Origin: Glycera tridactyla
Lineage: Eukaryota
Reading direction: 5' to 3'
NCBI GenBank assembly: GCA_965644265.1
Contig: OZ286471.1
Coordinates: forward strand, 46,686,001-46,750,000
DNA: 64,000 bases
Below are positions 1-64,000 of the stretch, piece after piece (within the stretch, counting starts at the first letter, position 1; each line of letters begins with the position of its first letter). The position numbers and the translations under genes are program-made. The notes under the pieces were generated by a model. It did no database searches. It was not told the origin of the DNA and was given only the letters and a program-made list of their open reading frames with translations.

Positions 1-57
1 TTCCATGGTGCTACACTACCGAACCCGGAATGGATCGCCTCTGGGGCAACTGCGAAG
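1..57 (+). CDS. FN2 exon, 3' part only (PWCYTTEPGMDRLWGNCE)
   Basis: Frame begins cca tgg tgc tac at base 3; donor G|GTACAT at 57/58; the 5' end lies outside the window. Confidence 0.85.
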
Positions 58-3000
58 GTACATAACTACATGTCACACTAAAATGGAACACGAACTTGTC
101 CATCGTTCTCGATTAAAAATGCATCCTTTTTCACCTACTTGTTTCTATGTAACTTATCAGAATACATCCCAAACTATTCCACATTAGGTTTGGATTGTTG
201 GAAGAAATGACTCTCTTTATGAATTATACATTCATTCTAGGCATACAGGGAAAAATTGATTTCGTACAGGTGAATGTCTCGATGTATCCAACGTATTGAC
301 AATCAGACCAGAAGGTACTTTCTAACGATACCACATCCCTGATATACATCCCATGAGTTCCCGAGGTGTCTATTTGGACTCATTGACCATCACATCTCAG
401 TTTTCGTGGCAAAATCACAAACAGTCCCATGAAAATCCTTATCTGTGGTCTCATTTGTATTGGATTATATGTGTGAGAGGTGCTGTCGAGGTATATCACC
501 ATCGAAAAATGCACCCAGTTAAGCAAATTACTGATCGCAAAGATTGATCTGCATTGTCCTGTGGCGGGAATCAATTATATGGTACCTTGGACTGAATAGT
601 ATATGTAGATATCAAACACCCTTATCTAGGTGATGAAACCACACATTTCCTTTTGTAATTGTATTAAACGAACAATTGATCATCACCGTCCTGACATCCA
701 GTTCGGGATATTTGTTGATGGGTAGATATATAGACCTCAGAGCCATATGGTAATTCTATTGTTCCCACCAGTATTCGTATCCGTTTTTGTTATGACAACC
801 TGTATTTTGGGTTGGAAACGTGTAAAGGTCTAGCTTATGAATAATATGAACGTTCTGTTATGAATTTGTTCACATTTCAGAGGAGGTATGTGGTTCCCCT
901 CCGCCGGAAATTACCTCTAGCACAATCAAAGTGTCAATGCAATCGCCAGACATTACTACTAGTTCTTTAAGACCATCAGTGCAATCAACTACGCTACTGG
1001 CAACATCATCCTCGACATCGGACTCATGTTTTATTTCCACAATAGGTGGAACAGCAGGCAACTCAATATGCATGTTCCCATTCAAATACAGGGGTACGGT
1101 CTATATTGATTGCACAACACGTGATAATTACGGAGTTGCGTGGTGTTACACAACAAATTCCGGGACTGATCGATTGTGGGGAAATTGTCAAGGTAGATGA
1201 ACATTGGATTATGCTTTCTAACCAAAGCATAGCTCCAGTAACACAATTGCATTCCCCAATGAGCAAATTTATATCCTAATCTTTAGTGCACGCGAAATTA
1301 ACCAGATTTTCCATTGCAGAAATTTGCCTCTTTTCATAATATTTTGGAACCATATTTGAAGTTCATCGCTGGATCTGTTGATGATTTGTTGATGACGATG
1401 CAATCACCACCAATGTTTTCAATCGAATGTCACCTTATTAGGACGAAATATATGGGGAAGAAAGTTCTTTCCTGTATTGGATCCATTCATATAGAGGATG
1501 AAGTCTAGCATCATAAATTCAAATGTTCTTATATCTTCAATAAAGTGATTGGCAGGTATTCGTATTATAGATTCCTGATATTCAGATATACATCCACGAT
1601 ATGTTTTGTTGGGTAGACGTATTGACAACATCATACTGGTGATTCCACATTTTCCCCACGATATGTTCAACAATTTCCATCATGCCGTCTTGTACCTTTG
1701 ACTGTGCAATCCTATAAAATATCCCAAACAAATCTGATTATCAACGTCCTTCGTTAGCTTCAGTAATACATGAAAACAGCATACCCACATACTGTGTATA
1801 ATTATCCCATCATCACCAACGCATGTATGTCTCAACATAGCCAAGATGTTGCCGAGAAGATGGGAGACAACCAGCCTCCCAAACTTGTCTGTCAAATTTC
1901 TTTCTCCGACTTTCATCTCATTGTTTCATCTGTTCTCTTTATACAAAGTTTACTTATATCATTATTACAATACTATCCACATAAAATACTTCCTTATATG
2001 AAAGTCAGTGGGACGAAATGTTGAACACAGCCCCGTGTATTCTTTCGATATAATTCATGCGAATGAAAGCATCCATTCGCCATTATATTTATTCATACGT
2101 TCTACTCTGAATTAGATTAAGCATAACACTATCTTTCAAAAGGTGCAAATTGATATTAGAGAAGGAATAAAGCACACCTACCTCATCGGAGTTTCTTGCC
2201 ATGATTGTATTGAAATTATCCACAACACTTCACATATTATATTGATGTGCGCATTTGAATTTCAGAGGAGGTTTGTGGGTCAATTCCACCAACTACAAGC
2301 ACAACAACAATGCCAAGTACATCAACACAAACATCATCTACAATAACACAGGAGTACTGTTACATTCCCACCACAGACGGAACAGCAGGCACCTCTGTTT
2401 GCGTCTTTCCATTTTTCTACAAGGGGACCGTATATTATGAATGCACAACTCGAGATTACAATGGAGTACCCTGGTGCTACACTACAGAATCACCACAAAG
2501 AGATCACCTGTGGGGTGTTTGTCAAGGTAGATTACACTACAATATTTACTATATCGAAATAACAGACTAAGTCTCTAACCATCCACATGTGGGGGCGGTT
2601 GTTTAACCCTGACACAAGATGCATAATTATTCACGCAATTACATCCTTCACCGCGATGCAGATTGTCTGAAATGAGCCGACTAACCAATATTGTACAAGT
2701 AACAATCCATTGCCTATAATACAGCACAAGCAACAATGTCTCGATGTTTTGGTGATGGAACCTGTGATGAATGATGGTATCGACAGAAGGAGGGATTATA
2801 AGTATCTGTCATTAATTAGACACAGTAATCCTCCAGATGTTTGTAATCATACTGGGATTGATTTTTCCTGGCTCTTGTTCACGACATCTGGATGAATAAC
2901 GTATCTCCCCGGGTCCCAGGTTCTACATCAATGTCGCACAACATCAATTAGTGATCCTTGATCTGATGGGTGCCTTCGACTTTTGGTGTTTAGAATTCAT

Positions 3001-6000
3001 CACCGGACATGTAGCAGTAGACAGATCTTTGCTGATCACGGTAGGTGGGGTGGGGGTGGGGAGGGGGGGGGGGGTCGGTCTGTAGTAAATGTTCGACTAT
3101 GTATATGACATGGTCTTCGCAATATTCATGAATGGGTATATGCTTTTACTAATTGGAGAGAATTGCGGAGTTTGTGGCCCCTACATCCCACCTCATGTGA
3201 TTCTCAGTTTGCAGTAGCAGATATTCGCTGTGAAGATAATCCGATGACCTGAAGTGGAATGTTTCATTTAGGGAACTGAAGTTGTAGTTTTGGAGTTTCT
3301 TAGGCCAGTCCGCTGGTCATGTCACCTGGTTGACCACTTCACCAGATGTTCAATAATCCAGGTATCAGCCACCATTTCCGCTCCTGAGTTTGATCAGATG
3401 ACGAACTTGCATTAATTGAACACTATGTTGTGCATTGACCAGATGATTCCACTTCGATATGGTATGGTGCATGCTTGTTATCTGTGTACTTCAATATTGA
3501 AAACGAGTGGCATGAATTTTAGTGAAGAGAATGTTGTGAGACCGTGTAGTGCGTCATCACTTGATGTGTATAGATGTATTCCATGTCGATCTTGTATTGC
3601 AATCTATACATGTGTGTGTGTGAGGGGGGGCGGAGTATGTGTGTATGTGACTGTGTGTGTTTGTGTGTATACGTGCATATGCGTGTGACTACACATAGTG
3701 TCAACTCTAGCACCGAGTATCGAATCCTGTACTCAGTCATTTCACAACTTTGTGCATCCTGTTTGTGTACACCAGCATGCTTATAGACCAGTATAAATGT
3801 GAGTTCAGGTTGCTACGTAACGTGTGATGTGTGGTGCGTCTGAGAATGAGAGAATGAAAGGAGATTACTTTAAGGCACCTCATTAAAGCCATCTTGCCAT
3901 ATGTACAGTGAACCCCTAATGAAACTTATTACTTGCTGCATCGCTCCTCCTTTAGGGTCCTAGAGTGTTTGGACGGGACTTGCGGCTGGTCTGGTGGATC
4001 CTCTCAAATCAGTCTTTATATTCATGGGAGAAGCATTTTGGGCGACCCAAGAATGAGGAACACATTGTTGACAACATAATTTCTGATACTCGGCAAGATC
4101 AGGGTATAAGACATGTTTGTCATCTGCCCGAAGACGTCTATGTGATCTTTGCGGCTCCGTGAATGCACTCCAGGATTGCCAGGGTAGTCTGTGGACTTGA
4201 TGAATTGTCGCCTTCTATTGATGACGAAGAAAGGGGGAGTCTTGAATGATTCCACCTATACCCATTGCATGGACATTTCATTGCAGCCCAAATTATGCAT
4301 AATCATCATAAACGATCCAGTCGACCACCAAGAACAGTCCCCGATGTTTACGGTACTGGAGAAAAATGACAATTGGAATGGTTCACTCTATTTCAAATGT
4401 ATTCGGCCACTAATTGGGATTTGGCAAAGGTTTCATAGAGTAGATGTAGTGGTGTGTTTGGCTTGTTGTATGAAAGGATGTTGAATGGATGTGATGAATA
4501 CCTGAAATCGTCAATTATCTGGCTAGGATGACTGTTATATCAGTGGAATGTCATGAGATGATCATGTTCCTCGAGGGGTGGTTCTACTAGCAGGGATATG
4601 CTGATAATTCTATTCATCTTACATATATTTCTGCTTTCTCCTCTGCATTCATGCATTCATTTGATACAGATTTTTTCTAATTTTAACGCTTCATCAGAGG
4701 AGATTTGTGGCACACTGCCAACTTCTACTACAGTGTTAACAACGCCACCATCGACAACCGAGTGTGAGGGATGGGTTCCGACAATTGGTGGAAACGCTAA
4801 TGTACCCTCCTTCTGTTTGTTTCCTTTCGTCTACAAGAGCAAGATTTACTATTCATGTACCGCCGTTGGTCATGATCAGCTGTGGTGTTATACTGAACAG
4901 GAGAATGTTTGGGGTAATTGCTTAGAGAAGGTATGTGGTCCTCGCCCAACAGTGGCGTCCACAACGGCTACCACACCACCTTCTACGATGATAATCACCA
5001 CCCCTGTCGATTGTGAAGGCGCTTTCTATGTGCCTACGTATGGGGGAAACGGCGGCGAAGCCAATTGTCACCTTCCTTTCACCATCGAAGGCAAGACCTA
5101 CAATGACTGTGTGGACCTTGGAAATGATGGGAGCTTCACGTGGTGCCCTGTCACTGATAATTATTTTCAGGACTTTTTGTGGGGAATTTGTCTAGGTCAG
5201 TGGTCTTTTTCGATCTGCATGCGTGCATGTGTATGTTGTCTGAACTGGGTTCAATCAATCCATCAGATTAGATTTCATTGACATCTATATTCCAAGATAT
5301 TTGACATGGTGTGTGTTTACATGGTCTGCCAAATCATCGACCTACCACAATCCATGACTGGTCTTATGAGATATTTACGTATGAGATGTTTTTGCATACT
5401 GAGAGGGAATACCGAGGTTATATACCATTCCCCGTTGTGTACTGCATGAACAATGCCTTCCCAACAAGTTGATGATCAGCCATATTTCAGGGCTAGTCAG
5501 ATAAGATCATCACCATCCAAAATTCTTTAAAAAACAAGAACCCACGGCATGATTATCACATTGAAGCTGGTGAATGTCAGCAATAGCGAATCACCCTTTT
5601 GTGCATTGGTTTCGTTTTTACCCATTCTATATCTGACATGTCTATACCTCCACTCTAGTTCCACCATATCTATCTCACAACATTGGATGCATTGTCTGAA
5701 TTATCGAGGATTCTTCTGTAAAGGTGGATCATTTTTCATCGTAACATCGACACTTCGACTGACTCTCTTGGTATGCCAAGATTTATTTGGCAATATGTGT
5801 GGTACAAGAGTTGTGGTATGAACATATGTGGTATTTCTTTTATTTCGACACTTGCACACATGACGCCACACTATACCAGATAGCCGGTTATATTGCGGCT
5901 ATCCCCAAGTGCCTAGGACCTTTATAAAGTGATTGCTGGGTGAAGGTCTGTGGACACCACAAGCCACACTTACGTTCCGCCATTCCATCGATCTTCACAT

Positions 6001-9000
6001 CCATCTTGCACTCTTCATAGTCAGTATGTTAGAGCAACTCTGGATTCCGATTGAGGGATGTCATCAGCGTGGATGAAGAGAACAACGTCGGACATAACAC
6101 AAGATCCATGTTTAAGTGTGCAACGTTCATCACCGTTCCTGGGTGAATCCTTAGTTTAACTGCTGCTTTGTTCAATAGAATAGAACTTACCATGTGTATA
6201 TTCACACATACATACTCGTAGAGGGCATTCTGCGTCTTACCGGCGTAACTGAAAGGCGTTCCCCTTGCTGAGATATTCTGAGTATGATTGTGCTTACTAC
6301 ATGCAAGGTGCTCGGGAATATCATCATAATGAGACTGTGTGTCTCCATTCTCATCGAATTGAAAATATCGTGATTTGCGTCCGGTGATACCAAATCAAGT
6401 GACCAAAAGTTGGATGACATTTGGGCTCGATCATCATGCATGCCTTCGACTACTTCGAGGCCCGCTCACTAATACACGATGAAGTACGAATGATACTTTA
6501 TTCATTCAGCATCTGCTCTGCTCATTCACATCTGCAGATATCGGTACAAATCTGGTTCAATACCAATGAACCAAATCTCAAACGAATCAGATTACGGTCT
6601 CATTGTCATAAATTGATGAGAGGTGACTTTCTATTAAAAAGACAAGTAAGAGATTGATTCAGAATCTTGAGATTTGATCAATGGAAATTTTCCAGAGAGC
6701 GAATGTTACATCTTATATAGTCAATAGAAACCACAGGTAGTGCTGTTCTTGACTTGCATTTGGGCACTTAGACTTCGAATCCATCCAGGAACACTAGAGC
6801 TTGAAGGTTAACAGGATACATTCAAGGTGGGTTGACATTCCTGAAACGTTCACGCGCTTCTGTCTTACTGCACCTGGCTATTGTCACCTTGTTTTATCCC
6901 TTCTGTGGTTAAGAATTCCCAAGAAGTTGCTACAATGTCATACTCGAATGTGGATACATTCGTGGTTGACGGAATAGAGTGAATATACTATCACTTCAAT
7001 TTCATAATTGCTAATGAGGTTGTGAGCATTGCCGTCAGGCATTTGGACTGTACCGACCAAGTAGAGGTCAATAAACTGATCCCATGTTCACCGCATAACA
7101 CAGTGGCCGAAAATAACTGACACAGTGGAAGCCATGTTAATCCATCCCATGTTCCCATGGTCAACATTTTCAAAAACAGAAATGATACCTTGTATTTCAT
7201 GAACTTTCGCTTTTTGTTGGAGACCCAGAAGGAGGAATCTCGAATGATCCACCCCATGCACATTGTATGGGCGTCACGATATACCACATATGGGGCTGAC
7301 GTGACATTAAACCAAGATCAACCAACCATACAGACCATTTGCCTTGGGACCACAGTAGGAGGTGTACCGCGTTCTCGTAGACATGTCAGAAATATTGAGG
7401 GAATCTCATATATGTGTGGTTGATTTGGTGATCCATGATCGACCCCCAGTCTGAGATAGCTGACCTTATCGCATCGTGTGATTCATTTCGAAAATAGCCA
7501 GTTCCCCTCTCTCGTAGTATTCAGATACATGTTAGTCTCTTGTGAATGGTACTGTAAGCAGATACATCATGTTAGCTACTTCCGCAAAATGGCATCGGTC
7601 TGGAAGAGAATCCTGATTCTTATATGTTTTGACCATCATCATGATGCTTTGTAGAAGGCTTATCCATATGCTAGATATTGTGTATATACCATCGTTTTCA
7701 GAGATGGGGGGATATTGAAGTGCTTGTATATTCGCCGGTAGCAACTTCACCTAGATTTCTTTTTATTTCTCAATTGTCGGTGTTAGTGTGGCTTGTGGTG
7801 TGACAGCACTGCAGCCAATTAAGTCTTCCCAAACTATCTGGACTCTCAATAGCAGGCACTATCACTCTTTCTGTTGATGATTTCAATACGTTTTGGCTTC
7901 AGTGTTCACGTCACGTTTTTTTGTTCGAGTCACAGCTTTACATTCTCCGAGCTGAATTGCAAACGATTAACTCCATTTGGAAATCTTGGGAGATGTCTTC
8001 TTCTGTCCTCAACAGAAGAAGAAGCTTCCATTGAAGAAACGGAATGACCATTTATTTCCATTATTGATTCCGATGTTAGCAAAATATCTATTTTTCTATT
8101 CTGGTTTCACTGATTTCATATTTCTGCAGTGCTTTGTATCAAATTACCCCGCCTGGATTGAAGAGACGTCCTACTCGATCAATTTGGTTCTGATGCCGGT
8201 ACATCCTCAGGAGATTTGTGTCTCCCAGACTTCGGGGTTTGTAAATGAAATAAATGTTACCACAGAAAACATTTGAGGAACATCTGTCCCATTCTTTCAT
8301 CTTTCTCCGATGCGAATGAAATTAGTGAACACTCTTTTCAAATGGTACCCCATTCCAGTCATGAGGGGTGCTTCTATCTTTTCGCTCTTATTGATTTCCT
8401 GCTGTGCAGACATAAATTGTCTGTGAGTTTATTTGTTTGCACGACATTTTGTATTCGAACTTATCACACCCTAGCTGCATGTCATGGTATGAATAATCTG
8501 TTGTCTAATTTGGCAGATTTCATGGCCATTTAGTGCTGGTAACATAGCCTCGTTGGACAAATTGATGTTCAATGAAAGTTACCTTTCAGAAAATACATAC
8601 AATATCTTCTGGCCAATACCCTATTAGGAAATATTTCAGGATGCTTGTTTGGGTCTTCCTGGGATTTTGCATTCTGTGATGTCTTGAATGTTACTTACGT
8701 TTCCTCAGAGTTGCCCCACATATCTTCAATATGCCTTCACGTGTGTGTTCTTCATTCACGTATGTGTAGAGTGCATCTCTATCTGTGGTTCCCGTTGGAA
8801 GACCCTTGTTTGTGCAAACAAAATACTTGCATTCGAGAAAAATGTGTACTGAGCCATACCAGAAACGATTCAATATCCACATTGTTTCTCTTTTATTGAT
8901 GTCCTGCTGATGGCGGTTGCTTGGCTTCTACCTGTCGATGAATCCAATCCATTGTTAGATATTTCAAAATGAGTCTGAACATATAGATGATTATACATCT

Positions 9001-12000
9001 ATGATAACTGTGATAATTCTATTATGTTATTCTAGAAGGGTTTCTGGAATTTCGATTTCTCCTAGGGTTCAGTCAAACTATCCACTCTCTGTAGACCATG
9101 TAATACCGAGGGACTTGCGAGTGATTATTAACTTGCCGAACTTTTCAGACAGGGTATGTGGCACGCCCATAAATACGACGCCAGCCACAACAGAGATGAC
9201 GACACTGTACTGCGATGGCTGGATTCCAGTGTTTGGTGGAAATGCACCTGAAGGTTCAGAGTGTGCGCTTCCATTCATCTACAAAGATGAGGTGTATGAC
9301 GGCTGTATCATCGAAGACCATGTTGCCTTGCCGTGGTGCTCTACTACTTTCCGATACGATGACTATAAAGAATGGGGCTACTGTTTGAACAAAATCTGTG
9401 GCACGAAACCCATGACAGTGACAACAACGGCCGCATGTGAAGGCTTCATTCCAGTCAGCGGCGGTAACGCACCACCCAACTCAGTCTGCCATTTTCCTTT
9501 TAAGTACAAGGGCGTCACCTATGATGAGCCTGAATGTTCAACAGTGAACAACAACAACGTACCCTGGTGTTATATTGACGAATCGTTCAAAAAATGGGGC
9601 AACTGTGAAGGTGAATATTCATATGCCGTATAAGCATGTATGTATCACTGCTGTAATCCAGGCATCAAGTGGGAGAGTATTTAGGGAGTTGGCCATATTT
9701 TGACAGACATCCTGCCAATATTTGCAGATCATCCCCATGCCCCTCTCGAGTCATAAAGATATACTACCATGGTCAATTATCCTCGTGGCATCATTTTTAA
9801 GAATGATACTACTGATGGATCATTTGCAGAGGATAATGTAGAATGAAAAGTCGATGGATGAGGCAGGAGGCTTATCACCTGGGGTATCGCACGGTCCATA
9901 CTGTATATCAGTAGATCTGCCACAATGACTGGAGGGCACATTGAGAACTTGGCGACATTTCTATCAGAATTGAGGGTCAGCTTCAATCCAGTTGTATAGA
10001 TAGATATGCCATCGTTGGGTTCGATCTGTTCCTGATGATGTGTGTCTGAACTGCCAGCTACTTCCACTTGACAGCCTTTCAGGTCCTCCCTCTTATTTAA
10101 TTAAGGGATCCTGAGAGTGATGTTTGCAAGGGGAGCATCTAGCTTCCATAGATCATGGACACATGGCATACAAAATCCTCTGGGTTGATACATGCCACCA
10201 AACCTCAAACTATAAATCAATCAAATCTATCAGTGTCGAAAGACCGGATGATACATTTTCTAGCTGTGGGATTTAATTTGAGATTGCCTGATGTCATCTT
10301 GATGCTCCTGGGACAGTAAAAAACCTGCAACACAGCCACGGCCTTCTAACTGAATCGATTTGAATTGATGTGGAAGGCGGCTTTAGTGGCAGTCAGTGAT
10401 GGCCGAGCTAAAATGGAAAACGTAGAGCTTCGAAATATCGTGCATGTACTTATCACTATGAGATGACAAGTTCCACAAGTATAACCGCATGCACCAATAC
10501 CAATCTTCTCTCCAAATGCTCACCCACTCACCAACCTCAATTGCTGTCATCCTCACTCCAGAAGGCACAGACTGCATGCATGTATGCTGAGCAACTTTCG
10601 CGTGGAGGCCTTGTCCTTCACGACTTCACGAGATGATACTGTAGATTTTTCCATTAGTCTAATGGAATCGGTACAAAGCATGATGCAAGCAACACATTCG
10701 GTATCATGTCTCAAGTGATTTGAGACAAAACCCGAATACATGAGAATGATTATGAGCTTTGATGATTTCAATGAATGTTGGTCGTGTTTCAGTGTGATTC
10801 TGCCAATACATGTCGGTAAATCTGTTTTAAGGTGGTTGTGTGGGTGGGTGGGTGGGTGTGCGTGAGTGTATGTCCGTGAGTGGGTGACTAATGGCTCGCA
10901 ATGTGAATCATGTTTGTTAGGCTGTCATGATGAGAAATAAGTTTGAGAGTAGATATGTGACACATTCTCCCCACTTGTGATGAATAGGATCCAGATGATG
11001 GGTCTGAATGACTCTCATTGTTGCTAATTTCAATAGGTGAATAATTCTTTTGCCGCTTCACGTTTGCAAAAGCCTGTATTCGATTGATGTTGAGTCATCT
11101 TGGGTACATGTATTCTGATTGTTCCTGCAATATTGCTTCGTAGTATTTTTTCCCATTTCATCCAGTCCTACACCGGGAGCTGTGCATTTATATATATAGT
11201 TCTGTGATTTCCCTCTTCAGTGTGATTTGTCCCATCACTTATCTTTCTAATCCAAGTGTCAGCGATTTTGTGTCATGATTCCATTTTGATGTTCGAAGTT
11301 TAACATCCTTTGTTACATCTTTCAGAAATTGTGTTTACTGTTTGCTCCGACATTTTAGTAGTTAACATGTTTTCTTATAGAATTAATGTGTCCTGTCTAT
11401 ATCACATAAGAACACAACCATTGTCCATTGTTCGATTGCAATCTTCTGGGAAAATCTGGTCCTCCATAAGTGACACAGAAATCCTGCAACGAGTGATATG
11501 ACTGCACACGTAACCAGACGTTTAATCTCAGCCAGAGAAAGACAACCAATCCTGAGACTTTTTCTAGTTGCTCAATTGAAACTTTCTCGCTTGGCAATGG
11601 TCGCCCTCTTAAACTCATAAATCAAAATTGTAGGGGCAGGAGCCAGAATCTGGCTTGTTTGAAACTAATCAGGCAATTCTGGTGCTTATAAGTAGCTTAC
11701 ATGTAATAACCAGGAGTCTGTTACGGATTTGTGAAATTGACATGAGTCTGACTGTTCATATTCATCATACAGCATTGCATCTGTGGGTTAGCCTTTACGA
11801 GAAGGAATGACTCATGCGCCTTGAACAAGTTTCTTCATTGAACAAGTCATCATCGATGACAACATATGGGCATCTAGCCATGGTAATGTACCTTTGAACG
11901 CAAAACTCGTGAACACCACCGTCCCCCCCCCCCCCCCAGTTGCAATTGAAGCAAGGCATTCATTGGCCAAATGTTAGCCACAGCATTGGGCCTACACCAT

Positions 12001-15000
12001 ATTGCTGAGTATATAACACTCGACGGAAATATTCACATGCGATTGTACTTAACATTGTGTATCCTAGTTGTGATTATATGCATATAATAATTTAAGACCG
12101 TTGTATTCTGATATTGGTTGATATCATTTAAGTAGACAGTCTTAGCTTCTGTCATTTTCCAGGAATCTCAGCATCCCCTCACATTCTGGCCAACTTGAAT
12201 CAACAATTTTATCAAGAAATTCTGAGCAATTATATTGCGCTCTATTTGCATAACAATCGGCTGTTCATGCCACCGATTGAAACAAATATCAATTTGACAA
12301 TCTGGCTAGCTTTGATTTCAGGCAGCACAATGGATTGACATTTGACATGGATTATCGATTGTCTTGCAGCTAGGGTTTGTGAAGAGACCACCTTGCCAGC
12401 ATTTTCGACATCAATGTCACCCCCAAGCACTGATCTGGGAGGAATCTTATCAACTGGTAAAGACGTCCAAGGTGGATCCAGCGATTCATCTTCGCTGGTC
12501 ACTCCAGGAATTACTATGGCATGCGAGGGTTATATACCGACGACTGGTGGAACATCTGGAGAATCTATATGTGTATTCCCATTCATATACAAAGGACACA
12601 CCTACTCGACCTGCACAACAATAGATAATGATGGAGCTGACTGGTGTTACACAACTTCTGACCCTGTACGTGATCATCTGTGGGGTTTATGCCTTGATAA
12701 AGTATGTGGTGCGCCACCAACAGTGACTGACCTCCCAATGGATGGCACCTTTACTTCATTATCACTACCGACCATGGCAGGCACTGTATTTCCGGATTGT
12801 GAAGGATATATTCCAACAACCGGTGGCACTGCCCATGGTTCTGTGTGTGTCTTCCCATTCTATTACAAGGGGTACATGTACAGCACATGTACAACAAGGG
12901 ATAACAATGATGTGGAATGGTGTTACACATCAGATGATGATCAGAGTGAACACCTCTGGGGTAATTGTTTATCTAAAGTGTGTGGTACACCTCCAACTAT
13001 GACAGCGGAATCAACCACTATCCAGAGCTGTGATGGATATATTCCAGCTCATGGCGGCACTGCTGGAAATTCTGTATGTGTGTTACCTTTCATATATAAG
13101 AATGTTGAATACACTGAGTGCACCATAAGAGATTATGATGGAGTGGCCTGGTGCTATACGACCGAAGACCCCCAGACAGATCATCTTTGGGGAATATGCT
13201 CTGATAAAGTATGTGGAACACCCCCAACATCGATGACAGATACACCCAGTGAAATCACTGTTGATTCTTCCTCATTAGAAACACCAGGCATAACACTAGA
13301 CTGTGAGGGATATATTCCAACTACTGGCGGGACAGCAGGTAGTTCCACCTGTTTTTTCCCATTTACTTATAAAGGGAAAACGTATACAGCCTGTACGACT
13401 AGGGATAATGGTGATGTGCCTTGGTGTTACTCATCAAAGAGTTATGAAGATGATCATCTGTGGGGAAACTGTCAAAAACAGATATGTGGAACTCCTCCAA
13501 CTACTACACATGCATCTAGCACGACTACCTATTGTGAGGGGTATATACCAGTAACTGGGGGAAGTGCTGGAGACTCTATATGTGTGTTCCCATTCACCTA
13601 TAAAAACGTTGATTACACAGAATGTACAGACATAGATAATAATGGAATTTCCTGGTGTTATACAACTTCTGACCCTGAACATGAGCATCTGTGGGGACTG
13701 TGCCTTGATAAAGTATGTGGTGCACCACCAACAGTAACTGACCTCCCAATTGATGGCGCCGACAGCTCGTCACTGCAACCGATCATGCCAGACACTGTAT
13801 CTCCTGATTGTGAAGGATATATTCCTACAACCGGTGGCACTGCCCATGGTTCTGTGTGTGTCTTCCCATTCTATTACAAGGGGTACATGTACAGCACATG
13901 TACAACAAGGGATAACAATGCTGTGGAATGGTGTTACACATCAGATGATGATCAGAGTGAACACCTCTGGGGTAATTGTTTGTCTAAAGTGTGTGGTACA
14001 CCTCCAACTATACCAGCGGAATCAACCACTATCCAGAGCTGTGATGGATATATTCCAGCTCATGGCGGCACTGCTGGAAATTCTGTATGTGTGTTACCTT
14101 TCATATATAAGAATGTTGTATACACTGAGTGCACCATAAGAGATTATGATGGAGTGGCCTGGTGCTATACGACCGAAGACCCCCAGACAGATCATCTTTG
14201 GGGAATATGCTCTGATAAAGTATGTGGAACACCCCCAACATCGATGACAGATACACCCAGTGAAATCACTGTTGATTCTTCCTCATTAGAAACACCAGGC
14301 ATAACACTAGACTGTGAGGGATATATTCCAACTACTGGCGGGACAGCAGGTAGTTCCACCTGTTTTTTCCCATTTATTTATAAAGGGAAAACGTATACAG
14401 ACTGTACTACTAGGGATAATGGTGATGTGCCTTGGTGTTACGCATCAAAGAGTTATGAAGATGATCATCTGTGGGGAAACTGTCAAAATCAGATATGTGG
14501 AACTCCTCCAACTACTACACATGCACCTAGCACGACTACCTATTGTGAGGGGTATATACCAGTAACTGGTGGAAGTGCTGGAGACTCTGTATGTGTGTTC
14601 CCATTTAGATACAAGAATTTCATATTTTCTGAATGTACTGATGTTGATAATGACGGAATTCCGTGGTGCTATACAACCCTGGAGCCAGAAACTGATCATT
14701 TATGGGGAATTTGCCTGGATCGGATATGTGGTACACCTCCACAAGCTGCTGATCCATCTTCACAATCCACTGAAATCAATACTGAATGTGATGGATACAT
14801 TCCCACTACCGGCGGGACTGCCGGGAGCTCCATATGTCTGCTGCCTTTTGAATACGAAGGTTATATTTACAGTGAGTGTACAGTGATGGACAATGAAGGC
14901 ATTGCCTGGTGTTATACGACCCTTGGTCCCCCGAAGAGTCGCCTGTGGGGTATATGCCATGAAAAACTGTGTGGAACCCCACCTACCCGAACAGAATACC

Positions 15001-18000
15001 AAACAAGTATGGCAGCAGAGCTTTCAACTTTCTTGCCACTATCTACCTCATTTTTACAAACACAGAAAGTGACCACAGACTGTAATGGTTACATACTCAC
15101 AACTGGTGGCACTGCTGGAGACTCCATATGTGTCTTCCCATTCTTTTATAAGAACAAAAAGTTTACATTTTGTACTGATATAGACAATGATGGGATAGAT
15201 TGGTGTTATACGTCACCTCATTATGAAAGTGATCACTTGTGGGGAAATTGTCTTGATAAAATTTGTGCTTCTCCCACAAATAACCCACAAACTACAACAG
15301 AAATTCGTTCAATCACAGATTTTTCAGTATTCACGCCATCTGATTCGTCAGCAACACTTTCATGGGCCCAAACATCAGAAACATCTACTGAATGTGATGG
15401 ATATATACCAACCACTGGTGGCACCGCTGGCGATTCTATATGCATATTACCTTTCACCTATAAGGGCGAGCAATACATAGACTGTACAAATAAAGATAAC
15501 AATGGTGTTGCATGGTGCTATACTTCAATGAATTATATGAATGACCATTTGTGGGGAAATTGTCAATCGAAGGTCTGTGGCATGTTTGATACAGTGACAT
15601 CAGAAACCAATTCCAGTACCGCAGAATGTGAACACTTTATCATACCAACGACTGGTGGCAGTGCTGGTGAATCAATCTGTATCTTCCCCTTTTATTATAA
15701 GAAAAGGAAATATACACACTGTATAACTGTGGACAATGAGGGTATAGCATGGTGTTACACTTCACCAAATTACATGAATGACCATTCATGGGGAAATTGT
15801 CTTGATGCAGTGTGTAGCGCTGGTACCACAGTCAGTCAAACATCGACTATTTCGGACTCAGCCACAGTTCTTCCTACATCTGTACCATCTGTATCGCAAT
15901 CACAATCATTACCGTCAACATCATCTGCTGCTGATACTAGTACGGACTGTGATGGCTATATACCAACCACAGGTGGCACCGCTGGTGCGTCTTACTGTAT
16001 ATTCCCGTTTACATACAAAAATGAACAGTATATAGACTGTACATCTGCAGATAATGACGATATTGCATGGTGCTACACTTCAACAAATTATGAAAAGGAT
16101 CATATATGGGGGAATTGCCTAGCTAAGGTATGTGACACCACTTCTATCTCACTAGGGACTGTGCCTCAAGCGAGGCTGAGCACATTTCTCCCAACGCTTC
16201 TCTCTTCATCAGTGTCATCCTCCTCATCAGGAACAACATCCAATTGTAAAGGTTACACACCTAGTTTTGGTGGAACAGCCGGTGAATCGATTTGTTTCTT
16301 CCCATTCTATTATGAAGGAAAGGAATACACAGATTGTACGAACATCGACACTAGGGGCAAAAAATGGTGTTATACCTCGTTTAATTATATGATTGACCAT
16401 TTGTGGGGCTATTGTCTTCCGCGGATATGTGGCCCAATGCCATCAACCACTTCAGCGTTCGATACAGATTGTGAAGGGTATATACCAACTATTGGCGGGA
16501 CAGCTGGTTCATCTATTTGTATATCCCCGTTTGTCTATAAACACATACGTTACACAGCATGTACAACAGTGGATAATAATGGTATTGCTTGGTGCTATAC
16601 CTCAATTGCCTATCGAAGAAATGGTCTGTGGGGCAATTGCCTTGCCAAAATTTGTGGTCAGCCACCTTTAACGACTGGTGGTAGGACCACATCCATGATG
16701 CCAATTTCGACCTCTACAACCACAACAGAATGCAGCGGATTTGTGCCTACTGAAGGTGGCACGGCAGGAAGCTCGATATGTGTATTCCCTTTCTGGTATA
16801 AGGGAGTTTCTTACAATGCGTGCACAACGAGAGATAATTATGGTGCACCTTGGTGTTACACGTCTAACCATCTTTGGGGCAATTGCCAAGACAAAGTCTG
16901 TAAGACTCCATCAACCACTTTGCAATCAATGCACACATCTTTGCCCATATCCACAGCTCCCTCGCAGCAGGGCACATCATATCTGACATCTCCAGTCACA
17001 TCTACATCAATCACCAGTACACCGTATATTACACCTACCAAAGAAGAATGTGATGGTTATATCCTGACAAGTGGTGGATCATCTGGTAGCGGAATATGTG
17101 TTTTGCCGTTCGAGTACAAAAGAGTGGTGTATGATGACTGCACAACTGCTGACAATGATGGGGTAGCCTGGTGCTACACATCGACGTCGTACCGACGGGA
17201 CCGTCTCTGGGGTAACTGCCAAGGTTGGTCATGTCACTCAGTTGTCTGGTAGATGCTTTTCCCTGGATTTGTTACAACCCTGTGTGGATTGCAGTTTTTT
17301 TCCCAATCATTATTCATTTTTTGTGTGGAATACTACCATAGTTTTTTTGGATACCATTGTTAGTCGGTAGTCACATTGTTTGGTCCATTTGCGCTCGTCA
17401 GACACCAGACAAGATCATCAGTTCTGATAGCCTAGGGAGCGGTAATTTCAATTATTAGGCTGAAATGATATGGCATTCAAATGGTGTGGCCCCAGTCTAT
17501 ATGTGACAAATCGTAGAAGACCGACGGATTGAGAGGCAGGACCTAGCACTTCTACGCACTCACTTTACTGCATTGAATTTTGCACGAAATTAGTGTTTTC
17601 AAGTGAGTCGAATCATAAAGGGTGCAATGTGGAGGAAACGAGGATTGGTTGATGGTGGATTGTATTTTCACCCATTAGTAACATTGAGCTTCTATCTGTC
17701 CCATTATGCTCAGAAATGTGAAGTGTTGTCATCGGGATTCCATATCGCCCCACACTACTTTAGTGTATAGTGAACTTTGAGGTACCTCCTTGATGATTCT
17801 GATTTTGTGTTTCCTGTTCTCGATGTCAGGTGGCCTTTTAGCCAGATTTCAACCAGTTGTTCTGCTGTATCCATTATTTCTTTTGCTATGGCCTATGTGG
17901 GTGATCAAGGCGATCTGTGCATTGTTTTCACGGCCCGGTATGATCACATCATGAGCTGATATGATCTGTGGATTTCAGTGATGACTAAAACATTGCATGT

Positions 18001-21000
18001 TCTTCAGACTAGATAGGAATGATTACATGGATGCTTCTTCTCATCAGTCAATGCATGTGTCACCCTGCATGGGTTTCTACCTGTACCTCAGTAGATCACC
18101 ATTGTTAACCTTGTTGCTGGATAGCACATAAGAATGCACCTATCGAACATTATAGCTCAACATATTACCTTCGAATCTTAAAGAATTTGGATATTTATTT
18201 CAGATAAGGAATGTGGGCCAGTTCCGACTACACTGACGACTAGATTGACAACAACGTTGAAAATTACAACTACACCAACTAGTGTGCCACCCACATTATG
18301 TGAAGGGTATTATCCAACATCCGGGGGCAATTCTGGTACTGGTATCTGCATTTCGGCCTTCATCTATAATGGTGAGGTATATGATGATAGGTGCAGCACA
18401 GAGGACAATGGAGGTACACCCTGGTGCTATGTATCTCAAGATTACCGTAATGATAACAAATGGGGTAACTGTCTAAACCGCATATGTGGTGCTCCTCCAA
18501 CGACCACGGTCATCCCTTCAACGACTCTGTGTCCAGGATACATCCCAACCAATGGTGGAACAGCAGGCAATTCCATATGTGTGTTCCCTTTCTCTTATAG
18601 AGGAACCTTATATTACGCATGCTCAACTGAGAGGAACAGTGGAGTTCCCTGGTGCTATACCTCTCAAGACTATATATCCAACAACTTGTGGTCCAATTGT
18701 CTGCGTGAGTACAACTTCTCTCACACTATGCATGCTCAATAATCAGTAACTCCAAGCCATATCGATTGCATGTTTGCTTGAGCAACAATGAAATAGTTTT
18801 TCCTCTTTTTCCCAAATATATTGAAGATACCAGATGTTCTTTGGAATACAAATATCATTGCCATTGGGTTGCGATTACCATCAATATTTTCTAGTGTTTG
18901 CAGCGTTTGGAAATCAGTCACCATATTTCTTTTTGGTCCATTGAAATTCCCTCCGAATGCATGGATCTCAGATACTAGTTATTCCCTGTTTCCTGATGGT
19001 CAAGGATCTATGACTCATGCATCATGTTCTCTTCCCACTCCAGCCCGTATCTGTGGTACTCCACCTACTACTATAGTGACCACGACGTCGAACATACCTC
19101 AGACTACAACATGTGAGGGCTATTATCCCACGACTGGAGGCACGGCTGGTGATTCGATCTGTGTCTTCCCCTTCTCTTATCGTGGGGTGGAGTATACCAC
19201 AGAGTGTTCGACTGTTAACAACAAGCAAATACCCTGGTGCTACACTTCCAAAGACTATAAATTGAATGATCTCTGGTCAAATTGTCTAGGTCAGTCTCAT
19301 ACACATATTTTCATCTGTCTGTCTGTCTGTCTGTCTGTCTATTTGTTTGTTTCACATGAGAGGGACTGCTGACAGCGATTTTTGTTTCGATCCTGCTCAA
19401 ACTATTTATGTTGAGAGAGGGAAACAATGTGTTCATAACTGCATGGGTACTTTGTATTAATCATGTGCATTGCCTCAGGTATGATTCTCCCTTCACCTGG
19501 TGCTTTTACGAACTATGTCTGACCTGCTACCCCAAAGTGAAAAGAGCGTTGCTTGAAAGTTATGTTTTATGACCTTGTAGAGAAAGTTTGTGGTGATCCC
19601 CCAACAACAACAGTCACAACCTCGTTGCCAGCTTCAACTGTTACATCTATAACGACAGTGACTACATCCCTGCCGTCAACAATGTGTCCCGGCTATACGC
19701 TTACAACGGAGGGCACGGCACCCGAGGGATCTGAGTGTCATTTCCCGTTTTCCTACAAGAACACCCTCTATCATGACTGTACCACAAGGCGAAACGACGC
19801 TCGACCCTTCTGCAGCATCACCCCCAGCTACGAAGAAGATCTTCTCTGGGGGTATTGTCTTGGTGCGTCATAGTTGTGTCCACATATAGCTCGTCACTTT
19901 TTCTTTTTGACAGCGCAGCATGGAGGCACTGGATTTCATTGCAGTGGATACTATCCTGCACTTATTTTGTTCTGCATGTTTTTGATTCTCACGTCAACTA
20001 TCGACAGAAGATTCTCACCGAGTAAGAAATACCTCCCCATCTTGACAAGAGGTTTAGATAGGTATGCATGTTCTGTATATGTGTTATGCATCACTTAGTG
20101 TTCTTTGCATCTGATGGCAGATGACTATCAGGAATCCTCACCTTCCTCTCCGAATGTGGATGTTGCATGATTCCACGATTAACCCACGCATACCAGTGTC
20201 CTCTATCCCTCATGCACATATGGTTCTGGATCAGATGGAGACATGCAGCATTTGCACTCACGTGCCAGGTGTGCATTGGTTCCATTACCTGACCAACTTC
20301 CCAACACTGTCACGTGATCGAAATCAATTTCTCACATGATTTTCGGATCGAATCATGCATGAAACTGCATGCAAGTCCTACCTGATAGATTCCTCGATCG
20401 ATAGTCACATCTCTGCTTTCCTATTCACTACGATGCCTGATATTTTTTTGGAATTCCCTCAGGAAGAATATGTTTTGATGCACGAATGATTGCATTCAAT
20501 ATTCATATCATCGGTCATTGTTTTGCATGTCCATGTCACAATCACTTCCAGTTGACAACTTTTCAGGATCCCTATCATCTTGTGTTCAGGGTTTGTGAGA
20601 GTGATGTCAGCAGGGGAGAGAACATCTAGTTTTCATTAACCAGGCACACACAGCGTACATAACCCTAGGGTTGATACATGCTGGTAAACCTCAACAAACA
20701 AAACCATGTCACAATCGCATTTTCTTGGCCTACCATATACACGTTAGCACTTTAGCCTATCCTTTTTTTATGTTAACGTAGAGTCTGCAAAGATGCTCCA
20801 GATCAATTATGAGGTAGTGTTCATTCAATCCCATTTGTCCCGACAGCAGTGTTGTTGGTAGTTGTGCTGCCAGCGGTGATGGCGGTGATGGTATTGATGA
20901 TGATGGTAATGGTGGTGGTGATGATATGTAGTACAGGTTGTAGGCTTCGATGGTAGTGATGTTGGCAGTAGTGGATGTGGTGATGGGGTTGGGTTGGTGG

Positions 21001-23287
21001 TATTAAAGTGAAGAACTTCGGTGACAGCCCTGTTTGTGATCGGGCTAGATTATTTATTCATCAACTTTAGATGGATAATATGGGAGGCTCACGATGTAGT
21101 ACGGTCTTATTTTCAGAGAGGGTCTGTGGTACAAGGCCACCCTGTGATGGTTATCTGATGACCATAGGTGGCACAGCTGGTATTCAGGCTTTCTGTCAGT
21201 TCCCCTTCTACTATAAGAAAGTCAGATATGATGCATACGATTGTGCCACTGTCGACAATGATCTTCCTTGGTGTTACACCACCGATGGCAAATGGGGAAA
21301 CTGTGCAGACTTCGTTTGTGGAACCATTCCAACACAGCCTACGACACTTGAGCCAAATACAACAATTACGACTAGTCTTCCCAGCACTTCCCTGCCATCA
21401 TCAACACCGGAATGTGATGGGTACGTGCCGACATACAGCGGCACTGCAGGAGTCAGCATATGTGGCTTCCCCTTCTCCTACAAGAACGTCCTTTATGAGG
21501 ATTACCAGTGTAGTACTATTGATAGCAATGGCATTCCCTGGTGCTACACCATCGATCCACCAAAACCGAATGGCCGGCGCTATTGGGCATACTGTGAAGG
21601 TGGGTCCTTGTACCCTTCTTTGTCTGAATGCATGTGCATGTCAGTTGCAGACTAGATGCTCTGCTGCATATTGTGATGTCAAGCCAGATAGGCCAGTGAA
21701 TATTCACAGCTTTTTATGTGTTCAGTAGTGTGTAATCATTTGTGAAGCGCCAGGATATCACCACTGTTTTCCCACTTCTTATGATGATAAAATACTGATA
21801 CCCGAATGATACAGGGAATTACTCCATGTGGAAAGAATACCTTTACTACGGGGTAAATGTATGTCACAATAATAAGACATAGATCATAGAGTGCTGATCC
21901 AGCAAAAGAGCAGATCTCACCCAGTTGAAAAGAACAGACACGACGTTCACTAACTTGCAATATCTGCCTGAGGAGCAACTACTGATCTCTTCACAGTGTG
22001 AATGCTTTACGAGTATGCCATTGTGGTTCACAGTGCATCTCGAGTAACATCCTCTGGAGTTAGTGGCTAGTAATAGACTTAGGTACTCTGAAATCTTCCA
22101 TCTCACCCGAGCTTTCCTCGCAGTCATATTCCTGCAGGATAAATGAATAGCTTGATTGCTTTCACCAGAACATGCCCCCCAAATGTGACTTTTTCACAGC
22201 AAAACCTATAATCGCCAAGTTATGAACTAAATGAAGAGAAAGGGCAGAAACAAATCATGTTTTATTTGGAAAAAGGTGAGGTATGATGAGTGGGTTACAG
22301 CTATATGTGCAACTATGTCGGGCCGAAACTACATGCACAGTGAATTGCAGAATTCTCATAATACCAGCTGCACTAGTATGTATCCACAAGGATGTTCATG
22401 GTTATCAGGGAACGGTACCTTGATTCATTTATAGGGGTTTGTGGTAGCTGTACCTTGTGAGAAGGTCAGGGGAAGAGAAGTCCAGCTTCGGGCTGCAACG
22501 ATTGAATAATGCCATACTGCAAAGTGAACTCTACTGAACTGATTATTTGCAAAACAGGGGACTCAAGACTAATCACTGTGCTCTGGTATCCAAACCTTGT
22601 GGCCTGATCAGGGTGTGCTAATTTCAGAATCGGCTTGATAGCCATATGAAGCTATCACAGCACTTTTATCGCCCAAACATGCAATGTGCTCACATGCCTC
22701 GATAACAAGTAGACGAATACTGCACTCTGAAAGAAGTTGTGTTATTCTTCACATCATAATGTATTGGTTTCCCATCTTTTATATTCGCCATTTTATGTTC
22801 CTGCTTCTTGGTGTGTTCGGAATATCATTCTTGAAGACCACACCATCTGTTTTTTTTTTATGCTTGATCATCCACTTTTCTTGTGAAACATTTGTTTTTT
22901 CCTCAATTCAATCCCTACACATCTAGTATATCTCTTCTTCTAGCGGGTGTATTTGCTATCATTCGTATACTCGCATCTGTAAAGTTTTCTCTGGAAATAC
23001 GTTGGTTAAGAAAAATGGGACTTCCATGAGTGAATAGTCTGAAGGATATAATGATTCATTCTCTGTTGCTCTGACGTCATTAATGGTCAGTCAAATTAAG
23101 GAGTTCCGTATATCTTACACTCTGGCGGTCCTCCTCAGATCTACTTCTGGTTAACAGACAGTGTGCTTGATTGTGGCTCTTCTCTTCATTTGCCATATTA
23201 GACTCATGGCACAATATTTTTTCACCCAAAGTCTCAGTCGAAGTACACATACACACAATCACACTCATGCACACACATACACACACA

Positions 23288-23338
<51 letters not shown>

Positions 23339-26300
23339 TATACAAACACGTGGAAAACGCCGCAATTCCACGTGTCTGAATCCTGTCTGAGTCAGTAGGG
23401 GCGCTCTACATTGTGAACTTCCTTTCAGTATGACAGATGTCTGAAACTCAACATGCCTCACACAGTAGGGATTGAATTATTCTGATAACTTCCTATGTAC
23501 TGGTCACAGCTTTTTGTGTTCCTGCCCCAATTTACCTTTTCATCTTCATTTCTAATGGCAATATCTTTTGATGATTTACTTCACTTGTTTAATATGGTGT
23601 CGGTTAAGTGTTATTCCTGGCATTTTCTCTGGTGAAACCTCACTGTGGCATTCGTTACCTTGTGCATGGTCTATCTCCCTTTACCCTTAACCTTCCAGAA
23701 AGTGGATCAATGGTATGTAATAATGAAACTTCTTGTGATGTTGTTTAGTCAGTGGTGTAAACATTGTTTGATGATTTGGCTATATCATAGCATAGTGAGA
23801 GATTAGTCAAGAGTGATATATCATATATAGATATGTTCTACAAATTGCTTTGAAAATAAACATCGCCCATTGACTGTCAGTGATAATGAGGATGAGATAT
23901 GATATGATTCAGTAATGACGACTAGTTATGGTAGTGATATAAATCGATTTGAAATATATCATATTGCTTTGCTCACCCACAAGATGATGACGAACTATAA
24001 GGAAATTGATGTTAATTTAGTGAAGAAGAATTTCTACAAATCATATAATTCACCTACAGGTTGTTCTCTTTTGCTTGAAAGAGTTTCCATATGAACTGAT
24101 ATTGAGTCGTTATGGTCATTCTATGAAGGATGGTTCAACATCCAATGCCAAAGATACCATATTGTTTACAATTCCTACTGCATGTTGATGGGGTGAAAGG
24201 GATTGTATTTGATTGAAGTAGGCGAGAGGTACCAAAGATTGTAAGGGTAATCTACATGGTGCATTCTGTTGCTGCTCCATCCTCTCAATATTCCTATTGC
24301 ATAATATGGATAAAAGGATATGTGCCCCTTGTCATCACGTAAGTTGCTCCTTGAAACGGAAAAAGGATTGAAGATCATGGAGATATGAAAGCAATTATAT
24401 AATTTAAAGTTTATTGGAGCTCAATCCTATTATCATATCCGTTCTTGGATTACCTACATTACAGATAAGGTCTGTGGAACTCCAGAACCGCCAACAACCA
24501 CGCAATACACGACAGTCAAAACCACCACAGACAATTGCTTCACACCTGTAATCGATGGTACTGCACCAGCCAATTCCATCTGCTTCTTCCCCTTCATGTA
24601 CAATGGGGTGCTGTATGATACGTGTATCTCCGAAGACCGAGGTGGAGCAAAATGGTGTTCTACTACGCCGGATTACTTTATCCAACAAGAGTGGGGATAT
24701 TGCCTGGGTATGTGGATATATACGTTACATGCTGGGCAGACTTCTGCACAACATCTTTATTTTCATCTTGTCATCATCTTCGACATCCTCGTGGGTAAGG
24801 TAGGTGATCTCTCTTTATAATATATACGAGGCAGGCAGTCGATCAAGAATCTCAGGTGAGTTGATGCGACAACATATTTTGGTTAATTCACTTGGTGTGA
24901 GCCCTCCTACACCCAAAATCGATTTACACCACCTCCATTTATTTCACCACAAAATACTTCAGGAGTTTGCAGCCAATTGACGAACTTTTGAGATTGAAAC
25001 CAATTTTTCCCCCCTGGCATATATGCCAACTAGGTCGATTCAAGACACAAAATGAACAGAAGTGATCAAAACATGACTCAGGCTCAGAACCTTCTGAGGC
25101 CAAGAAAATCCAGTGCATATTTTGTTGCATGCATCTGGGTACATTGCCGGGTTCAGGACAAGGCAGTGTATTCGTATGTGTGACCGGATATCACTGAAAT
25201 TACCATTTAGTAGAATTGTCATTTGAACACATTTGATTTTTGCCATATCATACTGAAATGGGGTCTTTTTTCCTGGGATCAGCAGCGTAGGGACACGTGA
25301 TTGCACTTTTGTGGGTTCTGGGTGTCGGCTTGATGAGCCTCGAACCAATAAAAGTGACAAACGAGACNNNNNNNNNNNNNNNNNNNNNNNNNNNNNNNNN
25401 NNNNNNNNNNNNNNNNNNNNNNNNNNNNNNNNNNNNNNNNNNNNNNNNNNNNNNNNNNNNNNNNNNNNNNNNNNNNNNNNNNNNNNNNNNNNNNNNNNNN
25501 NNNNNNNNNNNNNNNNNNNNNNNNNNGTCTGAGATATGTCAATAAGTGATGTGTGCCAGAAACAGTAGGTGTTCGTGTTTGTGTGCTGCATATCTGGTAA
25601 TCTGTGTAGTGCTGGGGATGAATGTATAGGTATGTGGCTTGAGTGGTCCAATCATGGTTAGTGATTTGGTTGTGATGTATGTGAGAGGAAACAAACAAAA
25701 AATGCTAGGGCAGATGAGTGCCTTCATTTCTATTTCAGATGGGGAGGCATTTAGCATTGCTTATCTTCTCTCGCCTCCAACAGGCCATTATGAATATACT
25801 TTTAGAATGTGTCCCGTTTTTTGCAGCTGTTTTTCATCATTTGCAGAGCTGGAAACATATTTGGAACAAATATAGTTCAGCAGTGCTTGAGCATTTCTCG
25901 CCCTACACATAGGTAACTTTTGCTAATGTGATTTCATATTTTGCCCTATGAGCTCATTGTTGTCACTGTTCATTTCAGTTTCAAAATGTACGCCAACCAT
26001 AGAGGACGATGTAGTCATGCCTCCTATTCTCGATAGTGAGGTAGTGATTATCGCCCAACTGCCCACGAATATGTCTACCACCTCCGTACATGACACTTTC
26101 TTTAATGTCACATCATCTTCGGCCCCCTTCAGCATCATTGCTTCATCTTATGATGGAGACGGCGATGTTGATGATGTAAACGAAGGGGTAGGCGACATTA
26201 CAATGAAGCCGCTGAACATTGAGCAAGGTGAAACATTCCCACCTACAGTGGGCATCTGCAATATCATCACAACTGGTGGTACCGCCCTTGACTACTCCGT

Positions 26301-29300
26301 GTGCTTCTTGCCTTTCACCTATAAAGGCATCACACGCCAGTCATGTATTACTGATGACAATAATGGAGTGCCCTGGTGTTATACCTCGTATGACTATAAA
26401 CATGATCATTTGTGGGGAAACTGTCAAGGTATGTCGTAGTCTCTCCTCTTGTGCTTAGACTGCTATAACTCGAATACTGAAGAGATTTATGTTGAGATCA
26501 TGATTGCGTGACACGTCATATTCCACTTGGTGTGAATTTTGCCATGTGGAGCATACATAGTATCTTCCATTTCATCTGAATCATATGAAGCCATCAACTT
26601 CAAGGTTCACTTATTCTTGTTATCTCATGTTGCACTGGGAATGGTGATGATAATATCAAATGCTTTGCCTCTTTATCGAACAAATCCTTTCTCTGCCTGG
26701 TAAGGATGTTCTGTTCATATGGCGACAACTCTTGGTTTGTTCTGGTAACGGATCGGTCGACAGTTGATACCTGATGAATCAGCGATGCCATGTTTGGGTC
26801 AGTGCCTTGAGTAGTGAAAGGCTTATTGGCATCTAGAAGTGTGGGGAACAGGTCTGTCGCTGGATAAACCAACTGAGCTGGGTGAGATAATGAAAACTCA
26901 CCTTCTCTTGAGGATGCAGAGGGGGTCTTCAGTCATCTCTCCCAATGATCTAACCACGTTGTGATAAACTGCAACTGGATGTATCAATTCGGCCAGCCTT
27001 AACTATATAAGGTGACACAGAGAAAACATTCTAAATTTTCTGAATTCAAGCTTTCAGCTTGAACTTTGTGACCCCATGTCTCGAGAGTTTCATTCTAATA
27101 TTATCTGGCTACATCTCAGTAATTGAGGTTTACCAATGTGGGGACAACCTACATCTGAGTGTGGACACTAATGAAAGATTTCAGCGTTCTTACACTTTCA
27201 TGCAACCATCTCTGTCAAATGTCACTTTGCTTTTTGGCTGCCTATGTACGATATCTCAATCACAAACAATAAGTGACAGATAATGATGTGGTATCCAGAC
27301 AGTTTTGAGAAGTCAAGTGATATGATGTGATCTCTCAATGGAGGCTTCAGTTTGTGATTCGTGGATTCATAGAGGAAATATCAGCTTTTCTTTCTGCATA
27401 GAGAAGCCTGTCCATATTATGCTACTTTGTCATATCAGTCATCGATCTCGAATGACCAGACGTTTTGTGCTATACAGTTCCTGCTCACTCTAACTGCGTG
27501 AAATATCCTCGATATATACACACTGAAATACTGAGTAGAGTAACAATGGAGGGGGGGGGGCGTGGGGGGGGGGGGGTTGTCAGTATATGACAGTAATGAA
27601 ATTCTGAGGAGGGTTGAGTAGCTTCTGCGATCCCAAATCATCTCAAATTTGCCATGGTAGTCCTGGTAATATTAAGCATATATGTGGTATAAGCCATCAT
27701 AAGAAAATATTCGGATTGAACTTATGTTCGGATAAGACTACACGCTCATTGAGAGATGATAGGATGGTTAGAGTTGTTTTAAAGGGTACAAAATAGGTGG
27801 GAAGACTTATGTTGAGGGAGAAGTTCACAGAATGTATATCTCAGCTATCAAAGGGTTCCAACTTAGTCCGGGTGGCCATGATCTGTTGCTTCACTCCTTG
27901 CTGCCAAGCGTATGTTTATACATCATCTTGCTATAGCCTCTATCATCAGTTGTAGTCATCATATAGATCATACTCCTTCAACGCCCAACCCGACCCATGG
28001 CTTTGGCTCCTTCTTTGATGCTTATGACTTCGCACTGTCCGATCCAATACAGTAACAATGTAGACAAGGTAGTAACATTTTGAATCATGACATTTTCTCA
28101 TAGTGTGTGCATGTTTCGATGTTGATCATAATTTCATCAAGATTGTGTTCTGGTCAGGGTCAATGTTTCTCCATCGATATAATCTTATTGTGAGACTCAT
28201 AGGATGAGACTGTAGTTTCTGGATGAGGACATTTCATATTTTTCATTGAATTGACCATCACATGAATACTTCAATTTGCTTCATAAATTGTCTGAGCTGA
28301 AATTATGTGAGCAGATTTATCTAATGAACATACATGATTCAATGCATGTCCCATGCTTCAATGATACTGTATTGGGAAAGAAGTCCCGACTAATTGTGAG
28401 TAGTGATAGATGGAGAAACTATAAATTTACGTTCAGTGGTGAATGATGAACTGTATAATGAGCTTACGAACAGCCCTACCCACATGTTGTTTTGATGGGT
28501 TATGATATCCCTGATTGATGAATCATTCATTCTTGAATATCGTGCTCCCCTACTTGTACCACTGGTCGTGGTACCATCCGTATTACCTGGATTCAGTAGA
28601 GATGGAGTTCATTATTAGGGTACCATCATATGTGGGTCGTGGAGGGAGGTAAGGCAACTGGGGTAAGTTCGCCATTCTTTCTCCTCGTATCATTTTAATC
28701 GTTTGCATTTCATTCTCCTACTCTTGATATCCGGGTCATTGGAAACATAATGGTGGTCCGCTCTGATCATCTACTGCTTCACGCAAATATGTATCGCTGT
28801 GCCACTTAGTTTCTCCTCTGAAGATAAAGTGCAATGTCCTTGAAGTAGACTGCAATGTGACACTATTCATATGTACATATCCACCCATAATTGTACATCG
28901 ACAAAGTCGAAGGGTTGTGGGTGGGATACCCTAATTCATATCTTGAAGTAGAGTAGGTCAGCTGGTCCAGAACATGTTGAGGTTGCACGGTATATGGAAA
29001 TGATCAAGAGAGATATCCTACTATATGAACATGCGAGGTTATATGTAACAGAACAAAAAAGGAAAATCGCATATTCCTGGCATATTAGTAGCACATTGTG
29101 GGTGTTCCTTTCAGATTTCGTGTGTGGCCCCTTGCCCACACGTGGACGTAATTGTCAAACAATCACCAGTGGAGGTACGGCTCAGGGAACCTCTTCAAGC
29201 TATTGTTACTTCCCATTTTCGTATAAAGGCAGCACTTACTACCAGTGTATAACAGAGGATAATGGTGGACGAGAGTGGTGCTATACCACACGTTATCCTG

Positions 29301-32300
29301 ATCGGGATCATCTCTGGGGAAATTGTGAGGGTAAGTCAGCAACTAGGAATTCATGATTCATCTAGTCAACCCTGCCCATAATGAATTGGGCCAAGCCAAG
29401 TCATAGATATGCGTGTATGGTGTTATTGTACCCGCCTTCTCATATTATATAGATTAGAAAAGACTTAAGTTTGCAGTTTCAATAAGGCATCATTTAGAGA
29501 CAAGTTGCCAGTTCTAACATTGGAGAGGTCATTGAGAACTTGAGTGAGATACATCTACATCAGATACAAAAGAAAGGCCGGTGAAAGCCCTGGTATTATG
29601 CTCTTGTGACCTATTGTTCAGTCAAACAATCTGGATCACATTAATAGGTCTTGTCTCAGAAATCATTCATCAGGCTGAGATGATAGATATGTCGAGCGAA
29701 CGTATACCTTTATATACCAAGCTTTAGGAGTGAAAGCCAAATCTGGAAGCCAGACCACTTCAATTAACCGTCCCCTGATGGTTTCAGGCCTATTGTATAT
29801 TTTCTCGCCACTGAGCACGCTCCATGGCTGCTCTGATGATGTAAATAGATAGCTACAACTTTCAAATAGTTGCATAAAATACAAATGATTTTTTTGCAGT
29901 CAATGCTCACAAATATCATCTAAGCATATATTTCTCCCGGACTTATGTATACATCCCAAAAGAGATTACCTCATCTTCAGGGTTTGCCAGCGATTTCTGT
30001 ATTCCATTCTACTATCGGCTTTTAGGATGTGCCAAATTATTTAAACAATCCACCTATAGTTGATCAATTAAGAATACTTTTCGGCCTGGATTCTTTTGCA
30101 CCATCATTGCAATAACAAATTGTCGCATATTTATTAGGTAATGTGTTTCATTTTTGCAAAATCATGAACAATATTGGTTCATGAGAACGAATGTTGGATT
30201 GAAGATCTCGAGGTAGGGTAAGGGACTAAATCAAACCTATCCGCGCATGGGTCTCAAGTCGCTGCTTCATGGCATGTCACATTTCTCAGAATCAGTATCT
30301 TTGATGTCTTTCAGCTGAAATTTGTAACCAGGACACAACTCTTCCCTTGGCATCAACGACGACGACCCGAGTTCCATCCACAGAACTAGTATGTTACACC
30401 CCTACAATAGGTGGAACAATGGGCGTACCATCGGTCTGCTATTTCCCTTTCTCATACAAAGGAAAGACCCGCAATTCTTGTATCAATGATGACAATGGTG
30501 GCGTACTTTGGTGTTACACCACTCCGAATTATGAGAATGATCACCTTTGGGGTAACTGTCAAGGTATGTGTGTCCTAGCAGAGCAACATTCCATTCCTCT
30601 ACTTTATGCTTACCCCAAGGGTTTCCATGCCCTCCTCTCAAAGTCAGTACTGAAGTGAATCGAGTAGAAGAGATGAACTTCTCATGACTGTTTTTATCCT
30701 GCATTTCTCTGGCATTATTTGCTGAGTTCACTGTCAAGTCTCATTTGGTAGCATCTATGATATGTTCACCTATAAATGGTTGCTGTGATTGAAATTTCTG
30801 TGTAGGATTGAGTCTACCAGATGTTGAATCTCAAAATCCTGTCTTACACAGCTTATATATACATGTCGATATATACATTTGGTGCGGATCAAACCATATA
30901 ACTGTCTTCTATAGCCCATCACGTAGATGAATCGATATTCTCTTGAGCCTACTATATTTGGGTATCCAAATTAAGATGACTGAAGTGTTGATTATTTCCG
31001 GCATTGTCCCGTTTTTCAGAGGAACAATGCAGTGTTGCGATTCCGACGACAACAGCGCCAGGCTGTTATATCCCTACATATGGTGGAACTGCTGGGTTTT
31101 CCAGATGTGTATTTCCTTTCGAATACAAAGGGAAAACTTACGAGAACAATATCTGCTCTCCTGTGGACAATGATGGAACACGATGGTGCTATACATCCAG
31201 AGACTATAAGAATGATCATCTCTGGGGAAATTGTCTAGGTTTGTCTAAATAACGTGTCATCGAATGCTGACTTATTGGTATGTTCTCTATGAGTTTGTTT
31301 CTGGAGATAAGTAAGGCTTTGGGAAAAAGGTTCAATCCTCCGGTCATGTTTAAGTCGACATATATTTCATCACTCCAGTAAAGCAGTTTGAATTCCAACT
31401 CCTATCTATTGTAGGGGCGTCTAGATATAGATCAGGTCAGGGGGTGTTGAACAACAACCAACCATATGTACGACGTGGAGATGATCAGAGTTTCATGAAA
31501 GTCGAGAAAGTTTTTAATGGGGCATGCAAGCAACAGTGTCTTCGGCAGTTTGAATATCTGTCCTAACAATTGTGCATGTGTTTCAGCGGAGGTGTGCATT
31601 GGCACGGCCACGCCTCAAACAACCACCAGGGTGACCAGAATAGATTTTACATCAACGACTACCCCTAGATCGGACTGTTATATCCGGACTGTAGGCGGCA
31701 CTGCTGCTCAGATCTCCTCATGCATATTTCCATTCGACTATAAAGGGAAGACTTACAGTACATGTACTACAGAAGACAATGGGGGAATTGAATGGTGTTA
31801 TACTTCGTATAACTATGAGGAGGACCATTTTTGGGGAAACTGTCAAGGTATGTCCATCTGCCTTGCCACTGAATTGATTCTGCTTCTATTCCTGCTGCTT
31901 CAGACCACATCTGAAATACCTATAGAGTAGTAGTCATCTATTGTTGCGCTGTTCGTATATTTCAGAATTTTAGGTGAGTCAATCGATTTGTGAGAAATGT
32001 TCTCGTTGTTATCATTGCTTTGACTGACGAACAATCAGTGCATTCACACAATCAAACGTGCTTTTAAACTAAGGAAATATATGACTGTGCATAATTTGAC
32101 AAGCTTCAACCAGTAAATTTAGCCGGGATGGACGCAGCATGGTTGCTCATGACAGGTCTCTACCAGGCTTTGATTAATTGTTTGATGATCACTTCATTGT
32201 ACGATGCAAATTCTGGCCAAAGAGGGTCGTCTTCAAAGCATGTTCATCCTGAGAGCTTGGTAGAGCAGAAAGGCTCCTCAAATTCCGTGGTGGGTTACAT

Positions 32301-35300
32301 ATTATATGAGCCTGACTGAAATAGTCGATCTTTATTTCTCATCTATATAGTTGTACATAGTACCAAGGTGTGAGCTGAAAGTTATTATCGTATTACGAAT
32401 TCTGAGGTCATTATGGGGGTAGGGTAGGAAATTGCTGGGAATTCGAACATGGATAAGTAGAGAAGTGATGATTGAGTCAGTATAATTTGCCCCTTTGCAG
32501 ATGTGGTTTGCGGTGAGCCGAGGCCTGTTACTGGCCCACCAGCGACCACAACCTCCAGTGATTGTTTCATTCCTACCAGCGGAGGCACCGCTGGCGAATC
32601 TGTCTGTATATTCCCATTCAGTTATAGAGGCAATACATATACTGGCTGTTCTACCAGGGACAATGGTGGACTACCATGGTGTTATACATCTTTTGACTAT
32701 GAAAATGATCACCTTTGGGGCAACTGTCAAGGTATGTAAATTTGCCAACCATCTTCGGCAAACTCCAACAATCTTCAACCATCATATCCATATTCACTAG
32801 AATAGAATCAGCCTTAGAACAGTCGACATTGAGTGGCCACTGCTTGGTACGAAATGTACCAGTTCAATGATTATGAGATGATAGACTTCATAAATGCTTA
32901 AAGATTCTTCACAAATTTAATGAAATAATAATGATGAGCTAAGAGGTCATTCTCATCTGAGCCATGGTTGATGGACATACATATACTGTACATATGAAGG
33001 GATGCAGATTACTAGGGTCATTATATACGTAATAGTGTGCATAGACAAAGACATTGGAATGCGATTTGCCTTGCAGCTTTGGTCTGTGGTCAACAACGTC
33101 CGACCACACGAGCGACAGTAACGACAACCAGTAGAGACTGCTATATCCCCACTTATGGCGGCACTGCCCTCTACCCATCGGTCTGTATATTCCCATTCTC
33201 TTACAAGGGGAGCTCCTATACAAACTGTTTGACGGAGGATAACAGCAATGTTCCATGGTGTTATACCTCATACAACTACCGTGAGGATCACATCTGGGGC
33301 AATTGCAGAGGTAAGCCAGCGCAAATTTCAGATACGAATTGGTCATCTCACCACGGTACATAATGCTGATGTTTGCAACAAGGCTTAGGTCCACAAGAAA
33401 TGGATCCCATGCTCGTGCTTAATGGGTAGTGTTTAGCAATTTTCTTTCAATGGTAATCTTTCGTCTCCTGAATTACATCCATATCCAAGTGTCTTATCTA
33501 CCTCTCCTATCATAAATCTTGTGGTAACCCAGTGGTTGAATTATCAGTCATAATATGATTATCTCTCATGATTTCATAATGACTGACTAGGGAATGACCC
33601 TTGATCCTTTTGAATATCGACGAAGAGAAGGAATGGCTGACCCTTCCCCTTATCACGTTTTTTGCTTGGGCATCGAAATTTGGCTCGTTTGAATTCAAGA
33701 GGCTAAAGAAAACGGACAGATCAAAAAAGGATTCAAATGGCAAATGTCTGGTGACAACATCGTGTGGTTCTCAAGTGAAAGGTAGTGTCGAAAAAGCCAG
33801 AGACGTCATGGGACATTGAATCAAAGTTATTCGTCTCAAGTTAGCTCTAACTGTGTCTGTCTTCCGTAGATATTGTATGTGGACAGCCCAGGCCTGTCAC
33901 CCAGCCCATGCAGACGACTACCCCAGGAGACTGCTACATACCAACGTCAGGGGGCACTGCTGGAGGCAGATCAGTCTGCATCTTCCCATTTTCCTACAAG
34001 AACGTCATCTATTCGGGATGTTCGACTGCCGACAATGATGGGAGACCATGGTGCTACGTATCCTATGACTATGCAAATGATCATCTTTGGGGTAACTGCG
34101 GAGGTGCGTGAATATCTCCAACGAGCATTTAGAAGGGTTAAATTGGATCTCTCATACATATAGTGACATTCATGAATTTTACAACCAAACGTAACAGCAC
34201 ATTCATTTGGTGATGCTATATTCACAAGACCACGATGACATTCTGGATTATTTGATGAATCATTTCTACTAGACGCACTATATTGCCTCACCATCTTTGC
34301 CTCAAGCAAGAAAGAATGGTCTCTATTTCATGCTTGCAGTATTTTGTAGAGATGGAGGCAAACTGGGGAAGCGATTGAGCCCGAGCCCTTTGGTCCTCCG
34401 GGTGATGCACTTTCACCATGGTTTTTACTGTTTCAGACTTGGTGTGTGGTGTTCCACGGCCAACCACCGCACCGACCGTGACCACTACACGTTCTGACTG
34501 TTTCATCCCAACCATAGGGGGTACAGCCATACAAAATTCTGTCTGCATTTTCCCGTTTAACTACAGAGGCGTGACTTACACAAGTTGTTCAACGGTTGAC
34601 AATGCTGGGTACCCATGGTGTTATACATCATATAACTACAATAATGATCACCTCTGGGGAAATTGCCAAGGTATGTCATCTGCCCATCCTTATAGAGGAT
34701 AGTCTGCTACAGATAAGGGGGAATATTCGAGATTCTCCAATGCTTGGTACTTTGTGCTAGGGTACGATTTACACAGATTTGGCTTTCTGCTGTATTTTTT
34801 CTCACCTGGCTAACCTGCTCTTTTTCAGCGTTGGCTTGTGCAATATCACAACCAACATGGGCAGCAATCTTGAATATGTGGATTGCGAGCTCTTTTGCAT
34901 ATTTCTGATTCGCAGAGATTAGTCCTGTTCGAACCTAGACTAGCTCTATTACATTTGCTTGCTATTCGGTAGTTGTCATTATGGTTGTTATATTTTCCAG
35001 CTTTGGTCTGTGGACAACCACGACCAACCACGGCAGCGACTCAAACGACGACAGGGGCTGACTGCTGGATACCTACTGTTGGTGGCACTTCTATACAGAA
35101 CTCTGTCTGCATATTTCCTTTCACATACAAGAATGTTGTCTACACTGGCTGTTCCACTGTGGATAACAGTGGATATCCCTGGTGTTACACCTCCTACAAC
35201 TATCAGAATGATCACTTATGGGGCAACTGCCAAGGTATGCTCTCAAAACGTGGATTAGGTCTCAACACTTCTCTGTGAAGATTGCTTGTGAGGTGAAGCT

Positions 35301-35736
35301 GAGGTACATCTTCGCTCGTGTGTGGATGTATGAGTGCGTATGTGTGTTTGTGATGCATAATCCGGAATATATTCCATCACTGAACCATTTTAATGGTTCT
35401 ACATCATATGGATTGACCGAAAGCATGTCAAGGTATGCAACCACCCTAACATGTATAGGTCTAATATTCAGGCGGATTTGATCTGAAAGACATTCTATGA
35501 TTCGGATATCGGCATCAGTTTCTTTCAGATATGACGAGATATTGATTCAACTCGCTGTCGAACACCAACAAATCACATGGCACACATGTTTGATTGGATT
35601 TGTACATGCTGTCGAAATTAGACCAACTATTGTTAAGTATTCCGAATGCATCAGAGCTGTGAACTGGGGTTGGAACTTGACAGTGATGCTGGTATCATGA
35701 TGATGATTCGTTTTGATAGTGATGACAGGTATTTTT

Positions 35737-35826
<90 letters not shown>

Positions 35827-38800
35827 CTACTAAAGCAGCACTCACCCTCGTTTGCGTCATATCGGCCTATGCCCTCGAAAGATCTTGGAACATGGAAAAT
35901 ATACACAATTGGTTATATTTTTTATAGATCTGGTTTGTGGGCAACCACGGCCAGTCACGATGGCAACAGGGACTTCTGCTACCACCACTCGCGAAGACTG
36001 TTTCATAACTACACATGGTGGCACCGCTGGTGACTCTGTCTGCGTGTTCCCTTTTGAATACCGGGGCATCACTTACACTGGGTGTTCCACCATTGACAAT
36101 GATGGCGATGCATGGTGTTATACATCTATCTATTACAAAAGCGATCATTTGTGGAGTAACTGTGTAGGTATGTCATACCATGAATGGGCGGGATTCTTTA
36201 CTATATCAGCTATTCTTTATCTAGCCTAAATTACTCATGAAGTCCGATCAAATCAACCCATCTGATGTGAATAATGGCATTGCTGATAAAAGTCGTTACT
36301 TAAACAAGTGATAAAGGAGAGATAATTCCTGTCCATTTATTGAAGGATCTGGGCTACGTTCAGAGGAGCTCTTCAAAAATAGATAGGTGTTTGAAAACTG
36401 ACCAGTGTGTGTCAAATGTGACAAATATGAAGGATCTCCGTCATGTAGTGAAAGTTATTCCAGAGAATATTGTTTCTGATGTACAACACATGAACTAATA
36501 TAATTTCGATCCAGATGATGCACTGATTGTTTGGTGATAAGTACATGCGTCATTTCAGAATTAATCTGTGGGCAGCCACGACCAACAACATCACCCACTG
36601 CAACGACCACAGGAAGAGACTGCTACATACCAACAGTAGGGGGCACTGCAATTTACCCCTCCAGCTGTATCTTCCCTTTTTCGTATAAAGACAAAAGCTA
36701 CACCAGCTGCACCACAGAAGATAACAGTGGATATCCATGGTGTTATACTTCATATGATTACCGCAATAACCATCTCTGGGGAAACTGCCAAGGTAGAACA
36801 CTAATCAGTATTCCACGAAAAGTATCATCATTTTGGGAGCAGACAGAAATATATCTTCAAAACATGGTTATTAGGTGTCATAACATACAAAATTCCAGTG
36901 TTTCCAGAATTTCTAGAATAGTCCATCAACTACCACGATATTAGACTATATTTTTCATGTAGATATTGTAAAATAGAAATCTATTAGGTATCGAAAAACC
37001 GCATGGTGGGATGAATGCACCATGCTCCATCGGTCTCACTCTTTGCTGACAGTCTCGTGAAGAAATAGATGTATAGGGCTCGGATCAGTCAAATCCTTGT
37101 GGAGCACATGTTGTAAAACTTCCTCTTCTCCATGAGTCCTGGGTGATATACTGGCTGAGTAGATGCTTGACATCTTTTGAGCTTTATGATTGGGAATCTT
37201 TCAGAGATTGTGTGTGGAAAACCACGCCCAACAACAGAGTCTCTGGCAACCACGACCAAAGCCGACTGTTTCATCCCTACACGAGGGGGCACTGCGGGCA
37301 ACTCAGTCTGTATCTTCCCTTTCGAGTACAGGAATGTTATCTACACTGGTTGCTCAATCGTGGACAATGGTGGAGAACCATGGTGTTATACTTCCTACGA
37401 TTACAAGAATGACCATCTCTGGGGAAACTGTGATGGTAGGCTTCTAAAATGAATAATGTTGTGCATTCATGTGGCCAGGAAATATTTAATTCAAGGTTCA
37501 TCTTCCAAACTGTATTCAGTCCATGGCGTTATGTAGACATCTGAACCTCATCATATAATCATACTCATTACTACTGCCGTTCCCATTGGTTGAAACCATT
37601 TTATGTTGCTCTATCTGATTTGGATACTTCTGAATTTCATAATTATAGTGAAGGGAAAGTAGTCACAACTGTTCTCAATCTTTGTAGAATTGATTTGTGG
37701 CCAAGCCCGCCCAACCACAGCAACTGCAGGAACCACAACAGGCCGAGACTGTTATATTCCAACATATGGTGGTAGTGCAATACAGAATTCGGTCTGCATT
37801 TTCCCCTTCTCCTACCAGGGTGTGGACTACACTGGCTGTTCTTCCGTGGACAATGGCAATGTCCCTTGGTGTTACACATCCTATAATTATGCGAATGACC
37901 ACCTGTGGGGAAATTGCTTAGGTAGTGTATGTTCCATCTCTTTCTCAAAGTCCAGCCAAATTTGTTTCACACTATTTGAATACTATGGGACTGCTCATTA
38001 GCTCCCCTTCCTAATCCTTCGTTCAAGAGATTTGCCTAGGCAGCATTGAGATGAGAGAAGTTTAGTTCTTAGCAATAAACTATATATATGCATTTATCTC
38101 GGGAGCAGTGAACCAGATCAGAACATTCCATTACTGGTCGCTGCATGCTAATATTATTAATTTTTTGCAGCGGTGGTTTGTGGCCAGCCCCGGCCAACCA
38201 CTGCACCCACACAGACGACTACCAACAGTGACTGTTGGATCCCAGCTGTGGGTGGGACAGCAGTGCAATCAGTCTGTATATTCCCTTTCTCATACCGAGG
38301 GGTGACATACACTAGCTGTACAACTGTGGACAATGGTGGATTCCCGTGGTGCTATACATCATATAACTATCAAAACGATCACCTGTGGGGAAACTGTCAA
38401 GGTAGGACCTCACAGAGGAACAATTGAGTCAGTGGCCTTTTGAATAATCCTATTTCTTGGATGATGTAGACCCCAGGTCCTAGTACAAAGCCTGAGTTTG
38501 TCTTCTTCGCCCTAATTTCGACTTTAGTGACAAATACTTTGTAACCAGGAGACAACTCAGATATATACATTCGATTTCAAGATGAGGTGACCGATCTCAT
38601 TAATAGGTACCTGTATGTTCAACTGACCCTCGAGGTTCAGTTCTGGAGAACGAGTATTTCATATTATACTGATTTCAAATCATTGCAAGAAGCAACTCAT
38701 GTACAACATTTCCCTTTGTTTTGCTGAGGGATTCTTAGGAAAATATTTTACTGGACAGACATGATGGTATATATCATGCAAAAAAACTAACGCTTTGAAC

Positions 38801-41800
38801 ACCACTGTCATCCACTAACAATCAATCATAATCATTCAGGTGTTCAAAACCAATGAACCTTTTGCAGACTTAGTCTGCGGAAGAGCAAGACCAACCACAG
38901 GATCGCTACAAACAACAACTGGCAGTGACTGTTTCATACCAACACATGGCGGAACAGCTGGCGATTCAGTCTGTACTTTCCCTTTCGAATACAAGGGCAT
39001 CACCTACACTGGCTGTTCAAGTGTGGACAATGGTGGACAACCCTGGTGTTATACGTCCTTCAATTATAGAAATGATCACCTGTGGAGTAACTGTTATGGT
39101 AGGATATTGGCGTGTCTCCAGTCTTCGTGATGTTGCTAACCTGAGATCAGTGAATTAATTTACCAGAATCTTCATAACATGACCACTGGGGATTCTGATC
39201 AAATAATATCTCTTTAATACAAGTGTCATTCTCATCAGACCCTTTTTTACGATTTGGTCAACCTTGCAAATACTCACCCTATCATATAGAAAGAGTTTCA
39301 CTGTGGAAAATTGCAGTGGAATTGCCTCTCAAAATGTTGATGCGTCACTGAAATATCTCACAAATGAGGTGGTTGCATTGCTGTTCCTTTTTCACTTCAG
39401 AGCTTGTCTGTGGCCAACCAAGGCCAACAACTGCCACAACAGCCACCACGACAGGGAATGACTGTTGGATTCCAACAGTGGGTGGCACATCTGTGCAGTC
39501 AGTGTGTATATTCCCATTCTCTTATAAGGATGTAACATACACTGGCTGCACCACTGTTGACAATAGTGGTTACCCTTGGTGCTATACCTCTTACGACTAT
39601 AGGAATGATCACATGTGGGGGAACTGTCAAGGTAGGCATCATCATCTGGATATACATGTGTTTCATATCAATCAATGTCAGAGCATGATGAACAAAGAAT
39701 ATTACCTCAATGTGAATGTTGTGTGGTTGTGAGGATTTATGGAGCCAGAAACACATAGAGTGTCTCAAGATATCCGCATTGATCCACTATTTTTCAGGAC
39801 TAGGATACTTCTTGAGTGATAACATGTCAACATGTCCTGATACGACACAAGGGTATCCAGAGTTATTATATTGCTCAACTACAGGCTTATGGGGCCCACT
39901 TGAATATACAGACCTCATCTGCGGCAGTCATGAAATCTTGAGATCTTCTCTGCAAACACTGATGCTATGAAAAATGATTCCCTGAATGTTTCATAGCTCT
40001 GACTAATTGAACCTGCAAATTATTGCTAGCACACTGTGCTTTGGTGCAGTTTTCGGATAACTAGGAGCAATGATGTACTCTGTGTGTGGAATACACAGCA
40101 AAATATTACATGAGTCTTCGTTATGAGTGAATTTTCCATGAAACTTCCTTACAGATATTGTATGTGGGGAGCCACGACCAACCAGATCCGTATTGACAAC
40201 AACCGGTTCTGATTGCTACATACCAACCAGTGGAGGAACCGCAGTGCAGGATTCTGTCTGTACCTTTCCTTTCTCATACAAGGGAGTCTCATACAGTGGA
40301 TGTACAACAGTTGATAACAGTAACCGACCCTGGTGCTATACATCTTTCAATTACCAAAATGATCACTTGTGGGGCGAGTGTCGAGGTGCGTAGCTAAAGA
40401 AAATATCCTCATATAACTTGTTCAGGGCATGTAAAGAGTAATTTTCTAAGAACCTCAGAATGGTAAAGGATAACTTCTCCGTACATCAAATTCCATAGGA
40501 TTTTATAATACCTGAAGTGGGCTCTACTGAACCACTTTATATGCCGGCTGTATACCGATATTGACTTCAGGTGTGAGACTCATCAGCATATTGAGGAGAC
40601 TAGAAACATTTGTCGAGGGGAAAGTAGGCAATACAGATTTTCACTTTTTCATTGGCACCAATAGTTAGCTACCCTAGTATAGGTATCCAAAAATATGATC
40701 CATGTACATCTGATCATTGGTGGCATGTCATAACAATTCACTGGTTCCTGTCGAATTATTATTCATGATATCAAACTTTTTTGAATGTGAAGTTGGGGTT
40801 GGCTACACTCAAAATTCAATTCCGATTTTCGGAGACTTGTATCATGATTTTATTATAATGGCAACGCCATTATATTTGGATCTATCTCCCTTGGTTTTTT
40901 GCAAAATGACGTGTGTTTTTTAGCAAACTTCACTTCATAGCGCAAAAACCATCGATCGCACAGATTTTGAGCTCCTATAGCTAAGAATCTCTGAGGTCAG
41001 ACGCACGCATCCATCTAAGTTTCGTCTTGATCCGGGTCAAAGTTCAAGGTCATTCGGGCCCTCGAAAATTGGTGCCCATAGCATCACATGCAAACTTCGA
41101 GCCTGCATATCTCATGGGTATGTCATCCATTCCAAATGATATTTGGCACACAACTTCTTTCCTATAGTGTCTACAATTTTACCCAATGTGGTTGACCTTG
41201 GAGCATTTTCAAGGTTGTGAGAAGGGGATCTGATTCTTTTGGTCAAATTTTCGTACGGAAATTTCTCGTTTAAAATATCAACGCATGCGTATTGCAATTC
41301 TTCTGATACTACATTTCTTCGTTTTAACCTCGCCTCAACGAAGTTGAAGAGAGGTATTTTCCTCGCATCAGCGTCGGCGTCGGCGTCTGCGTTTGCGTCG
41401 GCGTCCGCACTCTTACAATGTTTTACGTCAAAGTTTTACGTCAAAGTTTTTTTTCTGCAAGATTTCATGTCAAAGTTTTTCTTTTACCCTTCTACCATCA
41501 TCAGATCTTGTGCACATGGGCTATAATACATCAGGAATGATATCAAGAGAGCACTATGTCAAAGTTTTGCGTCAAAGTTTTACATCAAAGTTTTTCATTG
41601 AAGTCTGTAGCTAAGCAACTATGGCCCCTACCACCACCAGATTTCATACACACATACTCCTGACTAGTGAGAAAGGTGTCCATCCATCCATTCAGCATTA
41701 TCCCAGTTTTGTATCATATTTTTGGGTGGAAAATGCATATTTTTGAGGATATGGACTTAACATCAAAGTTTTCGTTGGAGTCAGGTGACTCCACAACCAT

Positions 41801-44800
41801 GGCCCCCACCATCACCAGTTTTCATGCACACATGCTCCATTGTGTTATAGGGGATGTTTACCCTTCACAGCAGCAGTATCTCAGTTCAGGGTAGTGATTT
41901 TGGGGTGAAATTGCTCATTTGTGGGAAATTGGACTTTACGTCTTAGTTTTTCTTCAGGTCGGGTCACTCTTCAACCATGGGCCCTACCTCCACCAGATTT
42001 GATGTACACATGCTCCAGTGTATTTTTTTTTGGGGGGGGGGCATCCAACCATCACCACAGCCGTATGCATGCCCAGTGGTGCGATGTATATCATAGATTT
42101 GGTATAAAACCTCACTTTTTCAAATGACTGGACTCTGACAATTCAGTGATTTTTGAGTACCAGGACACACCAAACTCAACAAGGATGCCTTTTATTGCAT
42201 CTCCTGATGAATGCCAGCCATAGATGGGGTCACCCAAAGGGCCTGGTTGGTTTTGGGGTGAAAGTTGGTTTTTCAGAAATGATTTTTTCTAAAGATGGTG
42301 GCTGTTTATAGCCACTCCAAACTTGGCATGGATTTAATTCATAACATTCCCTAATGAATGCCAGCCATAGATGGGGTCTCCAAAAAGGCCTGGTTGGTTT
42401 TGGGGTGAGAATTGTTTTTTCAGAAATGGATATTCCTAAAGATGGTGGCTGTCCGTAGCCACTCCAACCTTGGCTTGGATGCAATTCATAGCATTCCCCA
42501 ATGTATGCCAGCCATAGATGGGGTCTCCCTATAGGCCTAGTTGGTTTTGGGGTAAAAATTGTTTTTTCATAAATGGATTTTTCTGAAGATGGTGGCTGTT
42601 CGTAGCCACTCCAACCTTGGCTATGATGCAATTCATAGCATTCCCTAATGAATGCCAGCCATAGATTGGGTCTCCCAAAAGGTCTGGTTGGTTTTGGGGT
42701 GAAAATTGTTTTCTCAGAGATGGATTTTTCTAAAGATGGTGGCTGTTAATAGCCACACCAAACTTGGCATGGATGCAATTCATAGCATTCCCTAATAGCT
42801 GCCTAATGAATGCCAGCCATAGATTGGGTCTCCCAAAAGGTCTGGTTGGTTTTGGGGTGAAAATTATTTTCTCAGAGATGGATTTTTCGAAAGATGGTGG
42901 CTGTTCATAGCCACACCAAACTTGGCATGGATGCAATTCACAGCATTCCCTAATAGCTTCCCGGTAACTTTTTTCTTCAGCTGTCATTCAGGCAAATGAA
43001 GTAGGATTTTTACCTGCCCTCTGTCATTTTCACCTGCCCTCCTGCATATAATCATAGCCTGAATAAGGGCTGGGTACCTGTCCATCGGGCAGGCAGATTG
43101 ATAAAATCACCTGCCTGCCTGTGCCAGTAGGGCAACCACTAGCGTAGAGCCCTGTACTGTTATTTTAGAGAAATAAAAGATTTTTTTGAAGAAAGGTACT
43201 TTTCCAAGCATAATTATGTATTGGGTCTTCCTATGCAATCAGGAACTGTATGCACCCATCAAAGAAGCAGCACTGTTTTGTTTGTGTGAACTTTGGATAT
43301 AAATGCCTTTCTTGAAGCGGCGTGTTGTGTGGCTTCGCCAAGGCGAGGTCCGCCTCCAGTGAAGGCTATGTTTTGAATTTAAGCCTCATTTTCGTTTTTT
43401 GGTAGAAAAACCATTTTTTACATAGGGTTCCATGCATTCCCTACATAAGTGACTACTGGTGCTACAATGAACAAATTTGCACGAAAATGTGCAGAATTGA
43501 AAAAATAAGCTTCACATGTGGATCATATTGCTGAAAAAATTGTTTCTATAAATTGCCATTGAAAAACGTCGAACTTGTCATCGAGGATACAGCACTTCTC
43601 TGAAGTTTGCGTTCTGACAGCTTGATCTCTTAGCGTAGGGTTCCCCACCACGTCACGGCCCGAAATTCGTGAAATATTTTGCGAGTCGGATAAAAAGCGA
43701 AGGAACGAACGTATTATGCTAGGGTTACTCTATTTAAATCATGTGAAAGCCGTGATGAGAGATGTTTCACCTTCTCACAATTTGATCGAAAGTATTTTTT
43801 CATGCGAAGTTGTCGGCACCTCGAGCAAGATGGCGGCCGGATGCGAGAACGAGGCTAGAAATGCTGATTTTGCTTCCGGTACAGGTACAAGAAACTGGCC
43901 GCCGCCATCTTGAATCTAATTATCGCCGAGCCGAGGGTACCCGAACACTTACGGAAATCGTTGAATCAGACGAAAGTCGCGCGAGTTTCCCTCTAAAGCA
44001 GCATCTTCATTTGATGTTTATTCTACGAAATATTAATGATCCCTCATTAAGATGATGATTAATATGATGCGAGAATACATTCTGTTTCGATAATAATGAC
44101 CAAACTTTGGCAGAGAGCTTGAATGACGGCGATTTGGCGAACTTTTACCGGACGCGTCGGTATCGGTAGAATCTGGCCATAAGACATGAGGCAATGCCAC
44201 CGGCCACTTTGCCCGAGATTCTCGAAGGGAGGCGGCTCGCCCTACTCGAATATCGGCGCATCACCGCCGCCTGTCTGATCCAAATCACAGAGTAAACAAT
44301 GTGTCCACTCTGTGTCCGAATGCCGACAGAAGACGGCGGGGGTCCATGGTGGTGGTAGTGAAAAGTGGAAAGTGAAAAGTATCTTTATTTATGTGACATA
44401 AGACACTATACAATCCGTAATTTCTACAAACAACTTTCAGTACAATCGGATATAATACAGCAAAGTCTTCCGCCCCTAAGGGAAGGCTATTAGTCACAAT
44501 AACACAAGACGAAAAAAGTTCAGTACTCGGTCCGTCGACCTGGGCAACATCACAGTATCCATAACTGCGAGTAGTACAAATTATTCACATATGCCAGTAT
44601 TGGCTAGTATAAGTCGACATCGGAGAGAAAAACAAATAGAGAAGATCGCGGGAAATTGCATCCTAAACATAGGAAGGAACAAAATATATATAAAACCAAT
44701 GGTGGTAACTCTATACACTATTTACATTCAAAGAAAGAGACTAGAAAAAGCGACAGATAGTTAAACTATTTCTCTTATCTCGTCTGGTAGGTAGATTAGA

Positions 44801-47800
44801 CTATGACTAATTTTATTCTACGTAAAACATAATAAGTAGATCTGAGGGAAACACATTGAGCGTGCGCTTGCACGAGTCTGGACTTACAGTTTGCATGTTC
44901 TAGGATCTAGGTAGCGGTGTGTATGGCAACTAGAGGTTCTCGTTCTCTCCACCAGGTTTGACACGCTCAAAGTGGTGGTCTATGGGGGTGGTGGTCCATG
45001 GTAGTGGTGGTCCATGGTATTGGTGGTGGTCCATGGTGGTGGTGGTTGTGGTGGTGGTGGTGGTGGCCCGTGGTAGTGGTGGTGGTCCATGGTGGTATTG
45101 GTGGTGGTCTATGGTGGTGGTGGTCCATGGTGGTGGGGTCCAAGGTGGTGGTGTTGGTGGTCCATGATTGTCATTATGGTGGTGGGGGGGGGGCATGTTG
45201 GTGGTGATGGTCAATAGTGGTGATGGTGGTGGTCAATGGTGATGGTCCATGGTGTTGGTGGTGGGGTCCATGGTGGTGGTGATCCATGGTGTTGGTGGTG
45301 GTGGTTGTCCATGGTGGTCATGATGGTGGTCCATGGTGGTGGTGGTGATGGTCCATGGTGGTATTGGTGGTGGTCCATGGTGATGGTAGTGGTGGTGGTC
45401 CATGGTGGTGGTGGTGGGATCCATGGTGGTGGTGGTGGTCCATAGTGGTGGCCCATGGTAGTGATGGTGGTCCATGGTGGTGGTGGTGGGGTCCATGATG
45501 GTGGTGGTCCATGGTGATGGTGGTTGTCCATGGTGGTCATGATGGTGGTCCATGGTGGTATTGGTGGTGGTCCATTGTGATGGTAGTGGTGGTGGTTCAT
45601 GGTGGCTGTGGAATCCATGGTGATCGCCCATGGTGGTGGTCCGTGGTGGTGGTTCATGGTGGTATTGGTGGTGGTCCACGGTGATGGTGGTGGTGGGGTT
45701 CACGGTGGTGGTGGTCCATGGTGTTGGTGGTCGATGGTGGTATTGGTGGTGGTGTTCCATGGTGGTGGGGTCCATGGTGGTAATAGTGGTGGTGGTCCAT
45801 GGTGGTGATGGTCCGTGGTGGTGGTGGTTGTCTATGGTGGTCATGATGGTGGTCCATGGTGGTGGTGGTGATGATGGGGTCTATGGTGGTGGTGGTGGTG
45901 GTGATGGTGGTCCATGGTGGTATTGGTGGTGGTCCATGGTTGTGGTGGTCCATCATGGTGGTGGTGGTGGTCCATGGTGGTGTCGGTCCATGGTGGTGGT
46001 GGTGGTGGTCCATCATGGTGGTGGTGGTGGTCCATGGTGGTGTTGATGGTCCATAGTGGTGATGGTGGTGGTGATAGTGGTGGTGGTCCATGGTGGTGGT
46101 GGTGGTGGTTTTCCATGGTGGTCATGATGGTGGTGGTGGTGTTCCATGGTGGTATTGGTGGTGGTCCATGGTGGTGGTGGTGGTGGTGCATGGTGGTGGT
46201 GGTGGTCCATGATGATGGTGGTGGCAGTGATCTATGGTAGTGGTGTTAGTGCATGGTGATGGTGGTCCATGGTGGTGGTGGTGGTCCATGATGGTGGCAT
46301 TGGTGTGGTGATCCATGTTGGTGCTGGTGGGGATCCGTGGCGGTCCATGGTGATGGTGGTCCATGGTCGTGGTTGTATTCTATGTAGTGGTGGTCCCATC
46401 CCCTCATACAACTGGCGTTGCCATTATTATGTCTCGCCCATGAGACAGCCTTGTCTCTTTCGTGATTAACATTTCATGGATGATGATCGATTGCAGATTT
46501 GGTATGTGGCCAGCCCAGGCCGACCACAGCTGGCACAGTGACTACCACAGGACGAGACTGCTTCATTCCCACATATGGTGGCACCGCCATCACAGATTCT
46601 GTCTGCATCTTTCCATTCAGCTACAAAAACGTGGTCTACACAGGTTGCTCCTCAGTTGATAATGGTGGAACCCCGTGGTGTTACACATCTTATAACTACA
46701 AGAATGATCGCATCTGGGGAAACTGCCGAGGTACATGATTGTATACCATGTATCCAAATGAGTCCTTACAAATTATCGGAATCACCAATACCAGTCAGAA
46801 AAGGGGTTCTGAATAGCTCACAGGGGTCTAATGCGGGAGATTTGATATGATACCGGTTTGAATCTTATTTTCTCTACAGACTTTTACAATACCCCATGAA
46901 AATACAGGGGCTGATTTCCTCTCACTTATCCTAATTGGTTTGAGTAGATTCCTCAACCTTATTATCTGAGCCCCGTCTTAGCCGAGCTTGTATTGAGATG
47001 GCTGGTATATACTAATATGGCATTGCTTCCATATTGTAGCATTGGTCTGTGGTCAGCCAAGACCAACAACAGCATCACTAGGAACAACAACAGGACCTGA
47101 TTGTTTCATTCCGGCAGTAGGTGGTACGGCTGTGCAGTCTGTCTGCATCTTTCCTTTCAGCTACAAAGGTGTGACATACACAGGCTGTTCCATCGTGGAT
47201 AATAGTGGATATCCCTGGTGTTATACATCTTACAACTACCAGAATGATCATCTTTGGGGAAACTGCCAAGGTATGAGTTTGAGAACGAAATATTGCCCGG
47301 TATTCGGTACTCATTAGGTCTCTGTGAGCCGAGTATATTTTTCTGATCTTAGATTTTCCATTCATAGCATCAGTAGGAGGTCAAGTTCGCCGTTGTAGGA
47401 CGCAACCCAAACATAACTAGCATTGATGAGCCTTCTCAACAAGGACTTTTTGTTTGATATTATTGTTTCATTTGCCCGGGACAACAGAATCATGTTCCAA
47501 TCACTGTAACGAACTCCATGCCCTTTCTGCTACAATAGCTTAATTGGGTCTCATTACCTCACAGGTGTTTGGTGATTCTTTTAGTATGCCTACACATAAT
47601 GCCACTTGTGATATATCATTCAGATTGTCGTGTATTTCAGATCTGGTGTGTGGGCAGGCAAGTCCTACCACGTGTCCTCCAGAGAACACCACTCAGAGAG
47701 ACTGTCATATCTACAGGGGTACTACCATTATGAACTGAAGATAATGGGGGGGGGGGGGCATGTCTAGGTGCTATACCTCATATAATCATGAGGATGATCA

Positions 47801-50800
47801 TTTGTGGGGCAACTGTGGGCGTGAGTTATTCACCATGCTGGAATTCTGCAAATTGCACCCTTCATTCACGAGACCCATATAAAAGAGATTCCTGCCTCCC
47901 GATATCCCTACTCACGATACATGTTCTTCCTCCTGGTATCTATTCAAATTTCCCATCACCAGACAAATATGGCAAATTCTGTCAGAATGATTATAAATAT
48001 TGATTATATATTGATTGTTTCATAAAAGCTGTGATGAAAATTAATGCTTCATGCTCTTCTGAGATACATGAACTACGTACTTCTCAAGGATCTGCGATCT
48101 TCCGTTCCAATAGCGTTTCTGAATTCTACAGCATTGGCTTCTTGGTCTCGTTGAATGACGATAATACTGTGATGCTTCTTACAGAGTTGGTCTGTGGCCA
48201 GCCACGTCCTGTCACACAGCCTATTGGTACGACGACGAGCTCAGACTGTTGGATACCGACTGTAGGTGGCAGTGCAGTGCAGAACTCAGTCTGTATCTTC
48301 CCCTTCAGTTACCGTGGAGAAACTTATACTGGCTGCTCTACTGTTGACAATGGTGGGGAGCCCTGGTGTTATACCTCCTACAACTACGTAAACGATCGTC
48401 TTTGGGGCAATTGCAGAGGTGATATCACTTTCTATGACATCCATATGGCATTACTCGTGAAACTCGACTGGATTTGATTTTTCGTGATAAATTTTCATAA
48501 CTTTCCATGAACAAGATGTGAGTGGTTGGTATTGTTTGCAATTGCGCTCCCCTTAGATTCACTAATCACCTCCTGGTTACAGATTTGGTTTGTGGCCAGC
48601 CACGGCCTACTACTGTGACCACAGGAACGACGACAAACAGCGGGTGTTGGATCCCAGCAGTAGGTGGCACAGCTGTGCAATCTATCTGCGTATTTCCTTT
48701 CACATACAAAGACGTTGTCTACACAGGATGCTCTACCGTTGACAATAGTGGATATCCTTGGTGTTACACTTCCTATGGCTATATGAATGACCATCTGTGG
48801 GGCAACTGTGGAGGTATGGGCCATGTTCAGTATGTGATGATCAATAAGGCCGAATCATGACCTAAAGGGTTCAGAGGCCCCCAATTTTGTAGAAGGATGT
48901 GTGCTCTTAAATAATAAGACATAATAAAAACAGATTGCATATCCATTTCACGATTGGACGGCCGGAAACGTGCAGTACCAATTTCAGATATGGCCAGCCT
49001 AATTTTTTGAGGAACCACCTCAACCGCTTGAAGTATATTTGTATAACATCGACATTGGTGAATTCGAGGAAGAAAATTATTTTGTGGTTGACACTGACTA
49101 ACAGTTTGGAGCCATTGTTTTTCCATCCATAGATTATTGCATAGAAAGTGACAGATCGTATTGTGGGTGTTTTCTGAATTACTCTTCAGGCTTGGTTTGT
49201 GGCGAGCCTAGACCCACCACACAGCCCCCAGGGACAACCACGGGCATTGACTGTTTCATACCAACAACAGGTGGTACTGCAGGTGGCAATTCTGTCTGCA
49301 TATTCCCATTCTCCTACCGGGGGACCACTCATACAGGCTGCACAACGCTTGATAACAGTAACGTGGCCTGGTGCTACACATCTTATAACTACAAGAATGA
49401 TCACCTGTGGGGAAACTGTGGAGGTATGTTGTTGCGTTCTCCATCCCCACGAAGTCCTATCATTCATCACAATATCCGTGATATTAAAGACTCTTGTACA
49501 TTATTGGCTGTTGAACTCCGAGCTACCAGCCTCATTAAGATTATAGAAGGAATCGGTATAAACCTTATTCAGACTAGCATTCATAATCCTCGACCGTGTT
49601 TAAAGGGTCTGGGCCACGCTCAGGGGTGCCCATCAGAAATAGATAGGGTATTTGTGCACTTTGAACATGATGTGTGTCAAACGTGACAAATATTTGGGAT
49701 TTAATGAGAAATTGGCGAATTTAGCTCCTCACGGGCCATTTTGTGCAACATCTACAGAGCACCTGAAGAGCCGACAGCATTTGCGTCTTTGCCATCATAT
49801 GAACCATCGAGCCAACTTGTGAGTGAAGAATGTATCGAAAGAGCATATCAGGCCAAGACATTGTGTACAGAAAATGGTAAATGCTGTATGGCAAAGATGC
49901 ATGCAATCTTGTATTCTCATAATTGTCATCACGGACGTAGGGTGAATTGTAAACATTCATTAGCTCATCTGGCCGAAGGCTGATGAGCTTGTGCCATTAT
50001 GCATCGTCCGTACTCCATCGTCAGTCGTCGTCAACAGTTCAGACATTGCATCCCCTCCCTCAATTCTCGATGCATTTTGATTCTGATTGGTTTATCGGAC
50101 AGGATCAAGCATTACACACACAACTTTGTCATGTTTTGTATAAAAACCCCTTAATGACTTGGTGATCAGGCTGATTGAGTGATTATGCAAGAACCACTAA
50201 AATCGTATCTTCTCCCACAATTCCCGATGGATTTGATTCTGATTGTTTTATCGGTGAAATATGAGCATTGCCCACAAATCTTGGTCGCGTTTTTCTATAA
50301 TTTTTTTGTCAAGAACTCAGTAATTAGGCTAATTCAGTCACCCCTGATTATGTCTACCCCCTGATGGGGTAGACATATAGAATTCGTATTGTCCGTCTGT
50401 CCGTCTGTCTGTCACAAAACCTTGTGAGCACGATTGCAGCAAAACTACTCATCCGAATTGGATGGAATTTGGAGGGCATATCCCTTGGGATAGTCCAATG
50501 AACTGATTAGATTTTGGTTCATGTGACATAATTTTCAAGATCACCAGAGGCCCAAATTTCACCAAAATTTCACCAAAGAGGTACCAACCTTGATTAAACT
50601 CAGTCTCTATTGTGACCTTCCTGAAATGAACTACTTCTGTTGCCTCTCCATTAATGCTTATGTAAGATTCTTCTGGTCATACAATACTCCTTGGTTATGC
50701 TTCAATGACTTCTCGTTGATTTCATCTCCCCTCTCTCCTCAAACAAAAGTCCAAACNNNNNNNNNNNNNNNNNNNNNNNNNNNNNNNNNNNNNNNNNNNN

Positions 50801-53800
50801 NNNNNNNNNNNNNNNNNNNNNNNNNNNNNNNNNNNNNNNNNNNNNNNNNNNNNNNNNNNNNNNNNNNNNNNNNNNNNNNNNNNNNNNNNNNNNNNNNNNN
50901 NNNNNNNNNNNNNNNTGAATATCCAATGGCTTCTATACTTGGCATATTGGTATATAATTGCTGTTAGTAATTTGACAGTCATACCCCTCCACACTCGCCC
51001 CCTCCCTCCCCCCCCCCGTGTTGGTTCACTGGTGTGTGTGTGTGTGTGCATGTACATGCTCCATGTTGCTATGTGTGATACCCCAAGGCTACCATACTTG
51101 TGATATTGGTATCCAATTGCTATTAGCAATTTGAGAGTTATGACTGCCCCCCCCCCCACCACCCCGCCCCCACCCCCCCCCCCCCCCCACCCCCACCCCC
51201 TGGGTGGGTGAAAGAAATGATGGTTTCCGGACGATAACTTCATGAATTTCAATGCTAGCTGTCTCAAACTTCGTGTACCTCCTTTCCTAGACTATGGATT
51301 TACATCTTGAATTTCAAGGTCACTGAGTGCAAAATGGTTTCCAGACAATAACTTCATGAAATTTTGGGGTAGCCTTCTCAAACTTGGTGTGCAGCCTCTC
51401 ATAGACTATGGCAACACAACCATCAATTCAGTGGCCAGCTTCAATTTCAAGGTCACTTAATGGAAAAAAGGTCAAAAGAGTTTCTGGACAATCACTTCGT
51501 AAATTACAGGGGTGGCTTTGACAAACTTGGTGTACAGACATTCCCAGGCTATGGCAAGATTTTGGGGTTTCCATCTCAGTGTGCATCTATAGGCTGGTGG
51601 TGATACATTGGTATGGTGCCAAAAGGTCAAAGGTCAAGGTCACAGGAGCTATTTTAAGAATTTGAGAATATGGACAAATCTCACTCGGTGAATTGTTCTA
51701 GTTTCCTGGGTCACTGATCAAGACCTGATCAAGAGCTTCCCCTGTCAGCAAGATTCCACTCAAACCCCTGACCCAAATTCAACTTAACTTCTCTGATGCT
51801 TAGGCATATTCTCGAGGACAAATCATACTCATGACTAGGTATACTACGTCATTGGTCACTCAAAGGATAGTTGTCAACCAATAATGTCTAGCTTTTCAGG
51901 GAGCATGCTCACTTGAAGATGAATAAGCAAGCAGGTGAACCCAGGCATGTATGTGGGTAGTGAATAATTACAAAGTCTGGGGGAGACATATTGAGTGAGG
52001 AGGTGCTTCACTAAAATTCTAGTTGGATTTCCAGCCGAAAATTACAAAAATTGTATCTTCTCTCTCATTCCCCAATGGATTTTGATTCCGATGTTTTATT
52101 GGTTAGAACCAACCATTGCACACAGATCCTGTGTGACTTTCTTGTTGATAACTTGGTAATAAGGCTAATTGGGTCATTATCCATGAGTCACTGAAACCGT
52201 AACCCTTCAGTTCTAAATGGATTTTGATTCTGATTGTTCTATTAGTGGGAAAAGAGCATTGGACATAAAACCTTGTCAGGTTTTGTGTGAACTTCTTGTC
52301 AACAACTTTGCAATTGGGCTACTTAGCTCACATTTTTGTACAAGTCTAACTTGCTTAATATTACACATTCTTGAGAGAGGCGAAATTGACAAGACCCATT
52401 CACTCTTGTGTTGAGATCTCTCCATGATGAACCACACTTCTCTTGGCCATGCTTTCATCATTACGTATGATTTTCCAGTGATAGTTACCTATTAATTTCA
52501 TCCTCAATGATATCAACTAGGGAGCAGCTAGCTTTCGAATATTTGGCCAAAATAGAACCCCGCAGGGTGTTCAGTTGCAGCTAACAATCGCTAGCGTTTT
52601 GTAACGGGAACATAGTCCCCATTTGTTTTTTGACATACTCAAGGTAAAGAATATCTGGTAGGGGATCTGGCAAACGTTTTCTCTGTTAGCTCAACTGAAC
52701 AGCCTGCTGGTGTGTCTGTCCTGCTCAATGAGCTGCGTGTATGCGATTTTTTGTGCATTTATGCCTCTAATTGCCGGATTGCTTATGACTAAGGTTATGT
52801 TATTTGTGTAATTCTCATTCACAACTGGGTCCTTTTTCATCTTCGATCGATGTTTATATGCATGTACAGTGAAACCTGCGACTGGAGACCCCCAAATGAG
52901 AGACCACCTCCAACGAGAGACCGCTTTTACAGGGCAGCTTTTCTATTTGACATAGTCAAATGTACCTCAGACGAGAGACAACCTTCTTTGAGAGACCGCT
53001 TTTTGATGGCATTAAGGCCTGTCTCTGGTTGCAGGTTTCATGGTACAGATACAGGGCCAGATGAGCTTTGGTGTCATTGACACCCTGGTTCAGAAATTTG
53101 CGAATGTCAACACTGCCAGTGTGACATGTCAGTAACATACCTTTGCGATAAGAAATACTTGACTCAGCAACAAATATGTGCTTCATGATTTGGTTTGATG
53201 AGACAAGACATATGCTTGTAGTGCTGTATGTGTAAATTAGCTTGTTTGAAGACACCATGTTAACTTGCGTGCGCAGGACCCTTCTCCGTTTTTTCTGACA
53301 GGCCATTGGCTGTGAGATATGTGAATAGTATCACCTAGTATTGAGAATGGGAAAACATGTCAAAGTTTGACAGGCTGCTGTGAAGAAAATGGAGGTCTGA
53401 GCTGAATTCTGTCTTGCTGTCTATATTTGGAATGATGTCAACTTTTCTCATCCGAAGGTCACGATATGAAACATTATGTTGAACGTGGAGCAAATATTCT
53501 ACGCAGTGTCATCAATGACACTGCCCCTGATTATCAGGGCAGAATCCTTGATGTTCACATTGGCCTGGTGATATGGTTGTGGTAAATTGAGTTTTCAACC
53601 TATTTTTGAAATATTTTGCATATAATGAGCATAAGACTTCTAGTTTATATTTTTGCATGTAGCTGCCATGGTTGTCCCTGGCAACCAAGGTCAATGTCAC
53701 ATGAAGGTCAAATCCCCTAATTTTTTTACCTACCATATTTGATGCTAAATATACAGGCTGTTCCACTCATCAGGGAAATGAGCATTAACCTTCAGCATGA

Positions 53801-56800
53801 AACTATGTGGTCAACTTCCACGAAAATCATAGGGCCTTGACACATGGGACAATAGTCTGCGTTAATGTAAGAGAAGTTTCCATGGAAACTTGCAAAAATG
53901 CTGAATTTTGACATATTTCAGCTCACGTGATCGAGAAAACTTCCATCAATAATCTGGGCCCTATGGTTTTCTATTAGGGCCTTGTGGGTTGTATATTAAT
54001 ATGAACTCTAATCTCATGCGGAGGGGCAGGAAGGGCCTGTACAAATTGAAAAAGCGTGATTTTTCACACACTTTTGGTCATTTGTCCTTGGTTACCATAG
54101 CAACCATGGAGCAAAGAACATGAAGGTCTCTCGGAAATATCCTTGTGAGTCATATGATATAATGGCATCATTTTGTCATGCATCTTGTACATATATGTCA
54201 ACTGAGTGGTGAATTTTGATTTCCAGCTTAATTTCAAATGGTTACCATGGCAACCAGTGACTCTGCATTTGGGAGAGCAGTATAGTAACCAGATTCTTCA
54301 GCTGTCGTGTGTACACCACATTGACATATCTTCATGTTATTGATGGCTGGATTGAAAGTACTGTGGTACACAGGCTGACAAGGGCTAAATCTCCATTCAT
54401 GCTATTAATTACACTGCGTATTACGATGCCACTGGCAGATGCATTTTGTCCCATAAATGTATGAAGACGTTTTTTCGGGACCTACCCACATGTCCGAAAA
54501 GAGATCTCAGCATCCTCAAAGTGTGTCCCATTAACCAGATTTCACTTCATCCTGACTTGACGATATTCTCCAACTAATGTTCATTTTCTGTACTGTGGGG
54601 GAAATTGCATTTTTCCCCATTTCCTATCTCACTGACCTGCGATTTGATTAATTGAGTACCATCCTGTTGAGGGGGTGGCAATGCTTGGGTCCTGTAGGGA
54701 TCACATTTTGGTGATATTTTCCAGCATTGGTTTGTGGTCAGCCACGACCAACCACAGCACCGGCAAAAACTACAACAGCCAGTGATTGTTTCATCCCAAC
54801 ACATGGAGGTACCGCAGGTGACTCTGTATGTATCTTCCCGTTCGACTACAGGGGTGTCACATACACTGGCTGCACGACCATGGACAACGATGGTGACCCC
54901 TGGTGCTACACTTCATATGACTATAGTAACGATCATCTCTGGAGTAACTGCTTGGGTAGGCAGTCATTTATCGTTCACCTCATATTTAACATTAAACGTT
55001 CATCATTGTCAAACTTGCGATATCATGGCATATCCAATGACTCACTTTAAAAACTCAAAGAACACACAGAAATTATAGAATTACCAGATCTCACTAACCG
55101 AATTTTGACATAGTTGATGTATTAGCAGGTAGAGAGATTCCTAGGTGTTATGGAGAGGTCTTTTGTACTGTCCAGATCATCAGTGTCCCTAGTGAGTCCT
55201 GAAAAAAATGATTGATTTAGTCTCAAGGAGCACCAATTGCTCTTTTTAGAATTGGTCTGTGGACGACCACGACCTACAACGGTTACCACAGGAACAACCA
55301 CGGGCAGAGATTGTTGGATCCCAACCAATGGGGGTACAGCCATCCAGAGGTCGGTCTGTATCTTCCCCTTCTCCTACAAGGGAGTCACCTACACCAGCTG
55401 CTCCACAGTCGACAATAGTGGCTACCCTTGGTGCTATACTTCCTACAACTACCAGAATGATCATCTTTGGGGGAATTGTGGAGGTATGTTCATGATAAAA
55501 AAAAACAGGATCAAATACATACTTGTCTGTTTTTTGAATGGGTCAGTGGGAGTAAATTTGAAATTTTTAAGGTCTAAATAATTTCATTTCCAAATGTGTA
55601 GAGGATAGGTTCAGAGTCAATCCTGTACTATCATATAGGTCACGCCTCCTCCATCTATACCTTGGGTTCAAGCTTGGAGAGGTCTGCCAGTGACTATAGA
55701 TGCCAAGTTTTTTGAGCAGCACGAGTGAGCCAACAGATAGAAAACATTTCAATGGTATACCATACTGGCCAAACCTGCCTCATGAAAAATTGCTTATCTA
55801 TATCTTGGTGATGATGTATGAGGAAGACGAGATTTATCTTCAATCCTGTAGTGAAATGATGAATGGTGATTTTTATGGTCAAGTACCATCTGTCACTCAT
55901 ACCAAAATTATATTGGAAAGGATCCTATATATCAGTCAGTATGTCAGTCAGTCTGTCAAGTGTCCGCCAGTCAATCAACAATCAGTCAGTCTCTATTGCT
56001 TAGTCATTCATTCATAAGGTCAGTGTGGCTATGTCATGTGACATGGGATGTTCACATATCGACCCAGTGGAAGGTCTCATAGTTAGCCACTACATCATTG
56101 ATCAATACAATAATCCTCTTGTTTCTACCCATATTAGCTGAACTGGCCTTCCCGTTTATTTTACTGATCTTTCAGCTCTGATGACTGGACAGAATTTTGA
56201 TAAACATTAGACTCCTATGTATCATTGATGAATAGTGAAAGAATATGGGTTTCATTGATGTAAAGGGGGTGAAAATGGGGATTCATTGCTGTGAATGTTA
56301 TTGTCTTGATCTGATTCAGCCTTGGTCTGTGGCCAGCCACGACCAACTACAGCACCAACTATCACTACAACAGGAAGAGATTGCTATATCCCAACAATAG
56401 GAGGCAGTGCACAACAGCCATCGGTGTGCATCTTCCCCTTCACTTACAAGAATATCATTTATACGGGTTGTTCCACAGTTGACAATGGTGGCTACCCTTG
56501 GTGTTACACGTCATATGATTATAGGAATGACCATCTTTGGGGAAACTGCCAAGGTGGGTGTTATGTGCTGCTGATTTGTTCTTCATCGCATCAGAGACAT
56601 GAATGATAACGCTATGGAGGGATTTCCCAATGATATGTTAAGAGATCTTGAAAGCCATACTCATGTATTGAGTGTACTGGAAATACATGATATTGATCAA
56701 CAGGAAAAACATGTGGGAAAAGACCTACTGATCAAAACATATTGTCACATCTGAAGATATAATATATTGATAAAAACAGTGGGGAGTGTGAATGACATAT

Positions 56801-59800
56801 AGATTACCGACTCACAATTTCAAGTGAACAACCCTTTTTGCCAATATTTGCAATTGTGAAAAATCATCTTGTGATTGCAGCTATGATCTGTGGTCAGCCG
56901 CGACCTACAACAGTAGCTTTCCAGACCACCACGGGTGAAGACTGTTTCATCCCAACATATGGTGGCTCAGCTAGCACAGAATCTGTTTGTATCTTCCCAT
57001 TCTCCTACAAGAACACGATATACACGGGATGTTCCACAGAGGACAATAGTGGGGTACCATGGTGTTATACGTCCTATGACTACAAGAACAACCACTTGTG
57101 GGGAAATTGTAGAGGTGCGTCAAGGTAATAGTCTGTAGCAGGCCCTCTTCATTGAGCTTCACTCATGCTCTGCCCTACCAATGGGAGTGTCGATCAGATA
57201 CAAGAAAGAAAATGGAATTAGTGTCGAATCGGTTTGCTCCAGTTAACAATAGTGATGGTACTGCTCACTCATATTCTGGAAACAGATTGACGGATTTTTG
57301 CCATCATGCAAATTCCGAGGTTAAATTCAGTGGATGCTATCCAGTTACCTTTGAAATGTTATATAGTCTCTCGCTTGTTTATCTGCATTGACCGTAATGA
57401 AGGCTAACTCCAATGTAGCTTGTTTTCTGTTTTATCGGGAGATGATCGATTCTGTCAACCTAGTGTTGGAAGCAGAAGATTGACTGAAACTCATAAAACA
57501 AGGCCTGCTGTCAGCTATATCTGCCAAATTTGTTACATGCATGTTGTAATACTTGCTGATTCTATGCGTCTCGGGCTCCAGTCTTTCCCATAGTCAGTCA
57601 TGTCAACAATAGGATCATTCGTATCATTGTATAGCGGTAGAGGTGTGTCTGAACTGACAGCTACGTCCACCTGATTACCCTTCTCGTTCCCATCATCCTG
57701 TCTGTAGCGAGTGATGCCTGCAGGTTAACGCACATGGGAACGATTGGCATACACAAACGTCTGAATTTGTGAATGTCCTGAAATCTGAGCAATTCGATAA
57801 ATTTTTCGTGAGATTTTTTTTGTTGATACCAACATTCGCTAATAACAAGTACCTGAATATCAATACCTCTCTTGAGAGTGATTCAGAACCAATACTTTTT
57901 CAAATGTAGGAATAAGTAAAAGGTTGCAAATGCTGTCAAAGTCTTCACCCAGATTGTCATCATGAGTTATGTCAATAAGAGACGAAGTATCTCAATATGA
58001 ATTGGTGACTATTTTACAGAGTTGGTTTGTGGTAGGCCTCGCCCAGTTTCCGCTGCGTTATCCACGACCACTCAGTCCAACTGTTACATCCCAACTACTG
58101 GAGGGACAGCCGGACAACCATCTGTCTGTATCTTCCCTTTCTCCTATCGAGATGTGATCTATACTGGATGCTCCACTGTGGACAATAGTGGATACCCTTG
58201 GTGCTACACTTCTTATGACTACAGAAATGACCACCTCTGGGGTAATTGCCAAGGTATGCCTCTGACATGAGCGAAGTCATGAACGCTTCGATATTGCTGA
58301 ATTTTGGAATATTTCCCTCTCGGGATATAGTTACATGGGTTGTCTAGGGAAAATTAGAATAAGTGAGTGAGCAAGCGGGCAGAGGAGTGAGTAAGTTGGG
58401 GAGTGAGTGGAATTGGGTGATTGTGCAAATGTGTCAGTATTTGGCTGGGCAAGTCAATGATTGTGTTTATGATCCAATTCCGTAATCTGCCCGGCATGAT
58501 TGTTTTCGTCTGTACCAACAATCTCTCCTTCTAGAATTGAGATGTGATGGTGAAAGGCCCACTACAGCTGCAACAGCAACAACGACAGGCAGTGACTGCT
58601 GGATTCCAACATCAGGTGGCACTGCTCTCTATGAGTCTGTTTGTATATTTCCATTCTCTTACCGTGATGTGATCTATACGGGCTGCACTACTGTCGATAA
58701 TGGTCGGACACCATGGTGCTATACTTCATATAACTACGAGAACGACCATCTCTGGGGCAACTGTGGAGGTAGGAATATCGATAGTGTAAGGCCAGCTGAA
58801 AGTTGCAGGGGTGAGGTCGGTTGGATTATATGTCATGGTGGTAGCAGTTGGGTGATGGTGGTATTGATGATGGTGGCGATCGTAGTAGCAGTGATGATGC
58901 TGCCAGTAATGGTAGTAATGCTGAAATATTCCATTACTGTCCATTTTTGAAATGTTGATGGTATTCCTGCTTCTTTCCTCACCTTTTGTTGATGTAGTAA
59001 TTGCGTGATTAGGTTGCTAGGGATGAGATTAGGCACTGATGAGAGTGTATGAAAGTATGACGATAGTGATAATTGGTAATGATGCTGGCACATTGCTAGT
59101 GGTCTCACATGTCTTATGGGAAAGTGAGGCAATTCAATATATAATGTATAGATGGTGATGATATGAGAATTGATAAATGCTTCTGTGTTGCAATCCTGCA
59201 ACCCAAGCTACAGTATCCCTGTTACTCATCATCCTATGGCTAATTACATGGGTTCATAAGCTGTAAACCCTGCTTTTAGCGTTGGTCTGTGGCCAACCCA
59301 GACCCCGGTCCCGGGCACCCCAGACCACCACGGCCACTGATTGCTTCATTCCCACCCATGGTGGTACAGCAGGCGACTCTGTATGTATATTCCCCTTCGA
59401 GTACAGGGGTGAGATATATACGGGGTGTACCACAGTGGATAATGGCGATGACCCCTGGTGCTACACTTCATATAACTATAAACAGGATCACCTGTGGAGC
59501 AACTGCTGGGGTATGCAGTGGTTTGGCCCTCCCGTTACCATTCACTTTGTAGGTTCTCAAATGCAAAACATGAATCTGATTGGAAATTGAAAAGAACAAG
59601 AATATGATCTGGCATATCTCGAGTAAAATACTCATCCACAAATACGAGATGGGTTCGCCATCCCATGCAGTAAGCCTGTGAAGTGAATGGATATGGGGAG
59701 TCACACCCACTGAGTATGGCATACTAACTACCTGGACTAACCTCTTAGTACTCAGATACGGAAACATGGAAGCTTTACACTATGTGAGAGCTACAACGAA

Positions 59801-62800
59801 CATCGAGTCCGGTCAATAGGAATGTCATACTAACTGTGAAGATTAATCCCTTCATAGCACCATGCAAACAAATGTAGTTTATCACAAGCGACACAAAACA
59901 CTGAAGAATCGACAAGATGAAGGTAGTAGTGTTGTACACTGCAGCCCTGTAGTGGTAATCAATACGATGTGGGGATTAAAATAACACCAAATTTCTGTGA
60001 ATAATTGCTTCATCTCCTTACCAATGTGAACACATCTTGAGGCAGTCTCTTTTTTCATCAGTACATATAGCCGCTATATAACGAAAAGTAATCAGAATCA
60101 TCACCTTATTTGTTCATCAATCTACTCAGTCTGTCAAAGGCGAACCAATCACCTACCACCCGAGATGAGAAGATTGCCGCCCCAGTACTTGTTGATGACC
60201 ACCACATAAGAATACATTGAAAGAGGTGACTCAACTTCACACCATAGAAGTGATCACTAATGCCAACAAATCAACACTTTCGCTACCTGCAGCAATATTT
60301 GATGTGTTTCCTACCTTTTTGATGGCCTATTGAAGATGCATTCCACCCCATGTCGAGATTATATTAGGCTCCTCACTTTGGCATTGGTATGTGGCGGAGA
60401 GCGCCCAACCACTTCAGCCATTGTTGCAATAAACAGGAGTGACTGCCGGATCCACACTACTGAAGGAACTGCTCTGTCCAACCAAGTTTGCATCTTTCCT
60501 GCTGTGTACAAGATCGTCATCATTACTGGATGTTCCACTGAAGATACTGGCGACTACCTCTGGGATTATACATCATACAACTACAAAGATGACGAACTGT
60601 GGGGGAACTAGGCAGGTCTGCCAAGATTGATGAAATGTGCCAAGGCCAGCAATAACAATTATATTTGCATCCGATGAGAAGTTTGCAAAAAAAGAAAGAC
60701 ATGTGTGGTCAATTGCAAAGACAGGCATCAAGCAAGAATCTGTGATAAACTTAGCCATGTGTTGGCAAGGCTCACATGTGGGAAGGAATGATTCTGATAT
60801 TCCCCTTTCAGTTCGTCTTGGGATGACATAAGAGGAAATCATGGTTCGCTGATACATAGTAGTCAGTGTTTAGACGAATATTACCTTCCACAATCATGGG
60901 CGGTGAGTCGTTGAAGTGTCGGGATGAAGGGATGATGACCTCATGATTGTTCCACTGTTTTCATATTATTAGTGTGTGGTCCGACCACCTCCGTTAGTGA
61001 ATTTCACATCACAAAACAAGGTGGGACATCAGGGCAAATTTTTCTCTGTATCATTTCATTCTACTACAAGAACTATCCACAATAGCTGCTTCTCTGTGGA
61101 CAGCAGTGGCACACCTTAAGGCTACACCTGATATGACTACAGGAATGACTACTTATGAGATTACTTAACAAATGGCATAATCATCATCCCTTTGGTTCGT
61201 GCCAGCCTGTAAACTTTGAACGACCATCCAATCGACCAGAGCCCCGAAGACTGTTGCATACAAACTTATGGGGGTACAGCAATGGCGGCCTATGTCTGCA
61301 CTTCCGCTTCACATACAATGATACTACATATAGAGGGTGATCAGCAGCTGATGATAGAAACACAACCTGGTTCCAGGTTAGAGGACATCTAGCTATCAAT
61401 GACCACTAACACATGACATACATAATCATCTTGGTTGATACATGCTATCAAACCTTAAACAAGCAAACAGACAGTGCTATACTTCTCACAATTACTGTGA
61501 AGATCATATTTGGGGCAATTGCAGAGGTGTGACAACTGCAGATTCACATTTTTTCACACAGGAGATTGTGTATGTGTTTGTGTGTGGGTGTGTGTCTGTG
61601 TGTGGGGGAGAGGGGGAGAAAGGAAACTCGGAATGGACAGATAGACCATAATATATGAATATCGAATGCTCTTCCCTGAGAACCAGTTTGTTGATATTTC
61701 AATAGCCCTTCTTCACGCATTGATGACTCCTTCTAATCAATCGCAAGAAACGCCAAATATTTCGCTGGTTTTGAACATGGTCATTGTTTTCAGAGTTGGT
61801 CTGTGGCCAGCCACGCCCAACCACTGGCAGTATTGGAACAACTACGAGGGGTGATTGTTGGATTCCAACATACGGCGGTACAGCTGGTCAGTCTGTCTGC
61901 ATCTTTCCTTTCCAATACCGGGGCACCATCTACACAGGCTGCTCCACAGTTGATAATGGTGGCTATTCCTGGTGTTATACCTCCTACAATTATGAGAATG
62001 ATCATCTGTGGGGAAACTGCGAAGGTATGACATTCAACATGTAGAAGTCAAATTGGGGAAATGAAGTTGATGAGTTCAATCCCAACCGCAAGAGTTCGGC
62101 CTTATCCATTTTAGCCATTGTCTTTTTGTAGATCATTTGTGGAACTTTTGAAAATTTTGAGGCCAGTTTTCTCTTGAGCATCCTCTACCTTTATCTCTAT
62201 TTCTTTAGAACAGGTATTCCTGATTCAGCCACAGTTTGTTTTGTTCTCTCACTTAGCAGCCTCTCTACATTTTGGCATCTTCTGACATATGACAAGCTTT
62301 TATGATATTCTGAAGTATTGTGGATAGATACTTGTTTGGAAGCATGATCGGTGATGCTGCTTCCACAATTGTAGCGGTTGTCTGTGGTCAACCACGGCCA
62401 ACCACAGCACCACCTCAGACTACTACTAGAGATGACTGCTGGATCCCTACTACTGGAGGATCTGCGGGCTCCTCTTCAGTGTGTATCTTCCCATTCAGCT
62501 ACAGGAATGTCAGATATACAGGCTGTTCCACTGTCGATAATAGTGGCTACCCATGGTGTTACACCTCGTACAACTATGAAAATGATCATCTTTGGGGCAA
62601 TTGCCAAGGTTAGTTGTGAATGAGACCTATCTTTCCGAGCCTCCCAAGTGAAAACTATACGTTTCTCTTGAATTGTGGTCTTGTGCCGAGGATTGAATTG
62701 TTCAATCGTGAAAAGATATGTACTGTAAGTTCAGATTCTTTATCCAATCACCTAGGTTTATTTGCTTCGACTGATCCTGCATTATTGGTGAATGGGAAAC

Positions 62801-63774
62801 AATCTTTTTCTCATATCATGAATCCGGCAGAGGCTCTGCATGCCTTATATTCTACCGAGATAGGTGTGTGGTATTCTGACTGATATTCGACCAATTTTCA
62901 GCGATGGTATGTGGCCAGCCCCGGCCGACAACCCAGGCTCCTGGGACAACAACCGGTCGGGACTGCTTTATCCCGACTACAGGAGGGTCAGCTGGAGGGC
63001 AATCCGTATGCATCTTTCCTTTCTCCTACAAAGACAGGACTTATAGTGGCTGTTCCACAGAGGATAATGGTGGAATTGCATGGTGTTATACTTCATACAA
63101 TTACAGGAACGACCACTTGTGGGGAAATTGCGGAGGTATGACTAAACAGAGACCTACGTTTTTATATTGAACAGTAGACTCACATTTTTTGGATGATACT
63201 TTTGCTGGGAGTTGGTTTTTTTGAGTTGTATTTCAATCTCGATTGCATCTCCCGGTGGGCATAATATGAGTTGTCCCAGTTTGAAGATTGTGTGTTTTCT
63301 GAGTGCCCAAGTGAAATTCACAACTGTAAAGATTTTTGATATTGTCCATGAGAATTTGTTTTCGTTGATACGACATCAACCATGTTCTTTTTAAAAAGAT
63401 ACATGTAACGGGAACGGATCTTCAGTCTGGTTGATGTGGGTATTGAAGCATCTTTATGCCATTCGAATTTGAATCTAGAGAAACATTTGGATATTGTTTG
63501 AATGATGATTGTCATATCAGAAACTAATTTGTTTCCTCAGCATTGAGATGTGGTGAGCCACGTCCAACAACTCCGGCTGTCAGGTCCACTACCCGAGAAG
63601 GCTGTTGGTACTCCACCTATGGTGGTACAGCAGGCCAAGCATCTAGCTGCATATTTCCCTTCTCTTATAAGAATGAGTTGTATGTATCCTGCTCCACTGC
63701 GGACAATGGAAATGTTCCCTGGTGCTATACATCATACAACTACGCTGAGGACCATCTCTGGGGCAATTGCGGAG
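1..63774 (+). CDS. Giant multi-exon gene (or two adjacent paralogous genes) encoding a poly-FN2-like protein with Thr/Pro-rich linkers; 45 intact exons, 66 domains, about 5,450 aa within the window, open at both ends
   Basis: Repeated motif GG(T/S)A-x2-3-S(V/I)C(I/V)FPF-x-Y-x-G/N-x2-Y-x2-C-(S/T)-x2-DN-x-G-x-(P/A)WCYTS-x2-Y-x2-DHLWGNC. This matches the FN2 pattern C-x-FPF-x-Y...C...WC...WG-x-C known from MMP-2/9 and fibronectin. Each coding block lies between a pyrimidine-AG acceptor and a GT donor, all introns are phase 1, and all complete exon lengths are multiples of 3. Joining the exons into one transcript is inferred. Confidence 0.85.
881..1192 (+). CDS. FN2 exon, 1 domain with long Ser/Thr linker
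   Basis: tttcag|AG GAG GTA TGT ... TGT CAA G|gtagat; 312 nt. Confidence 0.9.
2266..2526 (+). CDS. FN2 exon, 1 domain
   Basis: tttcag|AG GAG GTT TGT ... TGT CAA G|gtagat; 261 nt. Confidence 0.9.
2750..4560 (-). mobile_element. Possible very decayed L2/CR1-type LINE relic
   Basis: Only faint minus-strand motifs, for example PSVDTIIH resembling the RT AFDTVDH and *NVH resembling the endonuclease GDFNVH; no ORF. Needs a translated repeat search. Confidence 0.2.
4698..5195 (+). CDS. FN2 exon, 2 domains
   Basis: catcag|AG GAG ATT TGT ... TGT CTA G|gtcagt; 498 nt. Confidence 0.88.
9149..9610 (+). CDS. FN2 exon, 2 domains
   Basis: tttcag|AC AGG GTA TGT ... TGT GAA G|gtgaat; 462 nt. Confidence 0.9.
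12370..17223 (+). CDS. Giant FN2 exon, 18 domains (1,618 codons)
   Basis: ttgcag|CT AGG GTT TGT ... TGC CAA G|gttggt; 4,854 nt open frame; 18 WCY...WG-x-C motifs counted in the 1636-aa ORF. Confidence 0.92.
12640..14606 (+). repeat. In-frame intra-exonic tandem duplication, period 1,011 bp (337 aa, 4 FN2 domains), about 2 copies
   Basis: cagtgactgacctcccaat at 12721 recurs at 13732. Shadow ORFs also repeat at +1011 (13303/14314, 13434/14445). By eye the copies differ only by scattered substitutions; the end points are approximate. Confidence 0.9.
17560..17900 (-). mobile_element. Possible decayed LINE RT C-terminal fragment
   Basis: Minus strand reads EIWLKGHL, then after a frameshift ENRKHKIRII, reminiscent of W-x4-L-x-LN-x2-KT-x2-II in CR1/L2 RT; weak. 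Confidence 0.2.
18204..18704 (+). CDS. FN2 exon, 2 domains
   Basis: tttcag|AT AAG GAA TGT ... TGT CTG C|gtgagt; 501 nt. Confidence 0.9.
19044..19289 (+). CDS. FN2 exon, 1 domain
   Basis: ctccag|CC CGT ATC TGT ... TGT CTA G|gtcagt; 246 nt. Confidence 0.88.
19581..19862 (+). CDS. FN2 exon, 1 divergent domain
   Basis: ttgtag|AG AAA GTT TGT ... TGT CTT G|gtgcgt; 282 nt. Confidence 0.88.
21117..21599 (+). CDS. FN2 exon, 2 domains
   Basis: tttcag|AG AGG GTC TGT ... TGT GAA G|gtgggt; 483 nt. Confidence 0.88.
23290..23336. repeat. (TA)n microsatellite, about 23 units, preceded by a CA-rich tract
   Basis: Read directly from the sequence. Confidence 0.95.
24465..24707 (+). CDS. FN2 exon, 1 divergent domain
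   Basis: ttacag|AT AAG GTC TGT ... WCSTTPDYFIQQEWGYC CTG G|gtatgt; 243 nt. Confidence 0.88.
25368..25526. other. Assembly gap or masked stretch, 159 N
   Basis: Run of N. Confidence 0.99.
25979..26428 (+). CDS. FN2 exon, 1 domain preceded by a long acidic Ser/Thr-rich segment
   Basis: tttcag|TT TCA AAA TGT ... TGT CAA G|gtatgt; 450 nt. The 5' boundary is less certain because an in-frame ATG lies at 25948. Confidence 0.75.
27850..28700 (-). mobile_element. Possible decayed L2/CR1-type LINE relic (endonuclease-to-RT linker)
   Basis: Minus strand RLYRWRNIDPD (28153-28185), then VLDRTVR and KPW (27995-28003), in the order of the YR..K.ID / LD.HAP / PW motifs of that linker; many frameshifts. 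Confidence 0.3.
29115..29330 (+). CDS. FN2 exon, 1 domain
   Basis: tttcag|AT TTC GTG TGT ... TGT GAG G|gtaagt; 216 nt. Confidence 0.9.
30315..30563 (+). CDS. FN2 exon, 1 domain
   Basis: tttcag|CT GAA ATT TGT ... TGT CAA G|gtatgt; 249 nt. Confidence 0.9.
31020..31238 (+). CDS. FN2 exon, 1 domain
   Basis: tttcag|AG GAA CAA TGC ... TGT CTA G|gtttgt; 219 nt. Confidence 0.88.
   Translation, partial: RNNAVLRFRRQQRQAVISLHMVELLGFPDVYFLSNTKGKLTRTISALLWTMMEHDGAIHPETIRMIISGEIV
31587..31847 (+). CDS. FN2 exon, 1 domain
   Basis: tttcag|CG GAG GTG TGC ... TGT CAA G|gtatgt; 261 nt. Confidence 0.9.
32501..32731 (+). CDS. FN2 exon, 1 domain
   Basis: ttgcag|AT GTG GTT TGC ... CAA G|gtatgt; 231 nt. Confidence 0.9.
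33077..33310 (+). CDS. FN2 exon, 1 domain
   Basis: ttgcag|CT TTG GTC TGT ... AGA G|gtaagc; 234 nt. Confidence 0.9.
33870..34103 (+). CDS. FN2 exon, 1 domain
   Basis: ccgtag|AT ATT GTA TGT ... GGA G|gtgcgt; 234 nt. Confidence 0.9.
34437..34670 (+). CDS. FN2 exon, 1 domain
   Basis: tttcag|AC TTG GTG TGT ... CAA G|gtatgt; 234 nt. Confidence 0.9.
35001..35234 (+). CDS. FN2 exon, 1 domain
   Basis: ttccag|CT TTG GTC TGT ... CAA G|gtatgc; 234 nt. Confidence 0.9.
35737..35826. repeat. (ATG)30 microsatellite, intronic
   Basis: Perfect 90-nt run about 100 nt upstream of the exon at 35928. Confidence 0.97.
35928..36167 (+). CDS. FN2 exon, 1 domain (WSNC subtype)
   Basis: ttatag|AT CTG GTT TGT ... 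GTA G|gtatgt; 240 nt. Confidence 0.9.
36559..36792 (+). CDS. FN2 exon, 1 domain
   Basis: tttcag|AA TTA ATC TGT ... CAA G|gtagaa; 234 nt. Confidence 0.9.
37205..37435 (+). CDS. FN2 exon, 1 domain
   Basis: tttcag|AG ATT GTG TGT ... GAT G|gtaggc; 231 nt. Confidence 0.9.
37688..37921 (+). CDS. FN2 exon, 1 domain
   Basis: ttgtag|AA TTG ATT TGT ... TTA G|gtagtg; 234 nt. Confidence 0.9.
38171..38401 (+). CDS. FN2 exon, 1 domain
   Basis: ttgcag|CG GTG GTT TGT ... CAA G|gtagga; 231 nt. Confidence 0.9.
38868..39098 (+). CDS. FN2 exon, 1 domain (WSNC subtype)
   Basis: ttgcag|AC TTA GTC TGC ... TAT G|gtagga; 231 nt. Confidence 0.9.
39401..39631 (+). CDS. FN2 exon, 1 domain
   Basis: cttcag|AG CTT GTC TGT ... 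CAA G|gtaggc; 231 nt. Confidence 0.9.
40155..40385 (+). CDS. FN2 exon, 1 domain
   Basis: ttacag|AT ATT GTA TGT ... CGA G|gtgcgt; 231 nt. Confidence 0.9.
41580..42110 (+). repeat. Degenerate tandem repeat, period 178 bp, about 3 copies
   Basis: atggccc..accaccag anchor at 41621, 41799 and 41977. Confidence 0.75.
42209..42957 (+). repeat. Minisatellite, 147-bp unit, 5 copies
   Basis: gaatgccagccatagat anchor at 42209, 42356, 42503, 42650 and 42808; the fourth unit carries an 11-bp insertion. Confidence 0.95.
43826..43912. promoter_or_regulatory. Two inverted YY1-consensus sites flanking an ETS-like core, in a CpG-rich patch
   Basis: CAAGATGGCGGC at 43826-43837, GCCGCCATCTTG at 43901-43912 and CTTCCGG at 43873-43879. 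Function unknown; may belong to a transposon. Confidence 0.35.
44972..46397. repeat. About 1.4-kb (GGT)n/CCAT simple satellite (ggtggtggtccat-like units)
   Basis: Read directly; strongly G/T-rich on the + strand; ends about 100 nt before the acceptor at 46496. Confidence 0.95.
46497..46730 (+). CDS. FN2 exon, 1 domain
   Basis: ttgcag|AT TTG GTA TGT ... CGA G|gtacat; 234 nt. Confidence 0.9.
47040..47270 (+). CDS. FN2 exon, 1 domain
   Basis: ttgtag|CA TTG GTC TGT ... CAA G|gtatga; 231 nt. Confidence 0.9.
47641..47820 (+). pseudogene. Decayed FN2 exon (pseudoexon) with an internal deletion and in-frame stops, but intact splice dinucleotides
   Basis: tttcag|AT CTG GTG TGT GGG CAG reads LVCGQ...RDC. 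The GG..CIFPF segment is deleted, and in-frame TGA (47736) and TAA (47742) follow. The end reads CYTSYNHEDDHLWGNCG C|gtgagt; 180 nt. Confidence 0.85.
48185..48418 (+). CDS. FN2 exon, 1 domain
   Basis: ttacag|AG TTG GTC TGT ... AGA G|gtgata; 234 nt. Confidence 0.9.
48583..48813 (+). CDS. FN2 exon, 1 domain
   Basis: ttacag|AT TTG GTT TGT ... GGA G|gtatgg; 231 nt. Confidence 0.9.
49190..49423 (+). CDS. FN2 exon, 1 domain
   Basis: cttcag|GC TTG GTT TGT ... GGA G|gtatgt; 234 nt. Confidence 0.9.
50349..52024 (+). mobile_element. Helentron-associated (HINE/DINE-1-like) non-autonomous element with internal tandem repeats
   Basis: 5' palindrome tatgtctacccc-ctgat-ggggtagacata followed by a GTCY microsatellite (gtccgtctgtccgtctgtctgtc). 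Internal repeats at about 50920-51140 (period about 158) and about 51220-51540. The 3' end has ggggagacata, a hairpin agtgagg..cttcact and ctagtt at about 51980-52024, with TT at both junctions. Confidence 0.65.
50757..50915. other. Assembly gap or masked stretch, 159 N
   Basis: Run of N, the same length as the gap at 25368. Confidence 0.99.
52867..53043. mobile_element. Tc1/mariner-pogo-type MITE, 177 bp
   Basis: TA|CAGTGAAACCTGC ... GCAGGTTTCATGG|TA: imperfect terminal inverted repeats with TA flanks; internal gagagac(c) repeated four times. Confidence 0.75.
54725..54955 (+). CDS. FN2 exon, 1 domain (WSNC subtype)
   Basis: ttccag|CA TTG GTT TGT ... TTG G|gtaggc; 231 nt. Confidence 0.9.
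55250..55483 (+). CDS. FN2 exon, 1 domain
   Basis: ttttag|AA TTG GTC TGT ... GGA G|gtatgt; 234 nt. Confidence 0.9.
56320..56553 (+). CDS. FN2 exon, 1 domain
   Basis: attcag|CC TTG GTC TGT ... CAA G|gtgggt; 234 nt. Confidence 0.9.
56881..57114 (+). CDS. FN2 exon, 1 domain
   Basis: ttgcag|CT ATG ATC TGT ... AGA G|gtgcgt; 234 nt. Confidence 0.9.
58020..58253 (+). CDS. FN2 exon, 1 domain
   Basis: ttacag|AG TTG GTT TGT ... CAA G|gtatgc; 234 nt. Confidence 0.9.
58535..58768 (+). CDS. FN2 exon, 1 domain
   Basis: ttctag|AA TTG AGA TGT ... GGA G|gtagga; 234 nt. Confidence 0.9.
59280..59510 (+). CDS. FN2 exon, 1 domain (WSNC subtype)
   Basis: ttttag|CG TTG GTC TGT ... TGG G|gtatgc; 231 nt. Confidence 0.9.
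60382..60615 (+). pseudogene. Decayed FN2 exon: acceptor lost, two Cys lost, stop codon
   Basis: ctttgg|CA TTG GTA TGT has GG where AG is expected. It still spans 234 nt to G|gtctgc. WCY has become WDY, and the final Cys codon has become TAG (60609-60611). Confidence 0.85.
60969..61167 (+). pseudogene. Heavily decayed FN2 exon
   Basis: Reads LVCGPTT..GGTSGQ..LCIISFYYKN, then after a frameshift SCFSVDSSGTP*GYT*YDYRNDYL*; boundaries approximate. Confidence 0.7.
61190..61526 (+). pseudogene. Decayed FN2 exon fragments
   Basis: EDCCIQTYGGTAMAAYVC, frameshift, FTYNDTTYRG*SAADDRNTTW; a separate 3' fragment CYTSHNYCEDHIWGNCR G|gt lies at 61475-61526. This could be one interrupted copy or two. Confidence 0.7.
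61794..62024 (+). CDS. FN2 exon, 1 domain
   Basis: tttcag|AG TTG GTC TGT ... GAA G|gtatga; 231 nt. Confidence 0.9.
62375..62608 (+). CDS. FN2 exon, 1 domain
   Basis: ttgtag|CG GTT GTC TGT ... CAA G|gttagt; 234 nt. Confidence 0.9.
62902..63135 (+). CDS. FN2 exon, 1 domain
   Basis: tttcag|CG ATG GTA TGT ... GGA G|gtatga; 234 nt. Confidence 0.9.
63541..63774 (+). CDS. FN2 exon, 1 domain
   Basis: cctcag|CA TTG AGA TGT ... GGA G|gtaggt; 234 nt; ends in a donor, so the gene continues beyond the window. Confidence 0.9.
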
Positions 63775-64000
63775 GTAGGTCTCTACCTTGCATATTGAAC
63801 AAATATGAGTGAAATTCAGTCCCAGATTAAGCATTGCACCCATGATCAGCTAACAGCAGCACCGGGCTGGAATCATATTTGTACATCAACAATCACATAG
63901 ATGCATTCAACTATCGTCGAGATCTTGTCGGAAGTCATGGTGACAGTAGTCATCGTGGTTATGATGGTTGTTGATGTGGCAACGACTATGATGGCAGGTG

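What the first reader, a model, noticed from the sequence alone, without database searches (positions are those of the whole stretch)
1..63774. A protein with at least 66 tandem FN2-like domains on mucin-like linkers
Seen in the sequence: 66 four-Cys FN2-like domains over 45 in-frame exons, about 5,450 aa, open at both window ends and with no other domain type. Established: well-characterised FN2 proteins carry few copies (fibronectin 2, MMP-2/MMP-9 3, mannose-receptor family 1, factor XII/HGF activator 1, seminal BSP proteins 2, ELSPBP1 4). Inference: this is a giant, highly multivalent extracellular beads-on-a-string protein, comparable in design to the kringle IV array of apolipoprotein(a). 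It could be a matrix, mucus, adhesive or pathogen-binding scaffold. I know of no characterised protein with this architecture, but I cannot search to confirm that.
Basis: partly seen in the sequence, partly recalled or inferred. Interest (0 to 1): 0.9.

Follow-up and report, generated by a model that had tools for sequence, protein, structure and literature searches.

The report
Giant tandem FN2-domain gene segment
The whole 64-kb window is an internal slice of one very large animal gene whose 45 exons encode 66 fibronectin type II beads joined by short threonine-rich strings; the array is far longer than any described FN2 protein, but its function is untested.

Summary
On the + strand, 45 exons splice into a 5,450-aa open frame with no stop and 66 FN2 units. 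All exons have AG/GT borders, are phase 1-1 and have lengths divisible by three. Pfam finds fn2 and nothing else.

One correction: every unit has six cysteines, not four. An extra N-terminal Cys and a Cys in an invariant C-x4-C after the last FN2 Cys probably staple the termini, as in kringles.

Both N gaps lie inside introns, so the frame is safe, but exons could be hidden in them.

The copies are old and under purifying selection: synonymous sites are saturated (pS about 0.8), pN is about 0.19, and introns cannot be aligned. Two exons have specific orthologues in another assembly. AlphaFold2 and Foldseek give a confident FN2 fold with disordered linkers.

The novelty claim weakens. Uncharacterised predicted proteins with 10-26 matched FN2 stretches already exist in fish, amphioxus, shrimps and protists. 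None is characterised and none approaches 66.

The scan's first-stage readers noted the same kind of array on neighbouring DNA of this genome. I could not check those notes. Function is inferred: a multivalent matrix or surface binder.

The parts
3..57 (+). exon 0 (partial, runs off the window start): C-terminal piece of one FN2 unit
   Evidence: unit HMM positions 40-58, E 4.6e-6; phase-1 GT donor
881..1192 (+). exon 1, 1 FN2 unit
   Evidence: AG/GT, 312 nt, phase 1-1; Pfam fn2
2266..2526 (+). exon 2, 1 FN2 unit
4698..5195 (+). exon 3, 2 FN2 units
9149..9610 (+). exon 4, 2 FN2 units; specific orthologue P0084 in GCA_013332675.1
   Evidence: 68% identity over 155 aa against 46% or less to other exons
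12370..17223 (+). exon 5, 4,854 nt, 18 FN2 units with Ser/Thr/Pro linkers of 14-49 aa; contains a 1.2-kb four-unit internal duplication at 90% identity
   Evidence: Pfam fn2 E 2.2e-192, 18 stretches
18204..18704 (+). exon 6, 2 FN2 units
19044..19289 (+). exon 7, 1 FN2 unit
19581..19862 (+). exon 8, 1 FN2 unit
21117..21599 (+). exon 9, 2 FN2 units; specific orthologue P0142 in GCA_013332675.1
   Evidence: 65% identity over 159 aa against 42% or less to other exons
24465..24707 (+). exon 10, 1 FN2 unit
25368..25526 (.). assembly gap 1, inside intron 10 (24708-25978)
25979..26428 (+). exon 11, 1 FN2 unit preceded by an atypical 89-aa acidic linker
29115..29330 (+). exon 12, 1 FN2 unit
30315..30563 (+). 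exon 13, 1 FN2 unit
31020..31238 (+). exon 14, 1 FN2 unit
31587..31847 (+). exon 15, 1 FN2 unit
32501..32731 (+). exon 16, 1 FN2 unit
33077..33310 (+). exon 17, 1 FN2 unit
33870..34103 (+). exon 18, 1 FN2 unit
34437..34670 (+). exon 19, 1 FN2 unit
35001..35234 (+). exon 20, 1 FN2 unit
35928..36167 (+). exon 21, 1 FN2 unit
36559..36792 (+). exon 22, 1 FN2 unit
37205..37435 (+). exon 23, 1 FN2 unit
37688..37921 (+). exon 24, 1 FN2 unit
38171..38401 (+). exon 25, 1 FN2 unit
38868..39098 (+). exon 26, 1 FN2 unit
39401..39631 (+). exon 27, 1 FN2 unit
40155..40385 (+). exon 28, 1 FN2 unit
46497..46730 (+). exon 29, 1 FN2 unit
47040..47270 (+). exon 30, 1 FN2 unit
47541..47822 (+). decayed pseudo-exon in intron 30 (frameshifted, middle of the unit lost)
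   Evidence: unit HMM positions 38-59 only; 5' half reads in another frame
48185..48418 (+). exon 31, 1 FN2 unit
48583..48813 (+). exon 32, 1 FN2 unit
49190..49423 (+). exon 33, 1 FN2 unit
50757..50915 (.). assembly gap 2, inside intron 33 (49424-54724)
54725..54955 (+). exon 34, 1 FN2 unit
55250..55483 (+). exon 35, 1 FN2 unit
56320..56553 (+). exon 36, 1 FN2 unit
56881..57114 (+). exon 37, 1 FN2 unit
58020..58253 (+). exon 38, 1 FN2 unit
58535..58768 (+). exon 39, 1 FN2 unit
59280..59510 (+). exon 40, 1 FN2 unit
60358..60608 (+). decayed pseudo-exon in intron 40 (the W-C Cys and FPF are lost; a stop follows WGN)
61002..61526 (+). decayed, frameshifted pseudo-exon fragments in intron 40
61794..62024 (+). 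exon 41, 1 FN2 unit
62375..62608 (+). exon 42, 1 FN2 unit
62902..63135 (+). exon 43, 1 FN2 unit
63541..63774 (+). exon 44, 1 FN2 unit; ends at a phase-1 donor, so the gene continues beyond the window

Best explanation
The window is an internal segment of one very large animal gene. The scan's other notes call the genome annelid; I could not verify that from this window. The segment encodes a secreted beads-on-a-string glycoprotein.

Shown here: 45 symmetric phase-1 exons splice into 5,450 aa holding 66 FN2 modules. Each bead is a canonical FN2 fold of 56-66 aa carrying two extra, invariant cysteines. C1 lies 14-18 residues before the first FN2 Cys, and C6 lies in an invariant C-x4-C after the last. 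The beads are joined by Thr/Pro/Ser-rich linkers (median 17 aa) that are predicted disordered. The copies are ancient and individually kept under purifying selection.

Inferred: C1 and C6 form a third, intra-unit disulfide that staples the adjacent N- and C-termini, as in the kringle 1-6 bond, making each bead a rigid loop hanging off the chain. The linkers are O-glycosylated and extended. The protein is extracellular. It works by avidity: many weak aromatic-pocket FN2 sites engage a repetitive ligand. The most likely ligand is collagen of the matrix or cuticle, because the closest solved relatives are the collagen/gelatin-binding FN2 modules of MMP-9, MMP-2 and fibronectin. The result would be cross-linking or coating of a surface or gel.
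For: Gene model: all 44 introns are GT-AG, every complete exon has a length divisible by 3, and there are no stops in 5,450 aa. The C-x4-C is identical whether encoded within an exon (the 18-unit exon) or across 43 splice junctions, which independently validates the splice sites. Family: Pfam fn2 only. The PDB sequence search is topped by MMP-9 (E 2.5e-40), MMP-2 and fibronectin FN2 modules. Fold: the AF2 unit model has pLDDT 95, and the 50 Foldseek PDB matches listed are all chains of FN2-containing proteins, TM-score 0.60-0.81 (mostly 0.73-0.81), best rmsd about 1.5 A over 55-58 columns. Beads and strings: in the two-unit model the domains have pLDDT 75-92 and linker residues 65-92 are below 50. 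Residues 3-4 pair with 61-62 within a unit, so the termini are adjacent. Linkers are 28.5% Thr and 53% T+S+P. Selection and age: pS is 0.78-0.81 (saturated) against pN 0.19 in the core and 0.28 in linkers. Introns are not alignable. Three decayed pseudo-exons show what unselected copies look like. Conservation: exons 4 and 9 have exon-specific orthologues at 68% and 65% identity in assembly GCA_013332675.1. The same design (six-Cys FN2 plus S/T/P linkers, 16 units in one ORF) occurs in an unrelated ENA contig.
Against: There is no transcript, signal peptide, start, stop or membrane anchor in the window, so 'one gene' and 'secreted' are inferences. Two assembly gaps could hide exons or a misjoin. 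The ligand is unknown. The Phe of the vertebrate 'WGFC' motif, which as I recall lines the binding pocket, is Asn in 51 of 65 units, and 'WCAT' is 'WCYT' in 61 of 65, so collagen binding may not be conserved. Linkers are short and there are only 5 N-glycosylation sequons, so the protein is not a classical mucin.
Confidence: 0.75

Rival explanations
1. This is not one giant protein. The array would be a tandem cluster of several shorter FN2 genes, or one locus from which alternative splicing picks subsets of the frame-compatible cassette exons. No single product would then carry all 66 units.
For: All exons are symmetric phase 1-1, so any subset splices in frame. The array has distinct blocks: units 3-30 have C1 16-18 residues before the first FN2 Cys and include the multi-unit exons, whereas units 1-2 and 31-65 have it 14-15 residues before (units 29 and 33 break the rule), and within-block identity is 54% against 72%. 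There are three long introns (6.1, 5.3 and 4.0 kb) and two gaps where boundaries could hide.
Against: Every exon begins with the C6 cysteine that completes the previous unit, so any exon used as a first coding exon would carry an orphan Cys. A heuristic scan found no convincing signal-peptide exon with a phase-1 donor in any intron. No in-frame terminal exon or other domain was found.
Confidence: 0.2
2. The protein is the same, but its role is immune or microbe-binding or in mucus: a multivalent agglutinin whose diversified FN2 pockets recognise phosphorylcholine-type or glycan ligands on microbes or particles, rather than collagen.
For: The FN2 pairs of seminal plasma protein PDC-109 bind phosphorylcholine (established knowledge; PDC-109 is among the sequence matches). 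The pocket-lining position before the last FN2 Cys differs from collagen-binding modules (Asn in 51 of 65 units). Variable positions cluster in loops (entropy profile). [quoted passage not shown]
Against: There is no sign of diversifying selection: pN/pS is far below 1 in the core. The closest solved relatives by sequence are collagen-binding modules. No expression data exist for this gene.
Confidence: 0.25
3. This is an artefact or dead DNA: an assembly-inflated repeat or a decaying pseudogene array.
For: There are two assembly gaps, three decayed pseudo-exons and one 1.2-kb internal duplication at 90% identity.
Against: Exon copies are at most 77% identical at the DNA level and introns are unalignable, so they are not collapsed or duplicated reads. 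There are 0 stops and 44 of 44 intact splice-site pairs over 16.3 kb of coding sequence. Synonymous sites are saturated while pN is low. Orthologous exons exist in another assembly.
Confidence: 0.03

Closest known systems
Collagen/gelatin-binding FN2 modules of MMP-9, MMP-2 and fibronectin (PDB 1L6J, 1EAK/1CK7, 1J7M, 1E88, 3MQL)
   Same: Same Pfam family and fold. The profile hits them at E 2.5e-40 to 1e-26 with an almost gap-free alignment, and the structural match is TM-score 0.76-0.81. The FPF, Tyr, W-C and Trp aromatic framework is conserved.
   Different: Those proteins carry 2-3 modules inside enzymes or fibronectin; this segment has 66 and no other domain. Each unit here has two extra Cys. 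'WGFC' is mostly 'WGNC' and 'WCAT' is 'WCYT'.
Apolipoprotein(a) kringle IV array, and kringles in general
   Same: The design is the same: many copies of one small disulfide-knotted module joined by Thr/Pro-rich linkers. The six-Cys order, the 'PWCYT' motif and the terminal C-x4-C resemble kringles. The unit profile also hits the C-terminal halves of a 19-stretch kringle-array protein, P0130, at E 4e-30.
   Different: The unit is 56-66 aa rather than about 80. Pfam Kringle does not hit it and no kringle is among the 50 Foldseek matches listed. It works like apo(a) in architecture only and is not a member.
Uncharacterised predicted poly-FN2 proteins: Sardina pilchardus XP_062381919.1 (17 stretches), Branchiostoma belcheri KAI8499649.1 (19, with a Ser/Thr-rich region and a hydrophobic stretch near the C-terminus), Palaemon and Macrobrachium proteins (16-17), dinoflagellate transcripts (up to 26), ENA protein P0007 (16)
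   Same: All are tandem FN2 arrays of more than 10 matched stretches. P0007 has the same six-Cys unit and Ser/Thr/Pro-rich linkers, all in one large ORF, like exon 5 here.
   Different: All are several-fold shorter. Most units have four Cys or sit with other domains. None is characterised. P0007 has C-x7-C rather than C-x4-C.
FN2-only secreted proteins: seminal plasma BSP/PDC-109 (2 FN2) and ELSPBP1 (4 FN2); salmon louse FNII proteins
   Same: These are proteins made essentially of FN2 modules. The louse genome carries 192 FNII domains in 74 genes, and three of those genes are placed in tegumental glands by a cited paper's title.
   Different: They have 1-4 modules per protein, no long array and no clamp cysteines reported.

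Membership tests
Fibronectin type II domain (Pfam PF00040, fn2) | Matches the family HMM above the gathering score | tested here: met
   The big exon scores 623 bits with 18 stretches (cut-off 22.2). All 43 other complete exons match fn2, and only fn2.
Fibronectin type II domain (Pfam PF00040, fn2) | Four conserved Cys with the spacing C-x13-C-x8-10-W-C-x14-C, plus the conserved aromatic residues (FPF, Tyr, Trp) | tested here: met
   Present in 65 of 65 complete units. Invariant or near-invariant columns are listed.
Fibronectin type II domain (Pfam PF00040, fn2) | FN2 fold (two short antiparallel sheets, aromatic pocket) | tested here: met
   AF2 pLDDT 95. The 50 Foldseek PDB matches listed are all chains of FN2-containing proteins, TM-score 0.60-0.81, mostly 0.73-0.81.
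Fibronectin type II domain (Pfam PF00040, fn2) | 1-3 and 2-4 disulfide connectivity; binding of collagen/gelatin or phosphorylcholine | not testable with these tools
   Needs disulfide mapping and binding assays.
Kringle domain (Pfam PF00051) | Matches the family HMM | tested here: not met
   No Kringle hit at E up to 0.01 for the exons scanned, or up to 0.001 for the 43 exons.
Kringle domain (Pfam PF00051) | About 80-residue triple-loop unit | tested here: not met
   Units are 56-66 aa from C1 to C6. No kringle is among the 50 Foldseek matches listed.
Kringle domain (Pfam PF00051) | Six Cys bonded 1-6, 2-4, 3-5 | tested here: inconclusive
   Six invariant Cys in a compatible order, with a kringle-like terminal C-x4-C. 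The model places the N- and C-terminal strands side by side. Bonding itself was not measured.
Gel-forming or membrane mucins | Long PTS domains (hundreds of residues) plus VWD/CK or SEA/TM domains | tested here: not met
   Linkers are 5-89 aa with a median of 17. No VWD, CK, SEA or TM was found in the window. The protein's ends lie outside the window.
Apolipoprotein(a)-type module array | Tandem kringle IV copies followed by a protease domain | tested here: not met
   The modules are FN2, not kringles, and there is no protease domain in the window. This is an architectural analogy only.

The most novel reading that the evidence does not exclude
The 66 units seen here are only about a fifth of one continuous gene. 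Unchecked first-stage notes of this scan report the same one-exon-one-module array directly upstream (at least 43 units) and for about 300 kb downstream (at least 82, 48 and 47 units, then 26 FN2 plus 17 PAN/Apple). If all of this is a single transcript, it would encode roughly 300 clamped FN2 beads and more than 20,000 residues. That would place it among the largest proteins and longest single-domain arrays known, built from a kringle-clamped FN2 form that could be a living intermediate between kringles and vertebrate FN2.
Probability: 0.3. Interest if true: 0.85.

Novelty: new variant of a known kind. Interest (0 to 1): 0.62.

Why it matters
Characterised FN2 proteins carry one to four modules. 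An array of at least 66, kept intact copy by copy over a long time, implies a function that depends on extreme multivalency. Such a function is likely to belong to a major structural or surface material of the animal (cuticle, matrix, mucus or tube).

The invariant extra disulfide pair bears on a specific evolutionary question. Ozhogina et al. (2001, Protein Sci 10:2114) proposed a kringle-to-FN2 relationship; I know that paper only through the reference list and citing text seen. This unit gives a concrete, testable candidate for an FN2 that keeps the kringle-type terminal clamp.

The locus is also a clean natural example of exon-shuffling logic: 44 consecutive phase-1 introns, with each module's last Cys encoded by the next exon.

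Tried and rejected
1. The PROSITE-style FN2 regex found only 4 matches because of the Asn-for-Phe and Tyr-for-Ala changes. I replaced it with HMMs.

2. The search for homologous proteins with the 1,637-aa exon gave only 4 weak hits. The length window and low-complexity words limit it, and this genome's own proteins are not in that database.

3. Identifying assembly GCA_013332675.1 (WGS prefix JAAUYI) through the paper library found nothing. The organism of the orthologous exons, and of the window, therefore stays unverified.

4. Ozhogina et al. 2001 (PMC2374232) is not held.

5. I looked for a period-2 (A/B) higher-order exon repeat, as noted for a neighbouring window. Mean identity is flat at 66.6-68.1% for lags 1-8. 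Only a weak lag-6 pattern appears among exons 34-43.

6. I looked for internal signal-peptide first exons. There were only low-complexity false positives.

7. Intronic ORFs, including the His/Pro/Thr-rich reading of the 1.4-kb TGG-rich satellite on the minus strand, have no Pfam family.

8. There are no Rfam families or tRNAs.

9. The protein-atlas search added nothing beyond FN2 and kringle clusters.

10. Literature searches found no described giant poly-FN2 protein.

Full report
**What is in the sequence**

The window is 42% G+C eukaryotic DNA with two 159-nt N runs. Stop-free stretches carrying Cys and 'WC' motifs are concentrated on the + strand: 49 segments against 13 on the - strand. I built a unit HMM from 17 repeats of the longest open stretch (12339-17249). 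It gives 69 significant hits on the + strand and none on the - strand.

Pfam-A assigns these to fn2 (PF00040) and to nothing else. The long exon scores 623 bits with 18 stretches. All 43 other complete exons match fn2 only.

**Gene model**

Every unit-bearing stretch ends with '...W-G-x-C-xxx-G|GT' and begins with a polypyrimidine tract, then 'AG|NN NNN NNN TGY'. Applying this rule gives 45 exons:
- all have AG/GT borders;
- all are phase 1-1;
- all complete exons have lengths divisible by three.

The splice product is 5,450 aa without a stop and holds 66 units. Exon 0 (3-57) is the tail of a unit, and exon 44 ends at a phase-1 donor (63774), so the gene is open at both ends.

Units per exon are 1 (partial), 1, 1, 2, 2, 18, 2, 1, 1, 2, 1, 1, and then 33 single-unit exons.

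**The N gaps**

Gap 1 (25368-25526) lies in intron 10 (24708-25978). Gap 2 (50757-50915) lies in intron 33 (49424-54724). Nothing that looks coding abuts either gap.

Because all exons are symmetric phase 1-1, the reading frame is independent of gap length. What cannot be excluded is that whole exons are hidden in the gaps, or that a scaffold join there is wrong.

**Correction to the observation: a six-Cys unit**

Between the last FN2 Cys of one unit and the first FN2 Cys of the next there are always exactly two more cysteines (all 64 inter-unit intervals, giving six Cys in each of the 65 complete units):
- C6 is always the fifth residue after the last FN2 Cys, giving an invariant C-x4-C.
- C1 lies 14-18 residues before the first FN2 Cys.

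The intron falls inside the C-x4-C, so each module's sixth Cys is encoded by the next exon. The same C-x4-C is found uninterrupted inside the multi-unit exons, which validates the splice-site choice independently.

'PWCYT' and the terminal C-x4-C are kringle-like. The unit profile also picks up the C-terminal halves of a kringle-array protein (P0130).

**Fold**

AlphaFold2 on a 28-row alignment gives pLDDT 95 over all 62 residues. The 50 Foldseek PDB matches listed are all chains of FN2-containing proteins: MMP-2, MMP-9, fibronectin, mannose receptor, Endo180, PLA2R, DEC-205, factor XII and IGF2R. TM-scores run from 0.60 to 0.81, mostly 0.73-0.81, and rmsd from about 1.4 to 3.2 A. No kringle is among them.

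The PDB sequence search ranks MMP-9, MMP-2 and fibronectin first, with an almost gap-free alignment.

In a two-unit model the beads have pLDDT 75-92, and linker residues 65-92 are below 50. Residues 3-4 pair with residues 61-62 of the same unit. The termini are therefore adjacent. This fits an intra-unit C1-C6 clamp rather than a bond across the linker. It is an inference, because I could not read the model's coordinates.

**Linkers**

The 64 linkers are 5-89 aa long (median 17). They are 28.5% Thr and 53% Thr+Ser+Pro, and make up 26% of the protein. The whole protein has only five N-x-S/T sequons. 'Mucin-like' is fair for the composition but not for the length.

**Age, selection and reality of the copies**

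- Single-unit exons are at most 77% identical at the DNA level.
- Introns do not align with each other.
- Among exons 16-44, Nei-Gojobori pS is 0.78-0.81 (saturated). pN is 0.19 in the core and 0.28 in linkers.
- Three intronic pseudo-exons (about 47541-47822, 60358-60608 and 61002-61526) show the frameshifts and lost Cys or Trp expected without selection.
- Two ORF-called proteins from a fragmented assembly, GCA_013332675.1, match single window exons specifically. P0084 is 68% identical to exon 4, against 46% or less to any other exon. P0142 is 65% identical to exon 9, against 42% or less.

So individual exons predate a species split. The array is not an assembly artefact or a dead repeat. 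Expansion does continue: exon 5 contains a 1.2-kb four-unit duplication at 90% identity.

**Internal organisation**

Units 3-30 (exons 3-9) mostly have C1 16-18 residues before the first FN2 Cys ('C-[ED]-G-Y-I-P'). They have longer linkers, multi-unit exons and 54% mean identity. Units 1-2 and 31-65 mostly have C1 14-15 residues before ('D-C-[FWY]-I-P-T'), with one unit per exon; units 37-65 average 72% identity. Units 29 and 33 are exceptions, with spacings of 17.

I found no period-2 exon pattern. Identity by lag is flat.

**What else is in the window**

Essentially nothing else. Intronic ORFs have no Pfam family. There are no Rfam or tRNA hits. No convincing internal signal-peptide exon turned up. 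Intron 28 holds a 147-bp tandem repeat and a 1.4-kb TGG-rich satellite.

**Comparison with what is known**

An exhaustive profile search of 1.84 billion representative proteins found 4,869 FN2 proteins. Among the best 150 are uncharacterised predictions with many matched FN2 stretches:

| Protein | Matched FN2 stretches |
|---|---|
| Sardine XP_062381919.1 | 17 |
| Amphioxus KAI8499649.1 (also has a Ser/Thr-rich region and a hydrophobic stretch near the C-terminus) | 19 |
| Two shrimp proteins | 16-17 |
| Protist transcripts | 21-26 |
| ENA protein P0007 | 16 |

In P0007 the 16 units are six-Cys, sit on Ser/Thr/Pro linkers and lie in one ORF.

FN2 arrays of more than 10 units exist as predictions, but none is characterised and none comes near 66.

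The paper library holds no description of a giant poly-FN2 protein. The nearest literature is the salmon louse FNII expansion of 192 domains in 74 genes, with three of those genes placed in tegumental glands by a cited paper's title.

**How it most likely works**

Shown: a very long chain of rigid FN2 beads on short flexible Thr/Pro-rich strings, conserved bead by bead.

Inferred:
- secretion and O-glycosylation, from the domain class and linker composition;
- a C1-C6 clamp;
- avidity-based binding of a repetitive ligand.

Collagen is the leading candidate ligand. The closest solved relatives are collagen/gelatin-binding modules, and annelid cuticle is collagenous (general knowledge). The annelid origin itself comes only from other notes of this scan.

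Against collagen: the position before the last FN2 Cys is Asn in 51 of 65 units where vertebrate modules have Phe. A phosphorylcholine-, glycan- or microbe-binding role is a live rival.

**Context from the scan**

First-stage notes, which are unchecked and which I could not read as sequence, report the same array on neighbouring DNA of this genome:
- at least 43 units in the window upstream;
- at least 82, 48 and 47 units in windows downstream;
- FN2 x26 plus PAN/Apple x17 about 250 kb downstream.

Other first readers also proposed a 'kringle-clamped FN2'. I reached that reading before seeing their notes, so the agreement is not independent evidence from a different method.

If all this is one gene, the protein would exceed 20,000 residues. 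I rate that at about 0.3.

**Verdict**

I class it as a new variant of a known kind: an extreme, clamped-FN2 version of the module-array extracellular protein. Interest is 0.62.

Noticed in passing
window 44972-46373: A 1.4-kb imperfect TGG/GTGGTCCATGG-type satellite (G+C 50%, GC skew +0.4) inside the 6.1-kb intron 28. Its minus-strand reading gives long His/Pro/Thr-rich ORFs that have no Pfam family.
   Followed up: partly
window 42203-42958: A tandem repeat of about 147-158 bp, 5 copies at 87-97% identity, in intron 28. The minus-strand ORFs across it have no Pfam family.
   Followed up: partly
window 35737-35826 and 23290-23342: A perfect (ATG)30 microsatellite just upstream of exon 21, and a (TA)26 run in intron 9.
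   Followed up: no
window 13533-14741 vs 12522-13730: A four-unit (1.2-kb) tandem duplication at 90% DNA identity inside the 18-unit exon. Units 8-10 and 12-14 are 94-98% identical at the protein level, so the intronless block is still expanding by unequal exchange.
   Followed up: partly
window 25979-26428: Exon 11 has an atypical 89-aa linker rich in Asp, Glu and Val instead of Thr and Pro. It lies directly downstream of assembly gap 1 and may mark a sub-array boundary.
   Followed up: no
L002:10001-14659 (ENA ERZ22147071, contig ctg30976l): An unrelated 1.09-Mb contig of unknown organism encodes 16 six-Cys FN2 units with Ser/Thr/Pro/Lys-rich linkers in one 4.7-kb ORF. The flanking 10 kb on each side holds no further FN2 units.
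   Followed up: partly
P0130: A 1,867-aa predicted protein made of kringles (19 stretches matched by the FN2 unit profile) on short Thr/Ala/Pro linkers. It is an apo(a)-like kringle array of unknown source.
   Followed up: no
L004 (Logan SRR14460572 contig, 3,122 nt): An mRNA-like contig encodes a 975-aa protein (P0002) with a hydrophobic, signal-like N-terminus, 6 FN2 units (some with six Cys) on poly-Thr linkers, and several PAN/Apple domains. The scan's notes report the same FN2+PAN combination about 250 kb downstream of this window.
   Followed up: partly
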